Below are positions 1-64,000 of a DNA stretch of 64,000 nucleotides, piece after piece. Location of the stretch: assembly GCA_947085855.1 (NCBI GenBank), contig CAMTYB010000001.1, positions 564,427-628,426 of the forward strand, in the 5' to 3' direction. The stretch comes from an uncultured Candidatus Saccharibacteria bacterium (GTDB taxonomy: Bacteria; Patescibacteriota; Saccharimonadia; Saccharimonadales; 2-12-FULL-41-12). The position numbers and the translations under genes are program-made. Positions within the stretch are counted from its first letter, which is position 1. Each line of letters starts with the position of its first letter. Under the pieces are notes generated by a model. That model saw nothing but the letters and a program-made list of their open reading frames with translations, did not search any database and was not told the origin of the DNA.

Positions 1-1083
1 CTTGCTCGGGTTGGAAACATAGAATGATGGATCGGACGGCCACTTCTTTTTATCGAACAGTGATTTGAAGTTATCGTCCCAGGCTTGGCTAAAGATAAGA
101 TTGTGATGTTGCAAATTACGATATCGCTTCTTGATGCCGAGATGAATCATCAAGGCGCTTGGTGCCAGGACTCGCTTTTTAAAGTAATGTCGTGAGTAAC
201 TACGATGCTCTGGATTCAATAAGGACAGCTCGCTGTGGGCAATGTCTGTATTGCTAACGACAATGTCTGCGCTCATGCGAGTGCCGTCTTCTAAAATAAC
301 CCCGCGCGCTACACGATTACGGACTCGAATTTTTTTAACCGGTTGATTGAAGATAATTTTAACACCCCGCGCCTTGGCAAGTCGTACCAGGGCTTCGACA
401 ATTGTATACATGCCACCTTTGGGATAGAAGACACCTTGCTGCAAGTCAACATGATTAACCAAGCTATATAAGGCAGGCGAGTGCTGTGGGTTAGCACCAA
501 GAAAAACCAGTGGCCACTGCATTATTTTTTGGAGTTCTGGGGTAGAGAAGTACTTTTCGACATGTTTTTGCATTGACGTAAACGCATTGAGCTGTCTGGC
601 TTGGCGGATGACTTTTAGTGACAAGAAATCAAAAGTTGAATTGTAGTTACGGTATAAGAAGTGGTCCATGGCGGCATTGTATTGAAAGGCAGCTCGATCC
701 AAATAGGCCGGCAAGCTCTGGCGTACACCCGGTTCAATTGATGCAAAAGTTTTAATATCTTGCTTGTAGTCACCGTAAATGTCGACAGCTCCGTACAAAG
801 TGTCTTTGAAGAAGACCCGATAGCTTGGGGCCAATTTTTGTAGGTCGAGCAGCTCATGAACGTCTTCGCCGAGGAGCGAAAAGAACTGCTCAAAAACATC
901 TGGCATCAAGTACCAACTTGGCCCAGTTTCAAACTGGTAGCCCTTGGCTTTCAATGTGCCGGCTACGCCGCCAGGTTTGCTATTTTTTTCGTAAATCGTG
1001 ACGTTATAGCCGGCTTCGCCAAGAATGCAAGCAGTGGCTAGACCACCCACCCCGGCGCCGATAATAATGACCGATTTTTGCAT
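1..1083 (-). CDS. FAD-dependent oxidoreductase, phytoene desaturase (CrtI)/amine-oxidase family; C-terminus truncated by window edge
   Basis: Continuous minus-strand ORF from ATG at 1083 running off position 1. N-terminus MQKSVIIIGAGVGGLATACIL is a dinucleotide-binding GxGxxG fold typical of CrtI-like desaturases. Confidence 0.65.
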   Translation of the reverse strand, partial: MQKSVIIIGAGVGGLATACILGEAGYNVTIYEKNSKPGGVAGTLKAKGYQFETGPSWYLMPDVFEQFFSLLGEDVHELLDLQKLAPSYRVFFKDTLYGAVDIYGDYKQDIKTFASIEPGVRQSLPAYLDRAAFQYNAAMDHFLYRNYNSTFDFLSLKVIRQARQLNAFTSMQKHVEKYFSTPELQKIMQWPLVFLGANPQHSPALYSLVNHVDLQQGVFYPKGGMYTIVEALVRLAKARGVKIIFNQPVKKIRVRNRVARGVILEDGTRMSADIVVSNTDIAHSELSLLNPEHRSYSRHYFKKRVLAPSALMIHLGIKKRYRNLQHHNLIFSQAWDDNFKSLFDKKKWPSDPSFYVSNPSK

Positions 1084-1103
1084 GTATGTGTACATCATAA
1101 CAG

Positions 1104-2027
1104 ATGAATATGGTAGTGTTAGAGGGAAAACAGGTAAATCCAACTATTATGACCATTCGAGGCCATGTAACCTTCCGAGAAACTGTAGCAATTAGTCGTC
1201 CCTTATGGTGGTTTGCGACCTGCATACCATTTGTAGTCGGTGCGCTTTTGGCCGACGCTAATCTAGGTGTCACATTCTTCCTTGGTGCATTGTATTTTTT
1301 GTTCCCATACAACTTACTGCTCTACGGCACCAATGACATATTTGACTATGATTCTGATGAGCATAATGTTCGCAAAATTAGTGTGACCCACGGTACGACC
1401 TTAGCAAAAATTAAGCAGCCAGCTCTTCGCAAGCGAATTATCTATGCCAATGTACCGTTTGTGGTGCTGCTGATGGTGCTCGGCAATATCGAATCGAGTG
1501 TATTTTTAGTAATGATGCTCTATCTCGTTCTCGCCTATAGCGTGACGGGCCTTCGATACAAAGAAATACCCTTTATTGATTCACTGACGTCGGCATTTCA
1601 TTATGCATCGCCGTTCTTATTCGCGTTGCTGTTATTCTCGAGTCCTGATTTGTGGACACCAGCTTTTGCTAGCTTTTATTTCTGGGCCGTGGGTAGCCAT
1701 GCCTTTGCCGCCATTCAAGATATTACCCCGGACAAAAAGGCAGGTATCAAGACAATTGCAACGTACCTCGGTGTATCTAAGACGCTGATTTTTGTGGTGA
1801 TAGCCTTTGGCTTGGCAGCGATTGCACCAATTTTGAGCTATGGACCATACGGCTTTATTGCCGTCGGAATCATTGTGCCGTATCTGATTGGCGTATTGTC
1901 AACCTGGCGTTATCGAGATAATGATCAGGCGCCACAATTTGTTACAGTTTGGCATCGCTTTCTTAAACTGAGCTATGTAGTAGCTATCGTTGGTTCCATT
2001 GTGCTGCTATATCTGTATAATAAATAG
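1104..2027 (+). CDS. UbiA-family aromatic/isoprenoid prenyltransferase (9 TM)
   Basis: 307 aa polytopic membrane protein with NDIFDYDSD (NDxxDxxxD) UbiA motif. Divergent from the CrtI-like gene. Confidence 0.7.
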   Translation: MNMVVLEGKQVNPTIMTIRGHVTFRETVAISRPLWWFATCIPFVVGALLADANLGVTFFLGALYFLFPYNLLLYGTNDIFDYDSDEHNVRKISVTHGTTLAKIKQPALRKRIIYANVPFVVLLMVLGNIESSVFLVMMLYLVLAYSVTGLRYKEIPFIDSLTSAFHYASPFLFALLLFSSPDLWTPAFASFYFWAVGSHAFAAIQDITPDKKAGIKTIATYLGVSKTLIFVVIAFGLAAIAPILSYGPYGFIAVGIIVPYLIGVLSTWRYRDNDQAPQFVTVWHRFLKLSYVVAIVGSIVLLYLYNK

Positions 2028-2033
2028 ACTGAT

Positions 2034-3014
2034 ATGACAAATTATCTTGATGATTTACCAAAGCAATTTTTGGTGCTGGCGCCTATGGAAGACGTGACCG
2101 ACACCGTGTTTCGACGTGTCATCGCTCGTAACGCACCGTTTGATCTCTACTTTACTGAATTTGCCAACGTTGATGGCTTGCAGTCGCCAGGTAGAAATGT
2201 CGTTGGACGTCGCTTGCGTTTTGAGCCTGAAGAACAACCCCTCGTGGCTCAGATATGGGGAAAGGATCCGCAGAACTTTTATAAAACTGCCCAAGAGCTC
2301 GTAGAGATGGGCTTTGTGGGTATTGATATCAACATGGGCTGTCCGGTTAAGGCTGTGGTCAAAGAGGGCTGCGGCGGAGGCATTATTGCGTTTCCAGAAC
2401 GAGCCAAAGAAGTCATCCAGACAGTCAAAGACGGTTCTGGCGGAGCAATTCCCATCAGCGTCAAAACTCGCATTGGCTTGAAAGACTACCAGCCCGAATG
2501 GCTGAAAATGCTCTTGGAGCAAGATATAGCAATGTTGACCGTGCACCTGCGAACTGTTAAAGAAATGTCACTCGTGGATGCGCATTGGGAATTGATGGAC
2601 GACATCAAGAAGCTTAGAGATGAGGTTGCTCCACAGACTAAATTAGTAGCTAATGGTGATATTAAAAATCGTCTGCATGCCGAAGAGCTCATGCAAAAGT
2701 ATGGTCTCGATGGGGCCATGATTGGTCGCGGTGTCTTTCACGATCCATTTGCTGCCCTGAGCGATAGTCACTGGGCAGATTTGCCGCCGGCCCAGAAACT
2801 TGATTTATACCGTCAGCATATCGAGCTATTTCAAGAAACGTGGGTAGGGGAGTATCGTCCGATTGCACCGCTCAATAAGTTCTGCAAAACGTACGTGAAT
2901 GGCTTTGCTGGAGCTAAAGAAATACGCGAACGATTAATGCATTGTAAAACGATCGAAGAATTACACAAAAAAGTTCTGGAGCACCAGCAGGCGTTACAGC
3001 TCGTTACGGTTTAA
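2034..3014 (+). CDS. dus: tRNA-dihydrouridine synthase (Dus family, FMN TIM-barrel)
   Basis: N-terminal LAPMEDVTDTVFRRV and GCP..........GGG motifs are characteristic of Dus enzymes. 326 aa. Confidence 0.8.
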   Translation: MTNYLDDLPKQFLVLAPMEDVTDTVFRRVIARNAPFDLYFTEFANVDGLQSPGRNVVGRRLRFEPEEQPLVAQIWGKDPQNFYKTAQELVEMGFVGIDINMGCPVKAVVKEGCGGGIIAFPERAKEVIQTVKDGSGGAIPISVKTRIGLKDYQPEWLKMLLEQDIAMLTVHLRTVKEMSLVDAHWELMDDIKKLRDEVAPQTKLVANGDIKNRLHAEELMQKYGLDGAMIGRGVFHDPFAALSDSHWADLPPAQKLDLYRQHIELFQETWVGEYRPIAPLNKFCKTYVNGFAGAKEIRERLMHCKTIEELHKKVLEHQQALQLVTV

Positions 3015-3366
3015 GATGCGATCCACACGGCTTGGCATGGTGCTTAGCGCCCCATTCAGCCATTTTCTCTAAGACAGATTGAAGTTCAAGTCCTTTAGTC
3101 GTCAGCGCGTAGTTAGAGCGTGGCGGGTGTTCGCAGTATAGTTGCTTGATGACGATTTTTTCATCCTCAAGCATGTTAAGTCGCTGGCTAAGCGTGCGTG
3201 GACTAATAGCTGGCAGGGCAACTTCGAGGGCAGAGAAGGTGAGGGGAGTGCCTGATGATAATTCTTGAAGAATTAATCCGGTCCACTTGTCGCCCATGAT
3301 ACGTAATGTGGTTTCTATGCAACCGGGCTTATCAGTTATTTTATCCATAAATTTAGTATAACCCAT
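3004..3366 (-). CDS. HxlR-family (DUF24) winged-helix transcriptional regulator
   Basis: 120 aa. C..GDKW..LIL..L and PPRSNYALT motifs. Divergent from an FMN reductase, the typical HxlR/YodB arrangement. Confidence 0.85.
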   Translation of the reverse strand: MGYTKFMDKITDKPGCIETTLRIMGDKWTGLILQELSSGTPLTFSALEVALPAISPRTLSQRLNMLEDEKIVIKQLYCEHPPRSNYALTTKGLELQSVLEKMAEWGAKHHAKPCGSHLKP

Positions 3367-3371
3367 AAATG

Positions 3372-3410
3372 ACTTTACAAAGTATAGTTAGTATATATAC
3401 TAAGTAAAGT
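3372..3410. promoter_or_regulatory. Near-palindromic ~39-bp element in the HxlR / FMN-reductase divergent intergenic region (putative operator)
   Basis: ACTTTAC...TAGTATATATACTA...GTAAAGT inverted repeat read directly in the 67-bp intergenic region. Confidence 0.4.
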
Positions 3411-3433
3411 AACAAATAAAATAAGGATAGAAT

Positions 3434-3997
3434 ATGACAAAGATACAGATAATTACTGGCAGTACTCGACCGGGTCGATTAAACAAGCAAGTGGCCGACT
3501 GGGTTTACGAAGTTGCTCAGCAGCGCACCGATATTGAAGTAGAGCTAGTAGACATTGCTGACTACAACTTGCCGTTGCTAGATGAGCCAGCACCTCCAGC
3601 AACTGGTCAGAAAACCAAAGACCACACCAAACGTTGGGCAGCTAAAATTAGCGAAGCCGACGGCTATGTGTTTGTGACACCAGAGTATAATCATGCACCA
3701 TCAGCAGCGCTCAAAAACGCTATCGATTTTGTTAATCATGAATGGAACAACAAAGCTGTAGCCTTTGTAAGCTATGGCTGGCCAGCCAGTGGTTTGCGCG
3801 CGGTTGAACAATTGCGTCAAATTGTAGCTGAGGTTCAGTTGGCGGACATCAATAAGCATGTAGCTTTCGCTGTCGGCCAAGATTTCAAAGATGATTTTCA
3901 GACGCTCAATGCCAACGACAAGCACGTTCAGGATGCACAGGCTATGCTTGATCAGCTAGCAGCGTGGGCGGGGGCATTAAAGACAATTCGCACCTAA
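3434..3997 (+). CDS. NADPH-dependent FMN reductase (flavodoxin-like fold)
   Basis: 187 aa. TGSTRPGR...VTPEYN...SYGWPASG motifs of the FMN_red family. Confidence 0.75.
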   Translation: MTKIQIITGSTRPGRLNKQVADWVYEVAQQRTDIEVELVDIADYNLPLLDEPAPPATGQKTKDHTKRWAAKISEADGYVFVTPEYNHAPSAALKNAIDFVNHEWNNKAVAFVSYGWPASGLRAVEQLRQIVAEVQLADINKHVAFAVGQDFKDDFQTLNANDKHVQDAQAMLDQLAAWAGALKTIRT

Positions 3998-4066
3998 GTT
4001 AAACCAATTGTGCTTGCGCTGACTCCTTATCTGCGCTATATCTATGGCTAATGAGTATCAGCACAT

Positions 4067-4822
4067 ATGACTACTAGTCAGGCTTGTGAGCCTGCGCCAA
4101 TGTCACCCGAATTGGCGGTAAGGCACGCGCATCATCACGAAATTCCAGAATTTAGCGACGCTATCGATAAATGGACGGGGCGCCAACAAACCTGGGCTTG
4201 GCGTCCAGTATTCGCAGCGCTTGAGTCTGAATTGCCAACAGAACTACTAGCTATTCGTGATCATATCGTCAATGACGATGCTGCCATTGTTGAACTTGGT
4301 GGTTTAGTTATGGCCTATGCAATTCCACCCGAAGGTGAGAAACCAGACCAAGCGCAAGCTATGTTTATGCAGGCAGCACTGCGTTTTGGCGAAGCCTATG
4401 CTCATGAAGATCCAACTGTTCGATCATGTTTTGTAGACATGGCATTAGTCGATACCGATTTCTCGCTGCTCTATGCTTTGGACGCCAAGCAATTTGAGCT
4501 GCTTGAGCAACCTGATTTTGCTAAAAGCTTTATGACTGAAGTTTTGGCCGACATACCCGAAGCTTTGGACGAGATGCTTCAATTTACACCATCAGATACC
4601 CAACAGCAACACAAAACCAATGATCAAAAAGTCACGCTACTTGCTCAAGTCATGTATCGTATCCGAAATAATCTTCCACCGAAGGAAATGGTATCGTGGC
4701 TCTATAAGCCCAAGTCAGAGCTTGGCCAGAAAAGTCCGTATGAAGTTATCAATCAGCCGAAGTATGACTCGTATGAACATCGATTGCTGATGGATTTGGC
4801 ACAGCGAACTAACGCCGTTTAA
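4067..4822 (+). CDS. hypothetical protein; C-terminal region weakly resembles DUF2384 (Xre/MbcA/ParS antitoxin toxin-binding domain)
   Basis: 251 aa ORF. C-terminal W....LG.KSPYEVI pattern. No partner toxin on the same strand. Confidence 0.3.
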   Translation: MTTSQACEPAPMSPELAVRHAHHHEIPEFSDAIDKWTGRQQTWAWRPVFAALESELPTELLAIRDHIVNDDAAIVELGGLVMAYAIPPEGEKPDQAQAMFMQAALRFGEAYAHEDPTVRSCFVDMALVDTDFSLLYALDAKQFELLEQPDFAKSFMTEVLADIPEALDEMLQFTPSDTQQQHKTNDQKVTLLAQVMYRIRNNLPPKEMVSWLYKPKSELGQKSPYEVINQPKYDSYEHRLLMDLAQRTNAV

Positions 4823-5687
4823 TCATTTGCATGTATGTTTCTATAGATCTGACTGCCTTAGAAGCCAGGCTGGTAGTTTCAGCTGTAATTTCTGAATAAA
4901 TCTCAGAATAAAGAATTATTGCACGTTCATCCCAAGGCAAAGCCTCGAGGCGTCGCATCTTTCTTGCAGCGACCCATTCGTGAACATTGGTGAGGTTTGC
5001 AAACGTAATCGGCAGCTCATGTGCCTTGAGTAATGCGGTCATATGACCAATGAATTCCTCATTAGTGACATCAGCCAGAACGTAAACCGGCGTCTTTTCT
5101 TGCAGCGCCTCAGCTACAGGGCCCAATCTCTCAGGATTTGCCCAGTGCGACTCGCCAATGCGCTTGGCTTCATCATGTAGCCTATTTCTAAAATATGCGG
5201 GAGTAAATCGTAGTGGACCATTTCGGCTCACATCAGCATAGACGTCTGACAAGGCATGAGATGCGTAATCTATCACTGCCTGATCATTTGGCAGAGACTC
5301 TAGGTCGTCACCATACTCCACGATGAGTTTGCCTAAAACTGCACTACATTCGAGCACCGCAAGATTAAGGTCTGTAACGACAGGAAAACGGATATCGAGC
5401 TCGGGCAATAATGAAAGATGTGCTCCAGTGCCAACAAATAGGCCAACACCATCCGAATGTACGTCTTCAAAGCCTTCCTGGATAGCTGGCACAACTCTAC
5501 CTATCTGGCGATCATTAGTCACAATGTGCCCGGATACACGATAGCAACTCTCCGGTTCATCAGAAAAAACACCGGACAAGGCTTCGATTTGGGCAGCCGG
5601 CCCAGCGTTGTCTTGAATATTATCACCGTAGAAGAAAACTTCGGGATTAACAACACTACCTAATTTTTCAGGTTCCAAAAATGACAT
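4809..5687 (-). CDS. hypothetical cytoplasmic protein
   Basis: 292 aa ORF convergent with the previous gene. No motif recognised. Confidence 0.4.
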   Translation of the reverse strand: MSFLEPEKLGSVVNPEVFFYGDNIQDNAGPAAQIEALSGVFSDEPESCYRVSGHIVTNDRQIGRVVPAIQEGFEDVHSDGVGLFVGTGAHLSLLPELDIRFPVVTDLNLAVLECSAVLGKLIVEYGDDLESLPNDQAVIDYASHALSDVYADVSRNGPLRFTPAYFRNRLHDEAKRIGESHWANPERLGPVAEALQEKTPVYVLADVTNEEFIGHMTALLKAHELPITFANLTNVHEWVAARKMRRLEALPWDERAIILYSEIYSEITAETTSLASKAVRSIETYMQMIKRR

Positions 5688-5734
5688 AATTAGTATAAAA
5701 ATACCATAAAACTGCTAATTTGTCTATACTATTG

Positions 5735-6565
5735 CTAGGATTCGTGAAGACCAATGATATACAGCTCTTCGCCAACGCGGGCACTGTAGTGTGGGAACAG
5801 AATGCATTCATTTTTCTTGGCAAGGTATTGCTTGGGGCCATCAACGGCGATGAGTTGACCCTCGGTTAAGTTATCGAAATTCTTAAAGCCTGGCTCCAGC
5901 GTAATGGTTTCGGTGTTTTTCTTTGCGGCGTACAGGGCCTTCAGAATTTTCTTTGGTTTGTCTGAAAGGGGAACTTTTGATTCGATCATGTCGTAGTACT
6001 GCAGGAATTGGTAGATGGTTTTGACGGCGTAGTCTTTTAGCTCGCTCGATTGGCTGATCGGCCCGCATTCTACGCAGATGCCAACTTTTCCATTAAGGAA
6101 CATGTAGCCGTCACTGCCACCCTTTTCGACGTTTGTGAAGTTAGTGGCAATGAGGGGTAAGTCAAAGACACTGGCGACATCGATGGAGGGTTCTTCGCAG
6201 ATGGCAAAGGGTTCGGTATTGCCATCCGAATAAAACATGTGCAAATCAAGTAGGGCGTCGCATTGGTCGAGTACGGCCATGAGCTCACGTGCGCGAGTAT
6301 CTTCGTAGCTATCGCCATCGTTGCCGGCGAAGAAACGACGATTTAAGTTTTTGTTAATAAAGCGGACATTAGCTTCGATGGCTGGTGGATTGGCAAAAGC
6401 TAGATGCAGCGTACCTTTGGTAAGTTTTAGTTTTGGAATCAATTCCTGTAAAGCATAAATGCCGGCTCGTTCGTTGCCGTGAACTCCAGCAAAGATAGCC
6501 ACGGTAGGTCCGGGCTCTGAGCCAGCTATAGTGATGATTTCTTCTGTAATTGGTGCGATTTTCAT
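5735..6565 (-). CDS. succinylglutamate desuccinylase/aspartoacylase (AstE/AspA) family zinc hydrolase
   Basis: 276 aa. FAGVHGNERAG motif (zinc-binding His/Glu of the M14-like AstE_AspA family). Confidence 0.7.
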   Translation of the reverse strand: MKIAPITEEIITIAGSEPGPTVAIFAGVHGNERAGIYALQELIPKLKLTKGTLHLAFANPPAIEANVRFINKNLNRRFFAGNDGDSYEDTRARELMAVLDQCDALLDLHMFYSDGNTEPFAICEEPSIDVASVFDLPLIATNFTNVEKGGSDGYMFLNGKVGICVECGPISQSSELKDYAVKTIYQFLQYYDMIESKVPLSDKPKKILKALYAAKKNTETITLEPGFKNFDNLTEGQLIAVDGPKQYLAKKNECILFPHYSARVGEELYIIGLHES

Positions 6566-6593
6566 AGTGTTTCCTGATTGATTGTGGTTAGTA

Positions 6594-6620
6594 AAATAAA
6601 AAAGTCCCTGATGAGGGACT
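6594..6620 (-). terminator. intrinsic terminator-like hairpin (AGTCCC-TGATGA-GGGACT followed by U-run on the minus strand) ending a ~280-nt transcribed leader 35 nt upstream of the AstE-like start codon
   Basis: Hairpin plus A9 on the plus strand (T-run on minus) read directly. Confidence 0.45.
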
Positions 6621-6865
6621 GCGAAAATCGATGAATACGCAAACTATCCCTCGTGGGAGTGATGAGTGCTATGCCAGCGATTTAGATCAGACATGATATT
6701 ACAGTAATGGACAAATTATTAATTGGCAAATGCTATTTACTGATGGGCTGGAATAAGCCTACGGCTTGCGACCTGCAGCCATGCTCGAAGTAAACTTCTG
6801 CGCGTGGCTTTGATCTTCGAACCATTTTTGCTGCGCAAAACTTGGTTCGCTTCAGCACTCCGCTG

Positions 6866-6893
6866 AGCAAAATAAAAACCACTCGCTGAGTGG
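6866..6893 (-). terminator. intrinsic terminator immediately 3-prime of the tRNA (CCACTC-AGCG-GAGTGG + U-tract on the minus strand)
   Basis: Hairpin and T-tract directly visible 13 nt after the tRNA CCA end. Confidence 0.5.
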
Positions 6894-6905
6894 CTTCCAT
6901 TTTGC

Positions 6906-6981
6906 TGGTGGGGGTGGTTGGAATCGAACCAACTACCAAGCGGTTATGAGCCGCCTGCTCTAACCGATGAGCTACACCCCC
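6906..6981 (-). tRNA. tRNA with CAT anticodon; body resembles tRNA-Ile2 (lysidine-modified CAU) more than elongator Met
   Basis: The reverse complement folds as a 76-nt cloverleaf. Acceptor GGGGGTG/CACCCCC. Anticodon arm GGCGG-CTCATAA-CCGCT, close to E. coli ileX. T-loop TTCGATT. Encoded CCA. Confidence 0.8.
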
Positions 6982-7059
6982 GGCATTTACACGTGCTGTA
7001 ACAGATAGAGTATACCAGAAATTTGCCAAAGATTGGTATAATATACGCTGATAACCATC

Positions 7060-7515
7060 ATGAACAAACAATCAAAAACAATTTTAGAAAAAGCTCAGGT
7101 GCTCACAGACGCTCGTGCACTTGGTTTATTAGCCTTTGGCGTGGTAGCAGTGCTCGTGACCTGGAGCGGCATTAAAGTCGTTCAAACTAACTATGAACTT
7201 GAGAAAAAAATTGCCGTAGCAAAGCAGCGCAATGCAATTGAACAGCTAGCCAATGAAAATCTCAAGCTCAAGAATAAGTATTACGAAAGTAATCAGTATC
7301 TAGAGTTATCGGCTCGTCGACAGTTTGGCAAAGCGGCAGCAGGAGAACGATTGTACATTGTTCCGGAGAGTGTGGCGTTAGCTAAAACAGTGGGACCGGC
7401 TGAGCCCGTTACCGAATCAAGTGAAGTAAAGGTAGAGTCAAAAAAACCACGTTACCAGCAAAATTTTGATGACTGGATGGAGTTTTTGTTTAGCACCGAC
7501 CCGCAAAGAGGCTAA
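7060..7515 (+). CDS. ftsB: septum formation initiator family protein (FtsB/DivIC-like)
   Basis: 151 aa with an N-terminal TM then a coiled coil (LEKKIAVAKQRNAIEQLANENLKLKNKY). Confidence 0.55.
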   Translation: MNKQSKTILEKAQVLTDARALGLLAFGVVAVLVTWSGIKVVQTNYELEKKIAVAKQRNAIEQLANENLKLKNKYYESNQYLELSARRQFGKAAAGERLYIVPESVALAKTVGPAEPVTESSEVKVESKKPRYQQNFDDWMEFLFSTDPQRG

Positions 7516-8261
7516 GCAGTTATGAGCGTGCTGGCTGACTGGTCGACAAAAGCTTTGAAGAGCTGCTCCCACTCGGGCTGCTTGTGGATGAGCGATTCTG
7601 GGTGAGATTGAACGCCAACAATAAAACGACCGTCGGTGGTCTCGAGGCCTTCGATGATGCCATCAGGCGCCAGGGCTGTAACGCGTAGATTTTTACCAAG
7701 ATTTTTGACCGCTTGATGGTGGTGAGAATTGGTGTTGATAGACGTAGTTTGCAAAATAGCACATAGCTTTGAGTCCGGTGAGATGGTGATGTCGTGGGCA
7801 GCATGCGATAAATTCTCGGCTTTGGTGGAACTTTCGTGGTCATGGGCATCGGGTAGATCTTCCGGAATATCTTGATATAAGTCGCCCCCGTAGTAGATGT
7901 TGAGCATCTGCATGCCGCGACAAATAGCTAAGATTGGCAGATCTCGCGTAAGGGCTTGTTCTAGAACGTACATGTCGGTGCTGTCGCGAAGGTCAGATAG
8001 ATCGACTAATTTGTCGTATGGTTTCTGGCCGTAAACTTGCGGGTGGATGTCATTGCCGCCACTTAGGAGTAGACCGTCTAACTTGTCACAAATGCCGTTG
8101 AGAACGGATTTATCAAAGGTTAGTGGCAAGATAATTGGTATACCGCCGCCATGAATAACGGCATCAATGTATGTATGACTTTGGCCAAAAGTGGCTGGGG
8201 CCCATGGTCGATCACGATTAAAGACTTCGCCGGCAGTTACCCCAATGAGCGGTTTGTTCAT
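7512..8261 (-). CDS. class I glutamine amidotransferase-like gamma-glutamyl hydrolase (peptidase C26, PuuD-like)
   Basis: 249 aa. LLSGGNDIHP and Cys nucleophile in ILAICRGMQ, with a downstream His-rich catalytic region. Confidence 0.75.
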   Translation of the reverse strand: MNKPLIGVTAGEVFNRDRPWAPATFGQSHTYIDAVIHGGGIPIILPLTFDKSVLNGICDKLDGLLLSGGNDIHPQVYGQKPYDKLVDLSDLRDSTDMYVLEQALTRDLPILAICRGMQMLNIYYGGDLYQDIPEDLPDAHDHESSTKAENLSHAAHDITISPDSKLCAILQTTSINTNSHHHQAVKNLGKNLRVTALAPDGIIEGLETTDGRFIVGVQSHPESLIHKQPEWEQLFKAFVDQSASTLITA

Positions 8262-8327
8262 TACCGCTTATTTTACCATAAGAAAGTTTTAAGCTTTCTG
8301 AAAGCTCTATCGTATACAATAGATTGA

Positions 8328-9041
8328 ATGCGAGCTTACCAGAAAAGACGACTGTTTGTCGTAGCAGTTCTATTATTGAGCGCTTTGAGCGGCTTTATCT
8401 ATGAAGCGAATCAGCCCAAACTAGATTACCGAGACAGCACAGTTCAGTCTTCGCAGACTGCAGCTGCGCCTGGCTCGGCCCAGCAAGCCTTGCAAACACT
8501 TGAGGTCAAAGGCCGAGCGCCAAAGACCGGCTATAGTCGCGATCAGTTTTCGACCGGCTGGGCCGACGCTGGCGGCTGTGACGTCCGTAACTTTATCCTC
8601 AAACGCGATATGACGGCCGTCATCACTCGATCAATGGCAGATTGCACTGTCATGCAGGGCACACTCAATGACCCATACACAGGCAAGACAATCCAGTTTG
8701 TTCGTGGCAGCGACAACAGCGGTGTGCAAATAGACCACATGGTTGCTTTGTCGAATGCCTGGCAAACCGGTGCCCAACAATTGACGTCCGATCAGCGCTT
8801 TTTAATTGCTAATGACCAGCTCAACCTTATGGCCGTTGATGGCCCGACCAACCAGAAGAAAGGCGATGGTGATGCAGCCACCTGGCTGCCGCCAAACAAA
8901 GACTATCGATGCCAGTATGTTGCCCGTCAAATTGCAGTCAAGCAAAAGTATCGTTTGTGGGTCACCCAAGCTGAATCAGAGGCGATGCAAAAGGTTTTGC
9001 AGGCGTGTCCAGGTCAAGCTTTACCGAGCATAAGCCAGTAA
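8328..9041 (+). CDS. secreted DUF1524 (GmrSD C-terminal-like, His-Me finger) endonuclease
   Basis: Signal peptide, then IDHMVALSNAW....N......NQKKGD (DH...N...N..KG) motif. Confidence 0.6.
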   Translation: MRAYQKRRLFVVAVLLLSALSGFIYEANQPKLDYRDSTVQSSQTAAAPGSAQQALQTLEVKGRAPKTGYSRDQFSTGWADAGGCDVRNFILKRDMTAVITRSMADCTVMQGTLNDPYTGKTIQFVRGSDNSGVQIDHMVALSNAWQTGAQQLTSDQRFLIANDQLNLMAVDGPTNQKKGDGDAATWLPPNKDYRCQYVARQIAVKQKYRLWVTQAESEAMQKVLQACPGQALPSISQ

Positions 9042-9077
9042 ACATCTAGATTACATTCTGTCTCTAAAGTTGATGCT

Positions 9078-10538
9078 ATGGTTTGGCGCCAAAGCAGACT
9101 CCACATTTCATGGCTTATCGGCTGGTTATGCCTTGGCTTTGTGGTTGGAGTCTTTGTTTCCAAATTTGCACCCAGCTGGCTGTTTGGGCTAACAAATTCC
9201 TTTTGGATGGTCGCTATAAGCTTAGTTGTAGCACTGAGTTTATTACGCTACAAGTGGTGTTTGGTGCTGATATTTATTTGTGGTGGCGTACTCGGTGTTT
9301 ATAAGGCCGGCTTTTTAATTCATGATCTCCAGGCGTACCAGCCGTATTACGGGAATACTCTGACAATAAGTGGCACGGTAGCGCAGGATACTTCTTATAG
9401 CGAAAAGGGCGAGCAGCGCATCAGCTTGAATAGGATATCAATTGACGGCCAGGCTTTAGCGGGAGAAGTGTGGGCAAGTGCCGGTAAGGCAGATATCAAA
9501 CGTGGTGATCAAATTAAAATCCGTGGCCAGTTGGATGTTGGCTTTGGCACTATGGCGGCAACCATGTATCGAGCTGAGATTGTAGAAATTGTCAGACCTA
9601 ATCCTGGTGATGTGGCTCGGCGGGTGCGAGATTGGTTTGGAGCCGGAGTGAGAGTCGCTATTCCAGAGCCAGGTGCTAGCTTGGGGCTTGGCTATCTAGT
9701 TGGTCAGCGTAGTGCTTTGTCGCCGGAGCTCGAAGAAGCTATTAAGACAGTCGGGTTATCTCACGTTGTAGTTGCCAGTGGCTACAATCTAACGATTTTA
9801 GTTACCTTTGCTCGTCGTCTGTTTGTGAACTATTCAAAATACCTAGCTACTTTATTTAGCATCATCATGATACTTGGATTTATGCTGGTCACTGGCTTTA
9901 GCCCATCGATGTCGCGTGCAGGACTAGTGGCTATACTGAGTCTGCTTGTCTGGTACTACGGGAGGGGCATGCATCCATTTGTCATGCTGTCATTTGCCGC
10001 AGCTGTGACGGTCTTTATTAAGCCCTCATACGCGTGGGGTGACCTTGGGTGGAGTCTGTCATTTACGTCATTTGTAGGCGTTATTGTATTGGCACCACTA
10101 TTACATCATTACTTCTGGGGCCTAGAAAATAAACCATCTTTGGTACGAGGACTGTTGGTCGAAACATCTTCGGCCCAGATATTCACCACGCCACTTATAC
10201 TCGGTACATTCGGGCTGCTGTCTGTTTACTCGTTGCCCGCAAATATGCTGGTGCTACCGTTTGTGCCCTTTGCAATGCTGTGTACCTTTATTGCTGGAGT
10301 GGCTGGCTTGGCCGTGCCCATATATGCCGACTTAGTTGGTTTACCGGCACACGTACTGCTGACTTACTCAATAAAAGTTATTACTACCTTCGCCGATTTG
10401 CCATTTGCTCGCAGCGAGCTAATGCTTAACCTTCCGTTAATGATCGTTAGCTATATTGGACTTGCTTGCCTAGTAGTGTTTTTAAAAAGGAGGACCAAAC
10501 ATGACTTTCGCAATACCAAACATGATCCGTTTGATTAA
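9078..10538 (+). CDS. comEC: DNA internalization competence protein ComEC/Rec2 (competence domain only, no beta-lactamase domain)
   Basis: 486 aa polytopic membrane protein with an N-terminal OB-like periplasmic segment (DUF4131-like) and the ComEC core. Confidence 0.75.
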   Translation: MVWRQSRLHISWLIGWLCLGFVVGVFVSKFAPSWLFGLTNSFWMVAISLVVALSLLRYKWCLVLIFICGGVLGVYKAGFLIHDLQAYQPYYGNTLTISGTVAQDTSYSEKGEQRISLNRISIDGQALAGEVWASAGKADIKRGDQIKIRGQLDVGFGTMAATMYRAEIVEIVRPNPGDVARRVRDWFGAGVRVAIPEPGASLGLGYLVGQRSALSPELEEAIKTVGLSHVVVASGYNLTILVTFARRLFVNYSKYLATLFSIIMILGFMLVTGFSPSMSRAGLVAILSLLVWYYGRGMHPFVMLSFAAAVTVFIKPSYAWGDLGWSLSFTSFVGVIVLAPLLHHYFWGLENKPSLVRGLLVETSSAQIFTTPLILGTFGLLSVYSLPANMLVLPFVPFAMLCTFIAGVAGLAVPIYADLVGLPAHVLLTYSIKVITTFADLPFARSELMLNLPLMIVSYIGLACLVVFLKRRTKHDFRNTKHDPFD

Positions 10539-12027
10539 AGTAACACTGTACGCACTTTGTTTGCTGTATGTCTGTACCCAAGTTCATGCAGTGTCGGCAT
10601 TGGCAGCAAGCGAAGCAGCTGCTCCAAGTCTGGTAATAGCAGAGGTGGTACCGGGCACACAGCAATCGGCTTCTCAGGAATTTGTAGTTGTTGCAAATAA
10701 CAGCGATGCTGCCATTAACGTCACAAATATTTGTTTGATCTATTCAAGTGCGAGCGATGCTACATCCACTACGCTGGCTTGCATTACTCCTCCAAATCCC
10801 CAAACGCAACTGCACTTGCAGGCGCGAATGCGACTGGTGTTTGCGAGTAATGAGTTCGTGCAGTACTATCCGTCAGCTCAGCCATACGCCACCTTCAATG
10901 CCGGCTTATCTGCGAGCGGCGGTCACATAAAGTTACAGTCAGCAGACAAAACTAATCTGGATGTTGTGGGCTGGGGAAGTGCGACGCAGGCAGAGAATCA
11001 AGCGGTTGCTGCACCGCAAATAGGCAAAATGCTTCAACGCAAAACTTTAGAACAAGTGTTTATTGATACGCAAAATAATCTGAATGACTTCCAAAGTGTT
11101 GCCATGACTGTGCCAGCTTCTTCAAGCGATGTTCTATATGAAGAAATAGTAGAAGTGACACCGATTGATTTACCCAAACTACTTATTACAGAGTTGCTTC
11201 CAGATGTCGCTGGCGCTGATAGCGGTAAAGAGTTTATAGAACTATACAACGCCTCAGACGAAGCAATTAATTTGTATGGTCTTCGCTTGCAGTTAGGACC
11301 TGGCTTTACAAAATCATACCCTTTGTCGAATGTATCACTAGCTGCCCGTAGTTACTTTGTATTGAGCGATACGGATGTAGGTTTGTCTTTGCCGAACACA
11401 AGTAGCTCGCTACGTATTGTCGACATAGAGGACAGAATCATTACAGAAACGGAAGTCTATGTAGATTTAGGCGAAGACGTGGCCTGGGCATTGTCGAATG
11501 GTGCGTGGTACGCAACGTACCATCAAACACCTGGTGTAGATAATATTATTTTGGCGATCAAACCATGCGAGCCTGGGCAAGAACGAAGTGTCGACACTGA
11601 CCGATGCATAAATGCGATTAGCTCAGCAGTCTCTCCATCTGTTGCTTGCAAACCGGATCAAGAACGGAATCCTGACACAGGCAGGTGTCGAAAAATTGCT
11701 ACTGTTGCCGCTGCAACCACATGCAAGGCTGGCCAGGTTAAAAATCCGGAAACAGGTAGGTGCAAAAATGCTGCAGCTTCAACTCAAGCCAAGCCCTGCC
11801 CAGCTGGCCAAGAGCGTAACCCCGACACAGGTCGTTGCCGAAAGGCGGCTTCAAAAGTTAATAACAGCCAAAACGTAAAGGACGTTGCCTCACAATTATT
11901 AAAAAATAACATGTCGTGGTGGATGGCAGGGATGGGCGCTGCCGGGTCGGTTGGGTATGCGGCGTACGAATGGCGCAGGGACATTTTAGGTAGACTCGGA
12001 AGATTGCGGTCAAAATTTTTCAGCTAA
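10501..12027 (+). CDS. lamin-tail-domain (LTD) surface protein with four tandem Cys-pair repeats and a C-terminal TM anchor
   Basis: Two LTD-like beta-sandwich segments (ITELLPD..G....EFIELYN), then four repeats of C.(P/A)GQ(E/V)RNPDTGRC(R/K)K, then a TM helix WWMAGMGAAGSVGYAAY. Confidence 0.6.
   Translation: MTFAIPNMIRLIKVTLYALCLLYVCTQVHAVSALAASEAAAPSLVIAEVVPGTQQSASQEFVVVANNSDAAINVTNICLIYSSASDATSTTLACITPPNPQTQLHLQARMRLVFASNEFVQYYPSAQPYATFNAGLSASGGHIKLQSADKTNLDVVGWGSATQAENQAVAAPQIGKMLQRKTLEQVFIDTQNNLNDFQSVAMTVPASSSDVLYEEIVEVTPIDLPKLLITELLPDVAGADSGKEFIELYNASDEAINLYGLRLQLGPGFTKSYPLSNVSLAARSYFVLSDTDVGLSLPNTSSSLRIVDIEDRIITETEVYVDLGEDVAWALSNGAWYATYHQTPGVDNIILAIKPCEPGQERSVDTDRCINAISSAVSPSVACKPDQERNPDTGRCRKIATVAAATTCKAGQVKNPETGRCKNAAASTQAKPCPAGQERNPDTGRCRKAASKVNNSQNVKDVASQLLKNNMSWWMAGMGAAGSVGYAAYEWRRDILGRLGRLRSKFFS
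11560..11860 (+). repeat. four tandem ~69-bp coding repeats (Cys-x-PGQERNPDTGRC-RK units) inside the LTD protein gene
   Basis: Repeated peptide units read in the translation. Confidence 0.6.
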
Positions 12028-12120
12028 ATGTCATCCAAAATTTACATACTAAACTGTACTTAAGATTGAGCTATCTTGGTACACTAGGAACAACTAATTA
12101 GCCGAAGAAGGGAATACCAC

Positions 12121-12621
12121 ATGGATGATTCATCACAAGATAAGGGTAAAAATCCAGTTATCGCGGGCATTATAGTCGTAGCCATACTTGGTCTGCTGGT
12201 AGGTGGAGTGATCTTTTTCAACAAAAAAGACGAAGAGCCAACAGCCTCAACTACAAGTCAGTCGTCCAGCACGAGCCAGCCTTCATCTGACACTGCAACC
12301 GTAGAATCTGCCACCGGAACCTACAAGGACGGCACATACAGCGCTACAGGTAGTTATAACTCGCCTGGTGGCAATGAACGGATCGCTGTTGAATTGACGG
12401 TTCAGGGCGGCAAAATTACGAGTGCATCTGCCACCTCTCGTGCTGTTTCGCCCACTGGTAGCCAGTATCAAAAGCAATTTATTGGTGGTTTTAAGTCTGA
12501 AGTCGTTGGCAAGAGTGTCGACGATGTCGAGCTGACGACTGTATCCGGTTCTTCACTGACCCCACAAGGCTTTAACGATGCCCTCGGCCAAATCAAGCAG
12601 CAAGCCAAAACCACCAGCTAA
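12121..12621 (+). CDS. membrane-anchored FMN-binding domain protein (RnfG/NqrC-like FMN_bind; putative ApbE substrate)
   Basis: TM helix, Ser/Thr-rich linker, DGTY.ATG...GG...V.LTVQGGKIT fold and a candidate flavinylation motif TVSGSSLT. Confidence 0.65.
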   Translation: MDDSSQDKGKNPVIAGIIVVAILGLLVGGVIFFNKKDEEPTASTTSQSSSTSQPSSDTATVESATGTYKDGTYSATGSYNSPGGNERIAVELTVQGGKITSASATSRAVSPTGSQYQKQFIGGFKSEVVGKSVDDVELTTVSGSSLTPQGFNDALGQIKQQAKTTS

Positions 12622-13489
12622 GCACATCAGCTTTGAAGCTATTGGCACGAGCTGGACAATCCAGCTCTGGTCTAGCCAGATTGACGAAAAAAAACTGTTA
12701 CAACAGATACAGTATCGTGTGGAGTTGTTCGACAAGGCCTATTCACGCTTCAGGGACGATTCGCTCGTCACAAAAATCAGCAAACGTGGCGGCACGTATG
12801 AATTGCCAGACGACGCTGACAAGCTCATTAAATTGTATCGAACTATGTACGATCTAACAGACGGCCGGGTTACTCCGCTGATTGGGCAAACGCTTGCGCA
12901 AGCTGGCTATGACGCCGAATACAGCCTGCGACCTGGTAAGATTACCAAGCTGCCAACGTGGGATGAGGCAATGGTATATAAAAGTGATACACGGGAGCTT
13001 GAGACTAAATTACCAATTCTGCTCGATTTTGGTGCTGCTGGCAAAGGTTATTTGGTAGATATCATCACTGAGCTTCTGAAAGAAGAGGGCGTCAGCAGGT
13101 TCCTAGTTAATGGCGGGGGAGATATTCGGTATGTCGACAACAAAGCGGAACCAATCAAGGTAGGGCTAGAAAATCCAGACAATACAGAACAGGTGATTGG
13201 TATAGTTGAGCTGGCCAACCAAAGCCTGTGCGGTTCAGCCGGTAATCGGCGGCGGTGGGCGAATTTTCATCACGTTATTGATCCGCATATGCTCACTTCG
13301 CCCGAAGCTATCAAGGCAGTCTGGGTAGTAGCCGACAAGGCTATGGTGGCAGATGGTCTGACGACATGCTTGTACTTTGTTGAACCAGAAGAATTGCAGC
13401 AACAGTTTTTGTTTGAATATCTAATAATTACTGCTGACAATTCAATCCAGCATTCACAGCATTTTCCAGCAGAAGTATTTACAAGCTAA
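12578..13489 (+). CDS. apbE: FAD:protein FMN transferase ApbE
   Basis: 303 aa. AIGTSW, GAAGKGY, GGGDI motifs. Overlaps the upstream FMN-binding gene by 44 nt (operon). Confidence 0.8.
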   Translation: MPSAKSSSKPKPPAKHISFEAIGTSWTIQLWSSQIDEKKLLQQIQYRVELFDKAYSRFRDDSLVTKISKRGGTYELPDDADKLIKLYRTMYDLTDGRVTPLIGQTLAQAGYDAEYSLRPGKITKLPTWDEAMVYKSDTRELETKLPILLDFGAAGKGYLVDIITELLKEEGVSRFLVNGGGDIRYVDNKAEPIKVGLENPDNTEQVIGIVELANQSLCGSAGNRRRWANFHHVIDPHMLTSPEAIKAVWVVADKAMVADGLTTCLYFVEPEELQQQFLFEYLIITADNSIQHSQHFPAEVFTS

Positions 13490-13505
13490 ATGGTACTATC
13501 TAAGT

Positions 13506-14993
13506 ATGTTTAAAACACTTGATTACTACTTGCATAGAGTCACGATGCATAATTTACTACTCTTCAATCTTTCGGCTTTGGTAGTTCTGAGTCTTGTGTT
13601 TAGCCTGACTGGTTCGCTGCAATTTGAAACTACATCCTTGCTAGCAAGTGCGGTTATCTTAATGTCGGTATGTGTGGGCTTCAGTTTTCTATTTGCCAAG
13701 CTTTATGGCGCCACACTGACTGTTGGTTCGAGTGGCATTACTGGCTTGATTTTGTTCTGTATTTTTACACCACCCAAAGATGTAGGGGAGGCCATTACCT
13801 TGGCGCTCGTTGGTGCGCTGGCAATTGCTTCGCGCTATGTTTTGGCCATCAATCGACGACATATTTTTAATCCGGCTGCCATCGGCGCGGTTATTATTGG
13901 GCTGCTTGGTATTGTTCATGCCAGTTGGTGGATTGCCAATGACGTAATGGCGCCATTTGTCTTGTTGCTCGGCTTGTTGGTTATACGCAAGCTGCGACGC
14001 TGGGCGCTATTCGGCAGCTTTTTTGTTGTTGCCACTGCGCTAACGCTCGTTATGAACGCCGACACTGCTGCCACCACATCAGCGCTCCTGAAAGATACAT
14101 TCGTTTCGTGGCCAATCTTGTTCCTTGGCTTTTTCATGTTAACTGAGCCACTAACAACCCCACCACGACACAGACAACAGATAATCTATGGCGCTCTAGT
14201 AGGTGCCTTGGTAGGTTCCCCGCACCTGCATGTTGGGTCGGTGTTTTTGACACCTGAATTAGCGTTAGTTATCGGCAACCTGTATGCCTACAGCACGACC
14301 ATGCGGCAGCGGTTGAGCCTGAGGCTGCAGTCGAAAAAGGAAATTGCACCCGGTATCTTTGAGTTTGCTTTTAAGCCCAATGCTCGTCAAGAATTTCTGG
14401 CTGGCCAGTACGCAGAAGTCACCTTGCCAGTGCCTTTACTCAAACTGGACGCGCGCGGTAACCGACGCAGCTTTACGATAGCTTCAGCGCCAGGTAAGCA
14501 GGAGATGAGAATCGTTACCCGTTTTCCAGAGCGGGCCAGTAGTTTTAAACGGCAGCTTACTGGCCTCAAAAAGGGAGAGGCAATCTATATAAACTACATT
14601 GGCGGCGAGTTTGTGTTGCCAAAAGATCCAGATGAAAAGCTGGTTTTTGTAGCAGGTGGCATCGGCGTTACTCCATTTATAAGTATGGTAGAACATTTGG
14701 TTGAATCAAATCAGAAGCGAGACGTTACCTTGTTTTACCAAGTAGCAGATAAGAATCAGCTATTGTATGCGGAGCTCTGGCAAAAAGCAGAGAAGGTTGG
14801 TTTAAATCTGGTTCCGATGGTGGCAGGCAAGCAGTTTGATGCTAAAGTATTGCGCAAACACGTGTCAGATTTTAAAAATTGCCAGATTTATGTCTCTGGC
14901 CCACCGGGATTTGTGACGCATCAAGAGTCTGAACTGCGCACAGCAGGAGTGAAGCGGTCTCGGATTGTGACTGACTACTTTTCTGGCTATTAA
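13506..14993 (+). CDS. membrane-embedded FAD/NAD(P)-binding oxidoreductase (N-terminal 6-TM domain + C-terminal ferredoxin-NADP reductase-like module)
   Basis: RSFTIAS (FAD-binding R-x-F/Y-T/S) and GGIGVTPF (NAD-binding) motifs follow a ~230-aa polytopic domain. Confidence 0.7.
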   Translation: MFKTLDYYLHRVTMHNLLLFNLSALVVLSLVFSLTGSLQFETTSLLASAVILMSVCVGFSFLFAKLYGATLTVGSSGITGLILFCIFTPPKDVGEAITLALVGALAIASRYVLAINRRHIFNPAAIGAVIIGLLGIVHASWWIANDVMAPFVLLLGLLVIRKLRRWALFGSFFVVATALTLVMNADTAATTSALLKDTFVSWPILFLGFFMLTEPLTTPPRHRQQIIYGALVGALVGSPHLHVGSVFLTPELALVIGNLYAYSTTMRQRLSLRLQSKKEIAPGIFEFAFKPNARQEFLAGQYAEVTLPVPLLKLDARGNRRSFTIASAPGKQEMRIVTRFPERASSFKRQLTGLKKGEAIYINYIGGEFVLPKDPDEKLVFVAGGIGVTPFISMVEHLVESNQKRDVTLFYQVADKNQLLYAELWQKAEKVGLNLVPMVAGKQFDAKVLRKHVSDFKNCQIYVSGPPGFVTHQESELRTAGVKRSRIVTDYFSGY

Positions 14994-15157
14994 TCGGTGA
15001 CGTTACGTGAAAAGACCTTTTCGTAGCCGTAATTATGCCAAAAATATGAACTGAGGGCAGCGCCGACGGCTGCAAAAATGAGAATTACCGCTAGTACAGC
15101 GAGCGTGGCTTTCCATTCACCGCGCTTTGTTTTTTTCATAGCTCTAGTATAGCGTAT

Positions 15158-16615
15158 CTATGCTGTGGCGACGCTTTGGAGTTTACGAAGAGCGGCTTCC
15201 TTGATTGCTTCAAGAGACTTCTTCTTAACACCAACCTCAAGTGCCAATCCACGGAGGCTACCCGGGTCTTCTCGACAGCTCATGGTATCAAAGATATCTT
15301 CATAGGTACGGCCCATAAAAACAAAGCCTTTCAGATCATCCATCTGGAAGCCAAAATGAACGCTAACTACCAACATCTCGTCAAATGTTAAATCAGCCAG
15401 AAGAATGTACTCATTGATTTTTTGTCTGTCTACAATAGTGTCCAGCCTTGTTTCGACGAATTCTTTGGAGGGGATAAAGTCAACGAGAGTGTCAGCATCC
15501 ACGTCATCACTTACTGGCTGATCAAGTGAGGCTAGGTGGTAACTGCCGAACTGTTTGAATCTCTCAATGTCTTCGAGATCAGAGCCAGTGTGCGCAGCCA
15601 ACTCCTCATTGGTCGGCTCTCTTTCCCATTCCACCAGCAATTTTGACGCAGCTTTTCTGATTTTATCGTACTGTTCATTGACGTGAACCGGTATTCTCAC
15701 AAGGCGACTTGTATTGTGGATAGTTCGCTGTATTTCTTGTCTGATCCAGATCATACCGTATGTAGAAAAAGTAAACCCACGGTCCTCATCGAATTTTTCA
15801 ATAGCTGTGCGTATACCGAGCATACCTGCCATTAGTAGGTCATCTTTGCCGAGTGTATTTATTGACGTAGCCTTTCCTGAGGCAGTCCTCGCAGCCAATC
15901 GTATATTTGTAGTGTAAATTGCATGATACGCATAAGCGCCTTCGCGACAAACGTCATATAGTATAGACTCCTTGCTGGGATCTTGATTGCGATAGTACAA
16001 CTGATCGTAGGCTACAAGACCACGCTTGAGCTTCTTGAAAAGTATGCGAGCTTCCCACGGTTTTGGTATACGGTACATTTCTGACTGGCCAAGCAAATCG
16101 TCAAAAGCTTCACCTGTTAATTCAGGTAGGTAGCCGTCACGCTTTAGCTTCGAAGGGAACTGCTCATTAATGCGCGCCTGGGCTGAAGCATCATCTTTGA
16201 ATTCATCAGCCAAACCGTTGATCAGCAGTCGATGAGAATTTTCACTATACTTCCACAAACCTGTAGGCTCATCGGCAAAGAGTTCAGGAAGTTCCTCTTG
16301 TGCTCTTTTATAGTTAACAAAAGGCCTATCCAGGCCAACGATCACATGATCGTTCAAAGTGTTTTTTGATTTTACTGTGCTCACAGTACGCTGTTTGGCG
16401 CCTAACTGACTGGCTGGTCGAACTGTTGAAGCTATATGTTCGTTTGATTCATCTGAGTGAATATCGCTCAAGGGTTCAACAACATGCAGGTGAGGATTTA
16501 CTCCTGTTATCGCAGTTTCACCAAGCTCGGCAGACGTAGCCGGAACTGGAACAGGGATTGGGCGCTCAGGCTGGGTGCGGGCTGGATCGAGTTCTTGGGC
16601 TGAAGCTGTATGCAT
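15158..16615 (-). CDS. rpoD: primary-type RNA polymerase sigma-70 factor (regions 1.2-4 present, long non-conserved N-terminal extension)
   Basis: Region 2 IEKFDEDRGFTFSTYGMIWIRQEIQR and region 4 HTH. Start chosen at the Met preceded by AAAGG. The ORF track begins 72 nt upstream. Confidence 0.85.
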   Translation of the reverse strand: MHTASAQELDPARTQPERPIPVPVPATSAELGETAITGVNPHLHVVEPLSDIHSDESNEHIASTVRPASQLGAKQRTVSTVKSKNTLNDHVIVGLDRPFVNYKRAQEELPELFADEPTGLWKYSENSHRLLINGLADEFKDDASAQARINEQFPSKLKRDGYLPELTGEAFDDLLGQSEMYRIPKPWEARILFKKLKRGLVAYDQLYYRNQDPSKESILYDVCREGAYAYHAIYTTNIRLAARTASGKATSINTLGKDDLLMAGMLGIRTAIEKFDEDRGFTFSTYGMIWIRQEIQRTIHNTSRLVRIPVHVNEQYDKIRKAASKLLVEWEREPTNEELAAHTGSDLEDIERFKQFGSYHLASLDQPVSDDVDADTLVDFIPSKEFVETRLDTIVDRQKINEYILLADLTFDEMLVVSVHFGFQMDDLKGFVFMGRTYEDIFDTMSCREDPGSLRGLALEVGVKKKSLEAIKEAALRKLQSVATA

Positions 16616-16686
16616 AGAATTACCTTTAAAACAGCTTGTCACTACTGGGCGATGAATGCAAGCATAAGCAAACCTTAAAATATGCA

Positions 16687-16741
16687 AACGCCCAGGTTGT
16701 CCTGGGCGTTGTGCGTATTTAAACCTCGTGTGGTTTAAATA
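16687..16741 (-). terminator. two tandem stem-loops (AACGCCCAGG-TTGT-CCTGGGCGTT and TATTTAAACC-TCGTGT-GGTTTAAATA) downstream of the DUF308 gene and upstream of rpoD
   Basis: Perfect 10-bp stems read directly. Confidence 0.45.
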
Positions 16742-16756
16742 TAGGGGTTTTTCTAA

Positions 16757-17311
16757 CTATTTTTCTTCTTCGAGCTTTTTGACATCAAGCGCTAAGGCGA
16801 GTGTCAACGGTCCGGTTATCAAGGCGTAGAGGCCAAGTACCCAGACAAAGGCTACACCAGCACTTTCTGGCTGGAACAACAGCACAATACCAGCCAGCGC
16901 AGCGATGAGACCGCCAACTACCATGACTGTTTTATACATTGCGCTGCCTGACTCAAACAAGCCTTGCACAATATCGACTACGCCAATCAAAACAAGCGTA
17001 AAGCCAACCAATAGGATAAAGGTGGCAAACGATACGAGCGGATGTCGTAACAGATAGACACCAACGCCGATCTCGACAATGCCAAGCACCATCATTAGGA
17101 CTCGAGACAAGAATGACGAGTCAGAACCATACAAGTTTGTTAAACTGCTTACCAGCGTAACGAGACCGATTGCCAAAATGAATCCGGCAAACAGATATAC
17201 CAATGTTACGAGTGTGAGACCTGGCCAAAAAACGGCTGCAATACCGAATAAGATGGCAATGACGCCCCTAAACGCCAAACTTCCCCACACGTCATTTGCG
17301 TGCTTTTCCAT
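16757..17311 (-). CDS. HdeD-family (DUF308) small multi-pass membrane protein
   Basis: 184 aa, 6 predicted TM helices rich in G/A/V. Size and topology of the acid-resistance HdeD family. Confidence 0.5.
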   Translation of the reverse strand: MEKHANDVWGSLAFRGVIAILFGIAAVFWPGLTLVTLVYLFAGFILAIGLVTLVSSLTNLYGSDSSFLSRVLMMVLGIVEIGVGVYLLRHPLVSFATFILLVGFTLVLIGVVDIVQGLFESGSAMYKTVMVVGGLIAALAGIVLLFQPESAGVAFVWVLGLYALITGPLTLALALDVKKLEEEK

Positions 17312-17525
17312 ACCGTACCCTCCAATTATTTAAGTACTGCTCTTGTTATAGTACGTTTTCCTTAAATGTCAAAGCATTAGCGTTATAGTTCGCTTGAGTT
17401 TGTGCATAAAAAGTGCATAACTCAATATAATTACAGGGGTCATAGAACTTCAGGTAATTCTCAAGCCAGCCTCGTACTATACCTAGGCTGTCGACAGCAC
17501 ATAATAGTAAGCAAAAGGAGCAGCA

Positions 17526-18035
17526 ATGAATATAAAGAAGCCGTTGTTAGTGGCTGGCGTTGTTACAACCATCAGCGCAGCTGGATTAGCCGGGAATAAC
17601 CTGGCTTCAGCGGCCACAACAACATCTAGCACCGACTCACTTGTCGGTAAAATCGCTCAGAAGTTTAATTTGAAAGAGTCAGACGTTCAAGCAGTATTTG
17701 AAGATGATCGTAAAACCAAAGAAGCAGAGCGACAGGCCGTCATCGAGAAGGAACTGAGTGAGGCAGTTACTAAAGGCACCATAACATCCGAGCAAAAGGA
17801 TAAGATATTAGCCAAACGAGCTGAGCTACAAGCTCAGCGAGAGGCAGCGCGAGATTCGATGAAAGATAAAACCGATGCCGAGCGCAAAGCAGCTATGCAA
17901 ACAAAGCGTACCGAATTGGAGCAGTGGGCAAAGGATAATAACATCTCAACTGACTTTATGAAGTACGTCATGGGCCATGGTGGTGGCCGAGGACTCGGTG
18001 GACCTGGTGGTCCAGGAGGGCGAATGAACGAATAG
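17526..18035 (+). CDS. secreted charged helical protein with a C-terminal Gly/Pro tail; possibly the accessory periplasmic partner of the adjacent two-component system
   Basis: Signal peptide, K/E/R-rich helical region, GGGRGLGGPGGPGG tail. Confidence 0.45.
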   Translation: MNIKKPLLVAGVVTTISAAGLAGNNLASAATTTSSTDSLVGKIAQKFNLKESDVQAVFEDDRKTKEAERQAVIEKELSEAVTKGTITSEQKDKILAKRAELQAQREAARDSMKDKTDAERKAAMQTKRTELEQWAKDNNISTDFMKYVMGHGGGRGLGGPGGPGGRMNE

Positions 18036-18155
18036 AACAGTTTATCCATAACCGACCAACCCAGTCACTGCATGAGCAATCGTGCAGTGACTTTTAAGTT
18101 TAGAGCAGGGCAGCTATTTCAGTTTTTTCTCAGCCAAGCGACTATACTAGATAAC

Positions 18156-18839
18156 ATGAGAATACTTGTTGTTGAAGATGAACATAAGATAGCCAATGCT
18201 ATAAAACGTGGCCTCGAACAGCAGTCATATGCAGTCGACGTTGTATATACCGGAGATGATGGTAAGGCAATGGCGCTGACCGAGCCGTATGATCTGATGA
18301 TTCTTGACCGCATGCTTCCAGGTGGAATTGACGGGGTCGGCATTGTACAAGCCATGCGTAAAGAGGGTATCCATACGCCAGTCTTGCTTCTAACTGCTAA
18401 AGATAAAGTTATCGACAGAGTCGAAGGTCTCAACGCAGGAGCCGATGATTACTTAGTTAAGCCATTTGCCTTTGTCGAATTGCTAGCTCGTGTGCGGGCA
18501 TTGCTACGGCGACCACAGTCTGCTCAAGGCACCGTTTTGAAATACGCTGATCTACAGCTTGATCCCGAGGCTATGTTGGTTGAACGAGCAGGCACATCAA
18601 TTGCTTTGACTAGCAAAGAATTTGCCCTTTTGGAATATATGCTACGAAACCCGGAGCGTATTATTACCAAAGATGCCATCATCCAACATGTATGGGACTA
18701 CGATGCCGATATCTTGCCAAATACGGTTGAAGTCTATGTCGGTTATTTGAGAAGAAAGGTTGATCGTCCTTTCGCTAAAACCCCACCTTTAATTAATACC
18801 AAACGGGGATTTGGCTATTATTTTGGAACTAAATCATGA
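18156..18839 (+). CDS. OmpR/PhoB-family two-component response regulator
   Basis: Receiver MRILVVEDEH...D...LILD.MLPG. Winged-helix C-terminus. Start placed at the conserved MRIL Met. The ORF track starts 84 nt earlier. Confidence 0.85.
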   Translation: MRILVVEDEHKIANAIKRGLEQQSYAVDVVYTGDDGKAMALTEPYDLMILDRMLPGGIDGVGIVQAMRKEGIHTPVLLLTAKDKVIDRVEGLNAGADDYLVKPFAFVELLARVRALLRRPQSAQGTVLKYADLQLDPEAMLVERAGTSIALTSKEFALLEYMLRNPERIITKDAIIQHVWDYDADILPNTVEVYVGYLRRKVDRPFAKTPPLINTKRGFGYYFGTKS

Positions 18840-19882
18840 AATTATTACCTATGACATTTCATCGTAACTCACTTAAGTTGGCAGGTGTATATCTGACCAT
18901 ATTGATGATCATCAGTTTATTTTTTAGCATCAATGTTTATCAGCTTTCTGTTCAAGAGCTAGATCGAGGTCTGCGTCGGCCGGGCCCAAATTCAGCTATT
19001 AATCGATTACCGGCGGATTCGCCAGGGCGTAACACACTTAACAGTTTCTTGGACGAGCAGGAGGCCCAGTATGAAGCGGCCCAGCAACGAATCTTGCAGC
19101 GCTTGATAGTTGTAAATCTGATTATCCTGGCGTGGGGCGGTGTTTTGAGTTATTACTTTGCTCACCGAACACTTCGCCCAATAGAAGAAGCTCACGAAGC
19201 TCAAAGTCGCTTTACGGCCGATGCCAGCCATGAGCTGCGGACGCCCTTGGCTGCTATGCGTGTAGAGAACGAAGTAGCCTTAATGGATCCTAAACTTACC
19301 GTCAAAAAAGCCAAGCAAGTGCTAGAAAGCAATATCGAGGAACTTGCCAAGCTAACCGAGCTTTCTGCTGGGTTGTTGCGGCTGGCCCAAGTTGAAAAAA
19401 GCGCCCTCATAAGAGAACGCGTAGATATAGATATGGTCGTACAGTCAGCTATAGATCGGGTTATGCCACTGGCTGAAAAGAAAAATATCCTCATTCATGG
19501 CACTGTCGAGCACGGCAAGCTATTGGTTAACGCAGACAAGACAAGCCTCATCGAGGCGTTTGTTACCATTCTTGACAATGCCGTCAAATACAGTCCAGAT
19601 AAGACCGAAGTCACAGTCACAATAGAAGCAGCTAGCAAGGATGTTGTAGTGCGAATCACCGACCAAGGAGTTGGCATTAAGGCAACCGAACTACAACATA
19701 TATTTGATCGCTTTTACCGAGCAGACACCGCTCGCAGCAAGCAAGAAGTTACCGGCTATGGCCTTGGCTTGGCTATAGCGCAGCAAATCGTGCAGCTACA
19801 TGACGGCAACATATCTGTTACCAGTCAACCGGCTAAAGGGAGCGTATTTGTCGTGACGTTACCGCTTGTTAAGCAGAGATAA
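18836..19882 (+). CDS. sensor histidine kinase (2 TM, HisKA + HATPase_c)
   Basis: H-box SHELRTPL, N/G1/G2 boxes (DQGVGI, GYGLGL). ATGA overlap with the regulator. Confidence 0.85.
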   Translation: MKLLPMTFHRNSLKLAGVYLTILMIISLFFSINVYQLSVQELDRGLRRPGPNSAINRLPADSPGRNTLNSFLDEQEAQYEAAQQRILQRLIVVNLIILAWGGVLSYYFAHRTLRPIEEAHEAQSRFTADASHELRTPLAAMRVENEVALMDPKLTVKKAKQVLESNIEELAKLTELSAGLLRLAQVEKSALIRERVDIDMVVQSAIDRVMPLAEKKNILIHGTVEHGKLLVNADKTSLIEAFVTILDNAVKYSPDKTEVTVTIEAASKDVVVRITDQGVGIKATELQHIFDRFYRADTARSKQEVTGYGLGLAIAQQIVQLHDGNISVTSQPAKGSVFVVTLPLVKQR

Positions 19883-21074
19883 ACGTTAGAGCGTAACCAG
19901 TTTTACCGGCTCGTCCGGCACGTCCGATTCGGTGAACGTAGTCTTCGTATGCTTCAGGAGCTGAGTAGTTGATAACGTGACTCACGTTAGCTACGTCAAT
20001 ACCACGAGCGGCTACATCGGTAGCAACCAAGATATTTACCTGATCCTGTCGGAAACGGTTAAGAGCGCGTTGTCGATGACCTTGAGTTTTGCCACCGTGG
20101 ATTGCTTCAGTCGCAAAGCCGCGGTCGTATAATTCAGTGTTAAGTCGCTCAACATTTCGCTGTGTTTCGTCAAAAATAATAACCTTCTCAACATCAGGGT
20201 TGACCAACAGGTCGTGTAGTTTATCCATCTTTTCGCTTGTACCACGATAACGAACAACATTTTGATGAACGTTCTCACTGGTAGCACTTGGGCGAATAGA
20301 GATAGTTACTGGATCTGAGGTAAAGCCCCTGATCAATCGTTGGACGCGATCATCCATAGTAGCAGAGAAGAACAATGACTGTCGCTTATCGGCTACGTTG
20401 GTAAGTATTTGAGTCACGTCATCAACAAAGCCCATATCAAGCATGCGGTCAACTTCGTCGAGTACGACGATATTGCACGTATTAAGTTGTAGGGTGCCAC
20501 GTTGGATGTGATCTTTGATACGGCCCGGTGTGCCGATGATAACTCGGGGTTTCTGGCGTAGATCACGCAACTGGTGAACCATACTGGCGCCACCAATGAG
20601 GATAGCACCACGTAGGCCACTGTTTTTGCCAAGTGTACGGCATTCTTGCTCAATTTGCTGAGCGAGCTCACGAGTTGGAGCAACAATCAAAGCTGAGCCT
20701 TGTTTATCTTCCATTAAGCGATGGAGCATTGGTAAAGCAAAGGCAGCCGTTTTACCGGTACCGGTGCTAGCTATGCCAATAACATCCTGGCCGTTAAGAG
20801 CGGCAGGAATAGCTTGGTCTTGAATTGGTGAAGGTACCACAAAGCCCTTTGCAGTTAAGTTAGCTTGCAGCGTATCATTGAGTGCAAAATCTCTAAACTG
20901 ATGTGTTGGTTCGTAAACTTCGACGTCAGCTGCTTTAGCTACTTTAACGAAACGTTCGGGGTTAATGCGTTGTCCAGATCGGCGATTTGAACGGCGGTTT
21001 TGTGATGGTCGGGTGTTACTTTTGTAACGGGTTCGACTAGAGCCATTGCGGCTACTAGAAAAAGAGTAAGACAT
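19869..21074 (-). CDS. DEAD-box ATP-dependent RNA helicase with an N-terminal Arg/Ser-rich tail
   Basis: Q-motif, ASTGTGKT (Walker A), PTRELA, DEVD, SAT, HRIGRAGR motifs. Confidence 0.9.
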   Translation of the reverse strand: MSYSFSSSRNGSSRTRYKSNTRPSQNRRSNRRSGQRINPERFVKVAKAADVEVYEPTHQFRDFALNDTLQANLTAKGFVVPSPIQDQAIPAALNGQDVIGIASTGTGKTAAFALPMLHRLMEDKQGSALIVAPTRELAQQIEQECRTLGKNSGLRGAILIGGASMVHQLRDLRQKPRVIIGTPGRIKDHIQRGTLQLNTCNIVVLDEVDRMLDMGFVDDVTQILTNVADKRQSLFFSATMDDRVQRLIRGFTSDPVTISIRPSATSENVHQNVVRYRGTSEKMDKLHDLLVNPDVEKVIIFDETQRNVERLNTELYDRGFATEAIHGGKTQGHRQRALNRFRQDQVNILVATDVAARGIDVANVSHVINYSAPEAYEDYVHRIGRAGRAGKTGYALTFISA

Positions 21075-21216
21075 TGGTATCCTTAAATTTTAAGTTGTTT
21101 TATGCTGATTGTCGGTTGAAATCGAGCAAAACGGCACACAACTCGGATCCAATTAAACAATGTATAGTATAATAACTCAAGAATGAGCTTTTGTCAAGCA
21201 TAAAGTTGATATATAT

Positions 21217-21813
21217 TTACTTATGGATTCCCAGGCGGTGGCGGTGCGACAAAACGATAATCAGGCCGTCAAACAACGCAAAGTAAAGCGGGAAGAGTAT
21301 AGCGGTCAGTGATCGGTCAGGGCTTATGATGACACTCAAAACGCTGGCCACAAAGAAGAAGTACCAGTGGTAAGCTCGCTCACTCGTCTCTTTCTTGATC
21401 GTGCGCCAAATTGTTGGTATACCGCCAATAAAATGCGCCACCAAACTAATAATGAGTCCAAGAAACGGTTCATCCAAAATTGCCCATGCGAGGCCGCTAG
21501 CGACTAAGAGTCCAAGGCTTATTTTTTCGGCTGCGCCAAAAATCCGTGAACCTTTTGAATAGCTAACTGCAAATACAGCTGTATTACCAATCAGCAGGGT
21601 GGCCGCTAATAGTATTGAAGCGGTACTGCCATCACCAAGAAATACACCAGCAAAACTATTGATCCCAAGCAAAAACCAGACACCCCGGCTAAAGAAACTA
21701 GGCTTGTATTGACCGGCAAGCATTTGCCAGACGGCAGAAATATAGGCAGTAATGCCAAGTATAAAAACAAAGCTCAGCAACATTATTTGCATGGATATAG
21801 CATAGCAGACCAC
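21217..21813 (-). CDS. polytopic membrane protein, unknown function
   Basis: 198 aa ORF with 6 hydrophobic segments. Confidence 0.4.
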   Translation of the reverse strand: MVCYAISMQIMLLSFVFILGITAYISAVWQMLAGQYKPSFFSRGVWFLLGINSFAGVFLGDGSTASILLAATLLIGNTAVFAVSYSKGSRIFGAAEKISLGLLVASGLAWAILDEPFLGLIISLVAHFIGGIPTIWRTIKKETSERAYHWYFFFVASVLSVIISPDRSLTAILFPLYFALFDGLIIVLSHRHRLGIHK

Positions 21814-21848
21814 TGGCTATTTGCAGGAAGCAGCCTATAATACGGGCT

Positions 21849-22160
21849 ATGCCGATTAGCACAACACAGGCTCACCGTTACTTGTTGGCTTTAACTGCCT
21901 TTGTATTGCTTATGGGTACCGTCTTTTATCATTATGTCGAAAAGTTTTCGTGGCTTGATGCTTACTATTTTTGTGTCATCACGTTAGCTACCATTGGCTA
22001 CGGAGATTTCGTCCCCAAGACTGATGCTGGCAAGCTGTTTACCACCTTCTATGTTTTTATTGGTGTCGGTATCATTACAGCTTTTATCACCACCACGCTA
22101 CGCAATCGTGCCGAAAAAGCTATCGAAAAACGCCAAACCAAAGCAAAGCCCAAAAACTAG
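21849..22160 (+). CDS. minimal two-TM potassium channel (KcsA-like pore-only)
   Basis: 103 aa. Selectivity filter TIGYGD between two TM helices. Confidence 0.7.
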   Translation: MPISTTQAHRYLLALTAFVLLMGTVFYHYVEKFSWLDAYYFCVITLATIGYGDFVPKTDAGKLFTTFYVFIGVGIITAFITTTLRNRAEKAIEKRQTKAKPKN

Positions 22161-22816
22161 TTATAGAGCCAGCGAGCAACACCATCGTGGTGTGAGCAAG
22201 CTCCGCTGCCAGTAGCGGTACTGCGTGTCCCGTCTCGGCAGATTGCTCCGGTACGGGCTCCGGTTGATTGTTGAGTTTGAGTAGGTGCTACATACGTCCC
22301 GACGGTTGTAATTTCGGTGACTGGTTCGACTGTAACTACTTCACGTTTGATGACTTTACTTGTTTCTTTGCCGTCGTTATACGCAACTTCGTAATAGATG
22401 ATTTTTTCACCATTTTTGCCAACCTGAGTAATACTAGTCTTACTGCTTGGTATAGAGGGGTCCTCTTTGCGTTCCTTGCTGAACGCGATTGGTTGTTTTT
22501 CTTCAACTTCTTTCGTTTCTGCCTTTGGTGCAACTTGTTTAGCTTCATTTGCCTGATTTTTTTGTCCTTGAATAAGGCTCGATTCTTTCTGAGCTTTTTC
22601 GCGCGCCAGACGAGCCTGTTTAACGTCGGCTGGTTCGGTTGCAGAAATAATGAGACCGCAGGCTACGAACAAGGCAAAGCCACTGATAGCAATCATTTTT
22701 CGAGTTGTACGACTTCTCAGTAATTTGCGCCACATCTTAGGTTTAATGAGGCCCCAGACTGTCAGGACCATAACTGCAAATAAAGCCAACGTAGTCAGGT
22801 AGTAAGCAATTTCCAT
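22157..22816 (-). CDS. membrane protein with a G5-like segment and a C-terminal DUF3761-like Cys motif
   Basis: Two N-terminal TM helices, a K/E-rich linker and C-terminal GAICRDGTRS....GACSHHDGV. Confidence 0.4.
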   Translation of the reverse strand: MEIAYYLTTLALFAVMVLTVWGLIKPKMWRKLLRSRTTRKMIAISGFALFVACGLIISATEPADVKQARLAREKAQKESSLIQGQKNQANEAKQVAPKAETKEVEEKQPIAFSKERKEDPSIPSSKTSITQVGKNGEKIIYYEVAYNDGKETSKVIKREVVTVEPVTEITTVGTYVAPTQTQQSTGARTGAICRDGTRSTATGSGACSHHDGVARWLYN

Positions 22817-22821
22817 AGATG

Positions 22822-23616
22822 TTAGTAAATATCTCGTTTGCTAAAGATACGCCAAGCGATGACATAGCCAATACCAAGTACTACCAAGAAGAAAATTATA
22901 TTTCTCCACTCATACGTGCCGCGCAAAATGGCCTCAGATTGATAATAATGAAATGGAAAAATTTTACTTGGTATCTCGAGCCAATCAATCGTTCCAGCCA
23001 GTGAGCTGACAATATAGCCACCCAAAGCAAAGACCGAAGCAACGCCCATACTAGCAGATCGAACTTTGCCAAACGATGTTAATAGGAGCGCAACGACACC
23101 AAAACTAAGCGCTAGTAGCCAGCACACGAATGTCACTTCAGTCAGTCGAACAATAGCTATATCGATATCAACGGCTATAGCCGTAAAAATGGTTAGTGCT
23201 AGAGAAATGAGTGTAACGATGGTAACAATTGCAACAGCTGCCATGGTTTTACCAGCTAGCAAGCGAGCCCTGGAAACAGGTCGAGCCAATAATGATTCTA
23301 TGGTATGATCCTGCTCTTCACGGGCTAGAATACTCGAACCCAAGCCGATAGCTAAAATACCCAACAACAGGGGCATCATAATGAAAAATATCTGACTATT
23401 CAGAAATCCAACAGGCGAAAAGAAGTCAGTACTGCCACCAAAAAGTTGAACTGCCGTATCGGGCAGATTTTCGAAGCTTTTCTGGAGTTCGCCAGCTTGA
23501 TCTTTGAAGCTCGGGTACAGCGCCATATTAATGAAAATGAAGAATGCTACACCAACCGACCACCACATGGTGCTCCAGCGTCGTTGCCACAAGGTCCATT
23601 TAGCAATTGCAAACAT
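22822..23616 (-). CDS. ABC-2 family transporter permease (6 TM)
   Basis: 264 aa polytopic. 1-nt overlap with the upstream ABC ATPase gene. Confidence 0.65.
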   Translation of the reverse strand: MFAIAKWTLWQRRWSTMWWSVGVAFFIFINMALYPSFKDQAGELQKSFENLPDTAVQLFGGSTDFFSPVGFLNSQIFFIMMPLLLGILAIGLGSSILAREEQDHTIESLLARPVSRARLLAGKTMAAVAIVTIVTLISLALTIFTAIAVDIDIAIVRLTEVTFVCWLLALSFGVVALLLTSFGKVRSASMGVASVFALGGYIVSSLAGTIDWLEIPSKIFPFHYYQSEAILRGTYEWRNIIFFLVVLGIGYVIAWRIFSKRDIY

Positions 23617-24620
23617 CAGCGTGCCTTTTCCTTATAAAAATGAATGAAGGCTTCTTCGAGGTCAAGGTTGTGGGCGTCAATGCTGCGGACTTCGTGCTGA
23701 GCCAAGACTGCAAACAAATGAGATAACTTGCCATTGATGTGGACTCGAACCTGTGAGTTATTGTGGCTGACAATTTTTAGGCCCTTAATCTTCTTTAAGT
23801 CTACAAGTGGCGCTGTTTTGCTAAAGACGATGTCAAACGTTTGTGCTGCGTCATAAGCCATCTCCGAGATATCTTTCTCGGCAATTAATTCGCCTTCGCG
23901 GATAATGCCTACTTTGTCGCAAATTTTCTGTACCTCACTGAGGACGTGACTACTCATAAAAATAGTGGCTTGGCGCTGCTTGGCCTCGCGAATCAGCTCA
24001 AAGAATGTTTCCTGGACGAGAGGATCGAGGCCACTGGTTGGCTCGTCCAAAATCAGGATACTTGGTTTGTGCATAAAGGCCTGAACAATGCCGATTTTTT
24101 GACGATTACCACGAGAAAGTTCTCCGAGTGGCCGGTCAAGGTTAGCTTGCAAGCGCTTGGCGAGCGTACGGGTATAGTGCTTGTCACAGGAGCCCTGTAG
24201 CTCGCTGAGATAAGAAATATACTGCCGGCCCGTCATCTTGGGATACAAGGCTAGGTCGCCCGACAGAAAGCCGACTGACTGCCTGACCTGTAGGCTCTGT
24301 GCGTCAATATCATAGCCATTGATAGTGGCACTGCCGCTGGTTGGCTTGATGAAGCCCATCAGGGTCCGAATCGCGGTAGATTTACCAGCTCCATTCGGAC
24401 CCAAAAAGCCATAGACTTCGCCGGGATATAACTGGAGGGACAAGTTTTTTAAGGAAAATCTGTCTACGCCAGGATATTGCTTGCTAAGTTTGTTGATTTT
24501 TACTGATGGGATAGCGTCGTTCGACGCTGCTTTTACTTTGTTCATCTGGATAGTGAGCTCATGAAAGAGCGGAATCTGACTATTTCTTGTCGTCTTCACT
24601 GCCTTTGAGGGCAGCTTCAA
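23616..24620 (-). CDS. ABC transporter ATP-binding protein (ABC-2/DrrA-like with a C-terminal accessory domain)
   Basis: GPNGAGKST Walker A, LSRGNRQK signature, ILILDEPTSGLD Walker B. Confidence 0.85.
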   Translation of the reverse strand: MKLPSKAVKTTRNSQIPLFHELTIQMNKVKAASNDAIPSVKINKLSKQYPGVDRFSLKNLSLQLYPGEVYGFLGPNGAGKSTAIRTLMGFIKPTSGSATINGYDIDAQSLQVRQSVGFLSGDLALYPKMTGRQYISYLSELQGSCDKHYTRTLAKRLQANLDRPLGELSRGNRQKIGIVQAFMHKPSILILDEPTSGLDPLVQETFFELIREAKQRQATIFMSSHVLSEVQKICDKVGIIREGELIAEKDISEMAYDAAQTFDIVFSKTAPLVDLKKIKGLKIVSHNNSQVRVHINGKLSHLFAVLAQHEVRSIDAHNLDLEEAFIHFYKEKAR

Positions 24621-25152
24621 TCACATCACGAGGCAATGCAGCGGTTGAAAGTAGCGCATTACGGACGGTGTTTGTTGCATCGCCACCGACGCTGGTTGCA
24701 GCATCAAGTGCGCCACCGACGGCTGCTTTAGCAGCTTCTGAAGTATCGGCACCAACATCGCCAGCTGACTTGATGGCAGCTTGTACGGTGTTTACGGCAG
24801 CTGTGCCGACGTCACCGCCGGTTTCAGCGGTAGCCTGAACGATACCTTGAGCAGCACCGCGAACGGCTCCAATCACGTCGCCACCGACTTGGCCTGTACC
24901 TTGTACGACACCACTGATGGTACCAAAAATGGTATCTGTGGCAGTGCCACCGACTTGGCCAGCACCTTTTATGGCGCCACTGGCAACTGAAGCAACTGCT
25001 TCTATGCCGGCACCAGCGACTTCGCCGCTACCTTGCAAAACATTAATCACTTGGCCTTTTACAGTTCCGGTCACTGCATCCAGAATGTTGTCTACGCCAT
25101 TAACAGCTGCTGCTACGGCATCGGTTGCTTCTTGAATTACTCTTGCTAACAT
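24580..25152 (-). CDS. Gly/Ala/Val-rich protein built from ~22-residue tandem repeats (apolipoprotein/LEA-like amphipathic repeats)
   Basis: About six repeats of the form G.(I/V)(Q/K)G.G(Q/E)VGGD....A(V). The 3-prime end overlaps the ABC ATPase start by 41 nt. Confidence 0.5.
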   Translation of the reverse strand: MLARVIQEATDAVAAAVNGVDNILDAVTGTVKGQVINVLQGSGEVAGAGIEAVASVASGAIKGAGQVGGTATDTIFGTISGVVQGTGQVGGDVIGAVRGAAQGIVQATAETGGDVGTAAVNTVQAAIKSAGDVGADTSEAAKAAVGGALDAATSVGGDATNTVRNALLSTAALPRDVIEAALKGSEDDKK

Positions 25153-25222
25153 GTTTGAACCCCTTTGATTTTTATTTTAGTGGTACTAAATAAACAATAG
25201 CATATATTACGATTTGTCAAAA

Positions 25223-26071
25223 TCATTGACAGTAATCACTACTGGTTTCTTTGGCGCCACCCCGAGAGGGAAGACCACTTGCAATTACCTTGTCGTTACC
25301 CTGTAGATGGTCAAACCAGCAGAGTGCAAAGAAAGACTGCTCTTTATCAGAAATACGTGGTGCGTCAGTTTTGTAGAGGCTTGTCTTTGAGGCAGCATTG
25401 GGAGATCGTAAATCATATACACCAAGATCAAAAAAGGCATTTTTATTGTGCTTGATGCCAATAGTAGTAGCTATGAGGGTACCCTTTTTAACCAGCGGGT
25501 TGTCGTCAAATTTGTACGTTCGTGAATCATCGACTTTTGGTTCGGGCAGTTTTGCAGCATAGCCAGCAAATTCATCTGTTAGGGTGCCCAGGTGGTCGAG
25601 TCGATACATGACCCCACAGGAGTCCATAAAATCAAACATATACTGCACTTCATTGTCTTGAATGTAGCGTGAGCCACGATACAAGTACGCGTCCCGAATG
25701 GCTGTAACGTCAACGATGTTATTCGAACTATCGCTCATAGCCAGGCCCCCATGCGGCTTAAAGTCGGTGCCACGCATTTGACCGGGCATGAGCCTGGCGT
25801 TGGCTTTTGATATATCCATTGGTGAGCTAATTGCCAGCGGTTCCTCGCACTTGGGTGCAGAGCCCATTGCCTTCCAGCTTTCGCCATTAAAGCTCCATTC
25901 TACAAAACCAGCTTCCTTGGTGCTAGCTGGTGTAGATGTCTGAGAAGTTGGTTTTCTTTCCGTATTCAGGACTCGCCAAGCTGCAAAGCCGACTATGCCA
26001 GAAGCGATTACAATGATTAAGATCAAGCCCAAATGGGCGACACCCGCTTCGTTATGTCTGTATTTGGCCAT
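25223..26071 (-). CDS. N-terminally membrane-anchored extracytoplasmic protein, unknown function
   Basis: 282 aa. One TM helix then a Cys-containing soluble domain. Confidence 0.45.
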   Translation of the reverse strand: MAKYRHNEAGVAHLGLILIIVIASGIVGFAAWRVLNTERKPTSQTSTPASTKEAGFVEWSFNGESWKAMGSAPKCEEPLAISSPMDISKANARLMPGQMRGTDFKPHGGLAMSDSSNNIVDVTAIRDAYLYRGSRYIQDNEVQYMFDFMDSCGVMYRLDHLGTLTDEFAGYAAKLPEPKVDDSRTYKFDDNPLVKKGTLIATTIGIKHNKNAFFDLGVYDLRSPNAASKTSLYKTDAPRISDKEQSFFALCWFDHLQGNDKVIASGLPSRGGAKETSSDYCQ

Positions 26072-26135
26072 AGTATTGCCAACTATAAATCTTTAATGTG
26101 GCAAATACAACACATTTAAGCTGAGCTTAATGGTT

Positions 26136-26579
26136 TCAACGCTTGAGTAGATGATAAATATCAAGCGCGAGCGTCACAAGGGCGATTGGTAGGAGGAAAA
26201 TGAACATAAAAGCATGGCCAATGTTTAGGCCGGCTCCGCCGAAGAATATGGACAAGGAGAGGATTATAACGCACGGTAGGAGTGCTAAAACGTTGAACCA
26301 AAAGAGGCCAGAGTGGACATATTTTCGCCAGCCAGTCTCTGGTTTTTTGGGCTGAGCGGCGATAACTTTGTCTTGTGTGCGAGCATATTTCAAAAGAAAA
26401 ACTATATCAAGGAATACCGTGATGATAGCCGGAAATACGAGGAAATTAAAAACGCTTACCAAGTTTTTGTCTTCCGGTGCAACTTTACCTGAGTCAGGCT
26501 CTACTACGTAGAATAAAATTACTGCCGGGATTACAAACAACACATTGAGTAAAATGAGCATTAAAAGCTTGCGGTTCAT
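26136..26579 (-). CDS. 4-TM membrane protein, unknown function
   Basis: 147 aa hydrophobic ORF. Confidence 0.45.
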   Translation of the reverse strand: MNRKLLMLILLNVLFVIPAVILFYVVEPDSGKVAPEDKNLVSVFNFLVFPAIITVFLDIVFLLKYARTQDKVIAAQPKKPETGWRKYVHSGLFWFNVLALLPCVIILSLSIFFGGAGLNIGHAFMFIFLLPIALVTLALDIYHLLKR

Positions 26580-26603
26580 TGTAATTTATTTAAACACGTT
26601 CCT

Positions 26604-27425
26604 CTATGCTACGCGACACTTTATGCTGTCCAGAACTGTATTCCGCGGACTCCCTAATGCGACTTGCGTGACTAAGTGGGTGGTGGAGTGAACTCGGTCT
26701 GATCTACTTGGCAATACGCTTAAGGGTGCGAAGAAGCTAATTTTATTATCGAGCTCCGTTGACCCGTCTGGCTTAACTATACTGGCCCCAATCTGTGCTG
26801 TGCAATTCACAGGCAATTTAGACGAATTTGACCTTGGATTGAAGTCATAAGCATTCTCCGGTCCATCGTATAGGATGACGAAGAGATTGCTGGCTTCGCT
26901 GTGTTTGCGTAGTCGGATCATTCGAGCGCCGTACGAACCCCCATGGGGGCCTTCTGAACGAGTATTCAAGCGAATGTGAACTATTTCATCTTCCAAAACA
27001 TGGCCAAGGTCAAAGTAATGACCTTCTGCGGCTTGTTGCTCAATAATATCTTTGCGTTCATTTTTTCGGGTCTCCCGCTGGACTTTTTTAGCAGCGCTTT
27101 GCAGAGCTCCTAACACGGTTTCGTCATCAAAGCGTTCAGCGTACATGCTCAACAATGTTTCAGGTGGTAGTTCGCCTAGCTTTGCTTCAATATGCTGCTG
27201 GACCATACCCTCTTCGACGTCTTTCATGGCTCTGTCAAAAGCGGCGTCCATATCTTCGGCGTCAACTTGTTCAGTGCGCTGTTCCACCCGCTCTTTGAGT
27301 GCCTCTGCGATAGGTATGAAAGGCTCAGCGCTAGTGTATATAGTGCGCATTCGCTCGGTTTCATCTGCAAGCCGACCATTCTCAATCTCAAGATCTTCTA
27401 TATATCTCGCTTTTCTACCAAACAC
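26604..27425 (-). CDS. hypothetical cytoplasmic protein, co-transcribed with the PurO-like gene (8-nt gap)
   Basis: 273 aa ORF. Confidence 0.45.
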   Translation of the reverse strand: MFGRKARYIEDLEIENGRLADETERMRTIYTSAEPFIPIAEALKERVEQRTEQVDAEDMDAAFDRAMKDVEEGMVQQHIEAKLGELPPETLLSMYAERFDDETVLGALQSAAKKVQRETRKNERKDIIEQQAAEGHYFDLGHVLEDEIVHIRLNTRSEGPHGGSYGARMIRLRKHSEASNLFVILYDGPENAYDFNPRSNSSKLPVNCTAQIGASIVKPDGSTELDNKISFFAPLSVLPSRSDRVHSTTHLVTQVALGSPRNTVLDSIKCRVA

Positions 27426-27433
27426 AACGATTC

Positions 27434-28216
27434 CTAGGCGGTTTCGTCGAGTTGATTGATGACGCTTACTCGAGCTTCACCAGTTTTCCGACTAATACTT
27501 TTGACGGCAATAGCAACGCGATTATCGGTATCGAGTACTTCCCACAAAGCTTCGGCAGTTGACCTGGCTGTGTTGGCAACAGGAACTGGGTACGGATTGC
27601 CCTCGAATGATGGGAGCGGGTTGCCATCACCTTCATAGGTGTGTACGCATAAGCCGGCGCCGGCAGGCAGTTCGTCTAAATCGCCTCGAGTCATCGTACG
27701 AACCGAATTTCCGGTTAAGCCGTCTCGAGTGATGATAGAAAAGCCATACGCGCCCCGGAGCGCTATGTAGCCGCTAATGCGTGGTGTGTAGTTAGGTGCG
27801 TCTGGTTCGTAATCCCAGCCCATGAGGGCTTTGCTAAACTGCCCACCATGCTCTGAAAGCGGGAGCGCTTTATTGAGGCTCGCGGCTATGCTATCTGTTT
27901 GGTGGCCGTTTGAGACTACATGAACAGCCTCTCCGTTGCTGGCCTCGGTCATAGCCTTGTAGATGATCAAACTTGGGTCAGTAACTCTGCTTGGATCATG
28001 AGCTTGTGTAGATACGTTGTCATTTGCGTCAATCTCAAAGATGCGGTTGCGTGAATTTTCACTGCGTCCCATTACCCAATAGGCTTGCAGATACCGTTCG
28101 CCGTCCTCGCTTAGACCCTGGACAATACCTCGTCCGGGGTAGGGGTTGGTTTGCAGGTATTCTTGATTTGCTGCTAAATGCTCTGACTCAAAGCCTTCAT
28201 ACGTTCTTGTCATCAT
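27434..28216 (-). CDS. IMP cyclohydrolase PurO-like (archaeal-type, PF07826-like) protein
   Basis: Recalled similarity to archaeal PurO: YPGRGIVQG, VVSNGHQTDSIA (PurO VVSNGSHTDTIA), MGWDYEPDAPNYTPRISGYI (PurO LAMDYEKDELNTPRIAAAI), HTYEGDGNP. Needs HMM confirmation. Confidence 0.45.
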   Translation of the reverse strand: MMTRTYEGFESEHLAANQEYLQTNPYPGRGIVQGLSEDGERYLQAYWVMGRSENSRNRIFEIDANDNVSTQAHDPSRVTDPSLIIYKAMTEASNGEAVHVVSNGHQTDSIAASLNKALPLSEHGGQFSKALMGWDYEPDAPNYTPRISGYIALRGAYGFSIITRDGLTGNSVRTMTRGDLDELPAGAGLCVHTYEGDGNPLPSFEGNPYPVPVANTARSTAEALWEVLDTDNRVAIAVKSISRKTGEARVSVINQLDETA

Positions 28217-28281
28217 GACCTCCTAGTACTAAAGAGTATTCATGCAAAATCTATTGATTGCAAGCATAAGCGCAAAAAGAT

Positions 28282-28533
28282 TTAACTGTACTTGAGTTTT
28301 AAGTAAAAGACCGAGAGCGCCATTACCAAGGTAATGCTGCTCATTATTACCAAAGAGTAACTGGAGATTAGTAGTCCATAGATAATCCAAGCAATTTGTC
28401 CGGCAAGACTTGTAATGCTCCAACCCAAAGAAATATCGTGCGTAGACTTAGTCTTCCACGACTTTAATACTTGGGGCAAGAGAGAGCTCGCCACCAGTAT
28501 CCCAGCAATGAAGCCAACAATCTCTGCGTTCAT
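28282..28533 (-). CDS. SemiSWEET (PQ-loop, 3-TM) sugar transporter
   Basis: 83 aa, three TM helices, PQ motif SLLPQVLKSWKTK. Confidence 0.65.
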   Translation of the reverse strand: MNAEIVGFIAGILVASSLLPQVLKSWKTKSTHDISLGWSITSLAGQIAWIIYGLLISSYSLVIMSSITLVMALSVFYLKLKYS

Positions 28534-28555
28534 TTACAGATTTATTTCTGTGCGG

Positions 28556-28762
28556 TTAGGCACTAAAAGCTTGTAGCACGTTATAGACTAAAATAGCTGG
28601 CCAAACGGCAGCTTTGAACAGGGCTTCTATAATATTCCAGAAGCCATCAACTTGGTTTACAAAGTAAACCGCTGCGCCAATAAAAGTCATGAACATTGGG
28701 TAGCCCAATGGTCCACCGGTCTTGTTATCGACCTTTATAAAATTCTTTTCATTCTTTCCCAT
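28556..28762 (-). CDS. small 2-TM membrane protein
   Basis: 68 aa ORF with two hydrophobic helices. Confidence 0.35.
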   Translation of the reverse strand: MGKNEKNFIKVDNKTGGPLGYPMFMTFIGAAVYFVNQVDGFWNIIEALFKAAVWPAILVYNVLQAFSA

Positions 28763-28824
28763 ACCTACATTTAAGCATAGTTAGAACGAAACTATTAGTC
28801 AGCGCCAGAGGAAATTACGGAACG

Positions 28825-29073
28825 TTAACGCACCTTGAGCATCAGTCGCAAGTTGGATAGATAATGTGCTGGGTCAACTTGCGGATGTCTTTTTAGATAA
28901 TTCAAATGTCCTTGCACAAACGGGACAGCATTGTCAGGGTACGTATCGGTGTCGGCACTATACCCAGGCATCGTACGAAAGGAATCATCCTTAAGGAGTG
29001 CCTGGAGCTCTTGCGTAACCTCTAGTTCCTGCATAAAACGTTTCATCTTTAATTTCATATACGCTGACGACAT
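28825..29073 (-). CDS. hypothetical small protein
   Basis: 82 aa ORF only. Confidence 0.3.
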   Translation of the reverse strand: MSSAYMKLKMKRFMQELEVTQELQALLKDDSFRTMPGYSADTDTYPDNAVPFVQGHLNYLKRHPQVDPAHYLSNLRLMLKVR

Positions 29074-29344
29074 AACTAAGCCTTATTGACTTTCTTGGGC
29101 TTTTTGACTTCTTTGCGCCCTTTATCTTTCGCCATTACGCGGCTACTTTCTTGGGTGCAAATTGAATCGGCGTTGTGTATTTGATTGTTGATAGTAGGAT
29201 TGTTGCCCTGGTCATAGGATGTCCTTAAGATTATCTTACTCAACTAGGTCGACGACAATCTTTCCTTCATTCTCCTCTAAACAATGCTTTAGGGTTGAAG
29301 TGGACTAAGCTACCTCTCATTATACGCTGATAAGAGTTAATGAC

Positions 29345-30004
29345 CTAATTGAGCAATTCGGATACGCGCTTAATTAAGCCTGGGCGAGCTTCACCATTAA
29401 AATTATGGTCACCACTAATCTGCTCTAAATCTATAGACTCGGTGGTATTGTCGAAGTTTGTTATGCCTAGAACATCATCTTCGTTGGCAATAATGAAAAT
29501 AGTTTTTACACGCTGCGCCAGATTATTGTAGAGCTGCATTACGTTAAGAGGCCGGGCGCTTTCCCAGTAAGCTTTGGGGACTATGGTAATAGAGCCGTCC
29601 CGGCGAACAATTTTTGAGACACCCTCAAGATCAATTTTGCTACCTGCGGCGTTGCGGAAGCGTCCGGCTATTCTTTCCACGCTCACATTATCGGGTGGAG
29701 CCAAACATATGACACGCCTGACATTGTCTAGGTTAGCCAAAGCTGCCACAATGCTGCCTTGCGAATGGGCCACAATATCGATTACTTTCTCCTCGCCATC
29801 ATCTAATGTGCTTAGTATGGTATTGAGTCGTTTGACTTGTTCCTGGAAAGGATTGACAGTTAGCTCATTATTCTCTGGATTAATATCGTTATAGTCGAAC
29901 AAGATATGCTCGTATCCTGGCATGGAGGCAGAGATGTCAGCCAGTAAACCTCGGTCGGTTCTGTCGACTCCAAAACCATGTGAATAGACAATGAAATGTT
30001 TCAT
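29345..30004 (-). CDS. alpha/beta-hydrolase fold protein (lipase/esterase-like, DUF900/PGAP1-like)
   Basis: VAHSQGS (GxSxG nucleophile elbow). 219 aa. Confidence 0.55.
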   Translation of the reverse strand: MKHFIVYSHGFGVDRTDRGLLADISASMPGYEHILFDYNDINPENNELTVNPFQEQVKRLNTILSTLDDGEEKVIDIVAHSQGSIVAALANLDNVRRVICLAPPDNVSVERIAGRFRNAAGSKIDLEGVSKIVRRDGSITIVPKAYWESARPLNVMQLYNNLAQRVKTIFIIANEDDVLGITNFDNTTESIDLEQISGDHNFNGEARPGLIKRVSELLN

Positions 30005-30029
30005 CTCAATATGATAGCAAACGGTTGGC

Positions 30030-30353
30030 TTACGTTCTGTGGTGATCTACAGCCAAGCAAGCCACGCGTGCGATCAAATCTTCCTGCGCAGAAGCAAACC
30101 GGGTCTCGATGTGTGTGCGGGGAAGAGCTCCCTGGTTCGAAAAGACTGCAAAAAAGTCACCTTGCTCGGGTGCTGGTAAGGGCTCTTGTCTGATGTGAAT
30201 TGTGACGTCAGAGTCTAGAAGCGTAACCTCAAATAACCTGAAATTTGGCTTGACGGTGTATTCGTCCTCCGCACCCAACGGTATTTCTGCTATTTTTGTA
30301 CGTTCACCGGCATTTTCTATGATCGGTATTTGATCAATATGTATATTTGCCAT
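30030..30353 (-). CDS. hypothetical protein
   Basis: 107 aa ORF only. Confidence 0.35.
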   Translation of the reverse strand: MANIHIDQIPIIENAGERTKIAEIPLGAEDEYTVKPNFRLFEVTLLDSDVTIHIRQEPLPAPEQGDFFAVFSNQGALPRTHIETRFASAQEDLIARVACLAVDHHRT

Positions 30354-30416
30354 ACTAAGACTATTCCTTTTGTGTGTAAATTTTGCAAGCTTAAGAAAAA
30401 AGATTAACCCATGGCA

Positions 30417-31556
30417 TTACTTTTGTAGAAGCGCTTGCCTGAGACTATAGAATGCTGGCTTTGGTTTGTAGTTAGCGTCAAATATCAAAGGGCTAGAATT
30501 CGGCGTGCCTGGTAAGTAGTTGTACCACGTTTCTTTGTCGGTTATGCCGAGCAGGGAGAAGCTAGGACAAACTTCTGACTCTATGCAGGCGCGCATCATC
30601 TCGTAGTAAATGCCTGACTGTATGTCGTCTCGGGCTTTCGCGTCAGCCTTGACATCATTCATGTTGACATCGAGTTCTGTGACATAGACCTTGACGCCGA
30701 GTTCACCAAATCGTTTCATGTTTGCAACAACTTCATCTTTGACCGGAGGATGGGAGCCGTCAATGTGCATCTGCATGCCAATACCATCAATCGGTATGCC
30801 GCGTTGCTTGGCGCCTTTTATATAGTCGTACATTGCGTTTGATGTCTCGTTCATGCTTTCGTTATTAAAGTCATTTAGCAATAACTTTGAATGTGGGTCG
30901 GCCTGACGAGCCCAAATAAAAGATTGGTCAATGTAGCTCTGATCGCCAATATTATCGGCCCACCAGTCATTCAGGCCGTACAGGTGTTGATCGCGAGTAA
31001 ATGCTTCATTTACTACTGACCATTGCAACACTCTGCCTTTATAGCGATTTCCCATCGTTGAGATGTGATTCTTAATTAGGCCCATGAGCTGTTCCTTTGT
31101 GTAGTTGCCGTTAATAAGCCAGTTCGGCAGCCATTTTTCTTCACCCCAAATGTAGTGGTGCATTTCGATGTCCATATTATTCTTTTCGGCAAATTCTACA
31201 ACTTGATCCACGCGGCTAAAGTTAAATGTTTTTTCAGAAGGACGTAAGTCGGTATCGGTAAAGTGCCAGTTCGGCTGGTTATCGGCAAGAGCAAGGTCAA
31301 ATTGGGAGGTCAATATATCGGTGTATGGCTTCTCGTCAAAAAGCTTGGGCATCGCAAAATTACCAAGTTGAATATTCTTTTCGGCTGCCAGTGACTTGAG
31401 CGAGGGCTCGGGCAGATCTGGGGTGACAGTTGTATTAGTTTTGTCGCCAGCCAGAAACAAGCCGAGGACTGTTATTCCCGCAACAGCGACTATCGGCACA
31501 CCAAACTTTTTAGTTCGTATGAATGACAGTAGGCGTTTCATGAACAGTGGCCCCAA
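30417..31556 (-). CDS. secreted/membrane-anchored glycoside hydrolase family 10 endo-1,4-beta-xylanase
   Basis: WSVVNEAF (acid/base Glu) and VYVTELDVN (nucleophile Glu) GH10 motifs. N-terminal TM/signal. Confidence 0.8.
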   Translation of the reverse strand: MGPLFMKRLLSFIRTKKFGVPIVAVAGITVLGLFLAGDKTNTTVTPDLPEPSLKSLAAEKNIQLGNFAMPKLFDEKPYTDILTSQFDLALADNQPNWHFTDTDLRPSEKTFNFSRVDQVVEFAEKNNMDIEMHHYIWGEEKWLPNWLINGNYTKEQLMGLIKNHISTMGNRYKGRVLQWSVVNEAFTRDQHLYGLNDWWADNIGDQSYIDQSFIWARQADPHSKLLLNDFNNESMNETSNAMYDYIKGAKQRGIPIDGIGMQMHIDGSHPPVKDEVVANMKRFGELGVKVYVTELDVNMNDVKADAKARDDIQSGIYYEMMRACIESEVCPSFSLLGITDKETWYNYLPGTPNSSPLIFDANYKPKPAFYSLRQALLQK

Positions 31557-31920
31557 AATTTATAGCAGTGCGGAGACTGGCTAAATGCAAGCCCCCACTT
31601 AGTGCTAGCTACTCTCAGTTTGTTCAGGCTTAGTTGTTTCTGCCGGCTTTGTATCTTCGTCAGGTTTGTCGCCCGTACGAATATACTCAGAGAAGTGTAC
31701 TTTTTGTTTAGTGTCTTTAATCGGTGTAAATACTGACATATGGATGCCTTTCGCTAAGATTGTTACTTGCAAATCCAGTAACAATCTTTATCGATTAGCT
31801 CCCGCACGAGATATTTAGTGTTGTAGTGGTTTACGTATCTCTTACTATACGCTTGGCCTTGACATTATCCTAATCTCATATTATGACATATAAAGATACC
31901 TCTGTTGGACGTATTAAGCA

Positions 31921-32220
31921 TTACTTAAGAGGTCGCTTCTTCTTTTCATGTTCTACTACCAAAAAGGAGCCTAGTGCAGCACCCAGGGCAACAGGGACTA
32001 TATATAAGTAGTTTGAGATAATCGCAACTATTTCAACAGCTAGAGTTATATACAATATGAAAGTCACTGCCGCTGACCTTAGGGACTTATGCTGGACCAG
32101 GGAAAACGTAAGTGAAGAGTCCAGCATCTCTATAAACAAATAAAAAACAAAGAATGCAATTGCCGCCAAGAAGTTAAATTTTGCCCAGGCTTCCGAAAGG
32201 GTCATCAGTTCCAGATCCAT
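31921..32220 (-). CDS. small 3-TM membrane protein
   Basis: 99 aa hydrophobic ORF with a basic C-terminal KKKRPLK. Confidence 0.4.
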   Translation of the reverse strand: MDLELMTLSEAWAKFNFLAAIAFFVFYLFIEMLDSSLTFSLVQHKSLRSAAVTFILYITLAVEIVAIISNYLYIVPVALGAALGSFLVVEHEKKKRPLK

Positions 32221-32447
32221 GACTTAATCATAACAAACCGACGACCAGCTTGACTAAAAGTTATATACATTATAAAATTTTATTACTGTCTTATGACAGC
32301 ATCAAGAGTACGGCGAGAGATCTAGCTCTGCGACCCGTCAGCAACCTGCTCAGCAAGGTGCTCCACCTAGACCAATTAATTACTAATTGGAAGGATGTCG
32401 CTACAACCAAACTATGTACCAACATCCTTTCGTAAGAAAGGATTTTT

Positions 32448-32909
32448 ATGTTTCAAAGAGATTTAAGCGAGACCGAACAAAAGCGGCTTACGCCAGAAAC
32501 AATACCAGAAGGGTGCAGTCCATTTGAGCAATATGTACTCACGTCGCCATTTCAGCGTGAGCTATCACACCACCAGGGTGTCATGTTGGTGGCATCGGCT
32601 ACTATAGGCAGAATAGCTGTGGCCGACAGGTACACTCGCATTAGTCAGGGCGTAGAGAGTGAGGACTGGAAAGTAGGGGTATTTCACTCACAAAGAGACG
32701 GCTTCATCGACATGCGTTCGCCGGACGAATACCGTACAATCCATTTTTCTGACCTGTATCGATCTCCTGAACTTGTTGATTATCAATGGTTTCTGAAGGA
32801 ACAGATTGAATCTCAGATTGCTTTTGAGAGGCGATCAAATTTAGACTGGAGTGAGCAGAAACTTAAGATCTTGCTCGAACAATACCGAAAAGCTAGGATT
32901 GATCAATAG
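32448..32909 (+). CDS. hypothetical cytoplasmic protein
   Basis: 153 aa ORF. Convergent with the kinase-like pair. Confidence 0.4.
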   Translation: MFQRDLSETEQKRLTPETIPEGCSPFEQYVLTSPFQRELSHHQGVMLVASATIGRIAVADRYTRISQGVESEDWKVGVFHSQRDGFIDMRSPDEYRTIHFSDLYRSPELVDYQWFLKEQIESQIAFERRSNLDWSEQKLKILLEQYRKARIDQ

Positions 32910-32911
32910 TG

Positions 32912-33433
32912 TTAATATCTGCGCCGCCGCCGGCTTACTTGTGCGATGCCCATCACTGTGAGCACCTTAGGCAAGTCACCTGCATTAGCAATGCCTGCTT
33001 TCAGAACAAGAGGAAGTCGAGTATCGTCATTGCTTTTACTTTCGACTGCAAATACTAAACTAGGCGCACGTATTAAATTCCTGCTGGCCGTAAAGAGTAC
33101 TCCATTCGCAAGTGATGAGTTTTCAACTTTACCTATACCGGAATGCGGATTGCCTGACAGCACCGACGAAATCCCGCTAAATAAAACCGACTGCAAGCTC
33201 GTAGAATCAGCATGAGTGACTGAGCCGGCTATTTTGCGCACCGAGTTACTTAAGCCTACGATGCTTCCATACAAAAATTCACTATCGGCGATTTCAACAG
33301 CCACGGTAGATATATGTGCAGAGGGTGTGTTTATCCATGGATAATTTTCGCCACTGACTTCAACAGATGGATGAGGCCTTACGGCAACTTCTAAATTCGA
33401 CATAACACTACCAAGCTTATTTTTGTGAACCAA
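32912..33433 (-). CDS. hypothetical protein, translationally coupled to the upstream P-loop gene (17-nt overlap)
   Basis: 173 aa ORF with an Arg5 C-terminus. No recognisable motif. Confidence 0.4.
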   Translation of the reverse strand: MVHKNKLGSVMSNLEVAVRPHPSVEVSGENYPWINTPSAHISTVAVEIADSEFLYGSIVGLSNSVRKIAGSVTHADSTSLQSVLFSGISSVLSGNPHSGIGKVENSSLANGVLFTASRNLIRAPSLVFAVESKSNDDTRLPLVLKAGIANAGDLPKVLTVMGIAQVSRRRRRY

Positions 33434-33881
33434 GGTCGACTATATCGCCAAGAAACTGACCTTGCTGCAAAACCACATGGTCGGCATTGCCTTGTACTTC
33501 AAGTTGCCCAACAAATTCATCCCACTTAGCTGCCATTAAATTAATGAAGCCCTCAGGACTACCTCTATCTTCAAAGCGTTGAATGTATTCTTCTTTCAAA
33601 TCTCGTTCTGGGTATGCGAGTGTAAAGCGTATTCCATGATCGACTAAAGCATTTCTAACATCTTCATGAGTAGACACGAGGATCAGGGAAGCAGAGCCGA
33701 TACTTTCGGTAATGTGCTCCATATAGTTAGTGGGAAAATCCGGATTTCTAACTTTTTCAGCACCTTCGCCAAGCCAAGAGTACGAACTAGAGTCAGAGTC
33801 TAAGACCACTCCTTCGCCTGTATAGTTTTTTGTAAAGTGTGATTTGCCTGTGCCAGGAAAGGCGGATAGTACCTTATTCAT
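33417..33881 (-). CDS. small P-loop NTPase, nucleotide/polynucleotide-kinase-like (AAA_33/Pnk-like)
   Basis: Walker A FPGTGKSH at the N-terminus and a hhhhST/D Walker-B-like ILVSTHED. 154 aa. Confidence 0.55.
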   Translation of the reverse strand: MNKVLSAFPGTGKSHFTKNYTGEGVVLDSDSSSYSWLGEGAEKVRNPDFPTNYMEHITESIGSASLILVSTHEDVRNALVDHGIRFTLAYPERDLKEEYIQRFEDRGSPEGFINLMAAKWDEFVGQLEVQGNADHVVLQQGQFLGDIVDLGSQK

Positions 33882-33920
33882 TACTATAATTATAACATAC
33901 TTTACCGTATTTACAATAAC

Positions 33921-34232
33921 TTATAGACTGCCTAAGCCCCAGATAAACATGAAGATGCTGCCTACTATGCTGGAAAGTATGCTTATTGCTAAAGAAATTG
34001 TTGCGGCACCTTCTTTTGATTTGTCCGCTAGGGTGCGACCAATCGTCATGCCGAGCAAAGAAACGAGTAAAAACGGTACGTTATATATGCCGATTAATAT
34101 AAGCTGCAAGCCGGCGTACTGCTGAGTTTCTGTATCTGCCCCAAACATGAGCATAAAGTTGGCAACTACGGGCATGAAGAATAATATGACAAGTAATACT
34201 GTCGCAACTGTTTTGAGGGTTGATAACTTCAT
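33921..34232 (-). CDS. small 3-TM membrane protein
   Basis: 103 aa hydrophobic ORF. Confidence 0.4.
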   Translation of the reverse strand: MKLSTLKTVATVLLVILFFMPVVANFMLMFGADTETQQYAGLQLILIGIYNVPFLLVSLLGMTIGRTLADKSKEGAATISLAISILSSIVGSIFMFIWGLGSL

Positions 34233-34290
34233 AATTCTTTATTTTAGATCTACCTAGAACAAGTATAGATTATAAAGTCATAAATTAGTA

Positions 34291-34338
34291 AAAAAGCTCC
34301 AACTTTAGTTGAGGCGTTTTTCTTTGCAGGGTATGTCC
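34291..34338. repeat. copy 1 of a ~48-bp repeated terminator-like element (A-run / imperfect hairpin GCYCCAAC-TTN-GTTGAGGC / T-run)
   Basis: About 42/48 identity with 34941..34988, read directly. Confidence 0.6.
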
Positions 34339-34414
34339 ATTCGAATTGGAATCCCTCATCAGAACCAAAAGCCGACGGAAGGAGTTATCGAGGGCAATAG
34401 TATACTAGGTTACC

Positions 34415-34780
34415 CTAAGAACTAGGATTGGAATTAGGTTGGTCTTGTAGGGGAAAGACAGTATCGCAAAACTCAGGAATTTCCTCAGTTGAGGCGACAG
34501 CTTCCCAGGCCGTGACTACTGCGCTACCAAGCAGGCAGGCCTCCTCTGCTGTTATTGGAGGTTCTGTTCTGTAAAGTCTCATGATCGTTGAGTCTCCTTT
34601 AGTGCGCTCGTCCTCAATATCCCCAAATTGTTTTTCAATCGATGCACCTGCTTGCAGTACTACAGCGTGCATAATTCCTTCTAGCTTTTCACGGTATTCC
34701 CGCCAGACTTTGCCTTGAGCATCGTTCTCTATTCCGGGTCGGAATTGGTCGTAGATAAAGGAAGGGTATGAGTCCGCCAT
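34415..34780 (-). CDS. hypothetical protein
   Basis: 121 aa ORF between the two repeat copies. Confidence 0.4.
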   Translation of the reverse strand: MADSYPSFIYDQFRPGIENDAQGKVWREYREKLEGIMHAVVLQAGASIEKQFGDIEDERTKGDSTIMRLYRTEPPITAEEACLLGSAVVTAWEAVASTEEIPEFCDTVFPLQDQPNSNPSS

Positions 34781-34843
34781 ATTTTCTCCATATGATTAAA
34801 ACTTAAGTACAATTATAACATTTGTTTTAATATATTACAAATT

Positions 34844-34860
34844 TAGCAGAGGGCAGGACT
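34844..34860. other. 17-nt imperfect copy (TAGCAGAGGGCAGGACT) of the 3-prime end of the tRNA at 51102..51176 (TAGCGGGGGCAGGACT); candidate distal att remnant
   Basis: Exact 10-mer GGGCAGGACT plus flanking TAGC shared with the tRNA gene. Sits at the low-G+C transition just before the SIR2 gene. Confidence 0.35.
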
Positions 34861-34940
34861 ATAGTTTCTCGCTGGGTTCGACATACTATTCTCGCTAACC
34901 GCTCGATTATTGAACGTTCGCAGCCTAGACTCTGCACAAG

Positions 34941-34988
34941 AAAAAAGCCCCAACTTTCGTTGAGGCGTTTTTCTTGGTAGAGCATGTC
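34941..34988. repeat. copy 2 of the ~48-bp repeated terminator-like element
   Basis: See copy 1. Confidence 0.6.
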
Positions 34989-35179
34989 GGTCTGGAACCT
35001 CACTATAGAGGTGAGTGAGACAAATGAGACACAGAACGCCTTAAAAGGGGATGTTTCATTTTTTGCTGGCTAACAGTTATGTTTATGACATACATATCGT
35101 AAAACCGAACAAATCCCGCACTTGCTCCGCTTAATAGTATTATTCCATCGGAATAGCCACTGAATCCTTGCGAAAGTGG

Positions 35180-36211
35180 CTATTTTGCTTTCTGCTCGGC
35201 ATCAATAAGCGGCTTATACCACTTAGCCATGTCGTCAAAATTGGCAAAGGCCTGCGGCACAGGATTATTGGATATAAACTTAGCTTCCCAGTACTGATTC
35301 CAGTAAGCCTCAATTGAACGTCGAGGATGTTTGGTAATGAATGAGTCATAAAAACTATCAAGCACATCAAAGTGGTGGGTATGGATAAAGGGGTCCCAGG
35401 TTTCCCGAAGCTTATCATGATCGGCACCCGGGCGGTTGATAATTTCAGTCTGCTCCATTGCCCGGTCATTGTTATCACCCCAGCCTTTCTTTAGTAGCTC
35501 AATGGCCTCTTTGTCAGTTGTTGGAGCACTATAGCCAAAGGCCGTAAACATGAAACAACCCTTCAAATAAAATCGGGCTGCCTGCCACTCGCGTTTAATG
35601 AAGCTGTCTGCCTGATAATCTTTGTTTTCAACCGGGTATAGTAACTCAGAAGGCATGAATGGTTCCCGGCACTTGCTACACGGTCGACCAGCCAACCCGC
35701 TCGTATTGTCTTTCCCGCAGAAGCCCACAGTTACATTACCATGTAAAAAGAACAGCTTCGGGAAGCTCGTGGTAATGCCAAGTTTAGCTAGCCGGATTCG
35801 GGATTGCATCAAAAACGGATCCCAATTAAACGTAAAAATAGCATCTTTATCACGCAGGGATAGATTGATTATGTCGTATAGGTTCGGCTCATCCGTCAGC
35901 TCAAGCTCCGAAAAATATTCACGCACCAGTGAATCAATCTTGCGCAATTCTTCAGATGGACCTAAGCCGAACAGTTTTGAATAAGCAGCCTCAAAATCTT
36001 GTACTGCCAGTACTTTTAAGTTGTCAGGAAATAGGTCTACCAGCTTTAGACCTTCGGCTACATCGCGAAGCAGCGGTACTGTCCGGCCATACTTATCACC
36101 GTCAGGCAAGGCGGCTTTACTTGCTCCAGCCCCCAGTAGAAGTACATGCGGCTTACCATGAAACGGGTTAGCAATTTCCTGTTCAACGGTGATTTCGTAG
36201 CCAGACGTCAT
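35180..36211 (-). CDS. SIR2-family (SIR2_2 / ThsA-like NADase-type) domain protein, stand-alone
   Basis: VLLLGAGASKAA (GAGxS), IFTFNWDPF (TTNYD-equivalent), FFLHGNV (HG motif), CFMFTAFGYSAPTTD (ThsA FLFVGFSFTDPNLD) with ThsA-like spacing. 22 nt downstream of the LexA-like gene. Confidence 0.65.
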   Translation of the reverse strand: MTSGYEITVEQEIANPFHGKPHVLLLGAGASKAALPDGDKYGRTVPLLRDVAEGLKLVDLFPDNLKVLAVQDFEAAYSKLFGLGPSEELRKIDSLVREYFSELELTDEPNLYDIINLSLRDKDAIFTFNWDPFLMQSRIRLAKLGITTSFPKLFFLHGNVTVGFCGKDNTSGLAGRPCSKCREPFMPSELLYPVENKDYQADSFIKREWQAARFYLKGCFMFTAFGYSAPTTDKEAIELLKKGWGDNNDRAMEQTEIINRPGADHDKLRETWDPFIHTHHFDVLDSFYDSFITKHPRRSIEAYWNQYWEAKFISNNPVPQAFANFDDMAKWYKPLIDAEQKAK

Positions 36212-36233
36212 ATAAAAGCCTTTAATTCATTAG

Positions 36234-36875
36234 CTAAGAGGCTAGTAACTCTGGTTTCCGTACGACTTGAATTACGGTACCACCAATTAAACCCTCCCAA
36301 TTATCTTGAGGATTTATGACTATCGGTTGAAAATCTTGCGAAGACTCAGAATGCAATACTATCAGCTCGTTTTCATAATCAAAATGGACACTTTTTATAT
36401 TTGATAGTCCTTCATGAATCACCGTCACTACCTCACCTTCTTTAGGTGTCTTTTTAGAACTGTCTACGATTACGTATGCTCCATTTTCTATATGATTTCC
36501 TCTAATTTTAGCTTTATTCATGGATTCGCCATCTACTTCTAATGCATAGAGGTCACTATAATTTGAGTTAGGCAGTAAAGATGCAGAAACTTTTAGAGTT
36601 CCAAGTTCATCTGATCCTGCAACGTGAGTTGCTGGTCCAGCATTTGCCTTTCCAAGAATTGGAATAGTAACTAAGCGAGCAGTTGTAGCGACTATGTTGC
36701 CCGCATTGCTAATGAGCCCTTCTTCCTTAAGCTTAATAATAATGTTCTTAACAATTTGCGGGTGCACGGAGCCACTGACTGGATTGGCTATTTGACGGCC
36801 AATTTCCCTATAACTCAGCTTATTGATATCCATCACCCGTGCTAAGCGTTGTATTTTTTCACGAGTTTCTAACAT
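36234..36875 (-). CDS. LexA-like / phage CI-like repressor (N-terminal winged HTH + C-terminal S24 self-cleaving peptidase)
   Basis: 213 aa. LexA-type DNA-binding domain (REIGRQIA....KLKEEGLI), Ser-Lys dyad GESM...(~25 aa)...KK. Confidence 0.7.
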   Translation of the reverse strand: MLETREKIQRLARVMDINKLSYREIGRQIANPVSGSVHPQIVKNIIIKLKEEGLISNAGNIVATTARLVTIPILGKANAGPATHVAGSDELGTLKVSASLLPNSNYSDLYALEVDGESMNKAKIRGNHIENGAYVIVDSSKKTPKEGEVVTVIHEGLSNIKSVHFDYENELIVLHSESSQDFQPIVINPQDNWEGLIGGTVIQVVRKPELLAS

Positions 36876-36937
36876 ATTCCTATATTAACAGAGGAGAAGC
36901 GTATTCGTCAATTAGAGTTGATTAACTATATTATTCT

Positions 36938-36966
36938 TGACAGCCCCCTGTCAAAACTCCTATAAT
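36938..36966 (+). promoter_or_regulatory. consensus sigma-70-type promoter (TTGACA-17 nt-TATAAT) whose -35 lies inside a perfect palindrome TTGACAG-CCCC-CTGTCAA (putative operator of the adjacent LexA-like repressor)
   Basis: TTGACA 36938..36943, palindrome 36938..36955, TATAAT 36961..36966, read directly. Divergent from the repressor gene. Confidence 0.6.
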
Positions 36967-37098
36967 TATTGGTAGCTAATGTGTGAAATAAACATATAGC
37001 AAAATCGCCGCGAAAGCCCTAGGAAAGCACAAACGCAGCGATTTATTGGACGATTGAGTCGTCCTCTCTATATTAACAAATAATGGAGGGTAAACACC

Positions 37099-37212
37099 AT
37101 GGGTAAAACCACCAAACCAACACCAAAGTATCGAGACGCCGGCTCAGGCCAATACGTCAAACCTTCATATGCGAAATCGCATCCGAAGACAACGGTTAAG
37201 GAGAGCAAATAA
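37099..37212 (+). CDS. small Lys/Pro-rich protein (37 aa) with a strong Shine-Dalgarno, first gene of the repressor-controlled rightward transcript
   Basis: GGAGGG 8 nt upstream of the ATG. Stop overlaps the next ATG (TAATG). Confidence 0.35.
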   Translation: MGKTTKPTPKYRDAGSGQYVKPSYAKSHPKTTVKESK

Positions 37213-37475
37213 TGGCTGACCGAGCAGTTAACCGGGCACGACATGATAGCGACGGCGATGTCACTGCAATCGGTAATCCAATCATGGCATGGTCGCCTCG
37301 TCTGAAGCGCGACGCGATCGATGACATAGAAAATGATGTGCACACCTATTATGTTCCGTGGAAAGTCAGTGGGCGATCGGAAATCAGAGTGGTTAATGGC
37401 CCTAACGGTAAGTATCTGCGAACTGATCGAGACGATACCCCAAAAAACAATCTTGATGATTTGGATGAGTGTTAG
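37212..37475 (+). CDS. small acidic hypothetical protein (possibly DUF3892-like)
   Basis: 87 aa ORF translationally coupled to the preceding small ORF. Confidence 0.35.
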   Translation: MADRAVNRARHDSDGDVTAIGNPIMAWSPRLKRDAIDDIENDVHTYYVPWKVSGRSEIRVVNGPNGKYLRTDRDDTPKNNLDDLDEC

Positions 37476-37716
37476 CGTGAGCTGTTTACTTGACACATCA
37501 AAAGCATAAACTTTAGTATGTAATTGTACCTTTACACATAAATCAAATACGACGTTAAGTAAGGAATCACCTGAAAAAGTCGAACTAATTATGGGCCACA
37601 AAAAAGCTTTAAAGCTTGGTCAATCGATTGTTCGGCATGGGGTGATTCTTTTAATTTAGAGCCATTCCACGCCTCATGTAGAGGTACGTTTATCAACTAA
37701 ACGGAGGAATGGAGCT

Positions 37717-39060
37717 ATGAATAGTTCACTTTCAAATCAAAACAAAAATATCCAAATTAAATCAGTTAAAGTCAGCGAGCTAAAGGCAGCTGAATATAAC
37801 CCTCGCAAATGGAGTGAAAACTCCATAGCGCAACTAACAAAAAGCATTCAGCAGTTCGGATTAGTTGATCCTATTCTTGTAAATGGCTCTCCCGCAAGGA
37901 AGAACATCGTAATCGGCGGGCACTTCCGGCTAAAGGTTGCTAAGGATCTCGGCTATAAAGAAGTTCCGGTTGTCTATTTGCATATTCCGGATATTGAGCG
38001 GGAGCGAACACTTAACTTGCGGCTTAACAAAGCGGTCGGAGACTGGGACTGGGATTTACTCAAGGAATTTGATGAGTCACTATTAGATGAAGTTGGTTTC
38101 ACCAGTGAAGAACTTGATACCATCTTTGATCTCGATGATGACGAACCGGAGCAATTCGACCTCGATAAGGAACTCAAGAAATTAAATATTTCTGAAATCA
38201 AAGTTAAAAAAGGTGACGTCTACCAGCTGGGTGATTCCAGACTTATGTGTGGAGACTCAACCATTGAAGCAGAAATGCTGAAATTAATGAACGGCGAAAA
38301 AGCCGATATGTGCCTAACTGATCCTCCGTATATTTTAGATTATCTAAAAAGCGGTATTCGAAAAGGCAAACCAACTGAAGGCTTTGGTGCAAAACGCAAT
38401 CGTAAATATCTGGAAACTGACGAATTGCCGGACGACTTTACCGAACTGTGGATGGGCGGTATAGCAAAAATTGCAAAACCGGACTTCAGTATTATCGTAT
38501 ACGAAAATTGGAAGAATATCCCAGTTATCTGGGAAGAAATGGCTAAACGCTGGAAAGTAAAAAACATGATTGTTTGGCATTTGCCGAACCGACACCAAGG
38601 GTTCGGTGGTAAGTATAAGTTCTTCTCCAAACACGATATCGCGATGGTCGGTGCCAGCGGAGAAGTGCAATATAACCACGAAACTGAACCGGATGGTTTG
38701 CAGGAAGAGTATGAAACAGCTTTGTATGCGATAGCTGGGAAGCCCCATTGGCAAAACTACTCAAAAGGTAAACATCAACCAACTGACTTTATCGACTTCA
38801 ACGCAGCAGATGAAAAAAGCAGCGGGCAGGGAATCATATTCGGAGTAAAGCCACTTGAGATACTGATTCCATATATAAAGGTACTCACTAAACGCGGTGA
38901 CCTTATAGTTGAACCGTTCTGTGGCAGTGGCAGTACGCTTTGTGCCGCGACGAAGCTAAAACGCCGATGCTACATAATGGAAAAATCTCCGGTGTATGCT
39001 GAGGTGGCCATGGACAGATGGGAGAAAATGACTGGGCTAAAACGAAAGAAACTGTCATGA
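37717..39060 (+). CDS. ParB-like nuclease domain fused to an N6/N4 DNA methyltransferase (phage-type orphan MTase)
   Basis: N-terminal ParB/Srx fold (IVIGGHFRL). MTase motifs DPPY (CLTDPPYI) and FCGSGST. Confidence 0.8.
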   Translation: MNSSLSNQNKNIQIKSVKVSELKAAEYNPRKWSENSIAQLTKSIQQFGLVDPILVNGSPARKNIVIGGHFRLKVAKDLGYKEVPVVYLHIPDIERERTLNLRLNKAVGDWDWDLLKEFDESLLDEVGFTSEELDTIFDLDDDEPEQFDLDKELKKLNISEIKVKKGDVYQLGDSRLMCGDSTIEAEMLKLMNGEKADMCLTDPPYILDYLKSGIRKGKPTEGFGAKRNRKYLETDELPDDFTELWMGGIAKIAKPDFSIIVYENWKNIPVIWEEMAKRWKVKNMIVWHLPNRHQGFGGKYKFFSKHDIAMVGASGEVQYNHETEPDGLQEEYETALYAIAGKPHWQNYSKGKHQPTDFIDFNAADEKSSGQGIIFGVKPLEILIPYIKVLTKRGDLIVEPFCGSGSTLCAATKLKRRCYIMEKSPVYAEVAMDRWEKMTGLKRKKLS

Positions 39061-39458
39061 GTACGGCTACTAATAAAACGAAGGTGCTAGAGCAGCTCCG
39101 TAAAACTCCGCTGGTGCAAGTTGCTTGCCAGCGGGCGGGGATTGGCCGGGCAACCTATTACCGTTGGTTGAAAGCCGATGAAGCGTTTGCCGAAGCAGCT
39201 TTCGAAGCAATAGATCAGGGCACATCACTGGTAACAGATATAGCCGAAAGTCAGCTTATTAATGCCATTAAAGACCAGAATATGACGGCGATTATCTTTT
39301 GGCTGAAGCACCACCATGCAGCTTATGAAACTAGAGTCAGAGTTGATGGCCGGATAAAGCATCAAACCGAAGAATTAACACCCGAGCAGTCCGATTTGAT
39401 TGAGCGGGCTCTTAAAAACGCTGGCTTACTGCTGGCAGAAAGTGAGACAATCGAATGA
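39057..39458 (+). CDS. terminase small subunit-like HTH protein
   Basis: 133 aa. HTH QVACQRAGIGRATYYRWLK. ATGA overlaps with both the MTase stop and the TerL start. Start moved to the Met that overlaps the MTase stop. Confidence 0.45.
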   Translation: MSTATNKTKVLEQLRKTPLVQVACQRAGIGRATYYRWLKADEAFAEAAFEAIDQGTSLVTDIAESQLINAIKDQNMTAIIFWLKHHHAAYETRVRVDGRIKHQTEELTPEQSDLIERALKNAGLLLAESETIE

Positions 39459-41017
39459 AATACGAATCACCCTTCTCGCCTGAACTATGGCGGGAGATAA
39501 AAACTACGCGAAGTGTGCGTGTGAAGCTAGCTAGTGAGAGTTTATATAACTTTGCACACATCTATTTTCCAGGATACTTTGGATATGCAACTGCACCGTT
39601 CCAGCGTGAAATGTATATGATGCTAGAAGATCCAAATATTCGTCATCTTGGTATTGTCAGTTTTCGTGGTAGCGGTAAATCCAGTATTGTAACCACGTTC
39701 TTCTTGATGTGGGCAATACTCGGCAAGCAGCAAAAGAAATACGCTCTAATAGCCAGCCAAACTCAAGTCCAAGCCCGTAAGCACTTAGCTAATGCCAAAC
39801 AGGAATTTGATAGCAACGAACTGCTTGGAGATGACTTTGGTCCACTTAAGGAAACCAGTGATGAATGGGGTTCAATGTCACTGGTGCTACCAAAATACGG
39901 TGCACGAATCAGTGCCGTATCAAGCGAGCAAAGCATCAGAGGTACCAGGCACGGTTCACACAGGCCTGATCTAGTAATTGCCGATGATGTTGAAGACCTG
40001 CAATCGGTTAAAACTAGTGAAGGCCGGGAGAAAACCTTTAACTGGTATACCAGTGAGATATTGCCAGTTGGCGATCATACAACTAAGTTTGTATTGATAG
40101 GTAACTTACTTCATACCGACTCACTGATGATGCGGATGAAAGCCTTTAGCGAACGTCAGGCTGATCGATTTGTATTCAAAGAGTATCCTCTGCTCGATGA
40201 AAACGGAGTTTGTTTGTGGCCTGGTAAATATGACACCCCGGAAGCTATTGCGCGGGAAAAGATGGAGGCACCGAGCGAACGGGCATATTACCGAGAGTAT
40301 CTGCTAAAAATTCTGCCTGACAATATGCAGATAGTTAAGCCAGAAAACATTAAATATTACGATAATATTCCTCAGCAGCTGGCTGGCGGTTCATACCGCG
40401 TGGCAATTAGCGTTGACTTAGCAATATCCAAGAAAACCTCTGCCGATTATACGGCAATTGTCGTACTTGAAAAGCATGGCTACGGCAAAGATACCAAAAT
40501 CTACGTTCATCCTTACCCGATTAATAAGCGTAATCTCTACAGCGAAACCGTTCAGGACATAGCTTCTCTAAAAGCCCGACATACTTCAGCCGACATATAT
40601 ATTGAAGATGTAGGCATGCAGCGGGCTATTATAGAAATGTTAAAGCAAGAAAATATACCAGCTGAAGCAGTTCCGCTTAATGGGCGGGATAAAGAAGAGC
40701 GCTTGCAGGTGGCTTCCTTTTGGATTATTAATGGTACCGTTCAGTTTCCATACGAGGGCTGTCAAAAACTACTGGAACAAGTCATTGGTTTTGGGGTTGA
40801 AAGAGATGACCTTCTGGACGCGCTAACGCTCGGCATCATTCACCTTATGGAACAAAAGAATAAAGGACCAAGTATACGAGTTGGGTCAATTAGAGGGACG
40901 GTGTTTGACCGAGATATGCGTATGAAGTCAGTTTTTAGCGGAGCAGGTCGTTACCGCGTGTCTACTGCTTCAGATGAAGCTTTCTTCAGCTCGCCCACGG
41001 GGATTAGCATTTATTGA
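39455..41017 (+). CDS. phage terminase large subunit
   Basis: Walker A VSFRGSGKSS, Walker B LVIADDVED, C-terminal RNase-H-like nuclease Asp residues (ISVDLA, IEDVG, LDALTLG). Confidence 0.75.
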   Translation: MKYESPFSPELWREIKTTRSVRVKLASESLYNFAHIYFPGYFGYATAPFQREMYMMLEDPNIRHLGIVSFRGSGKSSIVTTFFLMWAILGKQQKKYALIASQTQVQARKHLANAKQEFDSNELLGDDFGPLKETSDEWGSMSLVLPKYGARISAVSSEQSIRGTRHGSHRPDLVIADDVEDLQSVKTSEGREKTFNWYTSEILPVGDHTTKFVLIGNLLHTDSLMMRMKAFSERQADRFVFKEYPLLDENGVCLWPGKYDTPEAIAREKMEAPSERAYYREYLLKILPDNMQIVKPENIKYYDNIPQQLAGGSYRVAISVDLAISKKTSADYTAIVVLEKHGYGKDTKIYVHPYPINKRNLYSETVQDIASLKARHTSADIYIEDVGMQRAIIEMLKQENIPAEAVPLNGRDKEERLQVASFWIINGTVQFPYEGCQKLLEQVIGFGVERDDLLDALTLGIIHLMEQKNKGPSIRVGSIRGTVFDRDMRMKSVFSGAGRYRVSTASDEAFFSSPTGISIY

Positions 41018-41065
41018 CAAGCAGACTAATATACTATACCCTATAGGGGTATAAGGAGATAGAGT

Positions 41066-41536
41066 ATGGAAGAAGGCAAAGCATTAAATTCAATGGCAAA
41101 AAGCGCAACGCTTCATTGTCTAACAGGTTGTGCGATCGGTGAAATTTTAGGTCTCGTCATTGGAACAGCGATAGGGCTTAGCACTATAGCTACAATTGCC
41201 TTAGCAGTTACATTAGCCTTTTTCTTTGGGTTTTTACTGTCAACACTGCCATTACTTAAAGTAGGGTTAGGTTTCTTCTCCGCGCTCTCAATAGTTTTTG
41301 CCGCTGACACATTGTCAATCGCAACTATGGAGGTGGTAGACAACGCAGTGATGGCTATAATACCCGGGGCAATGGAAGCAGGATTGGTTAATCCGCTTTT
41401 TTGGATCAGTATGCCGATTGCATTGACAGCAGCATTTTTTGCGGCTTACCCCGTAAATAAGTATCTATTAAAAAGAAATAAAGGCCATGCGTTGACCATG
41501 AAGTATCACGAAGGTCATGGAAGCCACCAGCATTAG
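41066..41536 (+). CDS. DUF4396-like membrane protein with a C-terminal His-rich tail (metal-associated)
   Basis: 4 TM helices and a YHEGHGSHQH C-terminus. Precedes csoR. Confidence 0.5.
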   Translation: MEEGKALNSMAKSATLHCLTGCAIGEILGLVIGTAIGLSTIATIALAVTLAFFFGFLLSTLPLLKVGLGFFSALSIVFAADTLSIATMEVVDNAVMAIIPGAMEAGLVNPLFWISMPIALTAAFFAAYPVNKYLLKRNKGHALTMKYHEGHGSHQH

Positions 41537-41546
41537 GAGAATTACT

Positions 41547-41831
41547 ATGACTAAATATGGATACGCCGAAAATAAAGTTTCAATCAATAAGCGACTTAAA
41601 CGAGCCGAAGGTCAGGTACGCGGTATTGCGAGAATGGTCGAAGAAGACAAATACTGTATAGATATACTAACTCAAATCACAGCAGCACAAGCCGCCTTGG
41701 ATAAGGTTGGTTTGCAACTACTATCTGAGCATACTAAGCACTGTCTATCGAATTCAAAAATCGGACCAAATGGCATTGATGAAAAGGCCGATGAAATGGT
41801 GAGCGCAGTAGGTAGAATGCTATCTCGATAA
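41547..41831 (+). CDS. csoR: CsoR/RcnR-family copper-sensing metalloregulator
   Basis: YCIDIL...EHTKHC (Cys-His-Cys triad). AGGAGA SD 7 nt upstream of the chosen ATG. Confidence 0.8.
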   Translation: MTKYGYAENKVSINKRLKRAEGQVRGIARMVEEDKYCIDILTQITAAQAALDKVGLQLLSEHTKHCLSNSKIGPNGIDEKADEMVSAVGRMLSR

Positions 41832-41853
41832 ATTAATTTACTAGGAGAATATT

Positions 41854-42258
41854 ATGGAAACTAGATCACTATTAATAGGAATTAGCAGCTTTATGGCTGG
41901 AGGCTTGTTAGTCTCAATTGCTGCAGTTACATTTGAAAAAGATAAGGAGACTGCATCAAATAGCTCTATGTCGTCTAGTATGCAGATGTCAGCAGATTCA
42001 TTAAAAGGTAAGAGCGGTGATGACTTTGATAAATCATTTATTACTGAAATGATTGCTCATCATGAAGGAGCAGTTGAAATGGCTAAATTAACTTCATCAA
42101 ATGCCAAACACGATGAAATAAAACAGTTATCTAACGATATAATTTCAGCCCAAGAAAAAGAAATTGGTCAAATGAAGCAGTGGCAAATGGATTGGGGTTA
42201 TAATAACTCTAATGACACTATGCAAATGGATCACTCAAAAATGAATATGGGACAATAA
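41854..42258 (+). CDS. DUF305 four-helix-bundle (copper-binding) secreted protein
   Basis: DFDKSFITEMIAHHEGAVEMAKL....IISAQEKEIGQMKQW motif. Confidence 0.7.
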   Translation: METRSLLIGISSFMAGGLLVSIAAVTFEKDKETASNSSMSSSMQMSADSLKGKSGDDFDKSFITEMIAHHEGAVEMAKLTSSNAKHDEIKQLSNDIISAQEKEIGQMKQWQMDWGYNNSNDTMQMDHSKMNMGQ

Positions 42259-42259
42259 C

Positions 42260-42655
42260 TTGGTCAAACCGAAACGGCTTGTAGATATTGCTGCAATAAT
42301 AGGCGTAATCTTCTTTATAGCTATAGTCGTTTATTTATCAAATAAAGAAGAACCAAAAGATAATCAACAGTTAAGTAATGTGAACGCAGCTCAGACGATT
42401 TACTATAATGATGGTGGATTTGATAAGGCATCAGTAACGATTGCTAAGGGTGAAACCGTAAAGTTTGTAAACAATACCGACAATGATCTATGGGTTGCTT
42501 CAGATCCCCACCCTCGCCATACTGATTTGCCAGGATTTGACGCACTCGGTCGAGCAAACGATGAATACGTATTTACATTCGATAAAGCTGGGACTTGGAA
42601 ATATCATAATCATAGCGCGGCAAGCCGTGAGGCCACAGTCGTGGTTACTGAGTAG
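42260..42655 (+). CDS. membrane-anchored cupredoxin-like domain protein (type-1 Cu site apparently lacking Cys)
   Basis: ETVKFVNNTD......GTWKYHNHSAASREATVVV resembles a plastocyanin-like strand pattern without the Cys ligand. Confidence 0.35.
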   Translation: MVKPKRLVDIAAIIGVIFFIAIVVYLSNKEEPKDNQQLSNVNAAQTIYYNDGGFDKASVTIAKGETVKFVNNTDNDLWVASDPHPRHTDLPGFDALGRANDEYVFTFDKAGTWKYHNHSAASREATVVVTE

Positions 42656-43552
42656 ATGAAACGTATTCTAAGTCCCAAATTGATTCTAATAATAAGCGCG
42701 TCGATAGTTCTTTTACTATCCCTCCTTATATTTAGACCGAAAGAAAAAACAGTGACTCAAAAAACGCTTACACCAGTTGCTTCAATTACGCACGCTCATG
42801 GTTTAGCAGTTAACCCAACTGATAATAGCAAAATATATATAGCTACTCATGAAGGTTTGTTTACACTAATTGATGAGAAGGAAATGTACCAGGTAGGCCA
42901 GAGCAAAGACGATTACATGGGGTTTACGGCGCACCCAAATAATCCAGATATTTTTTACAGTAGCGGTCACCCTGTGGCTGGCGGAAATATTGGATTTCAA
43001 AAATCTACTGATGGAGCATTTGAATGGAAGAAAGTTTCTGACGGAAATGAAGGACCAGTTGACTTTCATGCCCTTACAATCAGCCCTATTGATACTAATT
43101 TACTTTATGGTTGGTACAGAGGTAATATTCAAAGGTCTACAGATGAGGGTAACACGTGGCAAAGTATCCGGACTGCAAATCCAATTGTAAATCTTGTAGC
43201 CGATACAGCTGATAAAGATACGCTCTATGCGTCTGGCCCAAGAGGATTACAAAAGAGTACGGATGGTGGTCAGACGTTCACTACACTATTAGTTGGCTTC
43301 ACTTCGGCAATAGCGGTGAACCCAAGCAACGCAAAGCATGTCTTTACTTACAATGAAAAACTTCAGTTGGCTGAGAGTAAAGACGGCGGCCAAACCTGGC
43401 AAACTCGCCCTCAGGACTTTTCAGGCCAGACACCGTTGTTTATGGCGTTTTATAAAGCTGATCCAAAGATAGCCTATTTACTGACCGAAAAAAGTAATTT
43501 GTTCAAAAGTACTGATGGTGGCCAAACCTGGTTAAATATTACGAAATCGTAA
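42656..43552 (+). CDS. BNR/Asp-box repeat beta-propeller protein (Ycf48/sortilin-like), secreted
   Basis: Repeated STDGG(Q)TW / STDEGNTW Asp-box motifs. Confidence 0.6.
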   Translation: MKRILSPKLILIISASIVLLLSLLIFRPKEKTVTQKTLTPVASITHAHGLAVNPTDNSKIYIATHEGLFTLIDEKEMYQVGQSKDDYMGFTAHPNNPDIFYSSGHPVAGGNIGFQKSTDGAFEWKKVSDGNEGPVDFHALTISPIDTNLLYGWYRGNIQRSTDEGNTWQSIRTANPIVNLVADTADKDTLYASGPRGLQKSTDGGQTFTTLLVGFTSAIAVNPSNAKHVFTYNEKLQLAESKDGGQTWQTRPQDFSGQTPLFMAFYKADPKIAYLLTEKSNLFKSTDGGQTWLNITKS

Positions 43553-43560
43553 AAGTTATC

Positions 43561-44238
43561 TTACATCGACATTTGATGACCTTGCATCGAAGGTCCGCTT
43601 GAGCTAATATCATAACCCCACATCTTTGCCCAATCTTGCATATTGCCGATTTCAAGTGTCTGAGCATTAAAGATGTCTTCACTTAATTTTTTGATTTCAT
43701 CATGTTTGGCATTTTGGGCTGACTGGTTTGCCATATCGATTGCGCCCATATGATGGGCAACCATATCAATAATAAACTGCTTATCTAAATCGTCACCGGT
43801 TTTACCTTTCAGGCTCGCGGCCATAGCATCAATACCAGACTGACTCGGTTCTTTGTATTCATAACCCCACATCTGCGCCCAGCTTTTCATATCGGCAATT
43901 TCTCTAGTTTGCGCTTCAATAATTTGTCCGGCAAGCGTACGCAGTTCAGTGTGTTTGGCTTCCGTATCAACGAGCTGTGCCATAGCAATGGCACCCGCAT
44001 GATGTTCCGACATTAAGGTGATAAATGCCTTATCATATTCATCTCCAGTTTTTCCTTTCAATCCATCCGACATAGACATCATGGAAGAATTAAGGCTATT
44101 TTGGTCATTTGATGGAGCAGAGTTATTAGTCTGCTCTGCTTTCTTATCATCCTTTTTTAACGCCGCAGTTCCTGCACCTGCTAAGGCTAGTAAAATTATT
44201 ACCCCTATTAAAATTGTTAACTTTTTTGATTTACTCAT
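43561..44238 (-). CDS. secreted protein with two tandem DUF305 domains
   Basis: Two copies of D..F...M..HH.GAI.MA.....AKH.E.......I...Q..EI..M..W. Confidence 0.7.
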   Translation of the reverse strand: MSKSKKLTILIGVIILLALAGAGTAALKKDDKKAEQTNNSAPSNDQNSLNSSMMSMSDGLKGKTGDEYDKAFITLMSEHHAGAIAMAQLVDTEAKHTELRTLAGQIIEAQTREIADMKSWAQMWGYEYKEPSQSGIDAMAASLKGKTGDDLDKQFIIDMVAHHMGAIDMANQSAQNAKHDEIKKLSEDIFNAQTLEIGNMQDWAKMWGYDISSSGPSMQGHQMSM

Positions 44239-44251
44239 AAAATATTCTCCA

Positions 44252-44815
44252 TCAGGCCGTAGCCTTATTAGGTATGCTTGTTATTCGGATTAATGTTGGC
44301 GCTGCTTTATATATTGATCGTAACGCTATCATAATTGCCAAAACGTTAAGTCCAATTGTTAACATCTGCAACCGGCTATAACCTGCTCCTATGTAACTTC
44401 CCCCAGTTCCACCAACAAGACTTATAAGCGGTGCAAGTAAAGATCCCCCGCACGCTATGCAGTGCGAACTGATGAGCATGGTAAGTGTACCAGCAACCCT
44501 GCCTTTAGTCGATTTTGTCACGTTACGCATAAAGCGTATGACTTGAAAGTTAACCGCTAAAACTACAGACAGAATAAAAATACTAAAGGTTACTGGTTCA
44601 AAGAAAAAGCGTATAACACTCGCGTAAATATCTGTCAAAAAACCTAGTTTATCCAGCGGTGAAAGCAATGGTTGGTTAAATGTTAACTCCAAAATGAGCG
44701 CGATATTTGGTACTAATAACAAAAAACTTAATACTAAAAACCAATAGTATACAAAGCGTCCCCTTTCACCGGGTAAGCTAAGTAATCTTGCAATTGCTGT
44801 TGGTATACGTTTCAC
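44252..44815 (-). CDS. polytopic membrane protein with a CIACGG motif
   Basis: 187 aa, 5 hydrophobic segments. Confidence 0.4.
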   Translation of the reverse strand: MKRIPTAIARLLSLPGERGRFVYYWFLVLSFLLLVPNIALILELTFNQPLLSPLDKLGFLTDIYASVIRFFFEPVTFSIFILSVVLAVNFQVIRFMRNVTKSTKGRVAGTLTMLISSHCIACGGSLLAPLISLVGGTGGSYIGAGYSRLQMLTIGLNVLAIMIALRSIYKAAPTLIRITSIPNKATA

Positions 44816-44824
44816 GGATTTATC

Positions 44825-45352
44825 TTATGCACCTGCCTCAGGTGCTTTGCCGACATTTTGTCGGTACTGATCCATCAGTTTTTGCTCATCATAATTATCG
44901 AATTCAACGATATGATTCCATGATGCCATTACGATCGGTTTTTCTTGACCTTCCCTTGGCATAACTAATGCTTCAGATGACTGAAAATCTTTACGAGCAA
45001 ACGGTTTTGTAAATAAGCCCTTAAGCTTTTGCACTGTAGCCGGATCTGTATCGGGGCGATAGCTTATGACAACGCCACCATGCTCAAGGTTGTGAATATA
45101 GTCTTGAGCAGGTAGTTCTGATGGGTAGGCTTGATACGGAGCCACAACAGTATGTGGACCCGAGGTAGGTATTTCTGCCTTGTAATCCTTATACTCAGGT
45201 TGTCCTTGTTCGAGGTGATCGCGACCTTCATCGGCTTGATCATGCCCCAGGCGGCTTACCGGCGGCGGGGCGTCCTTCTTTTGAAATGCAAGTAAGCTAG
45301 CCATTCCAATGACCGCGAATGCAATAATTCCTATAAAAACTTTGTTTGACAC
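44825..45352 (-). CDS. DUF3105 domain membrane-anchored protein
   Basis: TSGPH...YIHNLEHGGVVISY motif typical of DUF3105. Confidence 0.55.
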   Translation of the reverse strand: MSNKVFIGIIAFAVIGMASLLAFQKKDAPPPVSRLGHDQADEGRDHLEQGQPEYKDYKAEIPTSGPHTVVAPYQAYPSELPAQDYIHNLEHGGVVISYRPDTDPATVQKLKGLFTKPFARKDFQSSEALVMPREGQEKPIVMASWNHIVEFDNYDEQKLMDQYRQNVGKAPEAGA

Positions 45353-45433
45353 GTTGTAAGCTCCAGTTAGTTAAACATTAAAATATACAGTCAAACCGAA
45401 ATAAATCGACATGACTTAAATAATGAATAAGGC

Positions 45434-45790
45434 CTAGTTTCGGAATTTACCGTATTCGAGTATTAGATCTGGCGGTCTACGTTTCAAATATGCCCAAAAT
45501 AAGACAGCGAAGGCGAGGCTATATGCAAAGTTTGTTAAAACAAGTTGGTTCTTTAAAATAGCAAAAGCTGGATACGGATCGTTATCTTCTTCTTCAATCT
45601 GTGGTTGCTGTTGCTTACCATTAACCATTGGAGCACAAACAGATTGGCACGGGTTATTATGACTCATCTTCATGCTGTCGTGAGGCATAGTTTGTTGCAT
45701 CAGAAGAGAATGGCCTGCGCCGACACCTAAAACGAGAACTAATCCGGTAGCTAAAGCTAGAAGTAATTTATGCAATTTTTTATGTATCAT
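45434..45790 (-). CDS. Met/His-rich small membrane protein (candidate Cu-binding)
   Basis: MQQTMPHDSMKMSHNNPCQSVCAPM stretch between two TM helices. Confidence 0.4.
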   Translation of the reverse strand: MIHKKLHKLLLALATGLVLVLGVGAGHSLLMQQTMPHDSMKMSHNNPCQSVCAPMVNGKQQQPQIEEEDNDPYPAFAILKNQLVLTNFAYSLAFAVLFWAYLKRRPPDLILEYGKFRN

Positions 45791-45852
45791 AACGATGTAG
45801 GTATTATATCAAATTTACTAAGCTATTAAATCTTTGCTGTCAGATTAGGTGC

Positions 45853-47307
45853 TTATTTATTTCTGCGGCATTCTGACTGCATAAATTCTATAGGAGCGTA
45901 ATTGTCGGTTAGCTTACGACTTTCAGACAAACCAAGAGTTATGCCGTCTTTTGGAAGCCAGTTTTGTTCGTTCTGACTATATGTAATAACTATATTCTGG
46001 CTTGATTCTAATGTTGTGTCTTTCAGAGGATATGCTTTTGAGAAGGGAAAATAGTTCTGGTAAGAGTTGTGAATGGAAGACAAAAGTTCACCGCAGGATC
46101 CTTGTTTTGAGCCGATAATATTGGCTGCTACTATGCCTCGCGGGCTTAAGGATCGTTTTAGCTGTTTAGCGTATTCATCCGTGGTTAAAGAAAAAGGTAT
46201 CAGCGTATCAGTGTAAACATCCACAAGTACAATGTCGTACCGCTTACTATTTTTGTTTAAGAATATACGTGCGTCTTGATTAATTACAGATACATTGGGC
46301 AGATCGGTATAACCAAAATACTTTTTAGCAATGGCAAGAAGCTCAGGGTCTATCTCGACAACATCAATTGCTGCTTCGGGATACTTTTGAGCCAAATGTT
46401 GAGGCAGTGTAAAAGCTCCTCCGCCTAGAATCAAAATACTGTCTTTTTTTGGTGCATTTTCTACCAGCTCTGCCATTTTTCGGGTGTAATCGAACACCAG
46501 TTCATTATCGCCGTCGCGATAAATGCCTGATTGTAACCCGCCGGGCCCAGCGGTAATGGCGCGAACCGGCCTGCCCTTATAGTCAATATCAACAATATTA
46601 TATGTTGCTGAGGGCGTATCGATTGTTGCGGCAATAGCAGGGTTCTGAGTGACAGATAGAGACAGTAAGGCAACAATCGCTATCAAAACGGCCGCGATGA
46701 GGCGTTTTTTTACTAAACGTTGCGGTTCGATTAACCAGCTGCTACAAAATAACAGGAAACCTATAATTAAGAGCGTTTCTTTTGAACCAATGTAGGAAAG
46801 GAAGATAAAACCGGTGAAAAAAGTTCCGGCGATGCTGCCGAGTGCGTTTAATGAACTTAGAGAAGCAATTGTGGTTCCGGTTGTTTGCAAGGATACATTT
46901 TTAAGCCGGGCAAGGTAGGGGCTTACGGCACCAATCAGAAAACTGGTTGGTGAAAAAAGCAGTAATGAAGCAATTAAGCCTTGTAATCGCGGATCATTGG
47001 TTAACTGCGGAATGTCAGTAAGAACAGCAGGAGCAATAATCAGTGTTGATACGGTAGCAAATGAACTTGCGAGAAGTATCAAGGCTATATCGAGTTGCTC
47101 TACGCGTTTGTCCGCAATCTTACCCCCGAATATATAGCCTGCAGATAGGGCGGCAATAATAACTCCAATAATACTTGTCCATGCGTAAATTGAACTTCCA
47201 ATAGTTGGAGCAAGCAGGCGAGTAGCAACTAATTCATATGTAAGTAGACTAAAGCCAGTTATAAAAGCAATGTAATCGTAACGGTGTAATGATTTAAGAC
47301 TCAACAT
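45853..47307 (-). CDS. fused polytopic membrane domain + spermidine/spermine synthase-like aminopropyltransferase domain
   Basis: N-terminal ~200 aa with 6-7 TM. C-terminal SAM-MTase-like fold with VLILGGGAFT and DVVEIDP. Confidence 0.55.
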   Translation of the reverse strand: MLSLKSLHRYDYIAFITGFSLLTYELVATRLLAPTIGSSIYAWTSIIGVIIAALSAGYIFGGKIADKRVEQLDIALILLASSFATVSTLIIAPAVLTDIPQLTNDPRLQGLIASLLLFSPTSFLIGAVSPYLARLKNVSLQTTGTTIASLSSLNALGSIAGTFFTGFIFLSYIGSKETLLIIGFLLFCSSWLIEPQRLVKKRLIAAVLIAIVALLSLSVTQNPAIAATIDTPSATYNIVDIDYKGRPVRAITAGPGGLQSGIYRDGDNELVFDYTRKMAELVENAPKKDSILILGGGAFTLPQHLAQKYPEAAIDVVEIDPELLAIAKKYFGYTDLPNVSVINQDARIFLNKNSKRYDIVLVDVYTDTLIPFSLTTDEYAKQLKRSLSPRGIVAANIIGSKQGSCGELLSSIHNSYQNYFPFSKAYPLKDTTLESSQNIVITYSQNEQNWLPKDGITLGLSESRKLTDNYAPIEFMQSECRRNK

Positions 47308-47379
47308 ATGACTATTATATGCCCAGGACTCATTAGATAATCGAAAATTGCCTAGACTTCCATAACCAGTGCGGTACTG

Positions 47380-48660
47380 TTGTGTTGTATGGAAACAAAA
47401 GCACCCGAACTCAAATACTGTCTGTATGCACGTAAATCGAGCGAATCAGACGAACGACAGATAATGTCGATTGATTCACAGCTTAACGAAATGAAGCTGA
47501 TTGCTCAAAAAGAAGGGTTGAATATAGTAAAAATCTTAGAGGAGAGTCACTCCGCTAAAGAATCGGGTAAGCGCCCAATCTTTAATGAGTTACTTAGTGG
47601 ATTTAGAAATGATGAGTATAACGCATGCTTAACGTGGGCACCTGATAGAATGAGCAGAAATGCCGGGGATTTGGGGTCACTAGTAGACCTTATGGATAGT
47701 AAGAAGCTAGCTCAAATCCGTACGTATTCGCAGACGTTTACAAATAATCCTAATGAAAAGTTCCTTCTGATGATTCTCTGCTCACAGGCCAAGCTTGAAA
47801 ACGATAACCGCGGCTTGAATATTCTACGAGGTATTAAAAATAAATGTGAAATGGGATGGCGGCCTGGCGTTGCACCACTAGGTTACATGAATCGCCACTT
47901 TGGAGGGGTTAAAGATATAATACCCGATCCAGATAGAGCACATGTCATTACGGAGATATATCAGAAAGCTGGCTATCACGGCTGGAGTGGTCGGCGTTTG
48001 AAAGAATGGTGCGACGAAATAGGTTTCACGAATCGGTCAGGCAAACCAGTAGCTTTGAGTCAAATCTTCTTGATTCTCATGAACCCGTTCTACTACGGTG
48101 AATTTGAGTATCCAGAAGGTAGTGGCAAATGGTTTAAGGGATCGCACGAGCCCTTAATATCCAAAGATATGTACGAACTTGTCCAACAATTTAGAGGAGC
48201 ATATAAAGGTAAATGGGGATCCAAACAGTTTGCGTACCGCGGTTTATTGCAATGTGGACACTGTGGAGGTGAAGTTACAGCAGAGGAGAAATTTAAAAAA
48301 CTTAATAACGGTGAAATTAACCGTCATGTATATTATCGATGCACAAAGAAAGTAGATTTAAAATGTCCAGAAAAGTACGTGAATGAAAAAATACTTGAAG
48401 AATTAATAGAGAAATTTATTACTCAGAATTTGGTGAAGCTCAAGATTGCAGATTCACTCAGAATAGATATTGAACGGCACTATGTTGTAGCTGAATCACT
48501 TGCCGATTACTACAAAGTATCGATGAAACTAGATAAGCCGCTGATTGAATACACGCGCTATGTGGTAACAAAAGGCAGGTTTGAAGAAAAAGTTGCTTTT
48601 ACAAAGGGCATTACTAGTAAGCTACTTATTAAAGATGGAGAAATTGTTTTTGCGAAGTAA
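47380..48660 (+). CDS. large serine recombinase (resolvase catalytic domain + recombinase domain + zinc ribbon/coiled coil)
   Basis: YARKSSESD....SIDSQ catalytic Ser region, Cys pairs CGHCGG....C..C. Confidence 0.75.
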   Translation: MCCMETKAPELKYCLYARKSSESDERQIMSIDSQLNEMKLIAQKEGLNIVKILEESHSAKESGKRPIFNELLSGFRNDEYNACLTWAPDRMSRNAGDLGSLVDLMDSKKLAQIRTYSQTFTNNPNEKFLLMILCSQAKLENDNRGLNILRGIKNKCEMGWRPGVAPLGYMNRHFGGVKDIIPDPDRAHVITEIYQKAGYHGWSGRRLKEWCDEIGFTNRSGKPVALSQIFLILMNPFYYGEFEYPEGSGKWFKGSHEPLISKDMYELVQQFRGAYKGKWGSKQFAYRGLLQCGHCGGEVTAEEKFKKLNNGEINRHVYYRCTKKVDLKCPEKYVNEKILEELIEKFITQNLVKLKIADSLRIDIERHYVVAESLADYYKVSMKLDKPLIEYTRYVVTKGRFEEKVAFTKGITSKLLIKDGEIVFAK

Positions 48661-48768
48661 AACTTAGTTAGAGTAAACTTGTTGATTCAATATTGCAGCC
48701 TAGAAGATCTAGACCGACTACAGTTAATATGCTAATGTATATAGGCTAAGATAAAAAATAAAAACAGT

Positions 48769-49938
48769 ATGAATATAAAAAGTTTACGTTTAAATAGAAC
48801 AGTTTTAATCATTAGTTTAATTGGCGTAGTTTTATTTTCTGCGTCTAATCTCCCTTTTGTTCAGGCTCAATCGCAACAAATCAAGGATCTTCAGCAGCAA
48901 ATTGATCAAGTTCAAAACGACAGTAATCAGAAACGGCATGAAGAAGGCGTACTGAGTATCGAGGCTTCATCGTTAAGTGATGCAATAAATAAGCTGCAAG
49001 GACAAATTAATTCTTCACAAGCACGTATTAGCCAACTTCAGAGTGAAGTAAACACACTTAAGCAGCAAATTACCGAGGCAGAAGCAGAGCTTGCTAAACA
49101 AAGAGGTATACTCGGTGAAACAATAAAAGCAATGTATCTTGAGGGTGATATAACAACTTTGGAGATGCTTGCAACAAGTAAAGACTTGAGCGAATTCTTT
49201 GATAAGCAACAATACCGTGAAAGTGTTAGTTCAAAAATCAAGGTAACACTAGATAAAGTAACCCAACTCAAACTAGAGCTAAATACAAAACGCGAAACAG
49301 TTGAAGCAACGCTTGCTGAACAACAAGCCTTACGAGATCAATTGGCGTCCCAGCGATCTGAAAAAGATCGAATATTAGCGCTTAATCAAGATCAACAAAA
49401 TCAGCTAGAGAATCAAATAAAGGCAAACAGTGGAAAGCTTGCTGAACTCAAGAAAAAACAAGCAGAAGCTGAAGCAGCGCTTGCTCGTTCGTTGAGTAGC
49501 GGCAGTTACAAGACTGCTCCGGCTGGACCAGTTTCAGCAGGTAGCGTAGTGGGAGCGGTCGGTAATACAGGACTTTCTTCTGGCGCACATCTTCATCTCG
49601 AAGCACGTAGTGGCAGTAGTGTAGTGAATCCAGTCCCTTATATAAAGTCCAAGCCGGTTAATATGCCTCCTGGATGGATTAGCCAAGGCTACGGAGTGGC
49701 TAATTCCTTATATCGCAGCGGTTATCACGGAGGCATTGACTACGCGTCTTCTAACGGACAGCCTATATTTGCAATTGACGGCGGTCAAATGTATCGTGGT
49801 TGCTCAAACCAAATGCTCGGTACCCGCAATAACGATTACGGCTATGTGGCAATTGTAGAGCATAGCAACGGCGTAAAAAGTATCTATGCTCACATGAGTG
49901 GCGGCCCTGCTACTTGTAACTACAATACGTATTACTAA
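48769..49938 (+). CDS. secreted M23 (lysostaphin-like) metallopeptidase with an N-terminal coiled coil
   Basis: YHGGIDY (HxxxD) and GAHLHLE (HxH) motifs. Long Q/L-rich coiled coil. Confidence 0.75.
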   Translation: MNIKSLRLNRTVLIISLIGVVLFSASNLPFVQAQSQQIKDLQQQIDQVQNDSNQKRHEEGVLSIEASSLSDAINKLQGQINSSQARISQLQSEVNTLKQQITEAEAELAKQRGILGETIKAMYLEGDITTLEMLATSKDLSEFFDKQQYRESVSSKIKVTLDKVTQLKLELNTKRETVEATLAEQQALRDQLASQRSEKDRILALNQDQQNQLENQIKANSGKLAELKKKQAEAEAALARSLSSGSYKTAPAGPVSAGSVVGAVGNTGLSSGAHLHLEARSGSSVVNPVPYIKSKPVNMPPGWISQGYGVANSLYRSGYHGGIDYASSNGQPIFAIDGGQMYRGCSNQMLGTRNNDYGYVAIVEHSNGVKSIYAHMSGGPATCNYNTYY

Positions 49939-50022
49939 TCTAGGTCGGTGGCAGAAAACTTACAGCAAGTAACCCATTTTAGAATTTAAAATGTAACGAT
50001 TAAACCTTAAATAGGAGTCGTT

Positions 50023-50352
50023 ATGGATCAAGAGATGCAAGAATGCATAAATAACTGTAATAATTGCAAACAAGTATGTCTAGAAACGCTTGAATATTGT
50101 AAGGATAAAGGTGGTGAACACGCTGATCCGGATCATCTAAAATTATTAGAAGATTGTGCCAAGATATGTGAGACGAGCGCAGACTTTATGGAACGCGAGT
50201 CTAATTTTCACACTAAGACATGTGCCGTTTGTGCTGAAATATGTGAACGCTGTGCTGAGGCTTGCGAGAAAATGGGAGACGATGAGCAAATGCAGAAATG
50301 TGCGCAAGCTTGCCGCGAATGTGCCGAATCATGTCGCCAGATGAGTAGTTAA
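50023..50352 (+). CDS. Cys-rich four-helix-bundle copper-binding/storage-like protein (DUF326/Csp-like)
   Basis: 109 aa with 17 Cys in CxxxC/CxxC spacing on predicted helices. Confidence 0.55.
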   Translation: MDQEMQECINNCNNCKQVCLETLEYCKDKGGEHADPDHLKLLEDCAKICETSADFMERESNFHTKTCAVCAEICERCAEACEKMGDDEQMQKCAQACRECAESCRQMSS

Positions 50353-50357
50353 AGTGG

Positions 50358-50825
50358 TTATGTACTCTTTTTATTTTTCAAAGGAACGGTAGAAGATGCG
50401 ATGCCGATTGCTACTGCAATAACAACTGCATTTTTAATAATATATTGACCTTCCAAGGTAGGTATGAGAAAAGCTTGCCATGTATACTCCGGCACAAGTA
50501 TAAGCGGTGAACATACGATGCCCATATGAACAAGTAGCATTGGTATTACGATGCGTGTTAATTTTGGAAATAGAAAAAGCAGTCCAACTATACATTCGAG
50601 CAAAGCCAGGACAATAAAGAGAAAATCAAAGTATTGCCCTCCCACCGTTTTGTCTACTAGAGCTTGAGCGAGGGGACCGGCTGGACTTAAGCTGAGTAAC
50701 TTTATAAGTCCAAACCAAAAGAATATTAAGAATACAGAAAATCTTGCAACTGGTATAAATGTCCGCTGAAAAAAGGCAATTAACTTCAAGTCAAGCGATT
50801 CATAGTTGATCTTTTTATTTGGCAT
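50358..50825 (-). CDS. DoxX-like 4-TM membrane protein
   Basis: 155 aa hydrophobic ORF. Weak DoxX-like topology. Confidence 0.35.
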   Translation of the reverse strand: MPNKKINYESLDLKLIAFFQRTFIPVARFSVFLIFFWFGLIKLLSLSPAGPLAQALVDKTVGGQYFDFLFIVLALLECIVGLLFLFPKLTRIVIPMLLVHMGIVCSPLILVPEYTWQAFLIPTLEGQYIIKNAVVIAVAIGIASSTVPLKNKKST

Positions 50826-51101
50826 AAGCAGTATAAGTATAGTTGTATTGATTACTGGGTGACAAGTAAGAAACGGTCAAGGAACACGGTCAGTACTATA
50901 GATGTCCAATCGTTATATAGGCTTACGGTCACTTATAGAACCGAACTAAGAAGTAAAATGCCCTTTTCTACAGATATAAAGGTTCGAATGTTTACTCGCT
51001 ATCATAGCAAGTAGACTCGAACTCAAAATAAATAGGGTTTGTAAGGGGTAAATAGAAAGACCGGTCATAGGAACCGGTCAGGTGTTTTTGAGTGTCCAAT
51101 C

Positions 51102-51176
51102 TGGTAGCGGGGGCAGGACTCGAACCTGCGACCTTGTGGTTATGAGCCACACGAGCTGCCACTGCTCTACCCCGCG
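51102..51176 (-). tRNA. tRNA-Met (CAT), initiator-like
   Basis: The reverse complement CGCGGGGTAGAGCAG...GGCTCATAACC...GGTTCGAGTCC...CCCCGCTACCA closely resembles E. coli tRNA-fMet, including an unpaired C1 (C1:U72). Confidence 0.8.
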
Positions 51177-51256
51177 ATAGGGTGCCGTGCTTGCCGAATA
51201 ATCACTCAGCAAAACAGGAAACTAAATTGTACCAAACAGAGGTCGATATGTCAAGA

Positions 51257-52279
51257 TTAGGCGACTAGTTGAAGTTGCTCGTATTGGCGGCGGTAAACTG
51301 CGGCATCAAAGAGCTCGACCTCAGCAGGCTTAATAGCATGACGATGGTTTTGGTATTCATCCAGGCAAGCGTTACGTGACTCGTCGAGTTTACCAAGTTG
51401 GGCGTTGAAATAAAAACCGGCCATCTTAATGTATTCTGGCCACATATCGCGTTGGTAGAGGTTGACGGTTAGGGCTCGTTGGCTGGATGCGAGTTGATCT
51501 GGGTTAAGCTTGCGCTGCTGACCAGAAACTTCAACGATTCGTCGTAGTTCGGTGTCGGCTTGGCGAAGAATTTCTGCAGCATTGCTTGGCAGGTATCTGA
51601 CTGGTGGTTGTGAGCGGAATGAACGCATATCGATTCGCAAACCATCTCTTCGCTCGACGATCTCTAAAGCGAGCTTATCAATGGCGGCTATTTTGCTGGT
51701 CATTTGCTTAGCGACCGAGCTGGTAGATTTGCGTTCACGTTCCTGGCGATTGTCGGTATTGAGACGGATCGGATTATTACTAAGTGTTTTACTATGGGTG
51801 TGGTCGCGCAGAGCTCGTGAACTGTGTGCAACCTTTCTATAATCGTCTTCATGAAAAGCGACGGCTATATCCGAGGGTACGACTCCGCTAATGTCTAGCG
51901 TGGTTCGTCCATGATAAACGCGCACAGCCTGGCTGACGCCGTGTTCGCGGAAACGTTTGCCAGGGCGTGTTGGTATGTACAAGCCAGATTCAATAGCTGC
52001 AATGTCAACAAGCTTGAGGTCTTCAAAGCTGACGCCAAGCTCAGGAGCTTCATACTTTACGCTATATTCTGAATGAACCGGTGCGATCAAGTGACCAATG
52101 TGGGCAGCCATTTCGGCTGTTGATATAACTCGCGGCAAGCCTTCGTACTGACGTGGTTCGTTGGGGAGGGTAGGTTGTGCTAAGAAGCCTCGATTGTTGA
52201 GTGCATCCATCCATAGCGTGTCCTGAGACGGCATCCCGTCATTCCATAGCGGCTGTGGTGCTAGTTCCTGATTGGACAT
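51257..52279 (-). CDS. hypothetical cytoplasmic protein (340 aa)
   Basis: Long ORF with 1-nt overlap to the upstream gene. Confidence 0.45.
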   Translation of the reverse strand: MSNQELAPQPLWNDGMPSQDTLWMDALNNRGFLAQPTLPNEPRQYEGLPRVISTAEMAAHIGHLIAPVHSEYSVKYEAPELGVSFEDLKLVDIAAIESGLYIPTRPGKRFREHGVSQAVRVYHGRTTLDISGVVPSDIAVAFHEDDYRKVAHSSRALRDHTHSKTLSNNPIRLNTDNRQERERKSTSSVAKQMTSKIAAIDKLALEIVERRDGLRIDMRSFRSQPPVRYLPSNAAEILRQADTELRRIVEVSGQQRKLNPDQLASSQRALTVNLYQRDMWPEYIKMAGFYFNAQLGKLDESRNACLDEYQNHRHAIKPAEVELFDAAVYRRQYEQLQLVA

Positions 52280-52932
52280 TAGGCGGCCTTGTTGGTGTTA
52301 GAGTTACGCACAGCGAGTGTGGCAAGTCGAGCTTCAACGTCATCAAGTTTGGCTTCCATTGCCTTTCGGTTGTGTGGATCAAAGTACTTTGAAGTTAAGT
52401 CCGCATATTCCGACCGAGCTAAAACTTTTGATTCATCTCTGGTAACGAGCTCAGCATCTACTAATGCGTCTTGTGCGAATACAGGGTTGGCAAACTGAAC
52501 TTTAGCTGCCTTTTTGAGACGCATATTAGCTTCCTTTGACTCTCCAACTCGCTCTTCCATAGCTTCCTTGCTCAGATTCATCTTCAAACGGATTGCTGTG
52601 TATTGAGCGGAGTCTTGTTGGTCAGTATCTTGGAGAAATTTAATATTTCTGTTAAGTGGCTGAGCTAATTTTAAAAGACCTTGCAAGCCAGTGTAGTAGT
52701 CAACCAGGCTAACCGAAACAGCTTCTGGATCTTCAGCTATAGCAGGAGTAGGTGCGGGAGTGTCGCCTGGAGCTTGATTAATAATAGTTGGTTCTCTGTT
52801 TGTAACGGCGGGCTCAAAGGTCATAACAGGGGGCTGAAGAGCCTCATGCAAAGGAAGTTCGGGCTCAGTTGGCTCGAGCAAAGAGATTTGTTCATGTGTT
52901 GGGACATGCGCCATATCTATATTATAGCACAA
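52279..52932 (-). CDS. hypothetical protein (217 aa, Pro/Glu-rich N-terminus)
   Basis: ORF. Operon partner of the previous gene. Confidence 0.45.
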   Translation of the reverse strand: MCYNIDMAHVPTHEQISLLEPTEPELPLHEALQPPVMTFEPAVTNREPTIINQAPGDTPAPTPAIAEDPEAVSVSLVDYYTGLQGLLKLAQPLNRNIKFLQDTDQQDSAQYTAIRLKMNLSKEAMEERVGESKEANMRLKKAAKVQFANPVFAQDALVDAELVTRDESKVLARSEYADLTSKYFDPHNRKAMEAKLDDVEARLATLAVRNSNTNKAA

Positions 52933-53030
52933 GAAGTATAGAAAGTAAATAGCTCGTGCTTGATTAACTGGGGTAATAAAAAGAACTCCGGATAAAACAC
53001 CGGAGTTCTTTTTGCAATCGGGTAGTTAGA

Positions 53031-53333
53031 CTACCAGCTGCGTGGGCCGCCGCCACCACGGTTGCCGCCATCGCGAGGAGGACGGTCAGTTTGTGGACGG
53101 GCTTCGTTGACACGGATGGTTCGGCCACCGAGGTCGCTATTGTTCATAGCGGCTTCAGCTGCTTTACCTTCGTCGTCGTTTTCGAATTCAACAAAACCAA
53201 AGCCTTTGCTGCGGCCAGTTTCGCGATCAGTGATGATGCGAGCACTCGCTACGCTGCCGTGTTCGGCAAAAGCGGCTTTGAGTTCGTCTTCGGTGGTATT
53301 GAATGGTAGACCACCGACATATAGTTTGTACAT
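53031..53333 (-). CDS. RRM-type RNA-binding protein with a Gly/Arg-rich tail
   Basis: RNP2 LYVGGL and RNP1 KGFGFVEF motifs, then a C-terminal RGG-like region. Confidence 0.85.
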   Translation of the reverse strand: MYKLYVGGLPFNTTEDELKAAFAEHGSVASARIITDRETGRSKGFGFVEFENDDEGKAAEAAMNNSDLGGRTIRVNEARPQTDRPPRDGGNRGGGGPRSW

Positions 53334-53551
53334 ATAAATGAAACTTTCTTTCGTTTACTTAGCAATCGACCTAAAATCTTCTACTTTACTCGGGTGAGCT
53401 CGGTATTAAACGAAAAAAACTTTCATCTAAACACTTGCACGGAACCAAGAATCTGTGAGATCTTGCCCGTATAGCTAACCATTATTTTTGATTTTACACA
53501 AGAGGTTTGCTATAAATAGGATCAAGATAACTAAAATAATCAAAACTAAAA

Positions 53552-54502
53552 ATGAAAATACTACTGAAATTTAGCTGCCTTCTCATCATAGCCGTCTTTG
53601 TGTTGAGCGTAGCGAGCCCGGCTGTTTTAGCCGGTACTGTTAAGCGAAGCTACAAAGCTAACCCTACTCCGCCGCCAAACGACGACTACAATCCCGACGC
53701 AGATCCGCTGCCAGAATGGCTGGTTTTACCTGAAGGCGTGGACGAGAATCAGCTCGAGTTCAAAGGAAACGTTAACTCACAGCAGTCAATCATTAATCGT
53801 CAGGGTGCTGCCAAGTGGACAATCGTGTCCAAGAATAACGGCAAGAGCATTGTCTACCGCTACTACGAGTCAAATAAATTGATGTTTGGTGCCAAAACTA
53901 CCAAGAATTACCTCAAAGTTACGCTCTATGATTCCAACCGTAAAAAGCTCAAAACAATGACCGGCGAAGATTTTTTCAACGATGATATAAGCGTGTCGGA
54001 CGCAAAAGACGTTAGTAAGGGTATTAAAGTAGCCAGCACAAAATTGGCCTATGATGGCTGTCCAGGCAAGCAAGTCCGTAAAGATGCTCGTACCTGCGTC
54101 TCGCCAGACTACAACAAGGTCAGAAAGAATAAAAAGCTGAGTAAACGTCAACTCAAGAAGTTAGCCCACAAAGCGGGATTTCGGGGTGAGGGTCGCAAGA
54201 TTGCCGTGGCTGTAGCTCAGGCGGAATCGAGAGGTCGTATAGGAGAGGTTCTGTGTAATACCAAGAACCCTTATAATCCACGGCACAAGTTTGAGCGGGG
54301 CGTCAGAGCCTGTAGTGGCGACAACGCAAGCGCTGATCGTGGCTTGTGGCAAATTAATAATCGTTGGCACAAAAACGTTAGCAACAAGTGTTCCTTTAAT
54401 ACAAAGTGTAATGCTACCAAAGCTTATAAAATTTCAAACGGAGGACGTGACTGGTCGCCATGGAGTACCTATAAAAACGGACTCTATCAACAGTACCTAT
54501 AG
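53552..54502 (+). CDS. secreted protein with a C-terminal lysozyme-like/lytic-transglycosylase-like domain
   Basis: Signal peptide. AQAESRG (catalytic Glu-Ser) ... GLWQINNRWH pattern reminiscent of SLT/GH23. Confidence 0.45.
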   Translation: MKILLKFSCLLIIAVFVLSVASPAVLAGTVKRSYKANPTPPPNDDYNPDADPLPEWLVLPEGVDENQLEFKGNVNSQQSIINRQGAAKWTIVSKNNGKSIVYRYYESNKLMFGAKTTKNYLKVTLYDSNRKKLKTMTGEDFFNDDISVSDAKDVSKGIKVASTKLAYDGCPGKQVRKDARTCVSPDYNKVRKNKKLSKRQLKKLAHKAGFRGEGRKIAVAVAQAESRGRIGEVLCNTKNPYNPRHKFERGVRACSGDNASADRGLWQINNRWHKNVSNKCSFNTKCNATKAYKISNGGRDWSPWSTYKNGLYQQYL

Positions 54503-54504
54503 AC

Positions 54505-55179
54505 ATGCCGCTCAAACAATCATTAGAAATTGCTCACTATCGGTATCGCTTACGCAAGGCCCAGGTTCGTCTGGTGCTGCGCAAAGTACCGCACGTTCTG
54601 GCTGCTACCACTAACTATATAATTGCCGCTTTTATTATCACTACCCTGATAGCTCTTATGAAGTTCATGCCACTTAGTATGTTGGTGCTTGGGAATGAAT
54701 CTGGCTTGCCCAGCAACTATGCGGGCGAGACAGTGGGGGAGTATGTAGGCGTTTTGTTGAGTGCATTAAATGACATACCGTGGGCTGCTACGCTTATTAC
54801 GATGTTGACGTGGGGATTGGTTGGACTTGTTTGCTACCTCATTTACTTTGTTACAGCCAATACCCTGATTGATGCTCGCAACGAAATTATTTCTGATATA
54901 GATAGCTACGTGGGCGCGCACGTATCACCGGGCTTACTAGTACGACATGCTTTTAATAAATTATCGGCAATTGTTATCTATATCATGCTGATTGCGGTCA
55001 GTTTTACATATTTACTGGGGCTGTGGCTTGATATGATGGGGATTTTTGTTTTGTCGGGTATGCATTTGGATAGCACGCTCGTATATATGGTGGCGGGATG
55101 CGTGGGCCTATTTATTAATGTTTATCTGATTATAGCGATGGCATTCCTGATTTGGCGCAACAACAGTTCTATAGTATAA
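54505..55179 (+). CDS. polytopic membrane protein
   Basis: 224 aa, 5-6 TM helices. Confidence 0.45.
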   Translation: MPLKQSLEIAHYRYRLRKAQVRLVLRKVPHVLAATTNYIIAAFIITTLIALMKFMPLSMLVLGNESGLPSNYAGETVGEYVGVLLSALNDIPWAATLITMLTWGLVGLVCYLIYFVTANTLIDARNEIISDIDSYVGAHVSPGLLVRHAFNKLSAIVIYIMLIAVSFTYLLGLWLDMMGIFVLSGMHLDSTLVYMVAGCVGLFINVYLIIAMAFLIWRNNSSIV

Positions 55180-55216
55180 CTATAAGCAGTTAGAGGGTCC
55201 TGGACAAGATAAAAAT

Positions 55217-58200
55217 ATGCTCAAGAAAAGGTTGCAATTTAGCCGAACGGCTGCGCTGATTGTCGTGCTTTGTATGGGGACGTCTGGTGCCTATGCTCTT
55301 ATTTCTTCGCGAGCTGCCTCCGCACCTTCTGGTGCGATAAAAATTACCACCTATGCTTGGGATGGCCAGCCAGTTGCTATTGGCAATGTGCGCGTTGTGG
55401 TTGAAACAGTTGGCGGCTCACAACGTTGCGACAGTAACGATGGCGTAACGAATGCTGCTGGTGATAATTCAGTGACACTGACCGACTGCAAAGTTGCTAA
55501 TAACGGCAGTCAAAAGATGTACCGGCTCGTTGATGCTCAGCGAGAGGGCTATAGTTTCCGCAGTCTGCACATGAACAATGGCGATATGGCGATTGGGGAC
55601 AACAATAGCTTCCCAGTACGCAAAGGTGTTACCACCTCGTTGTCGGTGTATATGAATCCGCCACCGACGTTTAATCCTCCGCCAGCTGCACCAGATCCAA
55701 CTCCCGCTACTAAGCACAAGGGTTCGGTCAAAATCACCTCATATGCGTTCGTCAGTGAAAGTAGCCAGGTTGGCATCGGTAACGTTAAGATGACGGTAAC
55801 TGCTGTAGATGGCCCAGAAAAATGTACTGCTAACACAGGCACTACTAATGCCGCAGGTGACAACTCTGTTACACTCGAGGGCTGTGAAGTTGCCGATAGC
55901 GGTGGTCCTAAGACATATGAAATTAAAGCAGAACGAGATGGCTATACGCAGCGCAGCGTTCGTATAGTCGAGGGCACCAATAAAACGGCTGCTGACAATA
56001 ATCGCTTTACTATTAAGAAAGACGAAATTACTAATCTGCACGTATGGATGACGCCACCGCCGAATTTTGAGCCACCGGCTGTTGGTGGCACAGGTGGGCC
56101 GGGTGGCGGTGCTGGAGGTGGCGCAGGCGCAAAGAATGGCCATCTAGAAGTCACAAGTTACACGTATGAGTCTGACAGCAAGCAGACTCGTCAAGCTAAT
56201 GTAAAAGTCAAAGTTAATTCTATAGGTTCTAACGGTGATAAGGCACAGACCTGTGACGATACCGAGAGGACAACTGATGCCAATGGCGGTTCATCGCAAG
56301 CCAATGCAAATTATGCTCAAGCCAACTTCTTAAACTGCTGGACTGGTCCCGACGGTAAGAGGCAGTACCAGTTATCGGCTGTTGAAGCTCCGTCTGGGTA
56401 TGCCTTTAGAAGCTTACATGTGATTAGTGGCGGTACGTTTGTGAGCGGTGGCAAAAGCTCACAGCGAGTAGACGAACCGTTCTTGCTGACTGCCGAAAAG
56501 GTGAGTTTGGCTGTGTGGCTTACGAAGCTTGAGCAAGCACCATCGCTTGCTACTATTCAGAACAGTATTACGGACCCAACCGTAGCGGCTCAGGTTGCCA
56601 ACATAGTTGCCAGTTTGCCGCCTAACGCGGGAGCAGGCGCAGTGCATCAAGTGGCTACCAAATCTGGCATTGTCTATGTACCAGCCAAGAATAATGAAGC
56701 TTCTAAGGCTTTGGCCTTGTTAATGAATAGTCTTATCAATGCCGATCAGCTCAGCCCGACCTTTGCCCAGCCTAAGACCCCAGAAGACGATGATCCACTT
56801 GAAGAAGAGGGAGAAGATGGCGATACCGCTGAGGGTGATGAGGCAGAAGGCGAAGAAGAGGCTGAGCCAACACCACCGACAGCTCCGAGCAATCTCAAGG
56901 CCGAGCAAGATTCGGCAGGTTCGATAGTGCTTGTCTGGGATGCAGCTAACGGAAATCCAAATGGTGAAGCAGTAAGTTATGATGTCGAACGACTTGATGC
57001 AAATAGTACCGATGGTGGCGAGCTAGAGACTGTCACCGAAACACGCTGGAAAGATCAAGAAGAGATCAAGTATCCGCAAGAATATACCTACCGAGTCTAC
57101 GCCAAAGACGACGAGGACAATGCATCTGAAGCCGCAATAGTTACCTTTACTACAACACCACTGGTTACGAATGTGCCTGGCCCAGCAGCCGATGCTGCCA
57201 CGCCACAAGGCGGCGAAGAATCGGGCAGCCAAAATCAAGCTGCGGCGCCACCGACTGTCATCACGAATCCAAACAATGGTGCAGTATCAGTCAACATGCC
57301 GGCAGGGGCGGTCTCACAACCAGCTGCTTGTGCTGTTGGAGAGGCAAACGGTGACGACTCAAGCCTAGAAGGTCTGGGGGAGATTGTCGTGTCACCTCAA
57401 GAGGTTGCTTGTCGCGCACAAAATGGTGATGAAATTGAAGAGTTTGAAACCGAGGTTGAGACAGACGTTGAAATTGATGAAGAAGAAATTGATGGCGATG
57501 ACGAACTCGACCTATATGCCTTTGATGGTACTGACTGGGTAGAAGTACCAACCAGCGATGACGAAGATGGTGAAGAACGACCAGAAGACAGCACTGCCGA
57601 TTACACCAGTGCCAAGCTCGTTAAAGGCGAGAAAGGCAAAAAGAAAGCCAAGTACACTGTTAAGTCTAAGAAGCCGACCAAGTTAGCAGTCATGAAGAAG
57701 AAACAGGAAAAAGGTGGCTTCAACCCAATATTTGTCATCCCGCCGATCATTTTGCTGGGAAGCGGTGTCGCCTTTATCCTCTATCGAAAGCAGCTTATCT
57801 TTAGCTCTGCCAAGTCGTATCCTAATGGCGATGTCGATCTAATGCTGACGCCACGAGCTCCAGAGATCACCCCAGTAGCTCCAGGTCAGCCAGAAGAAAT
57901 AATTGCTATGCCAACAGCAGAACTGCCCCAAACCGAGCCACTTCCAGATATAGAACCACCCGCGACTCCTCAGGAAACTCCGCTGGCACCAGTGGAAGCA
58001 GATATTCCCGAGGTCTCCCCAGAACCAGAAGTTGCACCAATTGAAGCTAAAGAGCCGGTAGCGTTTGCTCAACCTGTCGAAGCTAATCTCATTCAACCGG
58101 TTCCATCGGAGTCCGCACCACAACCTCTACAAGAGGTTCCTGTCGATGAAGTCACAGAATCACAGAAGTTATTGACTGTAGATGATCTGCCAACCGATTA

Positions 58201-58273
58201 CTCAGGACTAGAGCCGGAACAGATTGTGCGGCCAACTAAAACGCCAAAAGATGGAGGCGGTGCATCATCATGA
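55217..58273 (+). CDS. giant (1018 aa) cell-surface protein: signal peptide, three tandem ~140-aa Cys-pair beta-domains, acidic linker, FN3-like domain, acidic/Lys-rich region, TM anchor and a Pro-rich tail
   Basis: The three repeats each begin (K/E)(I/V)T(T/S)Y(A/T) and contain NAAGDNSVTL...C. TM helix FNPIFVIPPIILLGSGVAFILY. Confidence 0.7.
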   Translation: MLKKRLQFSRTAALIVVLCMGTSGAYALISSRAASAPSGAIKITTYAWDGQPVAIGNVRVVVETVGGSQRCDSNDGVTNAAGDNSVTLTDCKVANNGSQKMYRLVDAQREGYSFRSLHMNNGDMAIGDNNSFPVRKGVTTSLSVYMNPPPTFNPPPAAPDPTPATKHKGSVKITSYAFVSESSQVGIGNVKMTVTAVDGPEKCTANTGTTNAAGDNSVTLEGCEVADSGGPKTYEIKAERDGYTQRSVRIVEGTNKTAADNNRFTIKKDEITNLHVWMTPPPNFEPPAVGGTGGPGGGAGGGAGAKNGHLEVTSYTYESDSKQTRQANVKVKVNSIGSNGDKAQTCDDTERTTDANGGSSQANANYAQANFLNCWTGPDGKRQYQLSAVEAPSGYAFRSLHVISGGTFVSGGKSSQRVDEPFLLTAEKVSLAVWLTKLEQAPSLATIQNSITDPTVAAQVANIVASLPPNAGAGAVHQVATKSGIVYVPAKNNEASKALALLMNSLINADQLSPTFAQPKTPEDDDPLEEEGEDGDTAEGDEAEGEEEAEPTPPTAPSNLKAEQDSAGSIVLVWDAANGNPNGEAVSYDVERLDANSTDGGELETVTETRWKDQEEIKYPQEYTYRVYAKDDEDNASEAAIVTFTTTPLVTNVPGPAADAATPQGGEESGSQNQAAAPPTVITNPNNGAVSVNMPAGAVSQPAACAVGEANGDDSSLEGLGEIVVSPQEVACRAQNGDEIEEFETEVETDVEIDEEEIDGDDELDLYAFDGTDWVEVPTSDDEDGEERPEDSTADYTSAKLVKGEKGKKKAKYTVKSKKPTKLAVMKKKQEKGGFNPIFVIPPIILLGSGVAFILYRKQLIFSSAKSYPNGDVDLMLTPRAPEITPVAPGQPEEIIAMPTAELPQTEPLPDIEPPATPQETPLAPVEADIPEVSPEPEVAPIEAKEPVAFAQPVEANLIQPVPSESAPQPLQEVPVDEVTESQKLLTVDDLPTDYSGLEPEQIVRPTKTPKDGGGASS
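55300..56530 (+). repeat. three tandem ~420-bp coding repeats inside the surface-protein gene
   Basis: Peptide-level repeats read in the translation. Confidence 0.55.
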
Positions 58274-58899
58274 AACGATCACGTACATTATTACTAGCTA
58301 TTGGAGCAGCCTGCTTGGTAGTTGTGACTGCAGCTGTGCTAAAGGTTGGCTTGCCTGCTTTTGCTCAACAGCCCGAGGCAGCAGTTGAAAAGTCGAGCAC
58401 TTGTGAAATGCGAGTGACAATTCTTAACAATCGCAGTCGACTACTGACGTCGTACCAGAAGACAGAAAGCCAAAAGTACCAGAAAGAGCGTGACAAATGG
58501 GCTAAGCGAATTGCCTACGCTGGTCGCTGGATACCACAAGAAGCAGAAACAGTGCGTGGCAAATTGTACTATCAAGACACGCTTTATCGCAATCTAGATA
58601 ACGAGCTCACGAAGCAAATCGAACAGTACAAGAGCCTAGAAACTCAGCCGCTTGATTGTTCGCCCGAGAAGCGACCTGAATTAGTGGCCAAACTCAAAGA
58701 AGTTAATGGCGTCCAAGACAAAAAGATTGTTGGTGGCCAAGCGCTTATTGAAAAACTTAAGCGCCAGCAAACAAGCTATAGTAATGGTGAATTTGAACAA
58801 GTTACTAAGGATATGATGAAACATTTACACGAGCAAAAAGAGAAGGCCCCTTATAACAAGAACAAAGATATAGAAGTTACTGCCTACTCAAAGCAGTAA
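58270..58899 (+). CDS. secreted two-Cys protein, paralogue of 58910..59677
   Basis: Signal peptide. CEMRVTILNNR motif shared with the convergent neighbour (CERRVKIINNR). ATGA overlap with the surface-protein gene. Confidence 0.5.
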   Translation: MKRSRTLLLAIGAACLVVVTAAVLKVGLPAFAQQPEAAVEKSSTCEMRVTILNNRSRLLTSYQKTESQKYQKERDKWAKRIAYAGRWIPQEAETVRGKLYYQDTLYRNLDNELTKQIEQYKSLETQPLDCSPEKRPELVAKLKEVNGVQDKKIVGGQALIEKLKRQQTSYSNGEFEQVTKDMMKHLHEQKEKAPYNKNKDIEVTAYSKQ

Positions 58900-58909
58900 C
58901 CAAGCTTAC

Positions 58910-59677
58910 CTAGGAGGCCGGTGTTGCTGCAGCTGGCTCTAGGGGCTCCACTGGTTCTTCTACATTTGAATCTTCGGATAAGAATTCTTCATTATCAAAC
59001 ACGTCATCAGCTTCTTCGTCTATCTCCAGGTCTTCAGGCGCAAGAGAGCCTTCTACTTCAGTTGGTGATGCTAGGGCAACTTGCGTAATTGTGCCACGAT
59101 CACTAGCTAGTTTTGTACGAGCCTCACGCATGGCGAGGATGGCTGGACGAACCTTGCTCTTATAGATACCAGTTACGGCTGTGGCTTTTTGCTTCAGCAC
59201 CTTTGCGTCGTTAGTACGGGCTTTGATTTTGTCGCGGGCGGCGCCCCGTCCAGGTGCCGTGTCGCAGTTTGCCTTAAAGTGTTTATAGGTCTTGATTTGA
59301 CTGTTGCGTTCAGCAATGTAGGCACGTTTAGTTGTGTTGTAAGTCTTCGTAGCTTCCTTGAATTGGTTGATATCGCCATTGAGCTCATTAACTTGAGGTA
59401 CGAGTCGCGGTTCGTTGGCATATTTGGCAGCGTACTTTTTGTTAACAGAAATTTTGTTTTTCCAGCCAGTGTTGGCCTTTTTGTAACGTTGCTGCAAAGA
59501 CTTGCTCTTTTTAGCCATACTTTTGCCCCGGTTATTGATAATCTTGACTCGGCGTTCACACTTAGCCTTTGGTGATAGGGCGGCTTCAACTTGTGTAGGA
59601 ACAATAAACATTGCTAGCATTGAGATGGCTCCAAAAGCAAAAGCCATCAGAATAGGGAGAATTTTGATATGTCTCAT
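58910..59677 (-). CDS. secreted two-Cys protein, paralogue of 58270..58899, with an acidic C-terminal tail
   Basis: See paralogue. ATGA overlap with the upstream small membrane gene. Confidence 0.5.
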   Translation of the reverse strand: MRHIKILPILMAFAFGAISMLAMFIVPTQVEAALSPKAKCERRVKIINNRGKSMAKKSKSLQQRYKKANTGWKNKISVNKKYAAKYANEPRLVPQVNELNGDINQFKEATKTYNTTKRAYIAERNSQIKTYKHFKANCDTAPGRGAARDKIKARTNDAKVLKQKATAVTGIYKSKVRPAILAMREARTKLASDRGTITQVALASPTEVEGSLAPEDLEIDEEADDVFDNEEFLSEDSNVEEPVEPLEPAAATPAS

Positions 59678-59913
59678 TCTGAATCTCCAGTATCGTCGGT
59701 ATTATTTTCTGAGTCGTCGCCATTAGCGGCTGTCGGATCTTCATCTTCGTCGATGTCTGAAGGGACATCTTCGGCTTCTGTGGCAACCGAGCCGTCTTTG
59801 GTTTGCTGACTATAGACATAGTAGCCGGCACCACCGACAGCAAACAGGGCGATAATGACTACAATCAAGAAGTGGGCAACGCCTTCTTGGGCTAGTCGTA
59901 GATTTTTTTGCAT
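59674..59913 (-). CDS. small single-TM protein with a highly acidic C-terminal tail
   Basis: Start chosen at the Met preceded by AAAGGA. TM helix then a D/E-rich tail. Confidence 0.45.
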   Translation of the reverse strand: MQKNLRLAQEGVAHFLIVVIIALFAVGGAGYYVYSQQTKDGSVATEAEDVPSDIDEDEDPTAANGDDSENNTDDTGDSE

Positions 59914-60013
59914 TTTTATTTCCTTTAGTTTAATGGCATGGTACCATAGGTGTAACCATAATCGCAAACAAAAATAAGTCGCCTGCCAAACAGAGGTGAC
60001 ACGACGGTTATCG

Positions 60014-60041
60014 TTGACAAAACATAAAAAATGTGTATAAT
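60014..60041 (+). promoter_or_regulatory. strong sigma-70-like promoter TTGACA-16 nt-TATAAT upstream of a 28-aa ORF
   Basis: Consensus hexamers read directly. Confidence 0.5.
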
Positions 60042-60112
60042 ATTAGTTGTTAGTCGACTAAAATAAACACACCAAACACAAAAAAACAAAACAAAAAGGA
60101 GCAGAAATCTTA

Positions 60113-60199
60113 TGGCCTCACTGGTCTACGAATTCAGCAAAACCGCAGATAAGAATGTCCTAAAACTGGATAATGTCATCAAGAAATTGATAGCATAAA
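60113..60199 (+). CDS. small ORF (28 aa, MASLVYEFSKTADKNVLKLDNVIKKLIA) with a good SD
   Basis: AAAAGGAG 8 nt upstream. Followed by a bidirectional terminator. Confidence 0.3.
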
Positions 60200-60222
60200 C
60201 AATTAAACCTGCAGGTTACAAA

Positions 60223-60257
60223 AATACCCCTGTTTGCGCAGGGGTATTTGTATTTGA
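60223..60257. terminator. bidirectional intrinsic terminator (AAATACCCCTG-TTTGCG-CAGGGGTATTT) serving the small ORF and the convergent MFS gene
   Basis: Perfect 11-bp stem flanked by A/T runs. Confidence 0.6.
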
Positions 60258-60270
60258 GAACGATAGTAGC

Positions 60271-61704
60271 TTAGTCGATATGAATAGCTTCTGAGTCGTG
60301 CTTTTCGCCTTTTGTATGCTTGATAGCGATGGCAGCGATAATCGAAGCAGCTAGGGTAAAGAACGATGCCACAATGAAGGCGTCATGATATCCAGCAACC
60401 TGGGCGTGCTCTGGGCTAGCCGCTCCTTGCAGGGTTGCGTCCTTTACTGACGCTGCATAAACACCAGACAGAATAGCTAGTCCGAGTGAGCCACCAATCT
60501 GCTGCGAAGTATTCAAGATGCCCGATGCTAAGCCTGACAGATGCTTTGGTACGCCTGAGGTTGCGGCGATAGTAACTGAGACGAATGAAAAGCCGAGACC
60601 GAGTGCTAACACTATCAAACCAGGCAATACATCAGTCCAATAATCGCCACCGACTTCCATGCGACTAAACAGCAGCATGCCAGCTGTGATAAAGAGTGGC
60701 GCAATCACCATTGGGGTTTTGTAGCCAATTTTACTAACGAGATTCGAAACAATACCCGAGGCTATACCGATCACAATGGTAACCGGCAAAAATGCCAGAC
60801 CAGTCATAATTGGTGAGTAGTTAAGAATCTCTTGAACGTATAGCGATAAGAAGAAGAACATGGCAAACATACCGGCTGTAATGGGTAGTTGCGTTAAGTT
60901 AGCACCAGTCAGGTTGCGAATTTTGAAGATGGATAGCGGCATAAGAGGCTGCTTAGATCGAGCCTCGTTAAAGACGAAAGCTGTCAGTAATACAAGCGCT
61001 GTGCCTACAAAACCAATCGTGTTGCCATCAAGCCAGCCGTATTCAGGAGCCTTAACCAGGCCGTAGACTAAGAGCATGAGACCGCTGGTGGCCAGTACGG
61101 CGCCAGGCAAATCGAGGTGTTTGTGCTCTAAATCGGCTTTACTTTCGGGGATAATCCTCGGCACAAAATAGGCAACAGCAAGGCCAATTGGCACATTGAC
61201 GAAGAAATCCCAGCGCCAGCCAAACCATTCAGTTAACATGCCACCAAATAATAGACCAGCTGCGGCTCCACCGGCAGCAACGCCGCCCCAGACACCGAGG
61301 GCTTTGTTCCGTTCCTTACCTTCTTTAAAAGTATTTATAACAATTGATAGGGCGGCCGGAGACATGAAGGCAGCTGCTAAGCCCTGGATAGCTCGGACCA
61401 TAATCAACATAGTATCGCTCTGGCTGAGGCCTGCTAGAAACGAGGCAGCTGTAAAAGCTAATAAACCGCCCAAGAAAACGCGACGACGGCCAAATAGGTC
61501 AGCCGTTCGTCCACCAAGTAGTAAGAAGCCACCAAAGGCAAGGGTGTAGGCAGTGATGACCCATTGGAGATTTTCTGGACTAAAATTAAGATCTTCACTG
61601 ATTGCAGGCAGGGCAATATTAACAATTGACGTGTCAAGCACGGCAATAAACTGTGCCAACGCCAACAGAATCAGAATTTTAGTTTTACTGACGGTTTTTT
61701 TCAC
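60271..61704 (-). CDS. MFS transporter, 14-TM drug:H+ antiporter (EmrB/QacA) family
   Basis: 477 aa. GRTADLFGRRRV (MFS motif A), 14 hydrophobic segments. Confidence 0.85.
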   Translation of the reverse strand: MKKTVSKTKILILLALAQFIAVLDTSIVNIALPAISEDLNFSPENLQWVITAYTLAFGGFLLLGGRTADLFGRRRVFLGGLLAFTAASFLAGLSQSDTMLIMVRAIQGLAAAFMSPAALSIVINTFKEGKERNKALGVWGGVAAGGAAAGLLFGGMLTEWFGWRWDFFVNVPIGLAVAYFVPRIIPESKADLEHKHLDLPGAVLATSGLMLLVYGLVKAPEYGWLDGNTIGFVGTALVLLTAFVFNEARSKQPLMPLSIFKIRNLTGANLTQLPITAGMFAMFFFLSLYVQEILNYSPIMTGLAFLPVTIVIGIASGIVSNLVSKIGYKTPMVIAPLFITAGMLLFSRMEVGGDYWTDVLPGLIVLALGLGFSFVSVTIAATSGVPKHLSGLASGILNTSQQIGGSLGLAILSGVYAASVKDATLQGAASPEHAQVAGYHDAFIVASFFTLAASIIAAIAIKHTKGEKHDSEAIHID

Positions 61705-61829
61705 AAAAAATCCTTATTTTATTACATGTATAAATATTCTTAACCCCAGTGTATTTCAATATACTTGACTTTGTCAAGCATTGACGTTGTCAAGTATTTA
61801 TAAAAACGGGTATACTATAAGTTACAGTT

Positions 61830-62255
61830 ATGAACGCAGTTACATCCACAAAGGACACTACTATATACCGACAGCTTATTGCTCTTATGATGCGGGCTAA
61901 GCGTCATATGTTCATTGCTTGCGAATCAGGGCAGCTGACGCCAGTGCAAGGCATGTTGTTGGTGGTGCTCGAAGAATCAGACTCAAAGACTATGAACGAG
62001 CTTTCTAACATGATGGGTTGCGACGCTTCAAACATTACCGGTCTCATTGATCGCCTAGAGGCGAACGGTTATATCGAGCGCACCGCAGATGCTGCTGATC
62101 GTCGTGTCAAAAAAATTAAACTATCTAAAAAGGGCTGCGACTGTCGCTGCTCACTCTTGAATACGCTGGCTGAAGCCGAATCGGTCGACATGAGCCGACT
62201 ATCAAAAGAAGAAATCGAAACACTCAAGAAGATCTTTAGTAAATTGAGCACCTAA
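61830..62255 (+). CDS. MarR-family transcriptional regulator
   Basis: Winged HTH with DRRVKKIKLSKKG. Divergent from the MFS efflux gene. Confidence 0.8.
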   Translation: MNAVTSTKDTTIYRQLIALMMRAKRHMFIACESGQLTPVQGMLLVVLEESDSKTMNELSNMMGCDASNITGLIDRLEANGYIERTADAADRRVKKIKLSKKGCDCRCSLLNTLAEAESVDMSRLSKEEIETLKKIFSKLST

Positions 62256-62258
62256 GTT

Positions 62259-62666
62259 ATGCCTCGCTTTCACTTCGGCAAATTAGTACGTGATAAGATC
62301 GTTGAACAGCAGTTGGCGTCCGGTTTCAAGCCAGATTTCCGGAAACTGACCGATAAAGAGCACGTTGTGGCTTTGCGGGATAAACTAAAAGAAGAGGCCA
62401 TAGAAGCGGCCCAGAGCGGTCATGAAGAATTGATCCACGAGCTAGCTGACGTTCAGCAAGTCATCGATGACTTACTGCATAAAATTGGTAGTACCAAGGA
62501 TGAGCTTATGCAGATTCAACAACAGAAAAATGCCAAACGAGGTGGTTTTGGACAAGGTTTATATGTAGAAGCGGTTGAAGTGACAGAAGATGATCCGTGG
62601 ACCGAACATTTCAGAAATCGTCCGGAGAATTATCCGGAAATTCATGAAGAATCGATAGATTCATAA
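62259..62666 (+). CDS. MazG-like / phosphoribosyl-ATP pyrophosphohydrolase-like all-alpha NTP pyrophosphatase
   Basis: EExxE...ExxD metal-binding helix pattern (KLKEEAIEAAQ...ELIHELADVQQVIDDL). Confidence 0.55.
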   Translation: MPRFHFGKLVRDKIVEQQLASGFKPDFRKLTDKEHVVALRDKLKEEAIEAAQSGHEELIHELADVQQVIDDLLHKIGSTKDELMQIQQQKNAKRGGFGQGLYVEAVEVTEDDPWTEHFRNRPENYPEIHEESIDS

Positions 62667-62772
62667 AACCACTATCTGGTCGCAGACTGTTAGCATATAA
62701 TTAATGTAGTATGGCGCAGTGTCAGGCAAACATTCTCAAGATCAATTCAGCACATTGTGGTTAGAGGGCGAC

Positions 62773-64000
62773 CATGATTGAGCTGCTATTTATTCTGATT
62801 TCTATTTTATTGGTTGTGGCGTGTGGAATTTTTGTGGCTGCCGAATTTGCTTTTGTAACAGTTGACCGCAATCGGATAGATAAGCTAGCCGGTAAGGGTG
62901 ATGTGCGGGCCGCTGGTGTTCAGTCGGCATTGCGATCATTGTCGACTCAACTGTCTGGTGCCCAAATAGGTATCACCATTACCAATTTGCTTATTGGTTT
63001 CTTGGCCGAACCGGCTGTAGCCAAGCTGTTGCGTGGTCCGCTGGAATCAATTGGCGTAAGCGGAGCTGCCGTATCGGCAATTGCGATCGTGCTTGCCATA
63101 ACCGTGGCTACTCTAGTGACCATGTTATTTGGCGAACTCGTGCCAAAAAATCTGGCAATTGCCAAGCCTGTCGAAACAGCTCGTTTTGTCCAAGGGCCAC
63201 AGCGATTTTTTACCTATGCTATGCGCTACCCCATCGCCTTTATGAACGGCACGGCCAACAGAATTATCCGCCGCTTTAATATTGAGCCGCAAGAAGAATT
63301 AGCATCGGCCCGTTCCAGCGAAGAACTGCTGTCGGTCGTTAAGCATTCGGCACGTCGTGGTACGTTGGCGCAAGACACGGCTATCTTGGTAGAGCGATCT
63401 TTGGAATTCAGTGAGCGCCATGCTTCTGACGTCATGACGCCGCGGGTTAAGCTCGAAGTTGTTTCGGCCAGCAGTCCATCTAGTGCTGTCATCCAGTCTG
63501 TTAAAAAGACGGGCTATTCGCGGTTCCCGGTCATTAAAGATTCAATCGATAACATTGTTGGCATAGTGCATATTAAGCAAGCGGTAGCGGTACCGTTTGA
63601 CCAGCGGGATGTGGTTGCTATCAAATCAATCATGCAGCCGGTGACTTTTGTGCCATCAAGCATTGAACTTGATACGCTCATCGAAAAAATGCGCGATGAA
63701 AAAACCGAAGCTGTCATTGCCATTGATGAGTTTGGCGGTATTGATGGCCTGGTTACCCTAGAAGATTTGATAGAAGAACTAGTGGGTGAAGTTAAGGACG
63801 AGCATGATGAAGCCGGCATTGCCATTACGCATATCCGTAAAGACGTTTGGTCAGTATCTGGCCTCTTGCGTCCAGATGAAATTGGTATGGTAACTGGCCT
63901 TGTTATACCCGAAGATGAAGAATTTGAAACCATTGGTGGTTTGGTGTTTGACCAACTTGAAAAAGTACCGAGCGTTGGTGATCAAGTGGTAATTGACGGC
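62773..64000 (+). CDS. CNNM/CorC/TlyC-family membrane protein (DUF21 + CBS pair + CorC_HlyC), C-terminus beyond window
   Basis: ATG at 62773, plus-strand ORF open to the window end. N-terminal 4-TM DUF21, CBS domains and C-terminal transporter-associated domain motifs. Confidence 0.8.

Follow-up and report, generated by a model that had tools for sequence, protein, structure and literature searches.

The window, by which we mean the whole 64-kb stretch of DNA analysed here, comes from a Saccharibacteria bacterium with a very small genome and contains a mobile island of 16.1 kb (34975-51107) that was acquired horizontally and is integrated at a tRNA-Met gene. An earlier note had read its genes as a CI/LexA-like repressor, a ParB-methyltransferase fusion, TerS, TerL, a serine recombinase, an M23 peptidase and a set of copper genes. 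All of these calls were confirmed, the one for TerS weakly. Portal, capsid and tail genes had been described as missing, and none was matched inside the interval. The genes of the island and its candidate operator are, from left to right (PHROGs are phage protein families):

35180-36211, minus strand: stand-alone SIR2-fold cargo protein, assigned by fold and motifs
36234-36875, minus strand: S24/LexA/CI-like autocleaving repressor, with the Ala-Gly site, the GESM serine and the lysine present
36923-36968: divergent promoter pair in a 21-nt imperfect inverted repeat, candidate operator
37212-37475, plus strand: small DUF3892 ORF, head of the rightward operon
37717-39060, plus strand: fusion of ParB_N and an N6/N4 DNA methyltransferase, family core gene
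39018-39458, plus strand: TerS, family core gene; a weak call (PHROG match 3.5e-9, Pfam below cut-offs)
39455-41017, plus strand: TerL, family core gene (phrog_38, 2.6e-81)
41066-47307: cargo block from TerL to the recombinase, with DUF4396, CsoR, DUF305, a cupredoxin-like protein (weak match) and a BNR protein, and on the minus strand a second DUF305, a 187-aa protein, DUF3105, a 118-aa protein and a spermine-synthase-like methyltransferase
47380-48660, plus strand: large serine recombinase, presumed integrase, family core gene (three domains, YARKSSE)
48769-50825: cargo between recombinase and tRNA, with an M23 peptidase (48769-49938), a Cys-rich DUF326 protein and a 155-aa membrane-like protein (minus strand)

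The promoters within 36923-36968 are close to consensus, the plus-strand one (TTGACA-18-TATAAT) at 12 of 12 positions and the minus-strand one at 11 of 12. Their placement in the 21-nt imperfect palindrome fits the repressor operator proposed earlier. The DUF3892 ORF stands where other family members have variable small genes. The predicted product of 47380-48660 has the domains that define a large serine recombinase: a resolvase domain (PF00239, 9.8e-18) with the catalytic serine in a YARKSSE motif, a Recombinase domain (PF07508, 3.8e-10) and a zinc ribbon (Zn_ribbon_recom, PF13408, 3.2e-9). It also matches the phrog_95 integrase family (3.7e-56), and its motifs, like those of the repressor, are intact. 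No ORF of the island contains a tyrosine recombinase domain. The copper set comprises DUF4396, CsoR, the two DUF305 proteins, the weak cupredoxin-like match, DUF3105 and DUF326, and the M23 peptidase is the sole possible lysis-like gene. A replication module (primase or replicase) was found neither in the ORFs of the island nor in the scanned non-core ORFs of the smallest family member, L076 (9.6 kb).

The SIR2 call held at the level of fold and motifs and had no sequence-profile match. The 35180-36211 protein matched nothing in Pfam, PHROGs, PADLOC or, by sequence, the PDB. An AlphaFold (AF2) model built from 34 homologues reached a pLDDT of 86.8, and all 39 of its PDB matches at E<=1e-3 were sirtuin or SIR2-domain chains (sirtuins, CobB, ThsA, AVAST5), with TM-scores of only 0.3-0.5. 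GAGxS, NxD and HG motifs and three cysteines are invariant among the homologues. The modelled fold and these motifs point to a SIR2/sirtuin protein, with a putative role in defence. A copy of the gene with about 90% DNA identity lies in the left arm of another element, L012. The TerL of L012 shares only 48% identity with that of the island. Since a cargo gene is thereby common to two very different elements, we counted this as support for mobility.

Insertion at the tRNA-Met gene and older scars

Window-based composition bears out the lower G+C content that had been noted beside the tRNA. The island (34975-51101) has 41.5% G+C, as against 46.5% in 1-28216 and 46.9% in 51177-64000 (Mann-Whitney p = 8e-5, 2-kb windows), and its tetranucleotide correlation with the flanks is 0.74, compared with 0.93-0.95 for control chunks of the flanks. 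The low-G+C block had been thought to begin exactly at a 17-nt repeat of the tRNA 3′ end, but the drop begins near 28.2 kb; the stretch to the left of the island (28217-34974) is likewise atypical, with 43.2% G+C and a tetranucleotide correlation of 0.73. The following features bear on the junctions:

34290-34337: second copy of the terminator and core-like sequence (D2a), 88% over 48 nt, outside the present element
34844-34860: the 17-nt repeat, copied from the tRNA-Met 3′ end, displaced and since decayed, in the chromosomal flank
34941-34974, minus strand: intrinsic terminator from a terminator scan, chromosomal (B) arm of attL, abutting the identical tRNA in relatives
34975-34980: attL common core TGGTAG (CTACCA of the tRNA on the minus strand), left junction
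34981-35062: conserved non-coding left end, presumed P′ arm of attP, homologous to element L050
51012-51101: right end, presumed P arm of attP, homologous to the 92 nt left of an identical tRNA in locus L180
51102-51107 (plus-strand coordinates): attR core, the last six tRNA bases (CTACCA)
51102-51176, minus strand: initiator-like tRNA-Met(CAT), 75 nt, 3′ end towards the island

The left junction was placed with the help of L050, the element with the recombinase most closely related to that of the island. Window positions 34974-35062 share 83% identity with the outermost left part of that element (L050:97-184), and the homology starts exactly at TGGTAG; to the left of this core each genome has its own terminator. 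In the window, the sequence around that terminator (34930-34980) is identical at 42-44 of 51 positions to the sequence abutting an identical 75-nt tRNA in three metagenome loci (L176, L193 and L203), and the changes in the stem are compensatory. These alignments strongly support the view that the terminator originally lay directly after tRNA-Met and was moved 16 kb to the left by the insertion, with the tRNA left intact. A hairpin in the right end of the island now acts as the terminator of the tRNA.

The att core in the window is only 6 nt long, so the junction call rests on comparison with relatives and not on the repeat. Seven relatives have 18-26-nt repeats instead, with a displaced tRNA fragment beside the intact tRNA (the Islander-type signature), whereas the window duplicates only CTACCA. 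The predicted attP reads ...GAGTGTCCAATC-TGGTAG-AGCATGTCGG... and the predicted attB ...GGCGTTTTTCT-TGGTAG-CGGGGGCAGG.... No significant dyad symmetry was seen in the reconstructed attP, and searches of IMG/VR for the predicted attP junction or excised form gave no match.

Horizontal acquisition and integration at the tRNA, both proposed in the earlier note, are supported, but the att pair proposed there is not the one we find: the junction (34975-34980) is 115-130 nt further right than the 17-nt repeat. The repeat itself is present and tRNA-derived. It matches the tRNA 3′ end at 15 of 17 positions with one gap and an exact core of 10 nt, a match that is on its own no better than chance: 52 of 200 simulated 31-kb sequences equalled its score, and a stronger one occurs at 23741, within an ABC ATPase gene. 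Alignment of the flank to relatives, suggested as a search for an empty site, identified the island-free locus L176, which is colinear with window positions 34815-34980 (119 of 166 positions). The orthologue of the repeat in L176, TGGTAGCGGGGGCAGGAC, lies at -138, that is, 138 nt from the intact tRNA. Since the same fragment occurs where there is no island, 34844-34860 is an older scar from an earlier integration. That it is nevertheless the attL of this island is hardly credible: it is correctly oriented and covers a part of the tRNA (+3 to +19) similar to that covered by the repeats of L003 and L018, two other members, but the 131 nt from it to 34975 are orthologous to the DNA between fragment and tRNA in L176, the terminator abuts the tRNA in all three metagenome loci, and the homology to L050 begins only at 34975. 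Further left, 34290-34337 may mark a junction of an even older element that has been deleted almost entirely, with a 121-aa gene (34415-34780) as its only remnant. Identical tRNA-Met genes were found in 35 metagenome loci, only two of which have signs of an element.

A capsid-less element family in CPR/Patescibacteria

Relatives of the island TerL occur on at least 579 genome contigs, a lower bound obtained with one representative genome per species, and most of these are labelled as Candidate Phyla Radiation (CPR)/Patescibacteria in their records. We examined 79 genome loci over 10 kb on either side of TerL, and 64 kb of the window genome. Portal, protease and capsid genes were found within 10 kb of TerL in none of the 79 loci. 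ParB-methylase was present in 73, TerS in 65 and the recombinase in 60; the recombinase was downstream on the same strand in 59 and directly after TerL in 27. The family gene order is (S24 repressor) ParB-methylase, TerS, TerL, variable cargo, large serine recombinase, tRNA, with 0-15 variable genes in the slot between TerL and recombinase in other members. In every case counted (24 of 24 genome loci, 7 of 7 viral loci), the first tRNA past the recombinase has its 3′ end towards it. Seven members, 9.6-20 kb in size, are flanked by the 18-26-nt direct repeats overlapping the tRNA 3′ end (score reached in 0 of 60 shuffles), and no structural gene or tyrosine integrase was found among the scanned proteins of these repeat-bounded elements. 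An unannotated Zn-ribbon protein of about 360-400 aa is conserved at the left end of about 24 members. The copper and defence cargo had seemed an oddity of one genome, but it recurs across the family: CopA is present in 12 loci and CsoR or DUF305 in 7 more, and many restriction-modification (R-M) and other defence-type genes are carried. In the literature searched, we found no description of a family of capsid-less terminase elements.

On balance, the island is probably a copy of a small (about 10-20 kb) phage-derived integrative family that is satellite-like and has its own packaging motor and no capsid. In the mechanism that we propose, the large serine recombinase inserted the element right at the 3′ terminus (CTACCA) of the initiator-like tRNA-Met gene, a step that the junctions strongly support. 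The S24 repressor faces the rightward ParB-methyltransferase-TerS-TerL operon, with the recombinase beyond it at the attachment site, and the slots between these core genes take up variable cargo, here the copper-homeostasis set, the SIR2-fold protein and the M23 peptidase. The repressor would keep the element silent until it was cleaved in an SOS-type response or a helper phage infected the cell. The packaging operon would then be turned on and the recombinase would excise the element, presumably with a directionality factor. The element's own TerS and TerL would then recognise its DNA and load it into procapsids of a related CPR phage, so that packaging would take place in helper capsids. 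Several points weigh against the satellite reading. Neither a helper phage nor an excised circle or a packaged form was seen. A replication module was not recognised in the island or in L076, which makes it hard to see how the packaging substrate (a concatemer) would form. The TerL of the element would have to dock on a foreign portal, and many genes of the elements have no annotation.

In a second, unlikely reading, the element is a resident system that does not transfer or is self-sufficient. Its terminase and ParB-methylase might interfere with phage packaging and anchor a defence island, or the whole might work like a gene transfer agent (GTA), with capsid genes elsewhere in the genome. 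Defence-type cargo is plentiful in the family (R-M, helicase-nuclease pairs, a nucleotidyltransferase-like gene and the SIR2 fold), neither replication nor capsid-remodelling genes were found, and the inspection covered 64 kb in the window genome and 10 kb to each side in the others. Against this, the elements are mobile as units, as indicated by their different tRNA targets, their bounding repeats and the fact that only 2 of 35 metagenome loci with the identical tRNA-Met have signs of an element. Their TerL types are scattered over host lineages, and they are built like inducible elements, with an integrase and a repressor switch.

Phages related to the family bear on the choice, left undecided in the earlier note, between a satellite and a decayed prophage. 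In IMG/VR contigs with a more distant TerL, the genes for portal, protease and major capsid protein come after TerL, and ParB-methylase (and TerS) often lies upstream; none of the contigs with this TerL-portal-protease-capsid order has a large serine recombinase. The genes of the island are typical of prophages, and the several older scars at the tRNA-Met site indicate that decay does happen there. A complete temperate phage might have lost its structural, lysis and replication genes and gained copper genes secondarily. We consider this highly improbable. More than 100 loci from many CPR lineages have the capsid-less gene set of the island, intact, with its order unchanged and never with structural genes, and independent random decay would not converge on a single architecture. 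The Walker A/B and acidic nuclease residues of TerL are invariant throughout the family, complete repeat-bounded members do not exceed 20 kb, and no remnants or pseudogenes of a structural module, expected of a defective prophage, were found. In a simple neighbour-joining (NJ) tree without support values, 102 element TerLs and 17 phage TerLs form separate clades, that of the elements being deep. With intact recurrence and a single TerL clade, a satellite-like element fits far better than a decayed prophage.

It is highly improbable that the element is a complete, autonomous virus with a novel capsid hidden in unannotated ORFs. Viruses of CPR bacteria are poorly known, and the family does have conserved genes without annotation, such as the left-end Zn-ribbon protein and small genes upstream of ParB-methylase, but terminases of this type work with a portal and an HK97-fold capsid, which are easily recognised in the related phages and absent here. 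The unassigned ORFs of the island encode only 87-187 aa, with hardly any coding capacity left over, and the smallest member has no more than 9.6 kb.

If the satellite reading is correct, the family could, as we tentatively suggest, be an ancient CPR/Patescibacteria satellite lineage, undescribed in the literature searched, that combines TerS, TerL and ParB-methyltransferase with tRNA-targeting serine recombinases and no capsid. Such a lineage would be a main carrier of defence and metal-resistance genes in reduced CPR genomes, with the island in the window as one copper-bearing member.

Comparison with known satellites and phages

PICIs are characterised by a pri-rep module, a tyrosine recombinase, a Stl-type repressor with divergent orientation and their own TerS. 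To our knowledge, no described satellite has TerL and lacks capsid genes. Like PICIs/SaPIs and PICMIs, the element is a small integrated island, about 10-20 kb long, and has its integrase at one end. As in PICIs, a repressor, here of the S24 type across divergent promoters, opposes the packaging operon, and the element has its own TerS, accessory and defence cargo, and no structural or lysis genes. The integrase, the divergent repressor and packaging genes without structural genes are thus shared with PICIs, while the primase/replicase module of PICIs was not recognised. The element differs from them further in having TerL besides TerS, a ParB-methyltransferase, a large serine recombinase in place of the tyrosine recombinase, an S24 autopeptidase in place of the Stl-type repressor, and CPR bacteria as hosts. 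PICMIs are without capsid-remodelling genes (PMC10803314), as is the element in the window. The cf-PICIs encode both terminase subunits, as the element does, and so have their own packaging specificity (see also bioRxiv 10.1101/2025.02.11.637232). Unlike the element and the 79 genome loci, cf-PICIs also encode capsid, portal, protease and head-tail connectors.

PLE of Vibrio cholerae, a phage satellite, uses a large serine recombinase to integrate, as proposed here for the element. It targets Vibrio cholerae repeats and not tRNA genes, and has its own replication initiator and helper-specific interference genes but no TerL. We saw no sequence relationship between the two.

The tycheposons of Prochlorococcus are modular cargo islands beside tRNA genes in streamlined genomes, with partial tRNA copies at hotspots, and some are PICI-like with terS or a capsid gene, the PICI-like ones being without cargo (bioRxiv 10.1101/2020.12.28.424599). 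They are defined by a lineage-specific tyrosine recombinase, and only 27 of 937 elements have a large serine recombinase (bioRxiv 10.1101/2020.12.28.424599). They often have replication genes and never TerL. Assignment of the island to the tycheposons was rejected on the lack of a tyrosine recombinase domain in any ORF.

Finally, temperate phages of the phiC31, Bxb1 and A118 type share the integrase domains (Resolvase, Recombinase, zinc ribbon), the position of the gene beside the attachment site, and a short common core, as in the 6 nt of the window. They are complete phages that use protein-coding or intergenic sites, whereas the element has no capsid and sits at a tRNA gene. According to a 2014 report, no serine integrase was known to target tRNA genes (PMC4383910). 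Unlike phiC31-type phages, several members of the family have 18-26-nt repeats that restore the tRNA 3′ end.

Composition and gene content of the island

The island at 34975-51107 (16.1 kb), part of a Candidatus Saccharibacteria (TM7) chromosome, is real, and it is one member of a widespread family of CPR elements. No description of this family was found in the searchable literature, which does not span all journals. The gene calls of the earlier note were upheld by domain and profile matches, with TerS remaining a weak call.

Main features of the island
36234-36875, minus strand, S24 repressor
37717-39060, ParB_N::N6/N4-methyltransferase
39018-39458, TerS (weak call)
39455-41017, TerL (phrog_38, 2.6e-81)
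Copper set: DUF4396, CsoR, two DUF305 proteins, a cupredoxin-like protein, DUF3105 and DUF326
47380-48660, large serine recombinase (LSR)
48769-49938, M23 peptidase

The repressor faces the packaging operon, with divergent consensus promoters inside a palindrome between them, and the catalytic motifs of both repressor and LSR are intact. The closest named relatives of the TerL are from Saccharibacteria metagenome-assembled genomes. No portal, capsid or tail gene was matched inside the island interval.

Two calculations agree that the island differs from its flanks, as had been proposed: G+C is 41.5% versus 46.5-46.9% (2-kb windows, p = 8e-5), and the tetranucleotide correlation with the flanks is 0.74, compared to 0.93-0.95 for control chunks. 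The 6.8 kb to the left of the island (28217-34974) is also foreign (43.2% G+C, tetranucleotide correlation 0.73, controls 0.93-0.95). Low G+C therefore does not begin at a 17-nt repeat of the tRNA end at 34844-34860, where the earlier note had placed its onset; composition is already atypical from 28.2 to 35.0 kb. This stretch may be older island material accreted at the same tRNA. Its ORFs are short and mostly without a family match, the one at 30417-31556 having an esterase-like match. In the right flank, one operon (53552-58273) that is unrelated to the island encodes an SLT_3 lysozyme-like protein, a 224-aa protein and a 1018-aa fn3-containing protein.

The protein at 35180-36211 had been called SIR2, and this holds at the level of the fold, by model and motifs, and not at the level of sequence: there is no match in Pfam, PHROGs, PADLOC or PDB sequences, and the 4,323 homologues are unannotated and have no Pfam domain. 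The family reaches outside CPR in part (a Ktedonobacterales record). A structure model built on 34 homologues reached a pLDDT of 86.8; a single-sequence model was unusable (pLDDT 34). The PDB fold search gave 39 matches at E<=1e-3 with TM-scores of 0.3-0.5, exclusively sirtuin or SIR2-domain chains, including sirtuins, CobB, ThsA and AVAST5. GAGxS, N129-x-D131, H157-G158 and three cysteines are invariant in the alignment. A SIR2 fold is thus supported by the model, with a defence role only putative. The gene is ~90% identical at the DNA level to one in another family element (L012:2438-3547) whose TerL is only 48% identical to that of the window. This identity indicates that family members have recently exchanged cargo.

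The left junction and the tRNA-Met target

The 17-nt repeat at 34844-34860 had been paired with the tRNA 3′ end as attL. It matches the tRNA at 15/17 positions with one gap, a score reached in 52 of 200 simulations, so that taken alone it is no better than chance. Inside an ABC ATPase gene, at 23741, a 13-nt match to the tRNA outscores it and was itself judged to be chance. Three comparisons place the junction at 34975-34980 instead, leaving the proposed pair off by ~130 nt. Window 34974-35062 matches the far left end of element L050 at 83% identity; L050 also has the closest relative of the window LSR (73% DNA identity), and homology begins at TGGTAG. To the left of TGGTAG the two have different intrinsic terminators, each directly after CTACCA on the minus strand. 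Scanning metagenomes with the exact 75-nt tRNA gave 35 loci, and in three of these (L176, L193, L203) the tRNA-abutting sequence agrees with window 34930-34980 at 42-44/51 positions, the terminator stem showing compensatory changes. Since this terminator abuts the tRNA in relatives, it was contiguous with the tRNA before insertion. L176 is colinear with window 34815-34980 (119/166) and lacks the island. There the 17-mer corresponds to an intact TGGTAGCGGGGGCAGGAC fragment, which lies just 138 nt from the tRNA and is separated from it by no island; the 17-mer is therefore the scar of an older event. These junction observations thus define the element as 34975-51107, with a common core of 6 nt.

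The tRNA-Met is kept whole after insertion at its last six bases. The predicted attP is GAGTGTCCAATC-TGGTAG-AGCATGTCGGTCTGG, and the predicted empty attB is GAGGCGTTTTTCT-TGGTAG-CGGGGGCAGGAC. Dyad symmetry of the reconstructed attP is not above that of shuffles, and a search for tRNA-like or other known RNAs at 33.8-35.4 kb gave just sub-threshold terminator-like matches. A 48-nt direct repeat (88% identical; 34290-34337 and 34941-34988) consists of a tRNA-type terminator plus core-like sequence, and similarity goes on, with indels, for ~75 nt. It brackets a lone 121-aa gene (34415-34780) for which no homologue was found, and may represent a junction left by an older tandem element, nearly all of which is deleted.

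The initiator-like tRNA-Met is a recurrent integration target. Partial tRNA copies lie within 200 nt at 19/33 related sites, and reversed controls have none. At L169-L203 the partial direct copies of the 3′ end, in the 200 nt 3′ of the tRNA-Met, are stacked in layers: some are full 3′-end copies at -120 to -195, while others, at -66 to -92, are copies of the T-arm with a long hairpin after them. They look like tiny scars or miniature units from repeated integration. Signs of an LSR element were seen at 2 of the 35 loci with the identical tRNA (L196, L180). The target (51102-51176) starts CGCGGGG and has a C1/U72 mismatch, as in bacterial initiator tRNA such as E. coli tRNA-fMet; the second tRNA-Met of the window (6906-6981) is elongator-like and distinct from it.

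In L197 the right-flank synteny persists, and the 1.97 kb available contains no island. An empty-site search with the 340-aa right-flank protein found no relatives in genome or metagenome contigs, and the protein has no exact-match record. All contigs with the exact TerL or the RRM (RNA-recognition-motif) flank protein carry the island.

A family with a conserved core and variable cargo

Locus L003, from related Saccharibacteria, encodes a TerL 84% identical to that of the window, preceded by the same ParB-methylase and TerS. After TerL its genes are wholly different, up to a homologous LSR and a tRNA-Ser with its 3′ end facing the LSR. A TerL-alignment scan with one genome per species yielded at least 579 contigs. 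Going by record titles, most of the best 80 are CPR/Patescibacteria of many classes, with ~30 titled as other phyla. The latter are Gammaproteobacteria, Bdellovibrionales, Pseudomonadales, Burkholderiaceae or Nitrospirota (L017, L019-L021, L023, L031, L032, L034-L039 and others), and their TerLs are interspersed among those from genomes with CPR titles. Mis-assigned titles would explain this, as would a family that reaches beyond CPR.

ORFs were called in all fetched loci and clustered by BLASTP. The 79 non-redundant genome loci contain the ParB-methylase in 73 cases, TerS in 65, LSR in 60 and the S24 repressor in 25. The LSR lies downstream of TerL on the same strand in 59 of the 79, directly after it in 27; elsewhere 1-15 variable genes intervene. 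The first tRNA past the LSR turns its 3′ end toward it in 24/24 genome loci and 7/7 IMG/VR loci. Portal, protease and major-capsid clusters occur within 10 kb at none of the 79. TerL Walker A/B and nuclease acidic residues are invariant.

Copper and defence cargo, thought unusual when this island was first noted, is a family habit, with CopA in 12 loci and CsoR or DUF305 in 7 more.

Some loci depart from the simple layout. Adjacent ORF pairs fall in the TerL cluster at L095:594-3752, L011, L012, L014, L024, L048, L098, L099, L106 and L113; in L095 each of the two has its full length (525 and 520 aa), which suggests a tandem paralogue of TerL and not a frameshift. L095 as a circular permutation of a minimal element was tested and is unsupported. 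Certain contigs hold 2-3 family elements or extra serine recombinases (L102/L124, L097/L112, L120/L126; L054, L058, L083, L151), and the back-to-back arrangement of some appears to fit tandem accretion at attachment sites. In ~24 elements the leftmost gene encodes a conserved protein of ~360-400 aa whose Cys-rich motifs resemble zinc ribbons (for example L003:4169-5362, L050:185-1381, L044:2038-3108). Neither Pfam nor PHROG gives a match for it, and it may have a replication or excision function that has gone unrecognised. In the window element this gene is missing, and its place is taken by the SIR2-fold gene.

For the ends of other members, the tRNA 3′ end plus 20 nt downstream was run against left arms, with 60 shuffles as control. 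Seven loci have direct repeats scoring above all 60.

Repeat-bounded family elements (locus, repeat, element length)
L003, 25 nt, 13.1 kb
L018, 22 nt, 16.6 kb
L061, 24 nt, 20.2 kb
L072, 18 nt, 13.6 kb
L076, 24 nt, 9.6 kb
L077, 18 nt, 12.2 kb
L139, 26 nt, 14.4 kb

Selected proteins of these elements, scanned with Pfam and PHROG, were methyltransferases, helicase/nuclease pairs, a second LSR and unknowns, with no structural protein, tyrosine integrase or replication protein among them. With no tyrosine integrase there, the LSR is the sole candidate integrase. According to a 2014 survey, no serine integrase was known to use a tRNA gene as its target (PMC4383910).

Related phages, proposed life cycle and known satellites

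Portal, protease and major-capsid clusters, identified by PHROGs, are confined to 18 IMG/VR contigs with more distant TerLs (<=42% identity). Their gene order is (ParB-methylase, TerS) TerL, portal, protease, capsid, with no LSR. A neighbour-joining tree of 153 TerLs, which carries no support values, separates a phage clade (17 phage, 3 unclassified) from an element clade (102 elements, 28 unclassified, zero phage). Identity to the nearest deposited phage TerLs is only ~25%, and cultured relatives are therefore of no help.

There is strong support for site-specific insertion at the tRNA 3′ end as the mode of acquisition, and for a conserved core with variable cargo slots. The remaining steps are proposed. 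Induction would occur through repressor cleavage or a helper phage, and the LSR would carry out excision. The element's own TerS and TerL may then package its DNA into helper capsids, the helper perhaps belonging to the related portal-bearing clade. No replication module was found in the element, and IMG/VR yielded no excised form, with no match to either the predicted attP junction or the left-end motif.

CPR genomes are tiny, recognised mobile elements in them are few, and the viruses of these bacteria are poorly known. One modular family spread over hundreds of species would give them a concrete path of gene flow, shuttling copper resistance, restriction-modification and other defence genes among tRNA sites. 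CPR "prophages" called by a terminase match alone may often be such elements. Serine integrases serve as genome-engineering tools, also for the few cultivable Saccharibacteria, and the family would supply many natural ones with tRNA targets and defined att sites.

Random prophage decay fails to explain one architecture in >100 loci with a monophyletic TerL. To our knowledge, a satellite that has TerL and lacks capsid genes is without precedent; the satellite concept would widen to one that carries the whole packaging motor and leaves out the shell. The window element is neither a PLE nor a tycheposon, and its lack of capsid genes means that it is no cf-PICI. It departs from PICI and PICMI on the replication-module criterion and in its integrase and repressor, while its layout works like theirs.

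What the first reader, a model, noticed from the sequence alone, without database searches (positions are those of the whole stretch)
35180..36980. SOS-type (LexA-like S24) repressor co-transcribed with a stand-alone ThsA-like SIR2 domain protein under a palindromic operator
Two minus-strand genes lie 22 nt apart. The first has a LexA-type winged HTH plus an autocleaving S24 peptidase domain (GESM ... KK Ser-Lys dyad). The second has clear SIR2 (NADase-type) motifs: GAGAS, TFNWD, LHGNV and FMFTAFGYSAPTTD, with ThsA-like spacing. No TIR, HerA, pAgo or SLOG partner is present. Upstream there is a textbook divergent control region with a TTGACA-17-TATAAT promoter on the plus strand whose -35 sits inside the perfect palindrome TTGACAG-CCCC-CTGTCAA. 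The rc of the same palindrome supplies a TTGACA for the repressor's own promoter, so the locus looks autoregulated. SIR2 domains are NAD+-depleting effectors of Thoeris, DSR and SIR2-HerA immunity. A minimal SIR2 whose expression is gated by a DNA-damage-cleavable repressor, meaning SOS- or prophage-induction-triggered, is not one of the described architectures. It sits at the edge of a mobile island, the usual place for defence cargo.
Basis: partly seen in the sequence, partly recalled or inferred. Interest (0 to 1): 0.8.

Follow-up and report, generated by a model that had tools for sequence, protein, structure and literature searches.

The report
Mobile-element repressor carrying a SIR2-like cargo gene
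A LexA-like self-cleaving repressor of a small mobile element in a Saccharibacteria genome is co-transcribed with an uncharacterised but very widespread SIR2-fold protein. In related elements the same downstream slot carries known anti-phage systems, so the SIR2-like gene is a good candidate for a new single-gene phage defence, not half of a dedicated two-gene system.

Summary

Three details were wrong. The promoter spacer is 18 nt, not 17. The catalytic Lys is K161, not the 'KK'. The palindrome alone is not statistically unusual.

The interpretation needs re-framing. The SIR2-like family is large (at least 1308 clusters at 50% identity, at least 586 species) and has no conserved partner. The repressor belongs to a mobile-element backbone: small ORF, DUF3892 or DUF2188, ParB-methylase, TerS, TerL, serine recombinase. 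The slot directly downstream of it holds different cargo in related elements: Pycsar, type II CBASS, DUF2130, unknown genes, or nothing.

So this is a repressor operon with a swappable, probably defensive, cargo slot. The logic resembles lambda cI-rexAB and the CapH/CapP-type regulators of immune operons. NADase activity, defence and SOS induction are all inferred, not shown. I rate it a new variant of a known kind, of moderate interest.

The parts
35180..36211 (-). 343-aa stand-alone SIR2-fold protein. It belongs to a large uncharacterised family and is the cargo gene of the repressor operon.
36212..36233 (-). 22-nt spacer with an AAAGG ribosome-binding site. It contains no promoter-like or terminator-like site on the minus strand.
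   Evidence: In the orthologous loci the corresponding gaps are shorter still, roughly 1-13 nt.
36234..36875 (-). 213-aa LexA-architecture repressor: an N-terminal winged HTH, an Ala79-Gly80 cleavage site, and an S24 domain with Ser118 and Lys161.
   Evidence: Peptidase_S24 at 5e-13 and phrog_4 repressor at 2e-13. The family profile aligns to E. coli LexA residues 39-198. The TIGR00498 lexA score is 38.5 bits, below the cut-off of 110.95.
36882..36911 (-). Proximal repressor promoter TTGACG-18-TAATAT with a TG extension. It ends 6 nt before the ATG, so the transcript would be near-leaderless.
   Evidence: The blocks ATTGAC and TCTGTTA..AT are invariant in 4 related loci.
36925..36954 (-). Distal repressor promoter TTGACA-18-TATAGT (11 of 12).
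36937..36954 (.). 18-bp perfect palindrome TTGACAG-CCCC-CTGTCAA. It supplies both -35 hexamers and is the putative operator.
   Evidence: a single copy in the window. It is semi-conserved in L083 and L092. It is not significant on its own.
36937..36966 (+). Rightward promoter TTGACA-18-TATAAT (12 of 12) for the element's backbone genes.
36985..37090 (+). Conserved structured leader of the rightward transcript, with two hairpins at about 37002-37044 and 37048-37064.
   Evidence: RNAalifold on 4 loci predicts 19 pairs, 6 of them with compensatory changes. There is no Rfam match.
37099..37212 (+). Conserved 37-aa small ORF (MGKTTKPTPKYRDAGSGQYV...). Its stop overlaps the start of the next gene (TAATG).
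   Evidence: Homologous small ORFs occupy the same position in L083 and L092.
37212..37475 (+). DUF3892 protein, part of the element backbone.
   Evidence: It holds the same position in L083-L085 and L092.
37717..39060 (+). ParB_N-N6/N4 DNA methylase fusion, part of the element backbone.
   Evidence: It is conserved in L001, L002, L086, L091, L113 and L115.
39018..41017 (+). Small (39018-39458) and large (39455-41017) terminase subunits.
   Evidence: phrog_38 at 2.6e-81.
47380..48660 (+). Large serine recombinase, the likely integrase of the element.
   Evidence: Homologous recombinases accompany the S24 gene in L083, L086, L091, L092 and L109, and one lies next to the SIR2-like gene in L003.
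34947..34966 (-). Terminator-like hairpin followed by a T-run, about 215 nt downstream of the SIR2 stop codon. This is the probable end of the operon.

Best explanation
The locus is the regulatory region of a compact, terminase-encoding integrative element in a Saccharibacteria chromosome. The element is either a prophage remnant or satellite-like.

A LexA-architecture, self-cleaving S24 repressor sits at back-to-back overlapping promoters. By inference, it binds the TTGACA-N4-TGTCAA palindrome. That would repress both the rightward backbone operon (small ORF, DUF3892, ParB-methylase, TerS, TerL) and its own leftward operon.

The position directly downstream of the repressor gene, in the same transcript, is a swappable cargo slot. 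Here it holds a member of a large, uncharacterised family of about 340-aa SIR2-fold proteins with intact NAD-binding and catalytic residues.

The most likely function of this protein is an autonomous NAD+-consuming anti-phage (abortive-infection) effector. It would be expressed at the autoregulated basal level together with the repressor, and possibly raised when RecA-stimulated autocleavage removes the repressor.

Shown: gene order, the domains and fold, motif conservation, the variable cargo slot, and the mobile-element context.
Inferred: operator binding, co-transcription, autocleavage, NADase activity and defence.
For: - Fold and motifs.
- LexA-like repressor with cleavage site, Ser and Lys intact.
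- Operon arrangement: a 22-nt gap with no internal minus-strand promoter or terminator. The arrangement is conserved with short gaps in L001, L002, L004 and L005.
- Cargo slot. Repressor homologues are followed within 6-33 nt by:
  - two PycC cyclases plus PycTM, i.e. Pycsar (L087);
  - SMODS plus ThiF plus JAB, i.e. type II CBASS (L115);
  - DUF2130 (L083);
  - a 397-aa protein, a Macro protein and a 603-aa protein (L086);
  - unknown genes (L113, L091);
  - no cargo (L092, L109).
- The 397-aa gene directly follows S24 in L086 but follows the SIR2-like gene in L002, L004 and L005.
- The SIR2 CDS is 90% nucleotide-identical between the window and L001, while their repressors share only 46% amino-acid identity. 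GC is 46.3% for SIR2 against 39.3% for S24.
- The backbone is shared with L001, L002, L113 and L115.
- The SIR2-like family is patchy across many phyla, has no conserved partner, and lies next to restriction-modification, Mrr, Fic, MADS and integrase genes. It is on a Vibrio plasmid defence island and on a Legionella plasmid beside cas genes, and on 16 IMG/VR contigs at moron positions.
Against: - No sequence-level SIR2 or defence-model hit exists.
- The family is unusually well conserved for a defence gene: 41-92% identity across phyla, with 75 invariant columns.
- None of 50,697 deposited phage genomes carries it.
- Only one palindrome copy exists in the window, and the exact sequence is not conserved in the four SIR2-bearing orthologous loci.
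- No complete prophage is present, since structural genes are absent after TerL. The nature of the element is therefore uncertain.
- Whether derepression or basal co-expression is the relevant mode cannot be decided from sequence.
Confidence: 0.6

Rival explanations
1. The S24 repressor and the SIR2-like gene form a dedicated two-gene immune system, and the repressor exists to keep a toxic NADase silent until DNA damage or prophage induction.
For: The pair is conserved in five Saccharibacteria genomes even though the repressors have diverged to 43-50% identity. S24 genes also lie next to the SIR2-like gene, in other orientations, in a Peribacteria locus and a Falkowbacteria locus. The palindrome overlaps both -35 hexamers. 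Regulators of this logic are known upstream of immune operons.
Against: 74 of 81 loci with the SIR2-like gene have no S24 neighbour and share no other partner. Repressor homologues carry other cargo or none, but they always keep the element backbone. The SIR2 CDS appears to have been exchanged independently of the repressor.
Confidence: 0.15
2. The 343-aa protein is not an immune NADase. It is a sirtuin-like NAD-dependent protein deacylase or ADP-ribosyltransferase with a conserved cellular or element-specific substrate, carried as an accessory gene.
Against: The best structural matches are the defence SIR2s. The distribution is patchy and prone to horizontal transfer, in defence islands and on mobile elements. 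The same slot holds Pycsar or CBASS in sister elements. Some family members lack the Cys residues (P0194).
Confidence: 0.2
3. The S24 protein is the genome's housekeeping LexA, and the SIR2-like gene is simply a member of the chromosomal SOS regulon.
For: The protein has the full LexA architecture, and all top PDB matches are LexA or UmuD. A distant family member sits in a classical imuA-imuB-dnaE2 mutagenesis cassette (L111). JGI labels homologues as LexA.
Against: The score of 38.5 bits is far below the TIGR00498 cut-off of 110.95. The genomic position is not syntenic between genomes and always lies beside recombinase, ParB-methylase or terminase genes. No second palindrome copy exists in 64 kb. 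The low GC of 39% matches the island.
Confidence: 0.05

Closest known systems
Defence-type SIR2 NADases: the SIR2 of SIR2-HerA/Nezha, the ThsA SIR2 domain of Thoeris, KomC of Kongming, Avs5 SIR2-STAND and DSR2
   Different: No partner or fused sensor is present: no HerA, SLOG, TIR, STAND or DSR2 C-terminal domain. There is no Pfam SIR2_2 hit or PADLOC hit. The family has its own C-terminal region of about 85 aa with an invariant HPRR motif and His cluster, plus a Cys-containing insert.
sole-Sir2 (a CRISPR-supervised single-gene SIR2 system; bioRxiv 10.1101/2024.12.27.630466)
   Same: A single stand-alone SIR2-like protein proposed as a defence. For sole-Sir2, NAD+ to ADPR activity and protection against T2 and T4 by a homologue were reported.
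   Different: sole-Sir2 is about 440 aa, with the SIR2 domain at the C-terminus and an N-terminal putative sensor. The protein here is 343 aa with the SIR2 core at the N-terminus. I could not compare the sequences directly.
Lambda cI-rexA-rexB and other prophage repressor operons carrying exclusion genes. Lambda is cited from established knowledge. Phage Fc02 has an accessory gene co-transcribed downstream of its repressor (PMC9936078).
   Same: An autocleavable S24 repressor sits at divergent promoters. A near-leaderless repressor transcript is possible. A host-protective accessory gene lies in the same transcript, next to phage-type genes.
   Different: The N-terminal domain is a LexA-type winged HTH, not a CI-type HTH. 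The element lacks capsid and tail genes. The cargo is a SIR2-fold enzyme. Only one clear operator is present, rather than OR1-OR3.
DNA-damage-responsive regulators encoded upstream of immune operons: CapH/CapP, CapW/BrxR and CapK/CapS
   Same: A repressor gene lies immediately upstream of diverse, interchangeable immune operons (CBASS, Pycsar and others), with a plausible DNA-damage input.
   Different: The protein family and mechanism are unrelated: single-chain S24 autoproteolysis, against a metallopeptidase-HTH pair, a WYL domain or a kinase-STAS pair. Here the regulator is also tied to a mobile-element backbone and occurs without cargo. The CapK/CapS paper does not mention LexA or S24.
Bona fide LexA (TIGR00498)
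   Same: Winged HTH, linker, Ala/Cys-Gly cleavage site and Ser-Lys dyad. The family profile aligns to E. coli LexA residues 39-198.
   Different: The score is below the equivalog cut-off. The gene is borne on a mobile element and is non-syntenic. The putative operator is TTGACA-N4-TGTCAA, not CTGT-N8-ACAG.

Membership tests
SIR2 / sirtuin superfamily (fold level) | Rossmann-type SIR2 fold recognisable by structure comparison | tested here: met
SIR2 / sirtuin superfamily (fold level) | NAD-binding GAGxS motif, catalytic Asn/Asp (TxNxD) and catalytic His (HG) | tested here: met
   G27, A28, G29, N129, D131, H157 and G158 are invariant in 32 homologues, and S31 is nearly invariant. Equivalence to the sirtuin residues is assigned by motif and fold, not by a residue-level structural alignment.
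Pfam SIR2 (PF02146) / SIR2_2 (PF13289) | Score above the family's gathering threshold | tested here: not met
   There is no Pfam hit even at E <= 0.1. hhalign to an annotated SIR2 protein aligns only residues 7-75, with probability 28%.
Thoeris ThsA | C-terminal SLOG (or Macro) signal-binding domain and a neighbouring TIR (ThsB) gene | tested here: not met
   The 343-aa protein has no additional Pfam or PADLOC domain. Neighbouring genes have no TIR domain.
SIR2-HerA (Nezha) | Adjacent HerA ATPase gene | tested here: not met
   No HerA or other conserved partner is found in the window or in 80 related loci.
DSR1 / DSR2 / Avs5 | A large fused sensor region (about 1000 aa) or a STAND NTPase | tested here: not met
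   Family members are typically 330-350 aa. A minority carry 100-190-aa extensions with no Pfam hit.
sole-Sir2 | About 440 aa, a C-terminal SIR2 domain and an N-terminal sensor; NADase activity; anti-phage activity | tested here: inconclusive
   The architecture differs (343 aa, SIR2 core at the N-terminus). No sole-Sir2 sequence was available for direct comparison. Activity cannot be tested with these tools.
LexA / S24 autocleaving repressors | N-terminal DNA-binding domain, Ala/Cys-Gly cleavage site and Ser-Lys dyad in an S24 domain | tested here: met
   Peptidase_S24 at 5e-13. G80, S118 and K161 are invariant, and position 79 is Ala or Cys. The profile aligns to LexA residues 39-198.
LexA equivalog (TIGR00498, housekeeping SOS repressor) | Score above the equivalog cut-off, and control of a chromosomal SOS regulon | tested here: not met
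   The score is 38.5 bits against a cut-off of 110.95. No further operator copies are found in the window. A genome-wide regulon cannot be tested from 64 kb.
LexA / S24 autocleaving repressors | RecA*-stimulated self-cleavage and operator binding | not testable with these tools
   This requires biochemistry.
Prophage or mobile-element repressor operon with a defence moron (lambda cI-rexAB type) | The repressor sits at divergent promoters beside phage or element genes, with accessory cargo in the same transcription unit that varies between related elements | tested here: met
   Divergent promoters. ParB-methylase, TerS, TerL and a recombinase are present. Cargo varies across 11 related loci. 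Co-transcription is inferred from the spacing only.
CapH/CapP, CapW and CapK/CapS immune-operon regulators | Homology to those regulator proteins | tested here: not met
   The regulator is an S24 peptidase. It resembles those systems only in logic.

The most novel reading that the evidence does not exclude
Two linked claims make up the most novel reading.
1. LexA-type S24 repressors of Saccharibacteria and other CPR mobile elements form a further class of DNA-damage-responsive switches. They would control a hot-swappable immune slot that holds Pycsar, CBASS or the SIR2-like gene.
2. The roughly 340-aa SIR2-like family is a new, widespread single-gene NAD+-depleting defence system that senses infection by itself. 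The family has at least 1308 clusters at 50% identity and is found in at least 586 species, including archaea, and it is absent from Pfam and PADLOC.
Probability: 0.3. Interest if true: 0.7.

Novelty: new variant of a known kind. Interest (0 to 1): 0.55.

Why it matters
- **A family the annotation misses.** The work points to a large, conserved SIR2-fold family that current domain and defence databases do not detect. The family sits in defence-type contexts. It is small, a single gene with invariant catalytic motifs, so it is a straightforward candidate for testing.
- **A defence hotspot in CPR bacteria.** In CPR and Saccharibacteria genomes, whose phage defences are poorly known, the slot behind a LexA-like element repressor is a hotspot. 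It already holds recognisable Pycsar and CBASS systems. The position could therefore be used to find further defence genes by association. Candidates include DUF2130, the 397-aa family, and the 332-aa and 1261-aa proteins.
- **A new regulator type.** If confirmed, the locus would add an S24 autoprotease to the known kinds of regulators placed upstream of immune operons.

Tried and rejected
- **Sequence-based assignment of the 343-aa protein failed.** There were no hits in Pfam, PADLOC, NCBIfam or PHROGs, by PDB phmmer, or by PDB profile search. hhalign to an annotated SIR2 protein aligned only the GAGAS region.
- **No conserved partner gene was found.** I clustered neighbours in 80 loci and ran Pfam and PADLOC on 134 neighbours.
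- **The exact palindrome gave nothing further.** It has no other copy in the window and is not present in the four orthologous SIR2-bearing loci.
- **No att repeat was found for the tRNA-Met at 51102-51176.** The only match was a 13-mer inside an ORF at 23741, which I judged to be chance.
- **Fused domains in longer family members were not identified.** Ten proteins gave no Pfam hit.
- **The afdb50 fold library was unavailable**.
- **No Rfam match was found in 34700-37300** above noise.
- **One result is invalid.** The PHROG query for the small ORF used coordinates 37100-37210, which are out of frame. The ORF is 37099-37212, so that negative result should be ignored.
- **Housekeeping LexA was considered and rejected** (see rivals). 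A toxin-antitoxin reading was also rejected, because both genes share one transcript and would be lost together.
Full report
**1. What is at the coordinates**

Two minus-strand ORFs lie at 36234-36875 (213 aa) and 35180-36211 (343 aa), separated by 22 nt. The spacer carries an AAAGG ribosome-binding site. The consensus scan finds no minus-strand promoter-like or terminator-like site between the two genes. The first minus-strand terminator-like hairpin is at 34966-34947, downstream of the 343-aa gene.

Upstream, the perfect palindrome TTGACAGCCCCCTGTCAA (36937-36954) supplies the -35 hexamers of two overlapping divergent promoters. On the plus strand the match is TTGACA-18-TATAAT (12 of 12). 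On the minus strand it is TTGACA-18-TATAGT (11 of 12).

A second, proximal minus-strand promoter (TTGACG-18-TAATAT, TG-extended) ends 6 nt before the repressor ATG. That would give a near-leaderless mRNA.

**2. The repressor**

- The 213-aa protein matches Peptidase_S24 (E 5e-13) and the phage repressor family phrog_4.
- In an alignment of 25 homologues, G80 (within PILG.AN[A/C]GPA), S118 (GESM) and K161 (NIK) are invariant.
- A profile of the family aligns to E. coli LexA residues 39-198. The aligned region covers part of the winged-HTH, the Ala-Gly cleavage site, Ser119 and Lys156.
- The dyad lysine is therefore K161.
- The protein scores 38.5 bits against the NCBIfam lexA equivalog, whose cut-off is 110.95. 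It is LexA-like in architecture but does not meet the LexA equivalog cut-off.

**3. The 343-aa protein**

- Every sequence library was silent: Pfam, PADLOC, NCBIfam, PHROGs, and PDB searches by phmmer and by profile.
- hhalign against a PGAP-annotated SIR2 protein aligned only the GAGAS region.
- An AlphaFold2 model built from 32 homologues is confident, with pLDDT 87.7 and pTM 0.88.
G27-A-G, N129 and D131 (TFNWD) and H157-G158 are invariant, S31 is nearly invariant, and so are most positions of FGYSAP..D233. Family-specific features are C165, C178 and C181 and an invariant HPRR at 295-298.
- SIR2 fold with an intact active site is therefore well supported. NADase activity is an inference.

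**4. The family**

- More than 4300 clusters at 90% identity match, and every one that carries a name is called 'hypothetical protein'.
- An exhaustive HMM search finds 1308 clusters at 50% identity with E <= 1e-3, and 409 with E <= 1e-30. Most are 330-350 aa. A few carry N- or C-terminal extensions with no Pfam hit.
- At least 586 GTDB species across many bacterial phyla, plus a Methanolinea archaeon, encode it. Identity across phyla reaches 60-76%, which points to horizontal transfer.
- In 80 such loci no neighbouring gene family is conserved. The flanking genes include Mrr and ResIII restriction enzymes, methylases, integrases, Fic, AbiEii-like ATPases, and MADS and PDC candidates.
- On Vibrio plasmid pOCN014 the gene lies in an island with a SIR2 family protein, a SLATT protein and McrBC. 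On Legionella pLPL it lies between umuDC and a type I-F cas operon.
- Sixteen IMG/VR viral contigs carry it, after tail genes or beside serine recombinases. No deposited phage genome does.

**5. The pairing with S24 is local, and the repressor belongs to a mobile element**

- An S24 gene directly upstream of the SIR2-like gene occurs only in the window and in four other Saccharibacteria loci: L001, L002, L004 and L005. Two other CPR loci have an S24 gene nearby in a different orientation.
- The window, L001 and L002 share the block TerL-TerS-ParB/methylase-...-S24-SIR2.
- The window genes to the right are a conserved 37-aa ORF, DUF3892, a ParB-N6/N4-methylase fusion, and small and large terminase. 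Further on lies a large serine recombinase. GC is lower across this stretch, at 41% against 46-47%.

**6. The key result: the slot downstream of the repressor varies**

Looking up repressor homologues on their contigs gave the following cargo immediately downstream.

| Locus | Cargo after the S24 gene |
|---|---|
| L087 | two PycC cyclases (PADLOC E 5e-52 and 2e-57) plus PycTM, i.e. Pycsar |
| L115 | SMODS + ThiF + JAB, i.e. type II CBASS |
| L083 | DUF2130 |
| L086 | a 397-aa protein, a Macro protein and a 603-aa protein |
| L113 | unknown 332-aa and 224-aa proteins, on a backbone identical in order to the window |
| L091 | DUF2188 plus a 1261-aa protein |
| L111 | an imuA-like gene, a 420-aa gene and dnaE2, i.e. 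an SOS mutagenesis cassette |
| L092, L109 | no cargo |

- The gaps between S24 and its cargo are 6-33 nt.
- The 397-aa gene directly follows S24 in L086, but follows the SIR2-like gene in L002, L004 and L005.
- The SIR2 CDS is 90% nucleotide-identical between the window and L001, and the similarity stops at the CDS borders. The two repressors share only 46% amino-acid identity.
- The SIR2 gene has 46.3% GC against 39.3% for the repressor.

Together these show that the repressor is a constant feature of the element. The position behind it is an exchangeable cargo slot that often holds bona fide defence systems.

**7. The control region**

- Seven-bp perfect palindromes are common in the window: 99 in 64 kb, about 0.36 per 230 nt. 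The palindrome alone proves nothing.
- The exact sequence is also absent from the four SIR2-bearing orthologues.
- However, I aligned the intergenic regions of the four loci whose repressors are at least 64% identical: the window, L083, L092 and L109.
  - The right arm TGTCAA is invariant.
  - The left arm TTGAC is kept in 3 of the 4 loci, with a G/C-rich spacer of 4-6 nt.
  - The proximal promoter block ATTGAC...TCTGTTA..AT-ATG is invariant.
- Binding of the repressor there, and repression of both promoters, remains an inference.

**8. Mechanism proposed**

The S24 protein is the master repressor of a compact terminase-encoding integrative element. It autoregulates its own operon and represses the backbone operon.

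The SIR2-like gene rides in the repressor transcript, so it is made whenever the element is quiescent. This is the arrangement of lambda cI-rexAB (established knowledge). It also parallels the accessory gene transcribed with the repressor of phage Fc02 (PMC9936078).

If the repressor self-cleaves on DNA damage, the negatively autoregulated promoters would transiently raise expression. That would resemble the CapH/CapP, CapW and CapK/CapS regulators placed upstream of immune operons.

By fold, motifs and context, the SIR2-like protein is most likely an autonomous NAD+-consuming abortive-infection effector. How it senses infection is unknown. Candidates are the family-specific C-terminal region and the Cys-containing insert.

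**9. Comparison and novelty**

- Stand-alone SIR2 defence has a precedent in sole-Sir2, which is about 440 aa with a different domain order.
- Repressor-linked defence cargo and DNA-damage-gated immune operons are also known.
- Three things are new here: an unannotated, very widespread SIR2-fold family; the use of a LexA-type S24 repressor at the head of a variable immune slot; and the finding of this in CPR bacteria.
- I rate it a new variant of a known kind, with interest 0.55.

**10. Limits**

- No activity, transcription or binding data exist.
- The nature of the element (remnant or satellite) is unresolved.
- Enrichment of the family near defence genes was sampled, not tested statistically.
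- Only 64 kb of the genome could be inspected, so a second lexA cannot be excluded.

Noticed in passing
window 36985-37090 (+); L083:5779-5885(-), L092:464-572(-), L109:4807-4915(-): The leader between the rightward promoter and the small ORF forms two conserved hairpins. RNAalifold predicts 19 pairs, 6 of them with compensatory changes in only 4 sequences. The second hairpin is followed by a T-rich run, so it looks like a terminator or attenuator. There is no Rfam match. It could be an attenuator or antitermination site, or a small RNA of the element.
   Followed up: partly
window 36880-36890 and 37068-37078: The 11-mer CTATATTAACA (TGTTAATATAG on the other strand) occurs at both ends of the intergenic region. 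Both copies are conserved in the related loci. One copy is the proximal repressor -10 element. The other abuts the ribosome-binding site of the small ORF. It may be a third promoter facing the repressor, or a second protein-binding site.
   Followed up: partly
window 37099-37212 (+): A conserved 37-43-aa basic protein (motif YR[DN]A..GQ[YF]V.P.YA..HP.TTV.ES) is the first gene of the rightward operon, and its stop overlaps the DUF3892 start (TAATG). It may be a Cro-like or antirepressor-like partner of the S24 repressor. My PHROG query for it was out of frame, so it has not been properly searched.
   Followed up: partly
window 37717-41017; L001, L002, L113, L115, L086, L091: The module ParB-N6/N4 methylase, small terminase, large terminase recurs in several CPR genomes beside the S24 repressor, but no portal, capsid or tail genes follow it. 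Conservation of this truncated set suggests a functional satellite-like or otherwise unusual mobile element, not random prophage decay.
   Followed up: partly
L111:717-4755 and 5001-10636: A distant homologue of the repressor sits between a QatABCD defence system, which is divergent from it, and an imuA-like/420-aa/dnaE2 mutagenesis cassette downstream. A LexA-type gene therefore lies at the junction of an immune system and an SOS cassette.
   Followed up: no
L081 (Legionella pneumophila pLPL) 451-5924: On three Legionella plasmids the SIR2-like homologue lies directly after an SRAP peptidase gene, umuD and a Y-family polymerase gene, and before an HTH gene and a type I-F cas operon. This is another juxtaposition of the family with SOS-type genes and with a defence system.
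   Followed up: no
P0187 (N-terminal extension) and P0229 (C-terminal extension): Two long members of the SIR2-like family carry what looks like the same domain of about 100 aa (motifs ...VEEI..H.E.G.L...G[VI][RK]NNGL..L...). In one it is fused at the N-terminus and in the other at the C-terminus. It has no Pfam hit and may be a sensor or partner domain.
   Followed up: no
window 41066-45790: Between the terminase and the recombinase lies a cluster of DUF4396, DUF305 (two copies), a BNR-repeat protein and DUF3105 genes. This looks like metal-homeostasis (copper-type) cargo, not phage genes.
   Followed up: no
L086:6664-7857, L002:4575-5765, L005:7030-8220, L004:1820-3268: A 397-483-aa protein family with no Pfam or PADLOC hit repeatedly occupies the cargo slot, either directly after S24 or after the SIR2-like gene. 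In L086 a Macro-domain protein follows it. It is another candidate defence gene.
   Followed up: partly

Follow-up and report, generated by a model that had tools for sequence, protein, structure and literature searches.

A putative copper-resistance island borne as cargo by a phage-like mobile element of a Saccharibacterium

How might a small bacterium dispose of copper when its copper genes, gathered around a CsoR-type repressor, are not accompanied by the ATPase that usually goes with such a repressor? The locus that raises this question lies in a Candidatus Saccharibacteria genome of about 0.82 Mb. An earlier note, made from the sequence of the same stretch, had described the genes as an unusual copper-handling set devoid of CopA and CopZ, which would sequester copper instead of exporting it. 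We consider it fairly probable that they form a copper-resistance island occupying the cargo slot of a mobile element, where DUF4396 exports Cu(I) in place of CopA.

Gene content of the locus

Hereafter, the window designates the whole stretch of 64,000 nucleotides that was analysed. All open reading frames of the copper set were found where the earlier note had placed them, and the features are as follows (Pfam or NCBIfam support in brackets).

41014 to 41019, plus strand: perfect -35-like hexamer TTGACA, read from the sequence
41036 to 41052: predicted CsoR operator, ATACCCTATAGGGGTAT (ATACCC-TATA-GGGGTAT)
41066 to 41536, plus strand: DUF4396 membrane protein (Pfam, E=3e-40)
41547 to 41831 (alternative start 41517), plus strand: CsoR-family Cu(I)-sensing repressor (PF02583 Trns_repr_metal, E=2e-28)
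41854 to 42258, plus strand: single-unit DUF305, membrane-anchored, CopM-like (Pfam, E=1.5e-36)
42260 to 42655, plus strand: Cys-less cupredoxin, membrane-anchored (family profile; individual cupredoxin matches sub-threshold)
42656 to 43552, plus strand: BNR/Asp-box beta-propeller, membrane-anchored (Pfam BNR/Sortilin; NCBIfam F510_1955)
43561 to 44238, minus strand: CopM-family double DUF305, membrane-anchored (Pfam, E=1.4e-47, full model)
44252 to 44815, minus strand: four-segment CxxC membrane protein of no named family (hydrophobic segments, H-C-I-A-C-G-G)
44825 to 45352, minus strand: DUF3105, membrane-anchored (Pfam, E=2.5e-24)
45434 to 45790, minus strand: 118-aa two-TM peptide of no family (residue composition, homologues)
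45853 to 47307, minus strand: fused MFS/spermidine synthase (Pfam Spermine_synth; NCBIfam NF037959, E=4e-75)
48769 to 49938, plus strand: coiled-coil M23 peptidase (Pfam)
50023 to 50352, plus strand: Csp3-type cytosolic copper storage protein (PF03860, DUF326/Csp)

The Pfam and NCBIfam scans thus recovered every domain family that had been claimed (DUF4396, CsoR, DUF305, DUF3105, BNR, M23 and DUF326/Csp), and the membrane-fused spermidine-synthase-like protein proved to match the NCBIfam fused MFS/spermidine synthase. The assignment of the set to copper handling likewise holds, given these families, the known binders CopM and Csp3, and the CsoR operator.

CsoR and its predicted operator

The csoR start at 41547, which gives a protein of 94 aa and is the one annotated on identical contigs, is more likely than that at 41517. 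The product matched Streptomyces lividans CsoR (4ADZ) with E=2.5e-24, and its YC...HxxxC residues aligned with those of 4ADZ, bearing out the Cys-His-Cys triad that had been read in it; this triad lines up with the CsoRs of solved structure. Its best NCBIfam score, 102 bits, was obtained with the RicR model, far under the 175-bit cut-off. The perfect operator at 41036-41052 is the sole match in the 64 kb, all remaining matches having 3 mismatches, which is chance level. It stands before the DUF4396-csoR-DUF305-cupredoxin-BNR operon, between TTGACA and the DUF4396 ribosome-binding site, and the same box was found upstream of csoR in 10 relatives. TACCCT (41037-41042), a weak -10 sequence 17 nt 3' of TTGACA, falls within the operator, and we infer that the two hexamers act as promoter. 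Scanning the 64 kb detected no CsoR box at the convergent minus-strand operon and none at csp, so that copper regulation of both is unsupported in this genome. As the same families co-occur in related loci, and as the unique operator precedes the plus-strand operon, the clustering of copper families here is not due to chance.

DUF4396 and its association with CsoR

The first gene under this operator encodes a membrane protein of four helices, in which TM1 bears H17-C18-x3-C22 and the C-terminal tail is His-rich, as had been noticed before (the protein has 6 His, 5 of them among the final 16 residues). The family alignment showed H17, C18, C22, E26, D81, M88, E89, D92 and N93 to be invariant and intramembrane, forming the motifs H-C-x3-C, E, D and M-E-x2-D-N, while the His-rich termini vary across the family. 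Searches with the structure model, of moderate quality (pLDDT 69), found no structural analogue.

DUF4396 has more than 8000 homologues, of which the best 120 are 73-89% identical to the protein of the window. Analysis of the neighbourhoods (loci are numbered with the prefix L) revealed that (i) CsoR or DUF305 lies within 1.5 kb of DUF4396 in 19 of 29 loci, (ii) a DUF4396-CsoR-DUF305 cassette recurs (L088-L092, L096, L097, L101, L102, L109, L134, L150, L154, L160 and L171) and is widespread, (iii) a P-type ATPase occurs within about 8 kb of DUF4396 in 1 of the 16 long loci and is absent from the other 15, (iv) DUF4396 is fused to an HMBD in L092, and (v) of 63 independent loci, 38 have a CsoR box where DUF4396 begins, among them loci that lack a nearby csoR, with GC contents spanning 0.41 to 0.74. 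Box density was 1.56 per kb at the DUF4396 start vs 0.025 per kb in the remainder of these loci, a 63-fold enrichment, which points to membership of DUF4396 in the CsoR regulon. Its place at the head of the only operon with a CsoR box, the invariant intramembrane residues, the His-rich tails, the HMBD fusion and the box in most loci together make DUF4396 a credible candidate Cu(I) exporter. With CsoR boxes before it in many unrelated bacteria, it may represent a new type.

Putative surface proteins, the convergent operon and Csp3

One N-terminal membrane anchor is present in each of the DUF305, DUF3105, BNR and cupredoxin proteins, in keeping with a position at the cell surface. The distinction drawn earlier between a single and a tandem double DUF305 was upheld: the product of 41854-42258 (an HH motif, 13 Met) covers half of the Pfam model and scored 69 bits against NCBIfam CopM, under the 90-bit cut-off, whereas that of 43561-44238 covers the full model, scored 109.7 and matched the CopM structure 5FEJ (E=9e-22), with HH at 79-80 and 162-163 and 17 Met. 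The cupredoxin-like protein is indeed devoid of Cys, and H-P-x-H and Y-H-x-H are invariant in its family alignment. Pfam cupredoxin matches of the single sequence were sub-threshold; the profile of its 9-sequence family matched a nitrite-reductase cupredoxin domain at 3e-8, and both plastocyanin and amicyanin at values of about 1e-5 to 4e-7. Homologues are present in L005, L019, L021, L022, L024, L032, L052 and L070. The BNR protein scored above the F510_1955 cut-off, has a 42% identical homologue in L005, and is found near DUF3105 and DUF4396 in further loci.

In the convergent operon, the protein of 44252-44815, without a family match in Pfam or NCBIfam, does contain four hydrophobic segments and C119-I-A-C122-G-G, as claimed for a CIACGG membrane protein, the motif H-C-I-A-C-G-G being intramembrane. 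Homologues that conserve G-x-x-C-[AI]-[AS]-C-G adjoin DUF3105 in L005, L019, L023, L041, L052, L064, L093 and L095. In DUF3105, two alignments showed H46 and H87-N-x-E90-H91-G-G to be invariant; its AF2 model is of high quality (pLDDT 92.3), and comparison with the PDB by sequence and fold gave no significant match, with a weak thioredoxin-like resemblance (E about 0.1). The 118-aa peptide, which matched no Pfam family, contains MPHDSMKMSHNNPCQSVC and a C-terminal RRPPDL motif, with 6 Met, 5 His and 2 Cys; its homologues (two copies in L005; L008, L093 and L095) all lie in copper loci. Of the genes listed in the earlier note, the MFS/spermidine synthase fusion and the M23 peptidase probably stand outside the copper system. 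The former would be a passenger, since the other copper loci yielded no SpeE-like homologue. The latter is a neighbour whose sequence suggests no part in copper handling; an M23 gene likewise adjoins the 118-aa peptide-DUF3105 unit in L095. The Csp-like protein matched the Csp3 structures 3LMF (3e-28), 6ZIF (4e-17) and 5FIG (9e-12), has no signal peptide and contains 16 Cys, and not 17 as had been counted; L005 has a 51% identical Csp next to its csoR.

Copper ATPases in the window and in relatives

The absence of CopA and CopZ was confirmed for the window: tblastn with the P-type ATPases of three relatives and with an HMA protein gave no match in the 64 kb, no metal exporter was found among its remaining ORFs, and it contains no cuproenzyme gene. 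The set is, however, not as unusual as had been thought, for a CsoR operon with copA is the usual setting of DUF3105 and CopM among related Saccharibacteria. DUF3105 and/or CopM were accompanied by a P-type ATPase, and usually by csoR, in all nine close Saccharibacteria loci (L009-L015, L017 and L020) as well as in L093, L005 and L083; L005 combines nearly every accessory gene with two ATPases and an HMA protein. As a rule, such genes assist efflux and do not substitute for it. In L095, the closest relative with context, the DUF3105 unit is without an ATPase on a 9.6 kb contig. CopA is very widespread and conserved in Saccharibacteria (best 120 homologues at least 74% identical), and no cluster from the 817,656-bp contig was among these best 120, which is weak evidence. 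As the closest relatives with context mostly have copA beside DUF3105 and CopM, the source genome may well have a copA outside the window.

The predicted mobile element

The ten genes of the copper locus occupy a variable slot between a large terminase gene, whose end forms the left border, and a large serine recombinase gene, which forms the right one.

36234 to 36875, minus strand: S24 (LexA/CI-like) repressor (Pfam Peptidase_S24, E=5e-13)
37717 to 39060, plus strand: ParB_N-fused N6/N4 DNA methyltransferase (Pfam)
39018 to 39458, plus strand: small terminase subunit TerS (PHROGs, E=3.5e-9)
39455 to 41017, plus strand: large terminase subunit TerL (phrog_38, E=2.6e-81)
47380 to 48660, plus strand: large serine recombinase (Resolvase, Recombinase and Zn_ribbon_recom)

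The earlier note mentioned neither the recombinase, which lies between the minus-strand operon and the M23 gene, nor the terminase/serine-recombinase element around the copper set. Copies of the methyltransferase, 62-78% identical, hold the same position in L096, L176, L181, L182, L184-L188 and L190, and TerS adjoins TerL in related elements; TerL has relatives on IMG/VR contigs (34-54% identity). Recombinase copies, 45-68% identical, lie downstream of TerL in L096, L177-L181, L184-L188 and L190, and in L093 and L017 they have copper genes as neighbours. The S24 repressor, with homologues upstream of the ParB-methyltransferase in L187 and L191, is the probable left-hand part. Judging from its gene order, the whole appears to be a small, integrative, phage-like element (S24 repressor, ParB-methylase, TerS, TerL, cargo, large serine recombinase), the slot of which holds restriction-modification and reverse-transcriptase genes in other copies.

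Discussion

At low copper, CsoR would bind the operator and keep the plus-strand operon off, as the overlap with the likely -10 region suggests; Cu(I) bound at the Cys-His-Cys site would release it. DUF4396, with an intramembrane His/Cys/carboxylate site and with its His-rich tails in the cytosol, would then be the membrane step and most likely replace CopA in carrying cytosolic Cu(I) outwards. The anchored DUF305 may, together with the BNR protein and the all-His cupredoxin, bind or hold copper at the cell surface, where the peptide, DUF3105, the CxxC protein and the double-DUF305 CopM, outside the CsoR box, would form a second binding module. Csp3 would buffer Cu(I) in the cytosol.

It is possible, though we hold it for a less probable reading, that a CsoR-controlled CopA elsewhere exports the copper and that the genes here, DUF4396 included, bind, chaperone or buffer it at the membrane and surface. 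The pairing of DUF3105/CopM with ATPases in relatives and the wide occurrence of CopA speak for it; the ATPase-free window and L095 unit and the mostly ATPase-free cassettes, together with the weak evidence from the 817,656-bp contig, speak against it. Sequestration without efflux, as first proposed, with DUF305, DUF3105 and the Met/His peptide outside, Csp3 inside and DUF4396 not a transporter, seems unlikely. Its binding component stands, since CopM, an experimentally known copper binder, reduces the copper content of cells independently of the CopBAC pump (PMC4335983), Csp3, another such binder, protects against copper toxicity (PMC5171941), and every surface protein is membrane-anchored and His/Met-rich. 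The denial of efflux fares less well: stoichiometric binders become saturated, the sole boxed operon is headed by the polytopic DUF4396, in which acidic, His and Cys positions within the membrane are invariant and the tails are metal-binding, and csp and the larger binding operon lie outside the box. Very improbable, finally, is copper acquisition, with DUF4396 as importer and the surface proteins capturing copper for a cuproenzyme. CopM-like, cupredoxin-like and Csp proteins could serve as chaperones or stores, and for Csp3 of B. subtilis a part in the delivery of copper has been discussed (PMC9484137), but CsoR derepresses at excess Cu(I), the opposite of what an importer would call for, the same genes are tied to copper-exporting ATPases in relatives, and the window lacks a cuproenzyme gene.

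Comparison with known systems

With the csoR-copZ-copA operons of B. subtilis, M. tuberculosis (cso) and S. lividans, the locus shares a Cys-His-Cys CsoR, an autoregulated operon and a G/C-tract inverted-repeat operator overlapping the promoter; it differs in having neither P1B-ATPase nor HMA chaperone, here or in the rest of the window, and in DUF4396 as first regulated gene. The RicR regulon of M. tuberculosis (PMC3944814) offers a precedent, a CsoR-family repressor controlling membrane proteins or lipoproteins and a cytosolic Cys-rich copper binder without an ATPase, although its genes are others (lpqS, mymT, socAB, Rv2963 and mmcO) and M. tuberculosis additionally has CsoR-ctpV. CopM of Synechocystis PCC 6803 (5FEJ) resembles the product of 43561-44238 in its double DUF305, two HH motifs, Met-richness and extracytoplasmic location. 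Its host is a diderm, where the two-component system CopRS controls it, whereas the protein of the window is membrane-anchored in a Saccharibacterium, lacks a CsoR box and has DUF3105, the CxxC protein and the Met/His peptide as partners. Csp3 (5FIG, 6ZIF and 3LMF) and the Csp of the window, of about 110 aa, with 16 Cys, a Cys-lined four-helix-bundle match and no signal peptide, show no difference detected at the sequence level; the csp of the window is without a CsoR box. Like phage satellites and PICI-like islands, the element combines a repressor, packaging genes and an integrase without capsid or tail genes, and has a hypervariable slot with defence genes in other copies. Unlike them, it carries both TerS and TerL, a ParB-methylase and a large serine recombinase, and has a Saccharibacteria host.

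Gene content of the copper island

An earlier note, made from the sequence alone, had described a copper-handling gene set in two convergent operons, at 41066-43552 (+) and 43561-47307 (-). All its ORF coordinates proved exact on re-check, and profile searches recovered the domains that it had named (DUF4396, CsoR, DUF305, DUF3105, DUF326/Csp, BNR, M23 and a spermidine-synthase-like domain); together with a CsoR box ahead of DUF4396, these results confirmed the copper-handling set. The note had included no recombinase, and a large serine recombinase was found to split the minus operon from the M23 gene. The Csp identity of the Cys-rich protein downstream held, with a count of 16 Cys instead of the 17 reported.

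Table. Features of the copper island.
41066-41536, +, DUF4396 protein (E = 3e-40)
start more likely at 41547, +, CsoR (Trns_repr_metal, E = 2e-28)
41854-42258, +, half-length DUF305 protein (E = 1.5e-36)
plus operon, +, 131-aa protein with sub-threshold cupredoxin matches only
plus operon, +, BNR/Sortilin-type propeller (NCBIfam name "F510_1955 family")
43561-44238, -, full double DUF305 protein (E = 1.4e-47; NCBIfam "CopM family metallochaperone")
minus operon, -, membrane protein with C119-I-A-C122-G-G, matching no family
minus operon, -, DUF3105 protein (E = 2.5e-24)
minus operon, -, 118-aa peptide of no family, with 6 Met, 5 His and 2 Cys
minus operon, last gene, -, membrane-fused spermidine-synthase-like protein (NCBIfam "fused MFS/spermidine synthase")
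47380-48660, large serine recombinase, between the minus operon and the M23 gene
downstream of the minus operon, M23 peptidase
downstream of the minus operon, DUF326/Csp protein (PF03860)

The stop codons of the two operons, at 43552 and 43561, lie 8 nt apart. The stretch between them (43552-43561) holds no terminator-like hairpin, so the 3' ends of both operons' transcripts would overlap. Two members of the set were rejected as copper components: the fused MFS/spermidine synthase (a SpeE fusion), which is not conserved alongside copper genes, and the M23 peptidase, likewise not conserved with them and merely a recurrent neighbour in two related loci (L095 and L009).

CsoR and its operator

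The CsoR protein scored 99.2 bits against PF02583 (gathering threshold, 22.8), and it matched the solved structure 4ADZ (2.5e-24); the NCBIfam model scoring highest was RicR, yet the score fell under that model's cut-off. Alignment to 4ADZ, 4M1P and 2HH7 revealed the x-Cys-His-Cys ligand fingerprint (C36/H61/C65 in the Mtb protein) as YC...H-x3-C, the triad being C47, H72 and C76 in the 104-aa numbering. The operator, ATACCCTATAGGGGTAT, lies at 41036-41052, at CsoR's own promoter, and the order upstream of DUF4396 reads TTGACA-N16-ATACCCTATAGGGGTAT-AAGGAGA-N6-ATG. By family match, ligand triad and operator, the protein is a predicted Cu(I)-sensing CsoR repressor. With the spacer taken as 17 nt, TACCCT falls at the -10 position and sits within the box, so that CsoR, when bound, should occlude the promoter of the plus operon.

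The sequence ATACCC-N4-GGGGTAT occurs once in the window, all other matches carrying three mismatches and being as frequent as in shuffles. A TACCC-N4-GGGGTA box also precedes csoR in ten related loci (L005, L009-L015, L056 and L083), and L009 has further copies upstream of DUF3105. Within 3 mismatches, no second box was found upstream of the minus operon, the 118-aa peptide gene, DUF3105 or csp; an extended -10-like sequence, TGATATAAT, lies upstream of the 118-aa peptide gene.

Surface and storage proteins

The double DUF305 protein comprises two units, with HH at 79-80 and 162-163, 17 Met and an N-terminal hydrophobic anchor. With 109.7 bits on the NCBIfam CopM model (cut-off, 90) and a match to the CopM structure 5FEJ at 9e-22, it is a member of the CopM family, for which Cu(I) binding and an extracytoplasmic location are predicted. 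CopM is a Met-rich double-DUF305 protein with HH motifs that binds Cu(I) in the periplasm or outside the cell, and it reduces cellular copper even in the absence of the CopBAC pump (PMC4335983). The single-unit protein at 41854-42258 scored 69.3 bits on the same model, below 90, and is therefore CopM-like only. LpqS had been considered as a DUF305 protein and was dropped, since no paper in the literature searched contains both terms.

The Csp protein matched solved Csp3 structures (3LMF at 3e-28, and also 6ZIF and 5FIG); its 16 Cys, non-hydrophobic N-terminus and lack of a signal peptide are those of a Csp3. Proteins of this type are Cys-lined four-helix bundles of the cytosol that protect against copper (PMC5171941).

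A profile of nine sequences of the 131-aa family reached plastocyanin and amicyanin (about 1e-5 to 4e-7), matches that point to a cupredoxin fold. The protein has no Cys at all, so that the thiolate ligand of type-1 blue copper cupredoxins is absent, and an invariant Y-H-x-H occupies the C-terminal loop in the place of the blue-copper Y-C-x-P-H. The profile matches and this motif in the ligand loop bear out the previous reading of a Cys-less cupredoxin.

For DUF3105, the predicted model (pLDDT 92.3) is a membrane-anchored alpha/beta domain with the invariants H46 and H87-N-x-E90-H91-G-G; PDB searches by sequence and by fold gave no significant relative, and we found a single passing mention in the literature searched (PMC and bioRxiv). 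The CxxC membrane protein and the 118-aa RRPPDL peptide have conserved motifs and, within the loci sampled, are confined to copper loci.

Relatives of the locus and the missing pump

Species-representative genomes were scanned with a DUF3105 alignment; the scan placed the locus in Candidatus Saccharibacteria, the family being spread over Patescibacteria and Chloroflexota. A MAG fragment (L008) is 93% identical. Among Saccharibacteria, the nine closest loci (L009-L015, L017 and L020) each have a P-type ATPase within a few kb of DUF3105; csoR is also present in seven, in the order box-csoR-copA-DUF305x2-DUF3105 or box-csoR-DUF305x2-DUF3105-copA. A further locus (L093; DUF3105 58% identical) reads csoR-copA-121aa-YHS-DUF305-DUF3105...serine recombinase. 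Another, L005, carries homologues of almost all the accessory proteins of the window (BNR 42%, DUF3105 43%, cupredoxin 36%, CxxC membrane protein 31% and Csp 51% identical) together with CsoR, a double DUF305 and two copies of the RRPPDL peptide; its extra genes encode an HMA protein, two ATPases, a DsbD-cupredoxin fusion and a ZIP transporter. In L095 (DUF3105 68% identical), the peptide, DUF3105, the CxxC protein and the double DUF305 are kept together, adjoining M23, with neither ATPase nor csoR on its 9.6 kb contig. The csoR/copA loci of the relatives mark DUF3105, CopM and their partners as lineage-typical accessories of CsoR/CopA systems. In the Saccharibacteria UBA2018 locus L014, overlapping DUF305 matches at 8269-10005, amounting to about four or five units directly upstream of DUF3105, correspond either to one CopM-like protein of several units or to genes arrayed in tandem.

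The canonical csoR-copZA efflux operon pairs CsoR with the P1B-type ATPase CopA and the HMA-domain chaperone CopZ, both said to be missing here in the earlier note. This absence held: in tblastn searches against the 64 kb, neither the three P-type ATPases nor the HMA protein (from L005) of related loci found a match. The only ORF of at least 600 aa in the window encodes an fn3 protein. Elsewhere the window carries ordinary chromosomal genes (UbiA, Dus, ComEC, sigma-70, a two-component pair, a DEAD helicase, an ABC-2 transporter, ApbE, GH10, MFS/MarR and an RRM protein), none of them a metal exporter. What distinguishes the locus is the lack of an ATPase in its neighbourhood, its accessories being otherwise lineage-typical.

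Among the chromosomal genes, the ApbE flavin transferase adjoins a 495-aa fusion of an NQR2/RnfD-like membrane domain and a NAD-binding oxidoreductase domain (12578-14993), which is unusual for a reduced genome. At 53031-53333 lies a stand-alone RRM_1 RNA-recognition-motif protein (100 aa, E = 1e-23), conserved on a contig of the same organism (L001).

DUF4396 as a member of the CsoR regulon

DUF4396, which heads the one operon under CsoR control, has more than 8000 homologues, the best 120 being 73-89% identical. Invariant are H17-C18-x3-C22-x3-E26 in the first helix, D81...M88-E89-x2-D92-N93 in the third and a K-G-H-A-L motif, while both termini are His-rich and variable. In the collected loci, DUF4396-CsoR-DUF305 recurs as a stand-alone cassette: CsoR or DUF305 lies within 1.5 kb of DUF4396 in 19 of 29 non-redundant metagenome loci with flanks, and of the 16 DUF4396 loci flanked by 4 kb or more on each side, only one has a P-type ATPase. 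In 38 of 63 loci, a CsoR box was found no more than 200 nt from the start of the DUF4396 ORF; the density of boxes is 1.56 per kb there and 0.025 per kb in the rest of these loci (63-fold enrichment), and 9 of the 10 boxes counted as outside still lie just upstream of the true start of DUF4396 or of a csoR that precedes it. GC content ranges from 0.41 to 0.74 over the loci surveyed, some of which have no csoR nearby. By these counts, DUF4396 is a core member of the CsoR regulon across phyla.

In one homologue (L092, 3239-3859; P0132), in the gene order csoR-HMBD::DUF4396-DUF305, an HMBD domain (PF19335) is fused to the N-terminus. This heavy-metal-binding domain is otherwise found on P-type ATPases, where it is cytosolic. 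As both tails of DUF4396 lie on the same side, its predicted topology, like its chemistry, would fit a Cu(I) exporter. The AF2 model has a pLDDT of 69, and a Foldseek search with it returned no structural analogue; the family is without a solved structure and has a single passing mention in the literature searched (7.7 million PMC papers and bioRxiv).

As a separate observation, the identities of DUF4396 (73-89%) and of Saccharibacteria CopA (74-86%), each over the best 120 homologues, contrast with those of neighbouring genes, for example 30-60% for DUF3105; together with the GC span of the DUF4396 loci, these values suggest strong constraint and frequent horizontal transfer.

A satellite-like element with copper cargo

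Directly upstream of the copper genes lie a ParB-fused DNA methylase, TerS and TerL (phrog_38, E = 2.6e-81), with an S24 repressor further left, and TerL is followed directly by the ten genes of the copper cluster. No flanking ORF scanned matched portal, capsid or tail families (PHROGs, Pfam), and an intact prophage was rejected, TerS and TerL being present but structural-gene families unmatched among these ORFs. In the related locus L096, the methylase (74% identical), TerS (52%), TerL (44%) and serine recombinase (67%) are conserved, and a DUF4396-CsoR-DUF305 cassette (74%, 69% and 57%) is located beyond the recombinase. Related elements were surveyed by tblastn with window proteins as sole queries, a design blind to structural genes. 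With a two-sequence TerL alignment, at least 10 further copies of the backbone (methylase-TerS-TerL-interval-serine recombinase) were found on IMG/VR contigs, the intervals measuring 0.2-9 kb; neither one TerL sequence nor the DUF4396 alignment gave a match when viral contigs were scanned. Intervals elsewhere contain Type III/Type IIG restriction-modification systems, SNF2/PLD proteins, PIF1 helicases and reverse transcriptases. In the window, the interval (41018-47379, 6.4 kb) holds ten genes, nine copper-associated and one MFS/spermidine-synthase passenger, and related recombinases also flank the copper clusters of L093, L017, L185 and L186.

The conserved backbone with a variable interval that characterises a satellite-like element with a cargo hotspot was found in at least 11 copies. 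On this comparison, the copper set is cargo of a satellite-like integrative element, whose mobility is predicted. The recurrent small element itself (36234-48660 in the window; also L096 and L176-L192), made up of S24 repressor, ParB-fused methylase, TerS, TerL, cargo and large serine recombinase, looks by gene content like a terminase-encoding phage satellite of Saccharibacteria.

A search for att-type direct repeats over 26-53 kb returned short or chance pairs only, and no empty site was found; large serine recombinases need no such repeats. GC content is 0.40-0.44 over about 28-52 kb versus 0.45-0.50, and a tRNA-Met follows the island closely on its right (51102-51176; a second is at 6906-6981); the tRNA or the GC dip may be an integration landmark. 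Further left, a 48-nt intergenic sequence occurs twice, 651 nt apart (34290-34337 and 34941-34988; 88% identical), with a hairpin-like core, AAAAAAGC[TC]CCAACTTT.GTTGAGGCGTTTTT; this repeat may be a terminator or have a regulatory role within the mobile-element region.

Efflux, sequestration and the place of a proposed exporter

The earlier note had suggested that copper is sequestered rather than exported, a reading that found partial support. The absence of any ATPase or HMA protein in 64 kb and the CopM and Csp3 matches favour sequestration, but the exclusion of efflux did not stand, as DUF4396, led by a CsoR box, fits an exporter. We consider most likely a CsoR-switched operon in which the membrane component DUF4396 would export Cu(I), assisted at the surface by the CopM-like proteins, the all-His cupredoxin, the BNR protein, DUF3105 and the peptide, and in the cytosol by Csp3. 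As the chief alternative, the exporting may be done by a conventional copA at another place in the genome of about 0.82 Mb. The ATPases of the nine closest loci speak for it; in a search with the closest relative's CopA, none of the best 120 homologues, all at least 74% identical, was traced to the source genome, which weighs only weakly against it. The recurrence of DUF4396 behind CsoR boxes, mostly with no ATPase in its flanks, is consistent with export by DUF4396 itself.

A broader proposal, which we advance tentatively and regard as doubtful in its entirety, is that the DUF4396 proteins would be Cu(I) efflux transporters under CsoR control, small, four-helix and probably oligomeric, and would make up a family that has so far gone unrecognised. 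Paired with a DUF305 protein at the surface, DUF4396 would form a minimal, ATPase-free cassette for copper resistance that spreads horizontally across phyla. In Saccharibacteria this cassette would travel in the cargo slot of satellite-like elements that encode a terminase and a serine recombinase and otherwise bear anti-phage defence genes.

The main value of the locus is the comparative evidence nominating DUF4396 as a new copper-transport family, for which it is a directly testable candidate. Copper and the CsoR regulon supply a functional context for DUF4396, DUF3105, the CxxC membrane protein and the RRPPDL peptide, four families that had been orphans. A terminase/serine-recombinase element would bring metal resistance to the ultra-small episymbiotic Saccharibacteria as its cargo, in a slot otherwise holding defence systems, which bears on the adaptation of reduced genomes. 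Work on CsoR has centred on efflux by CopA/CopZ; in this locus, as in dozens of independent ones, the operator fronts DUF4396. A CsoR-family system without an ATPase has a likeness in the mycobacterial RicR regulon, in which RicR controls lpqS, mymT, socAB, Rv2963 and mmcO (PMC3944814).
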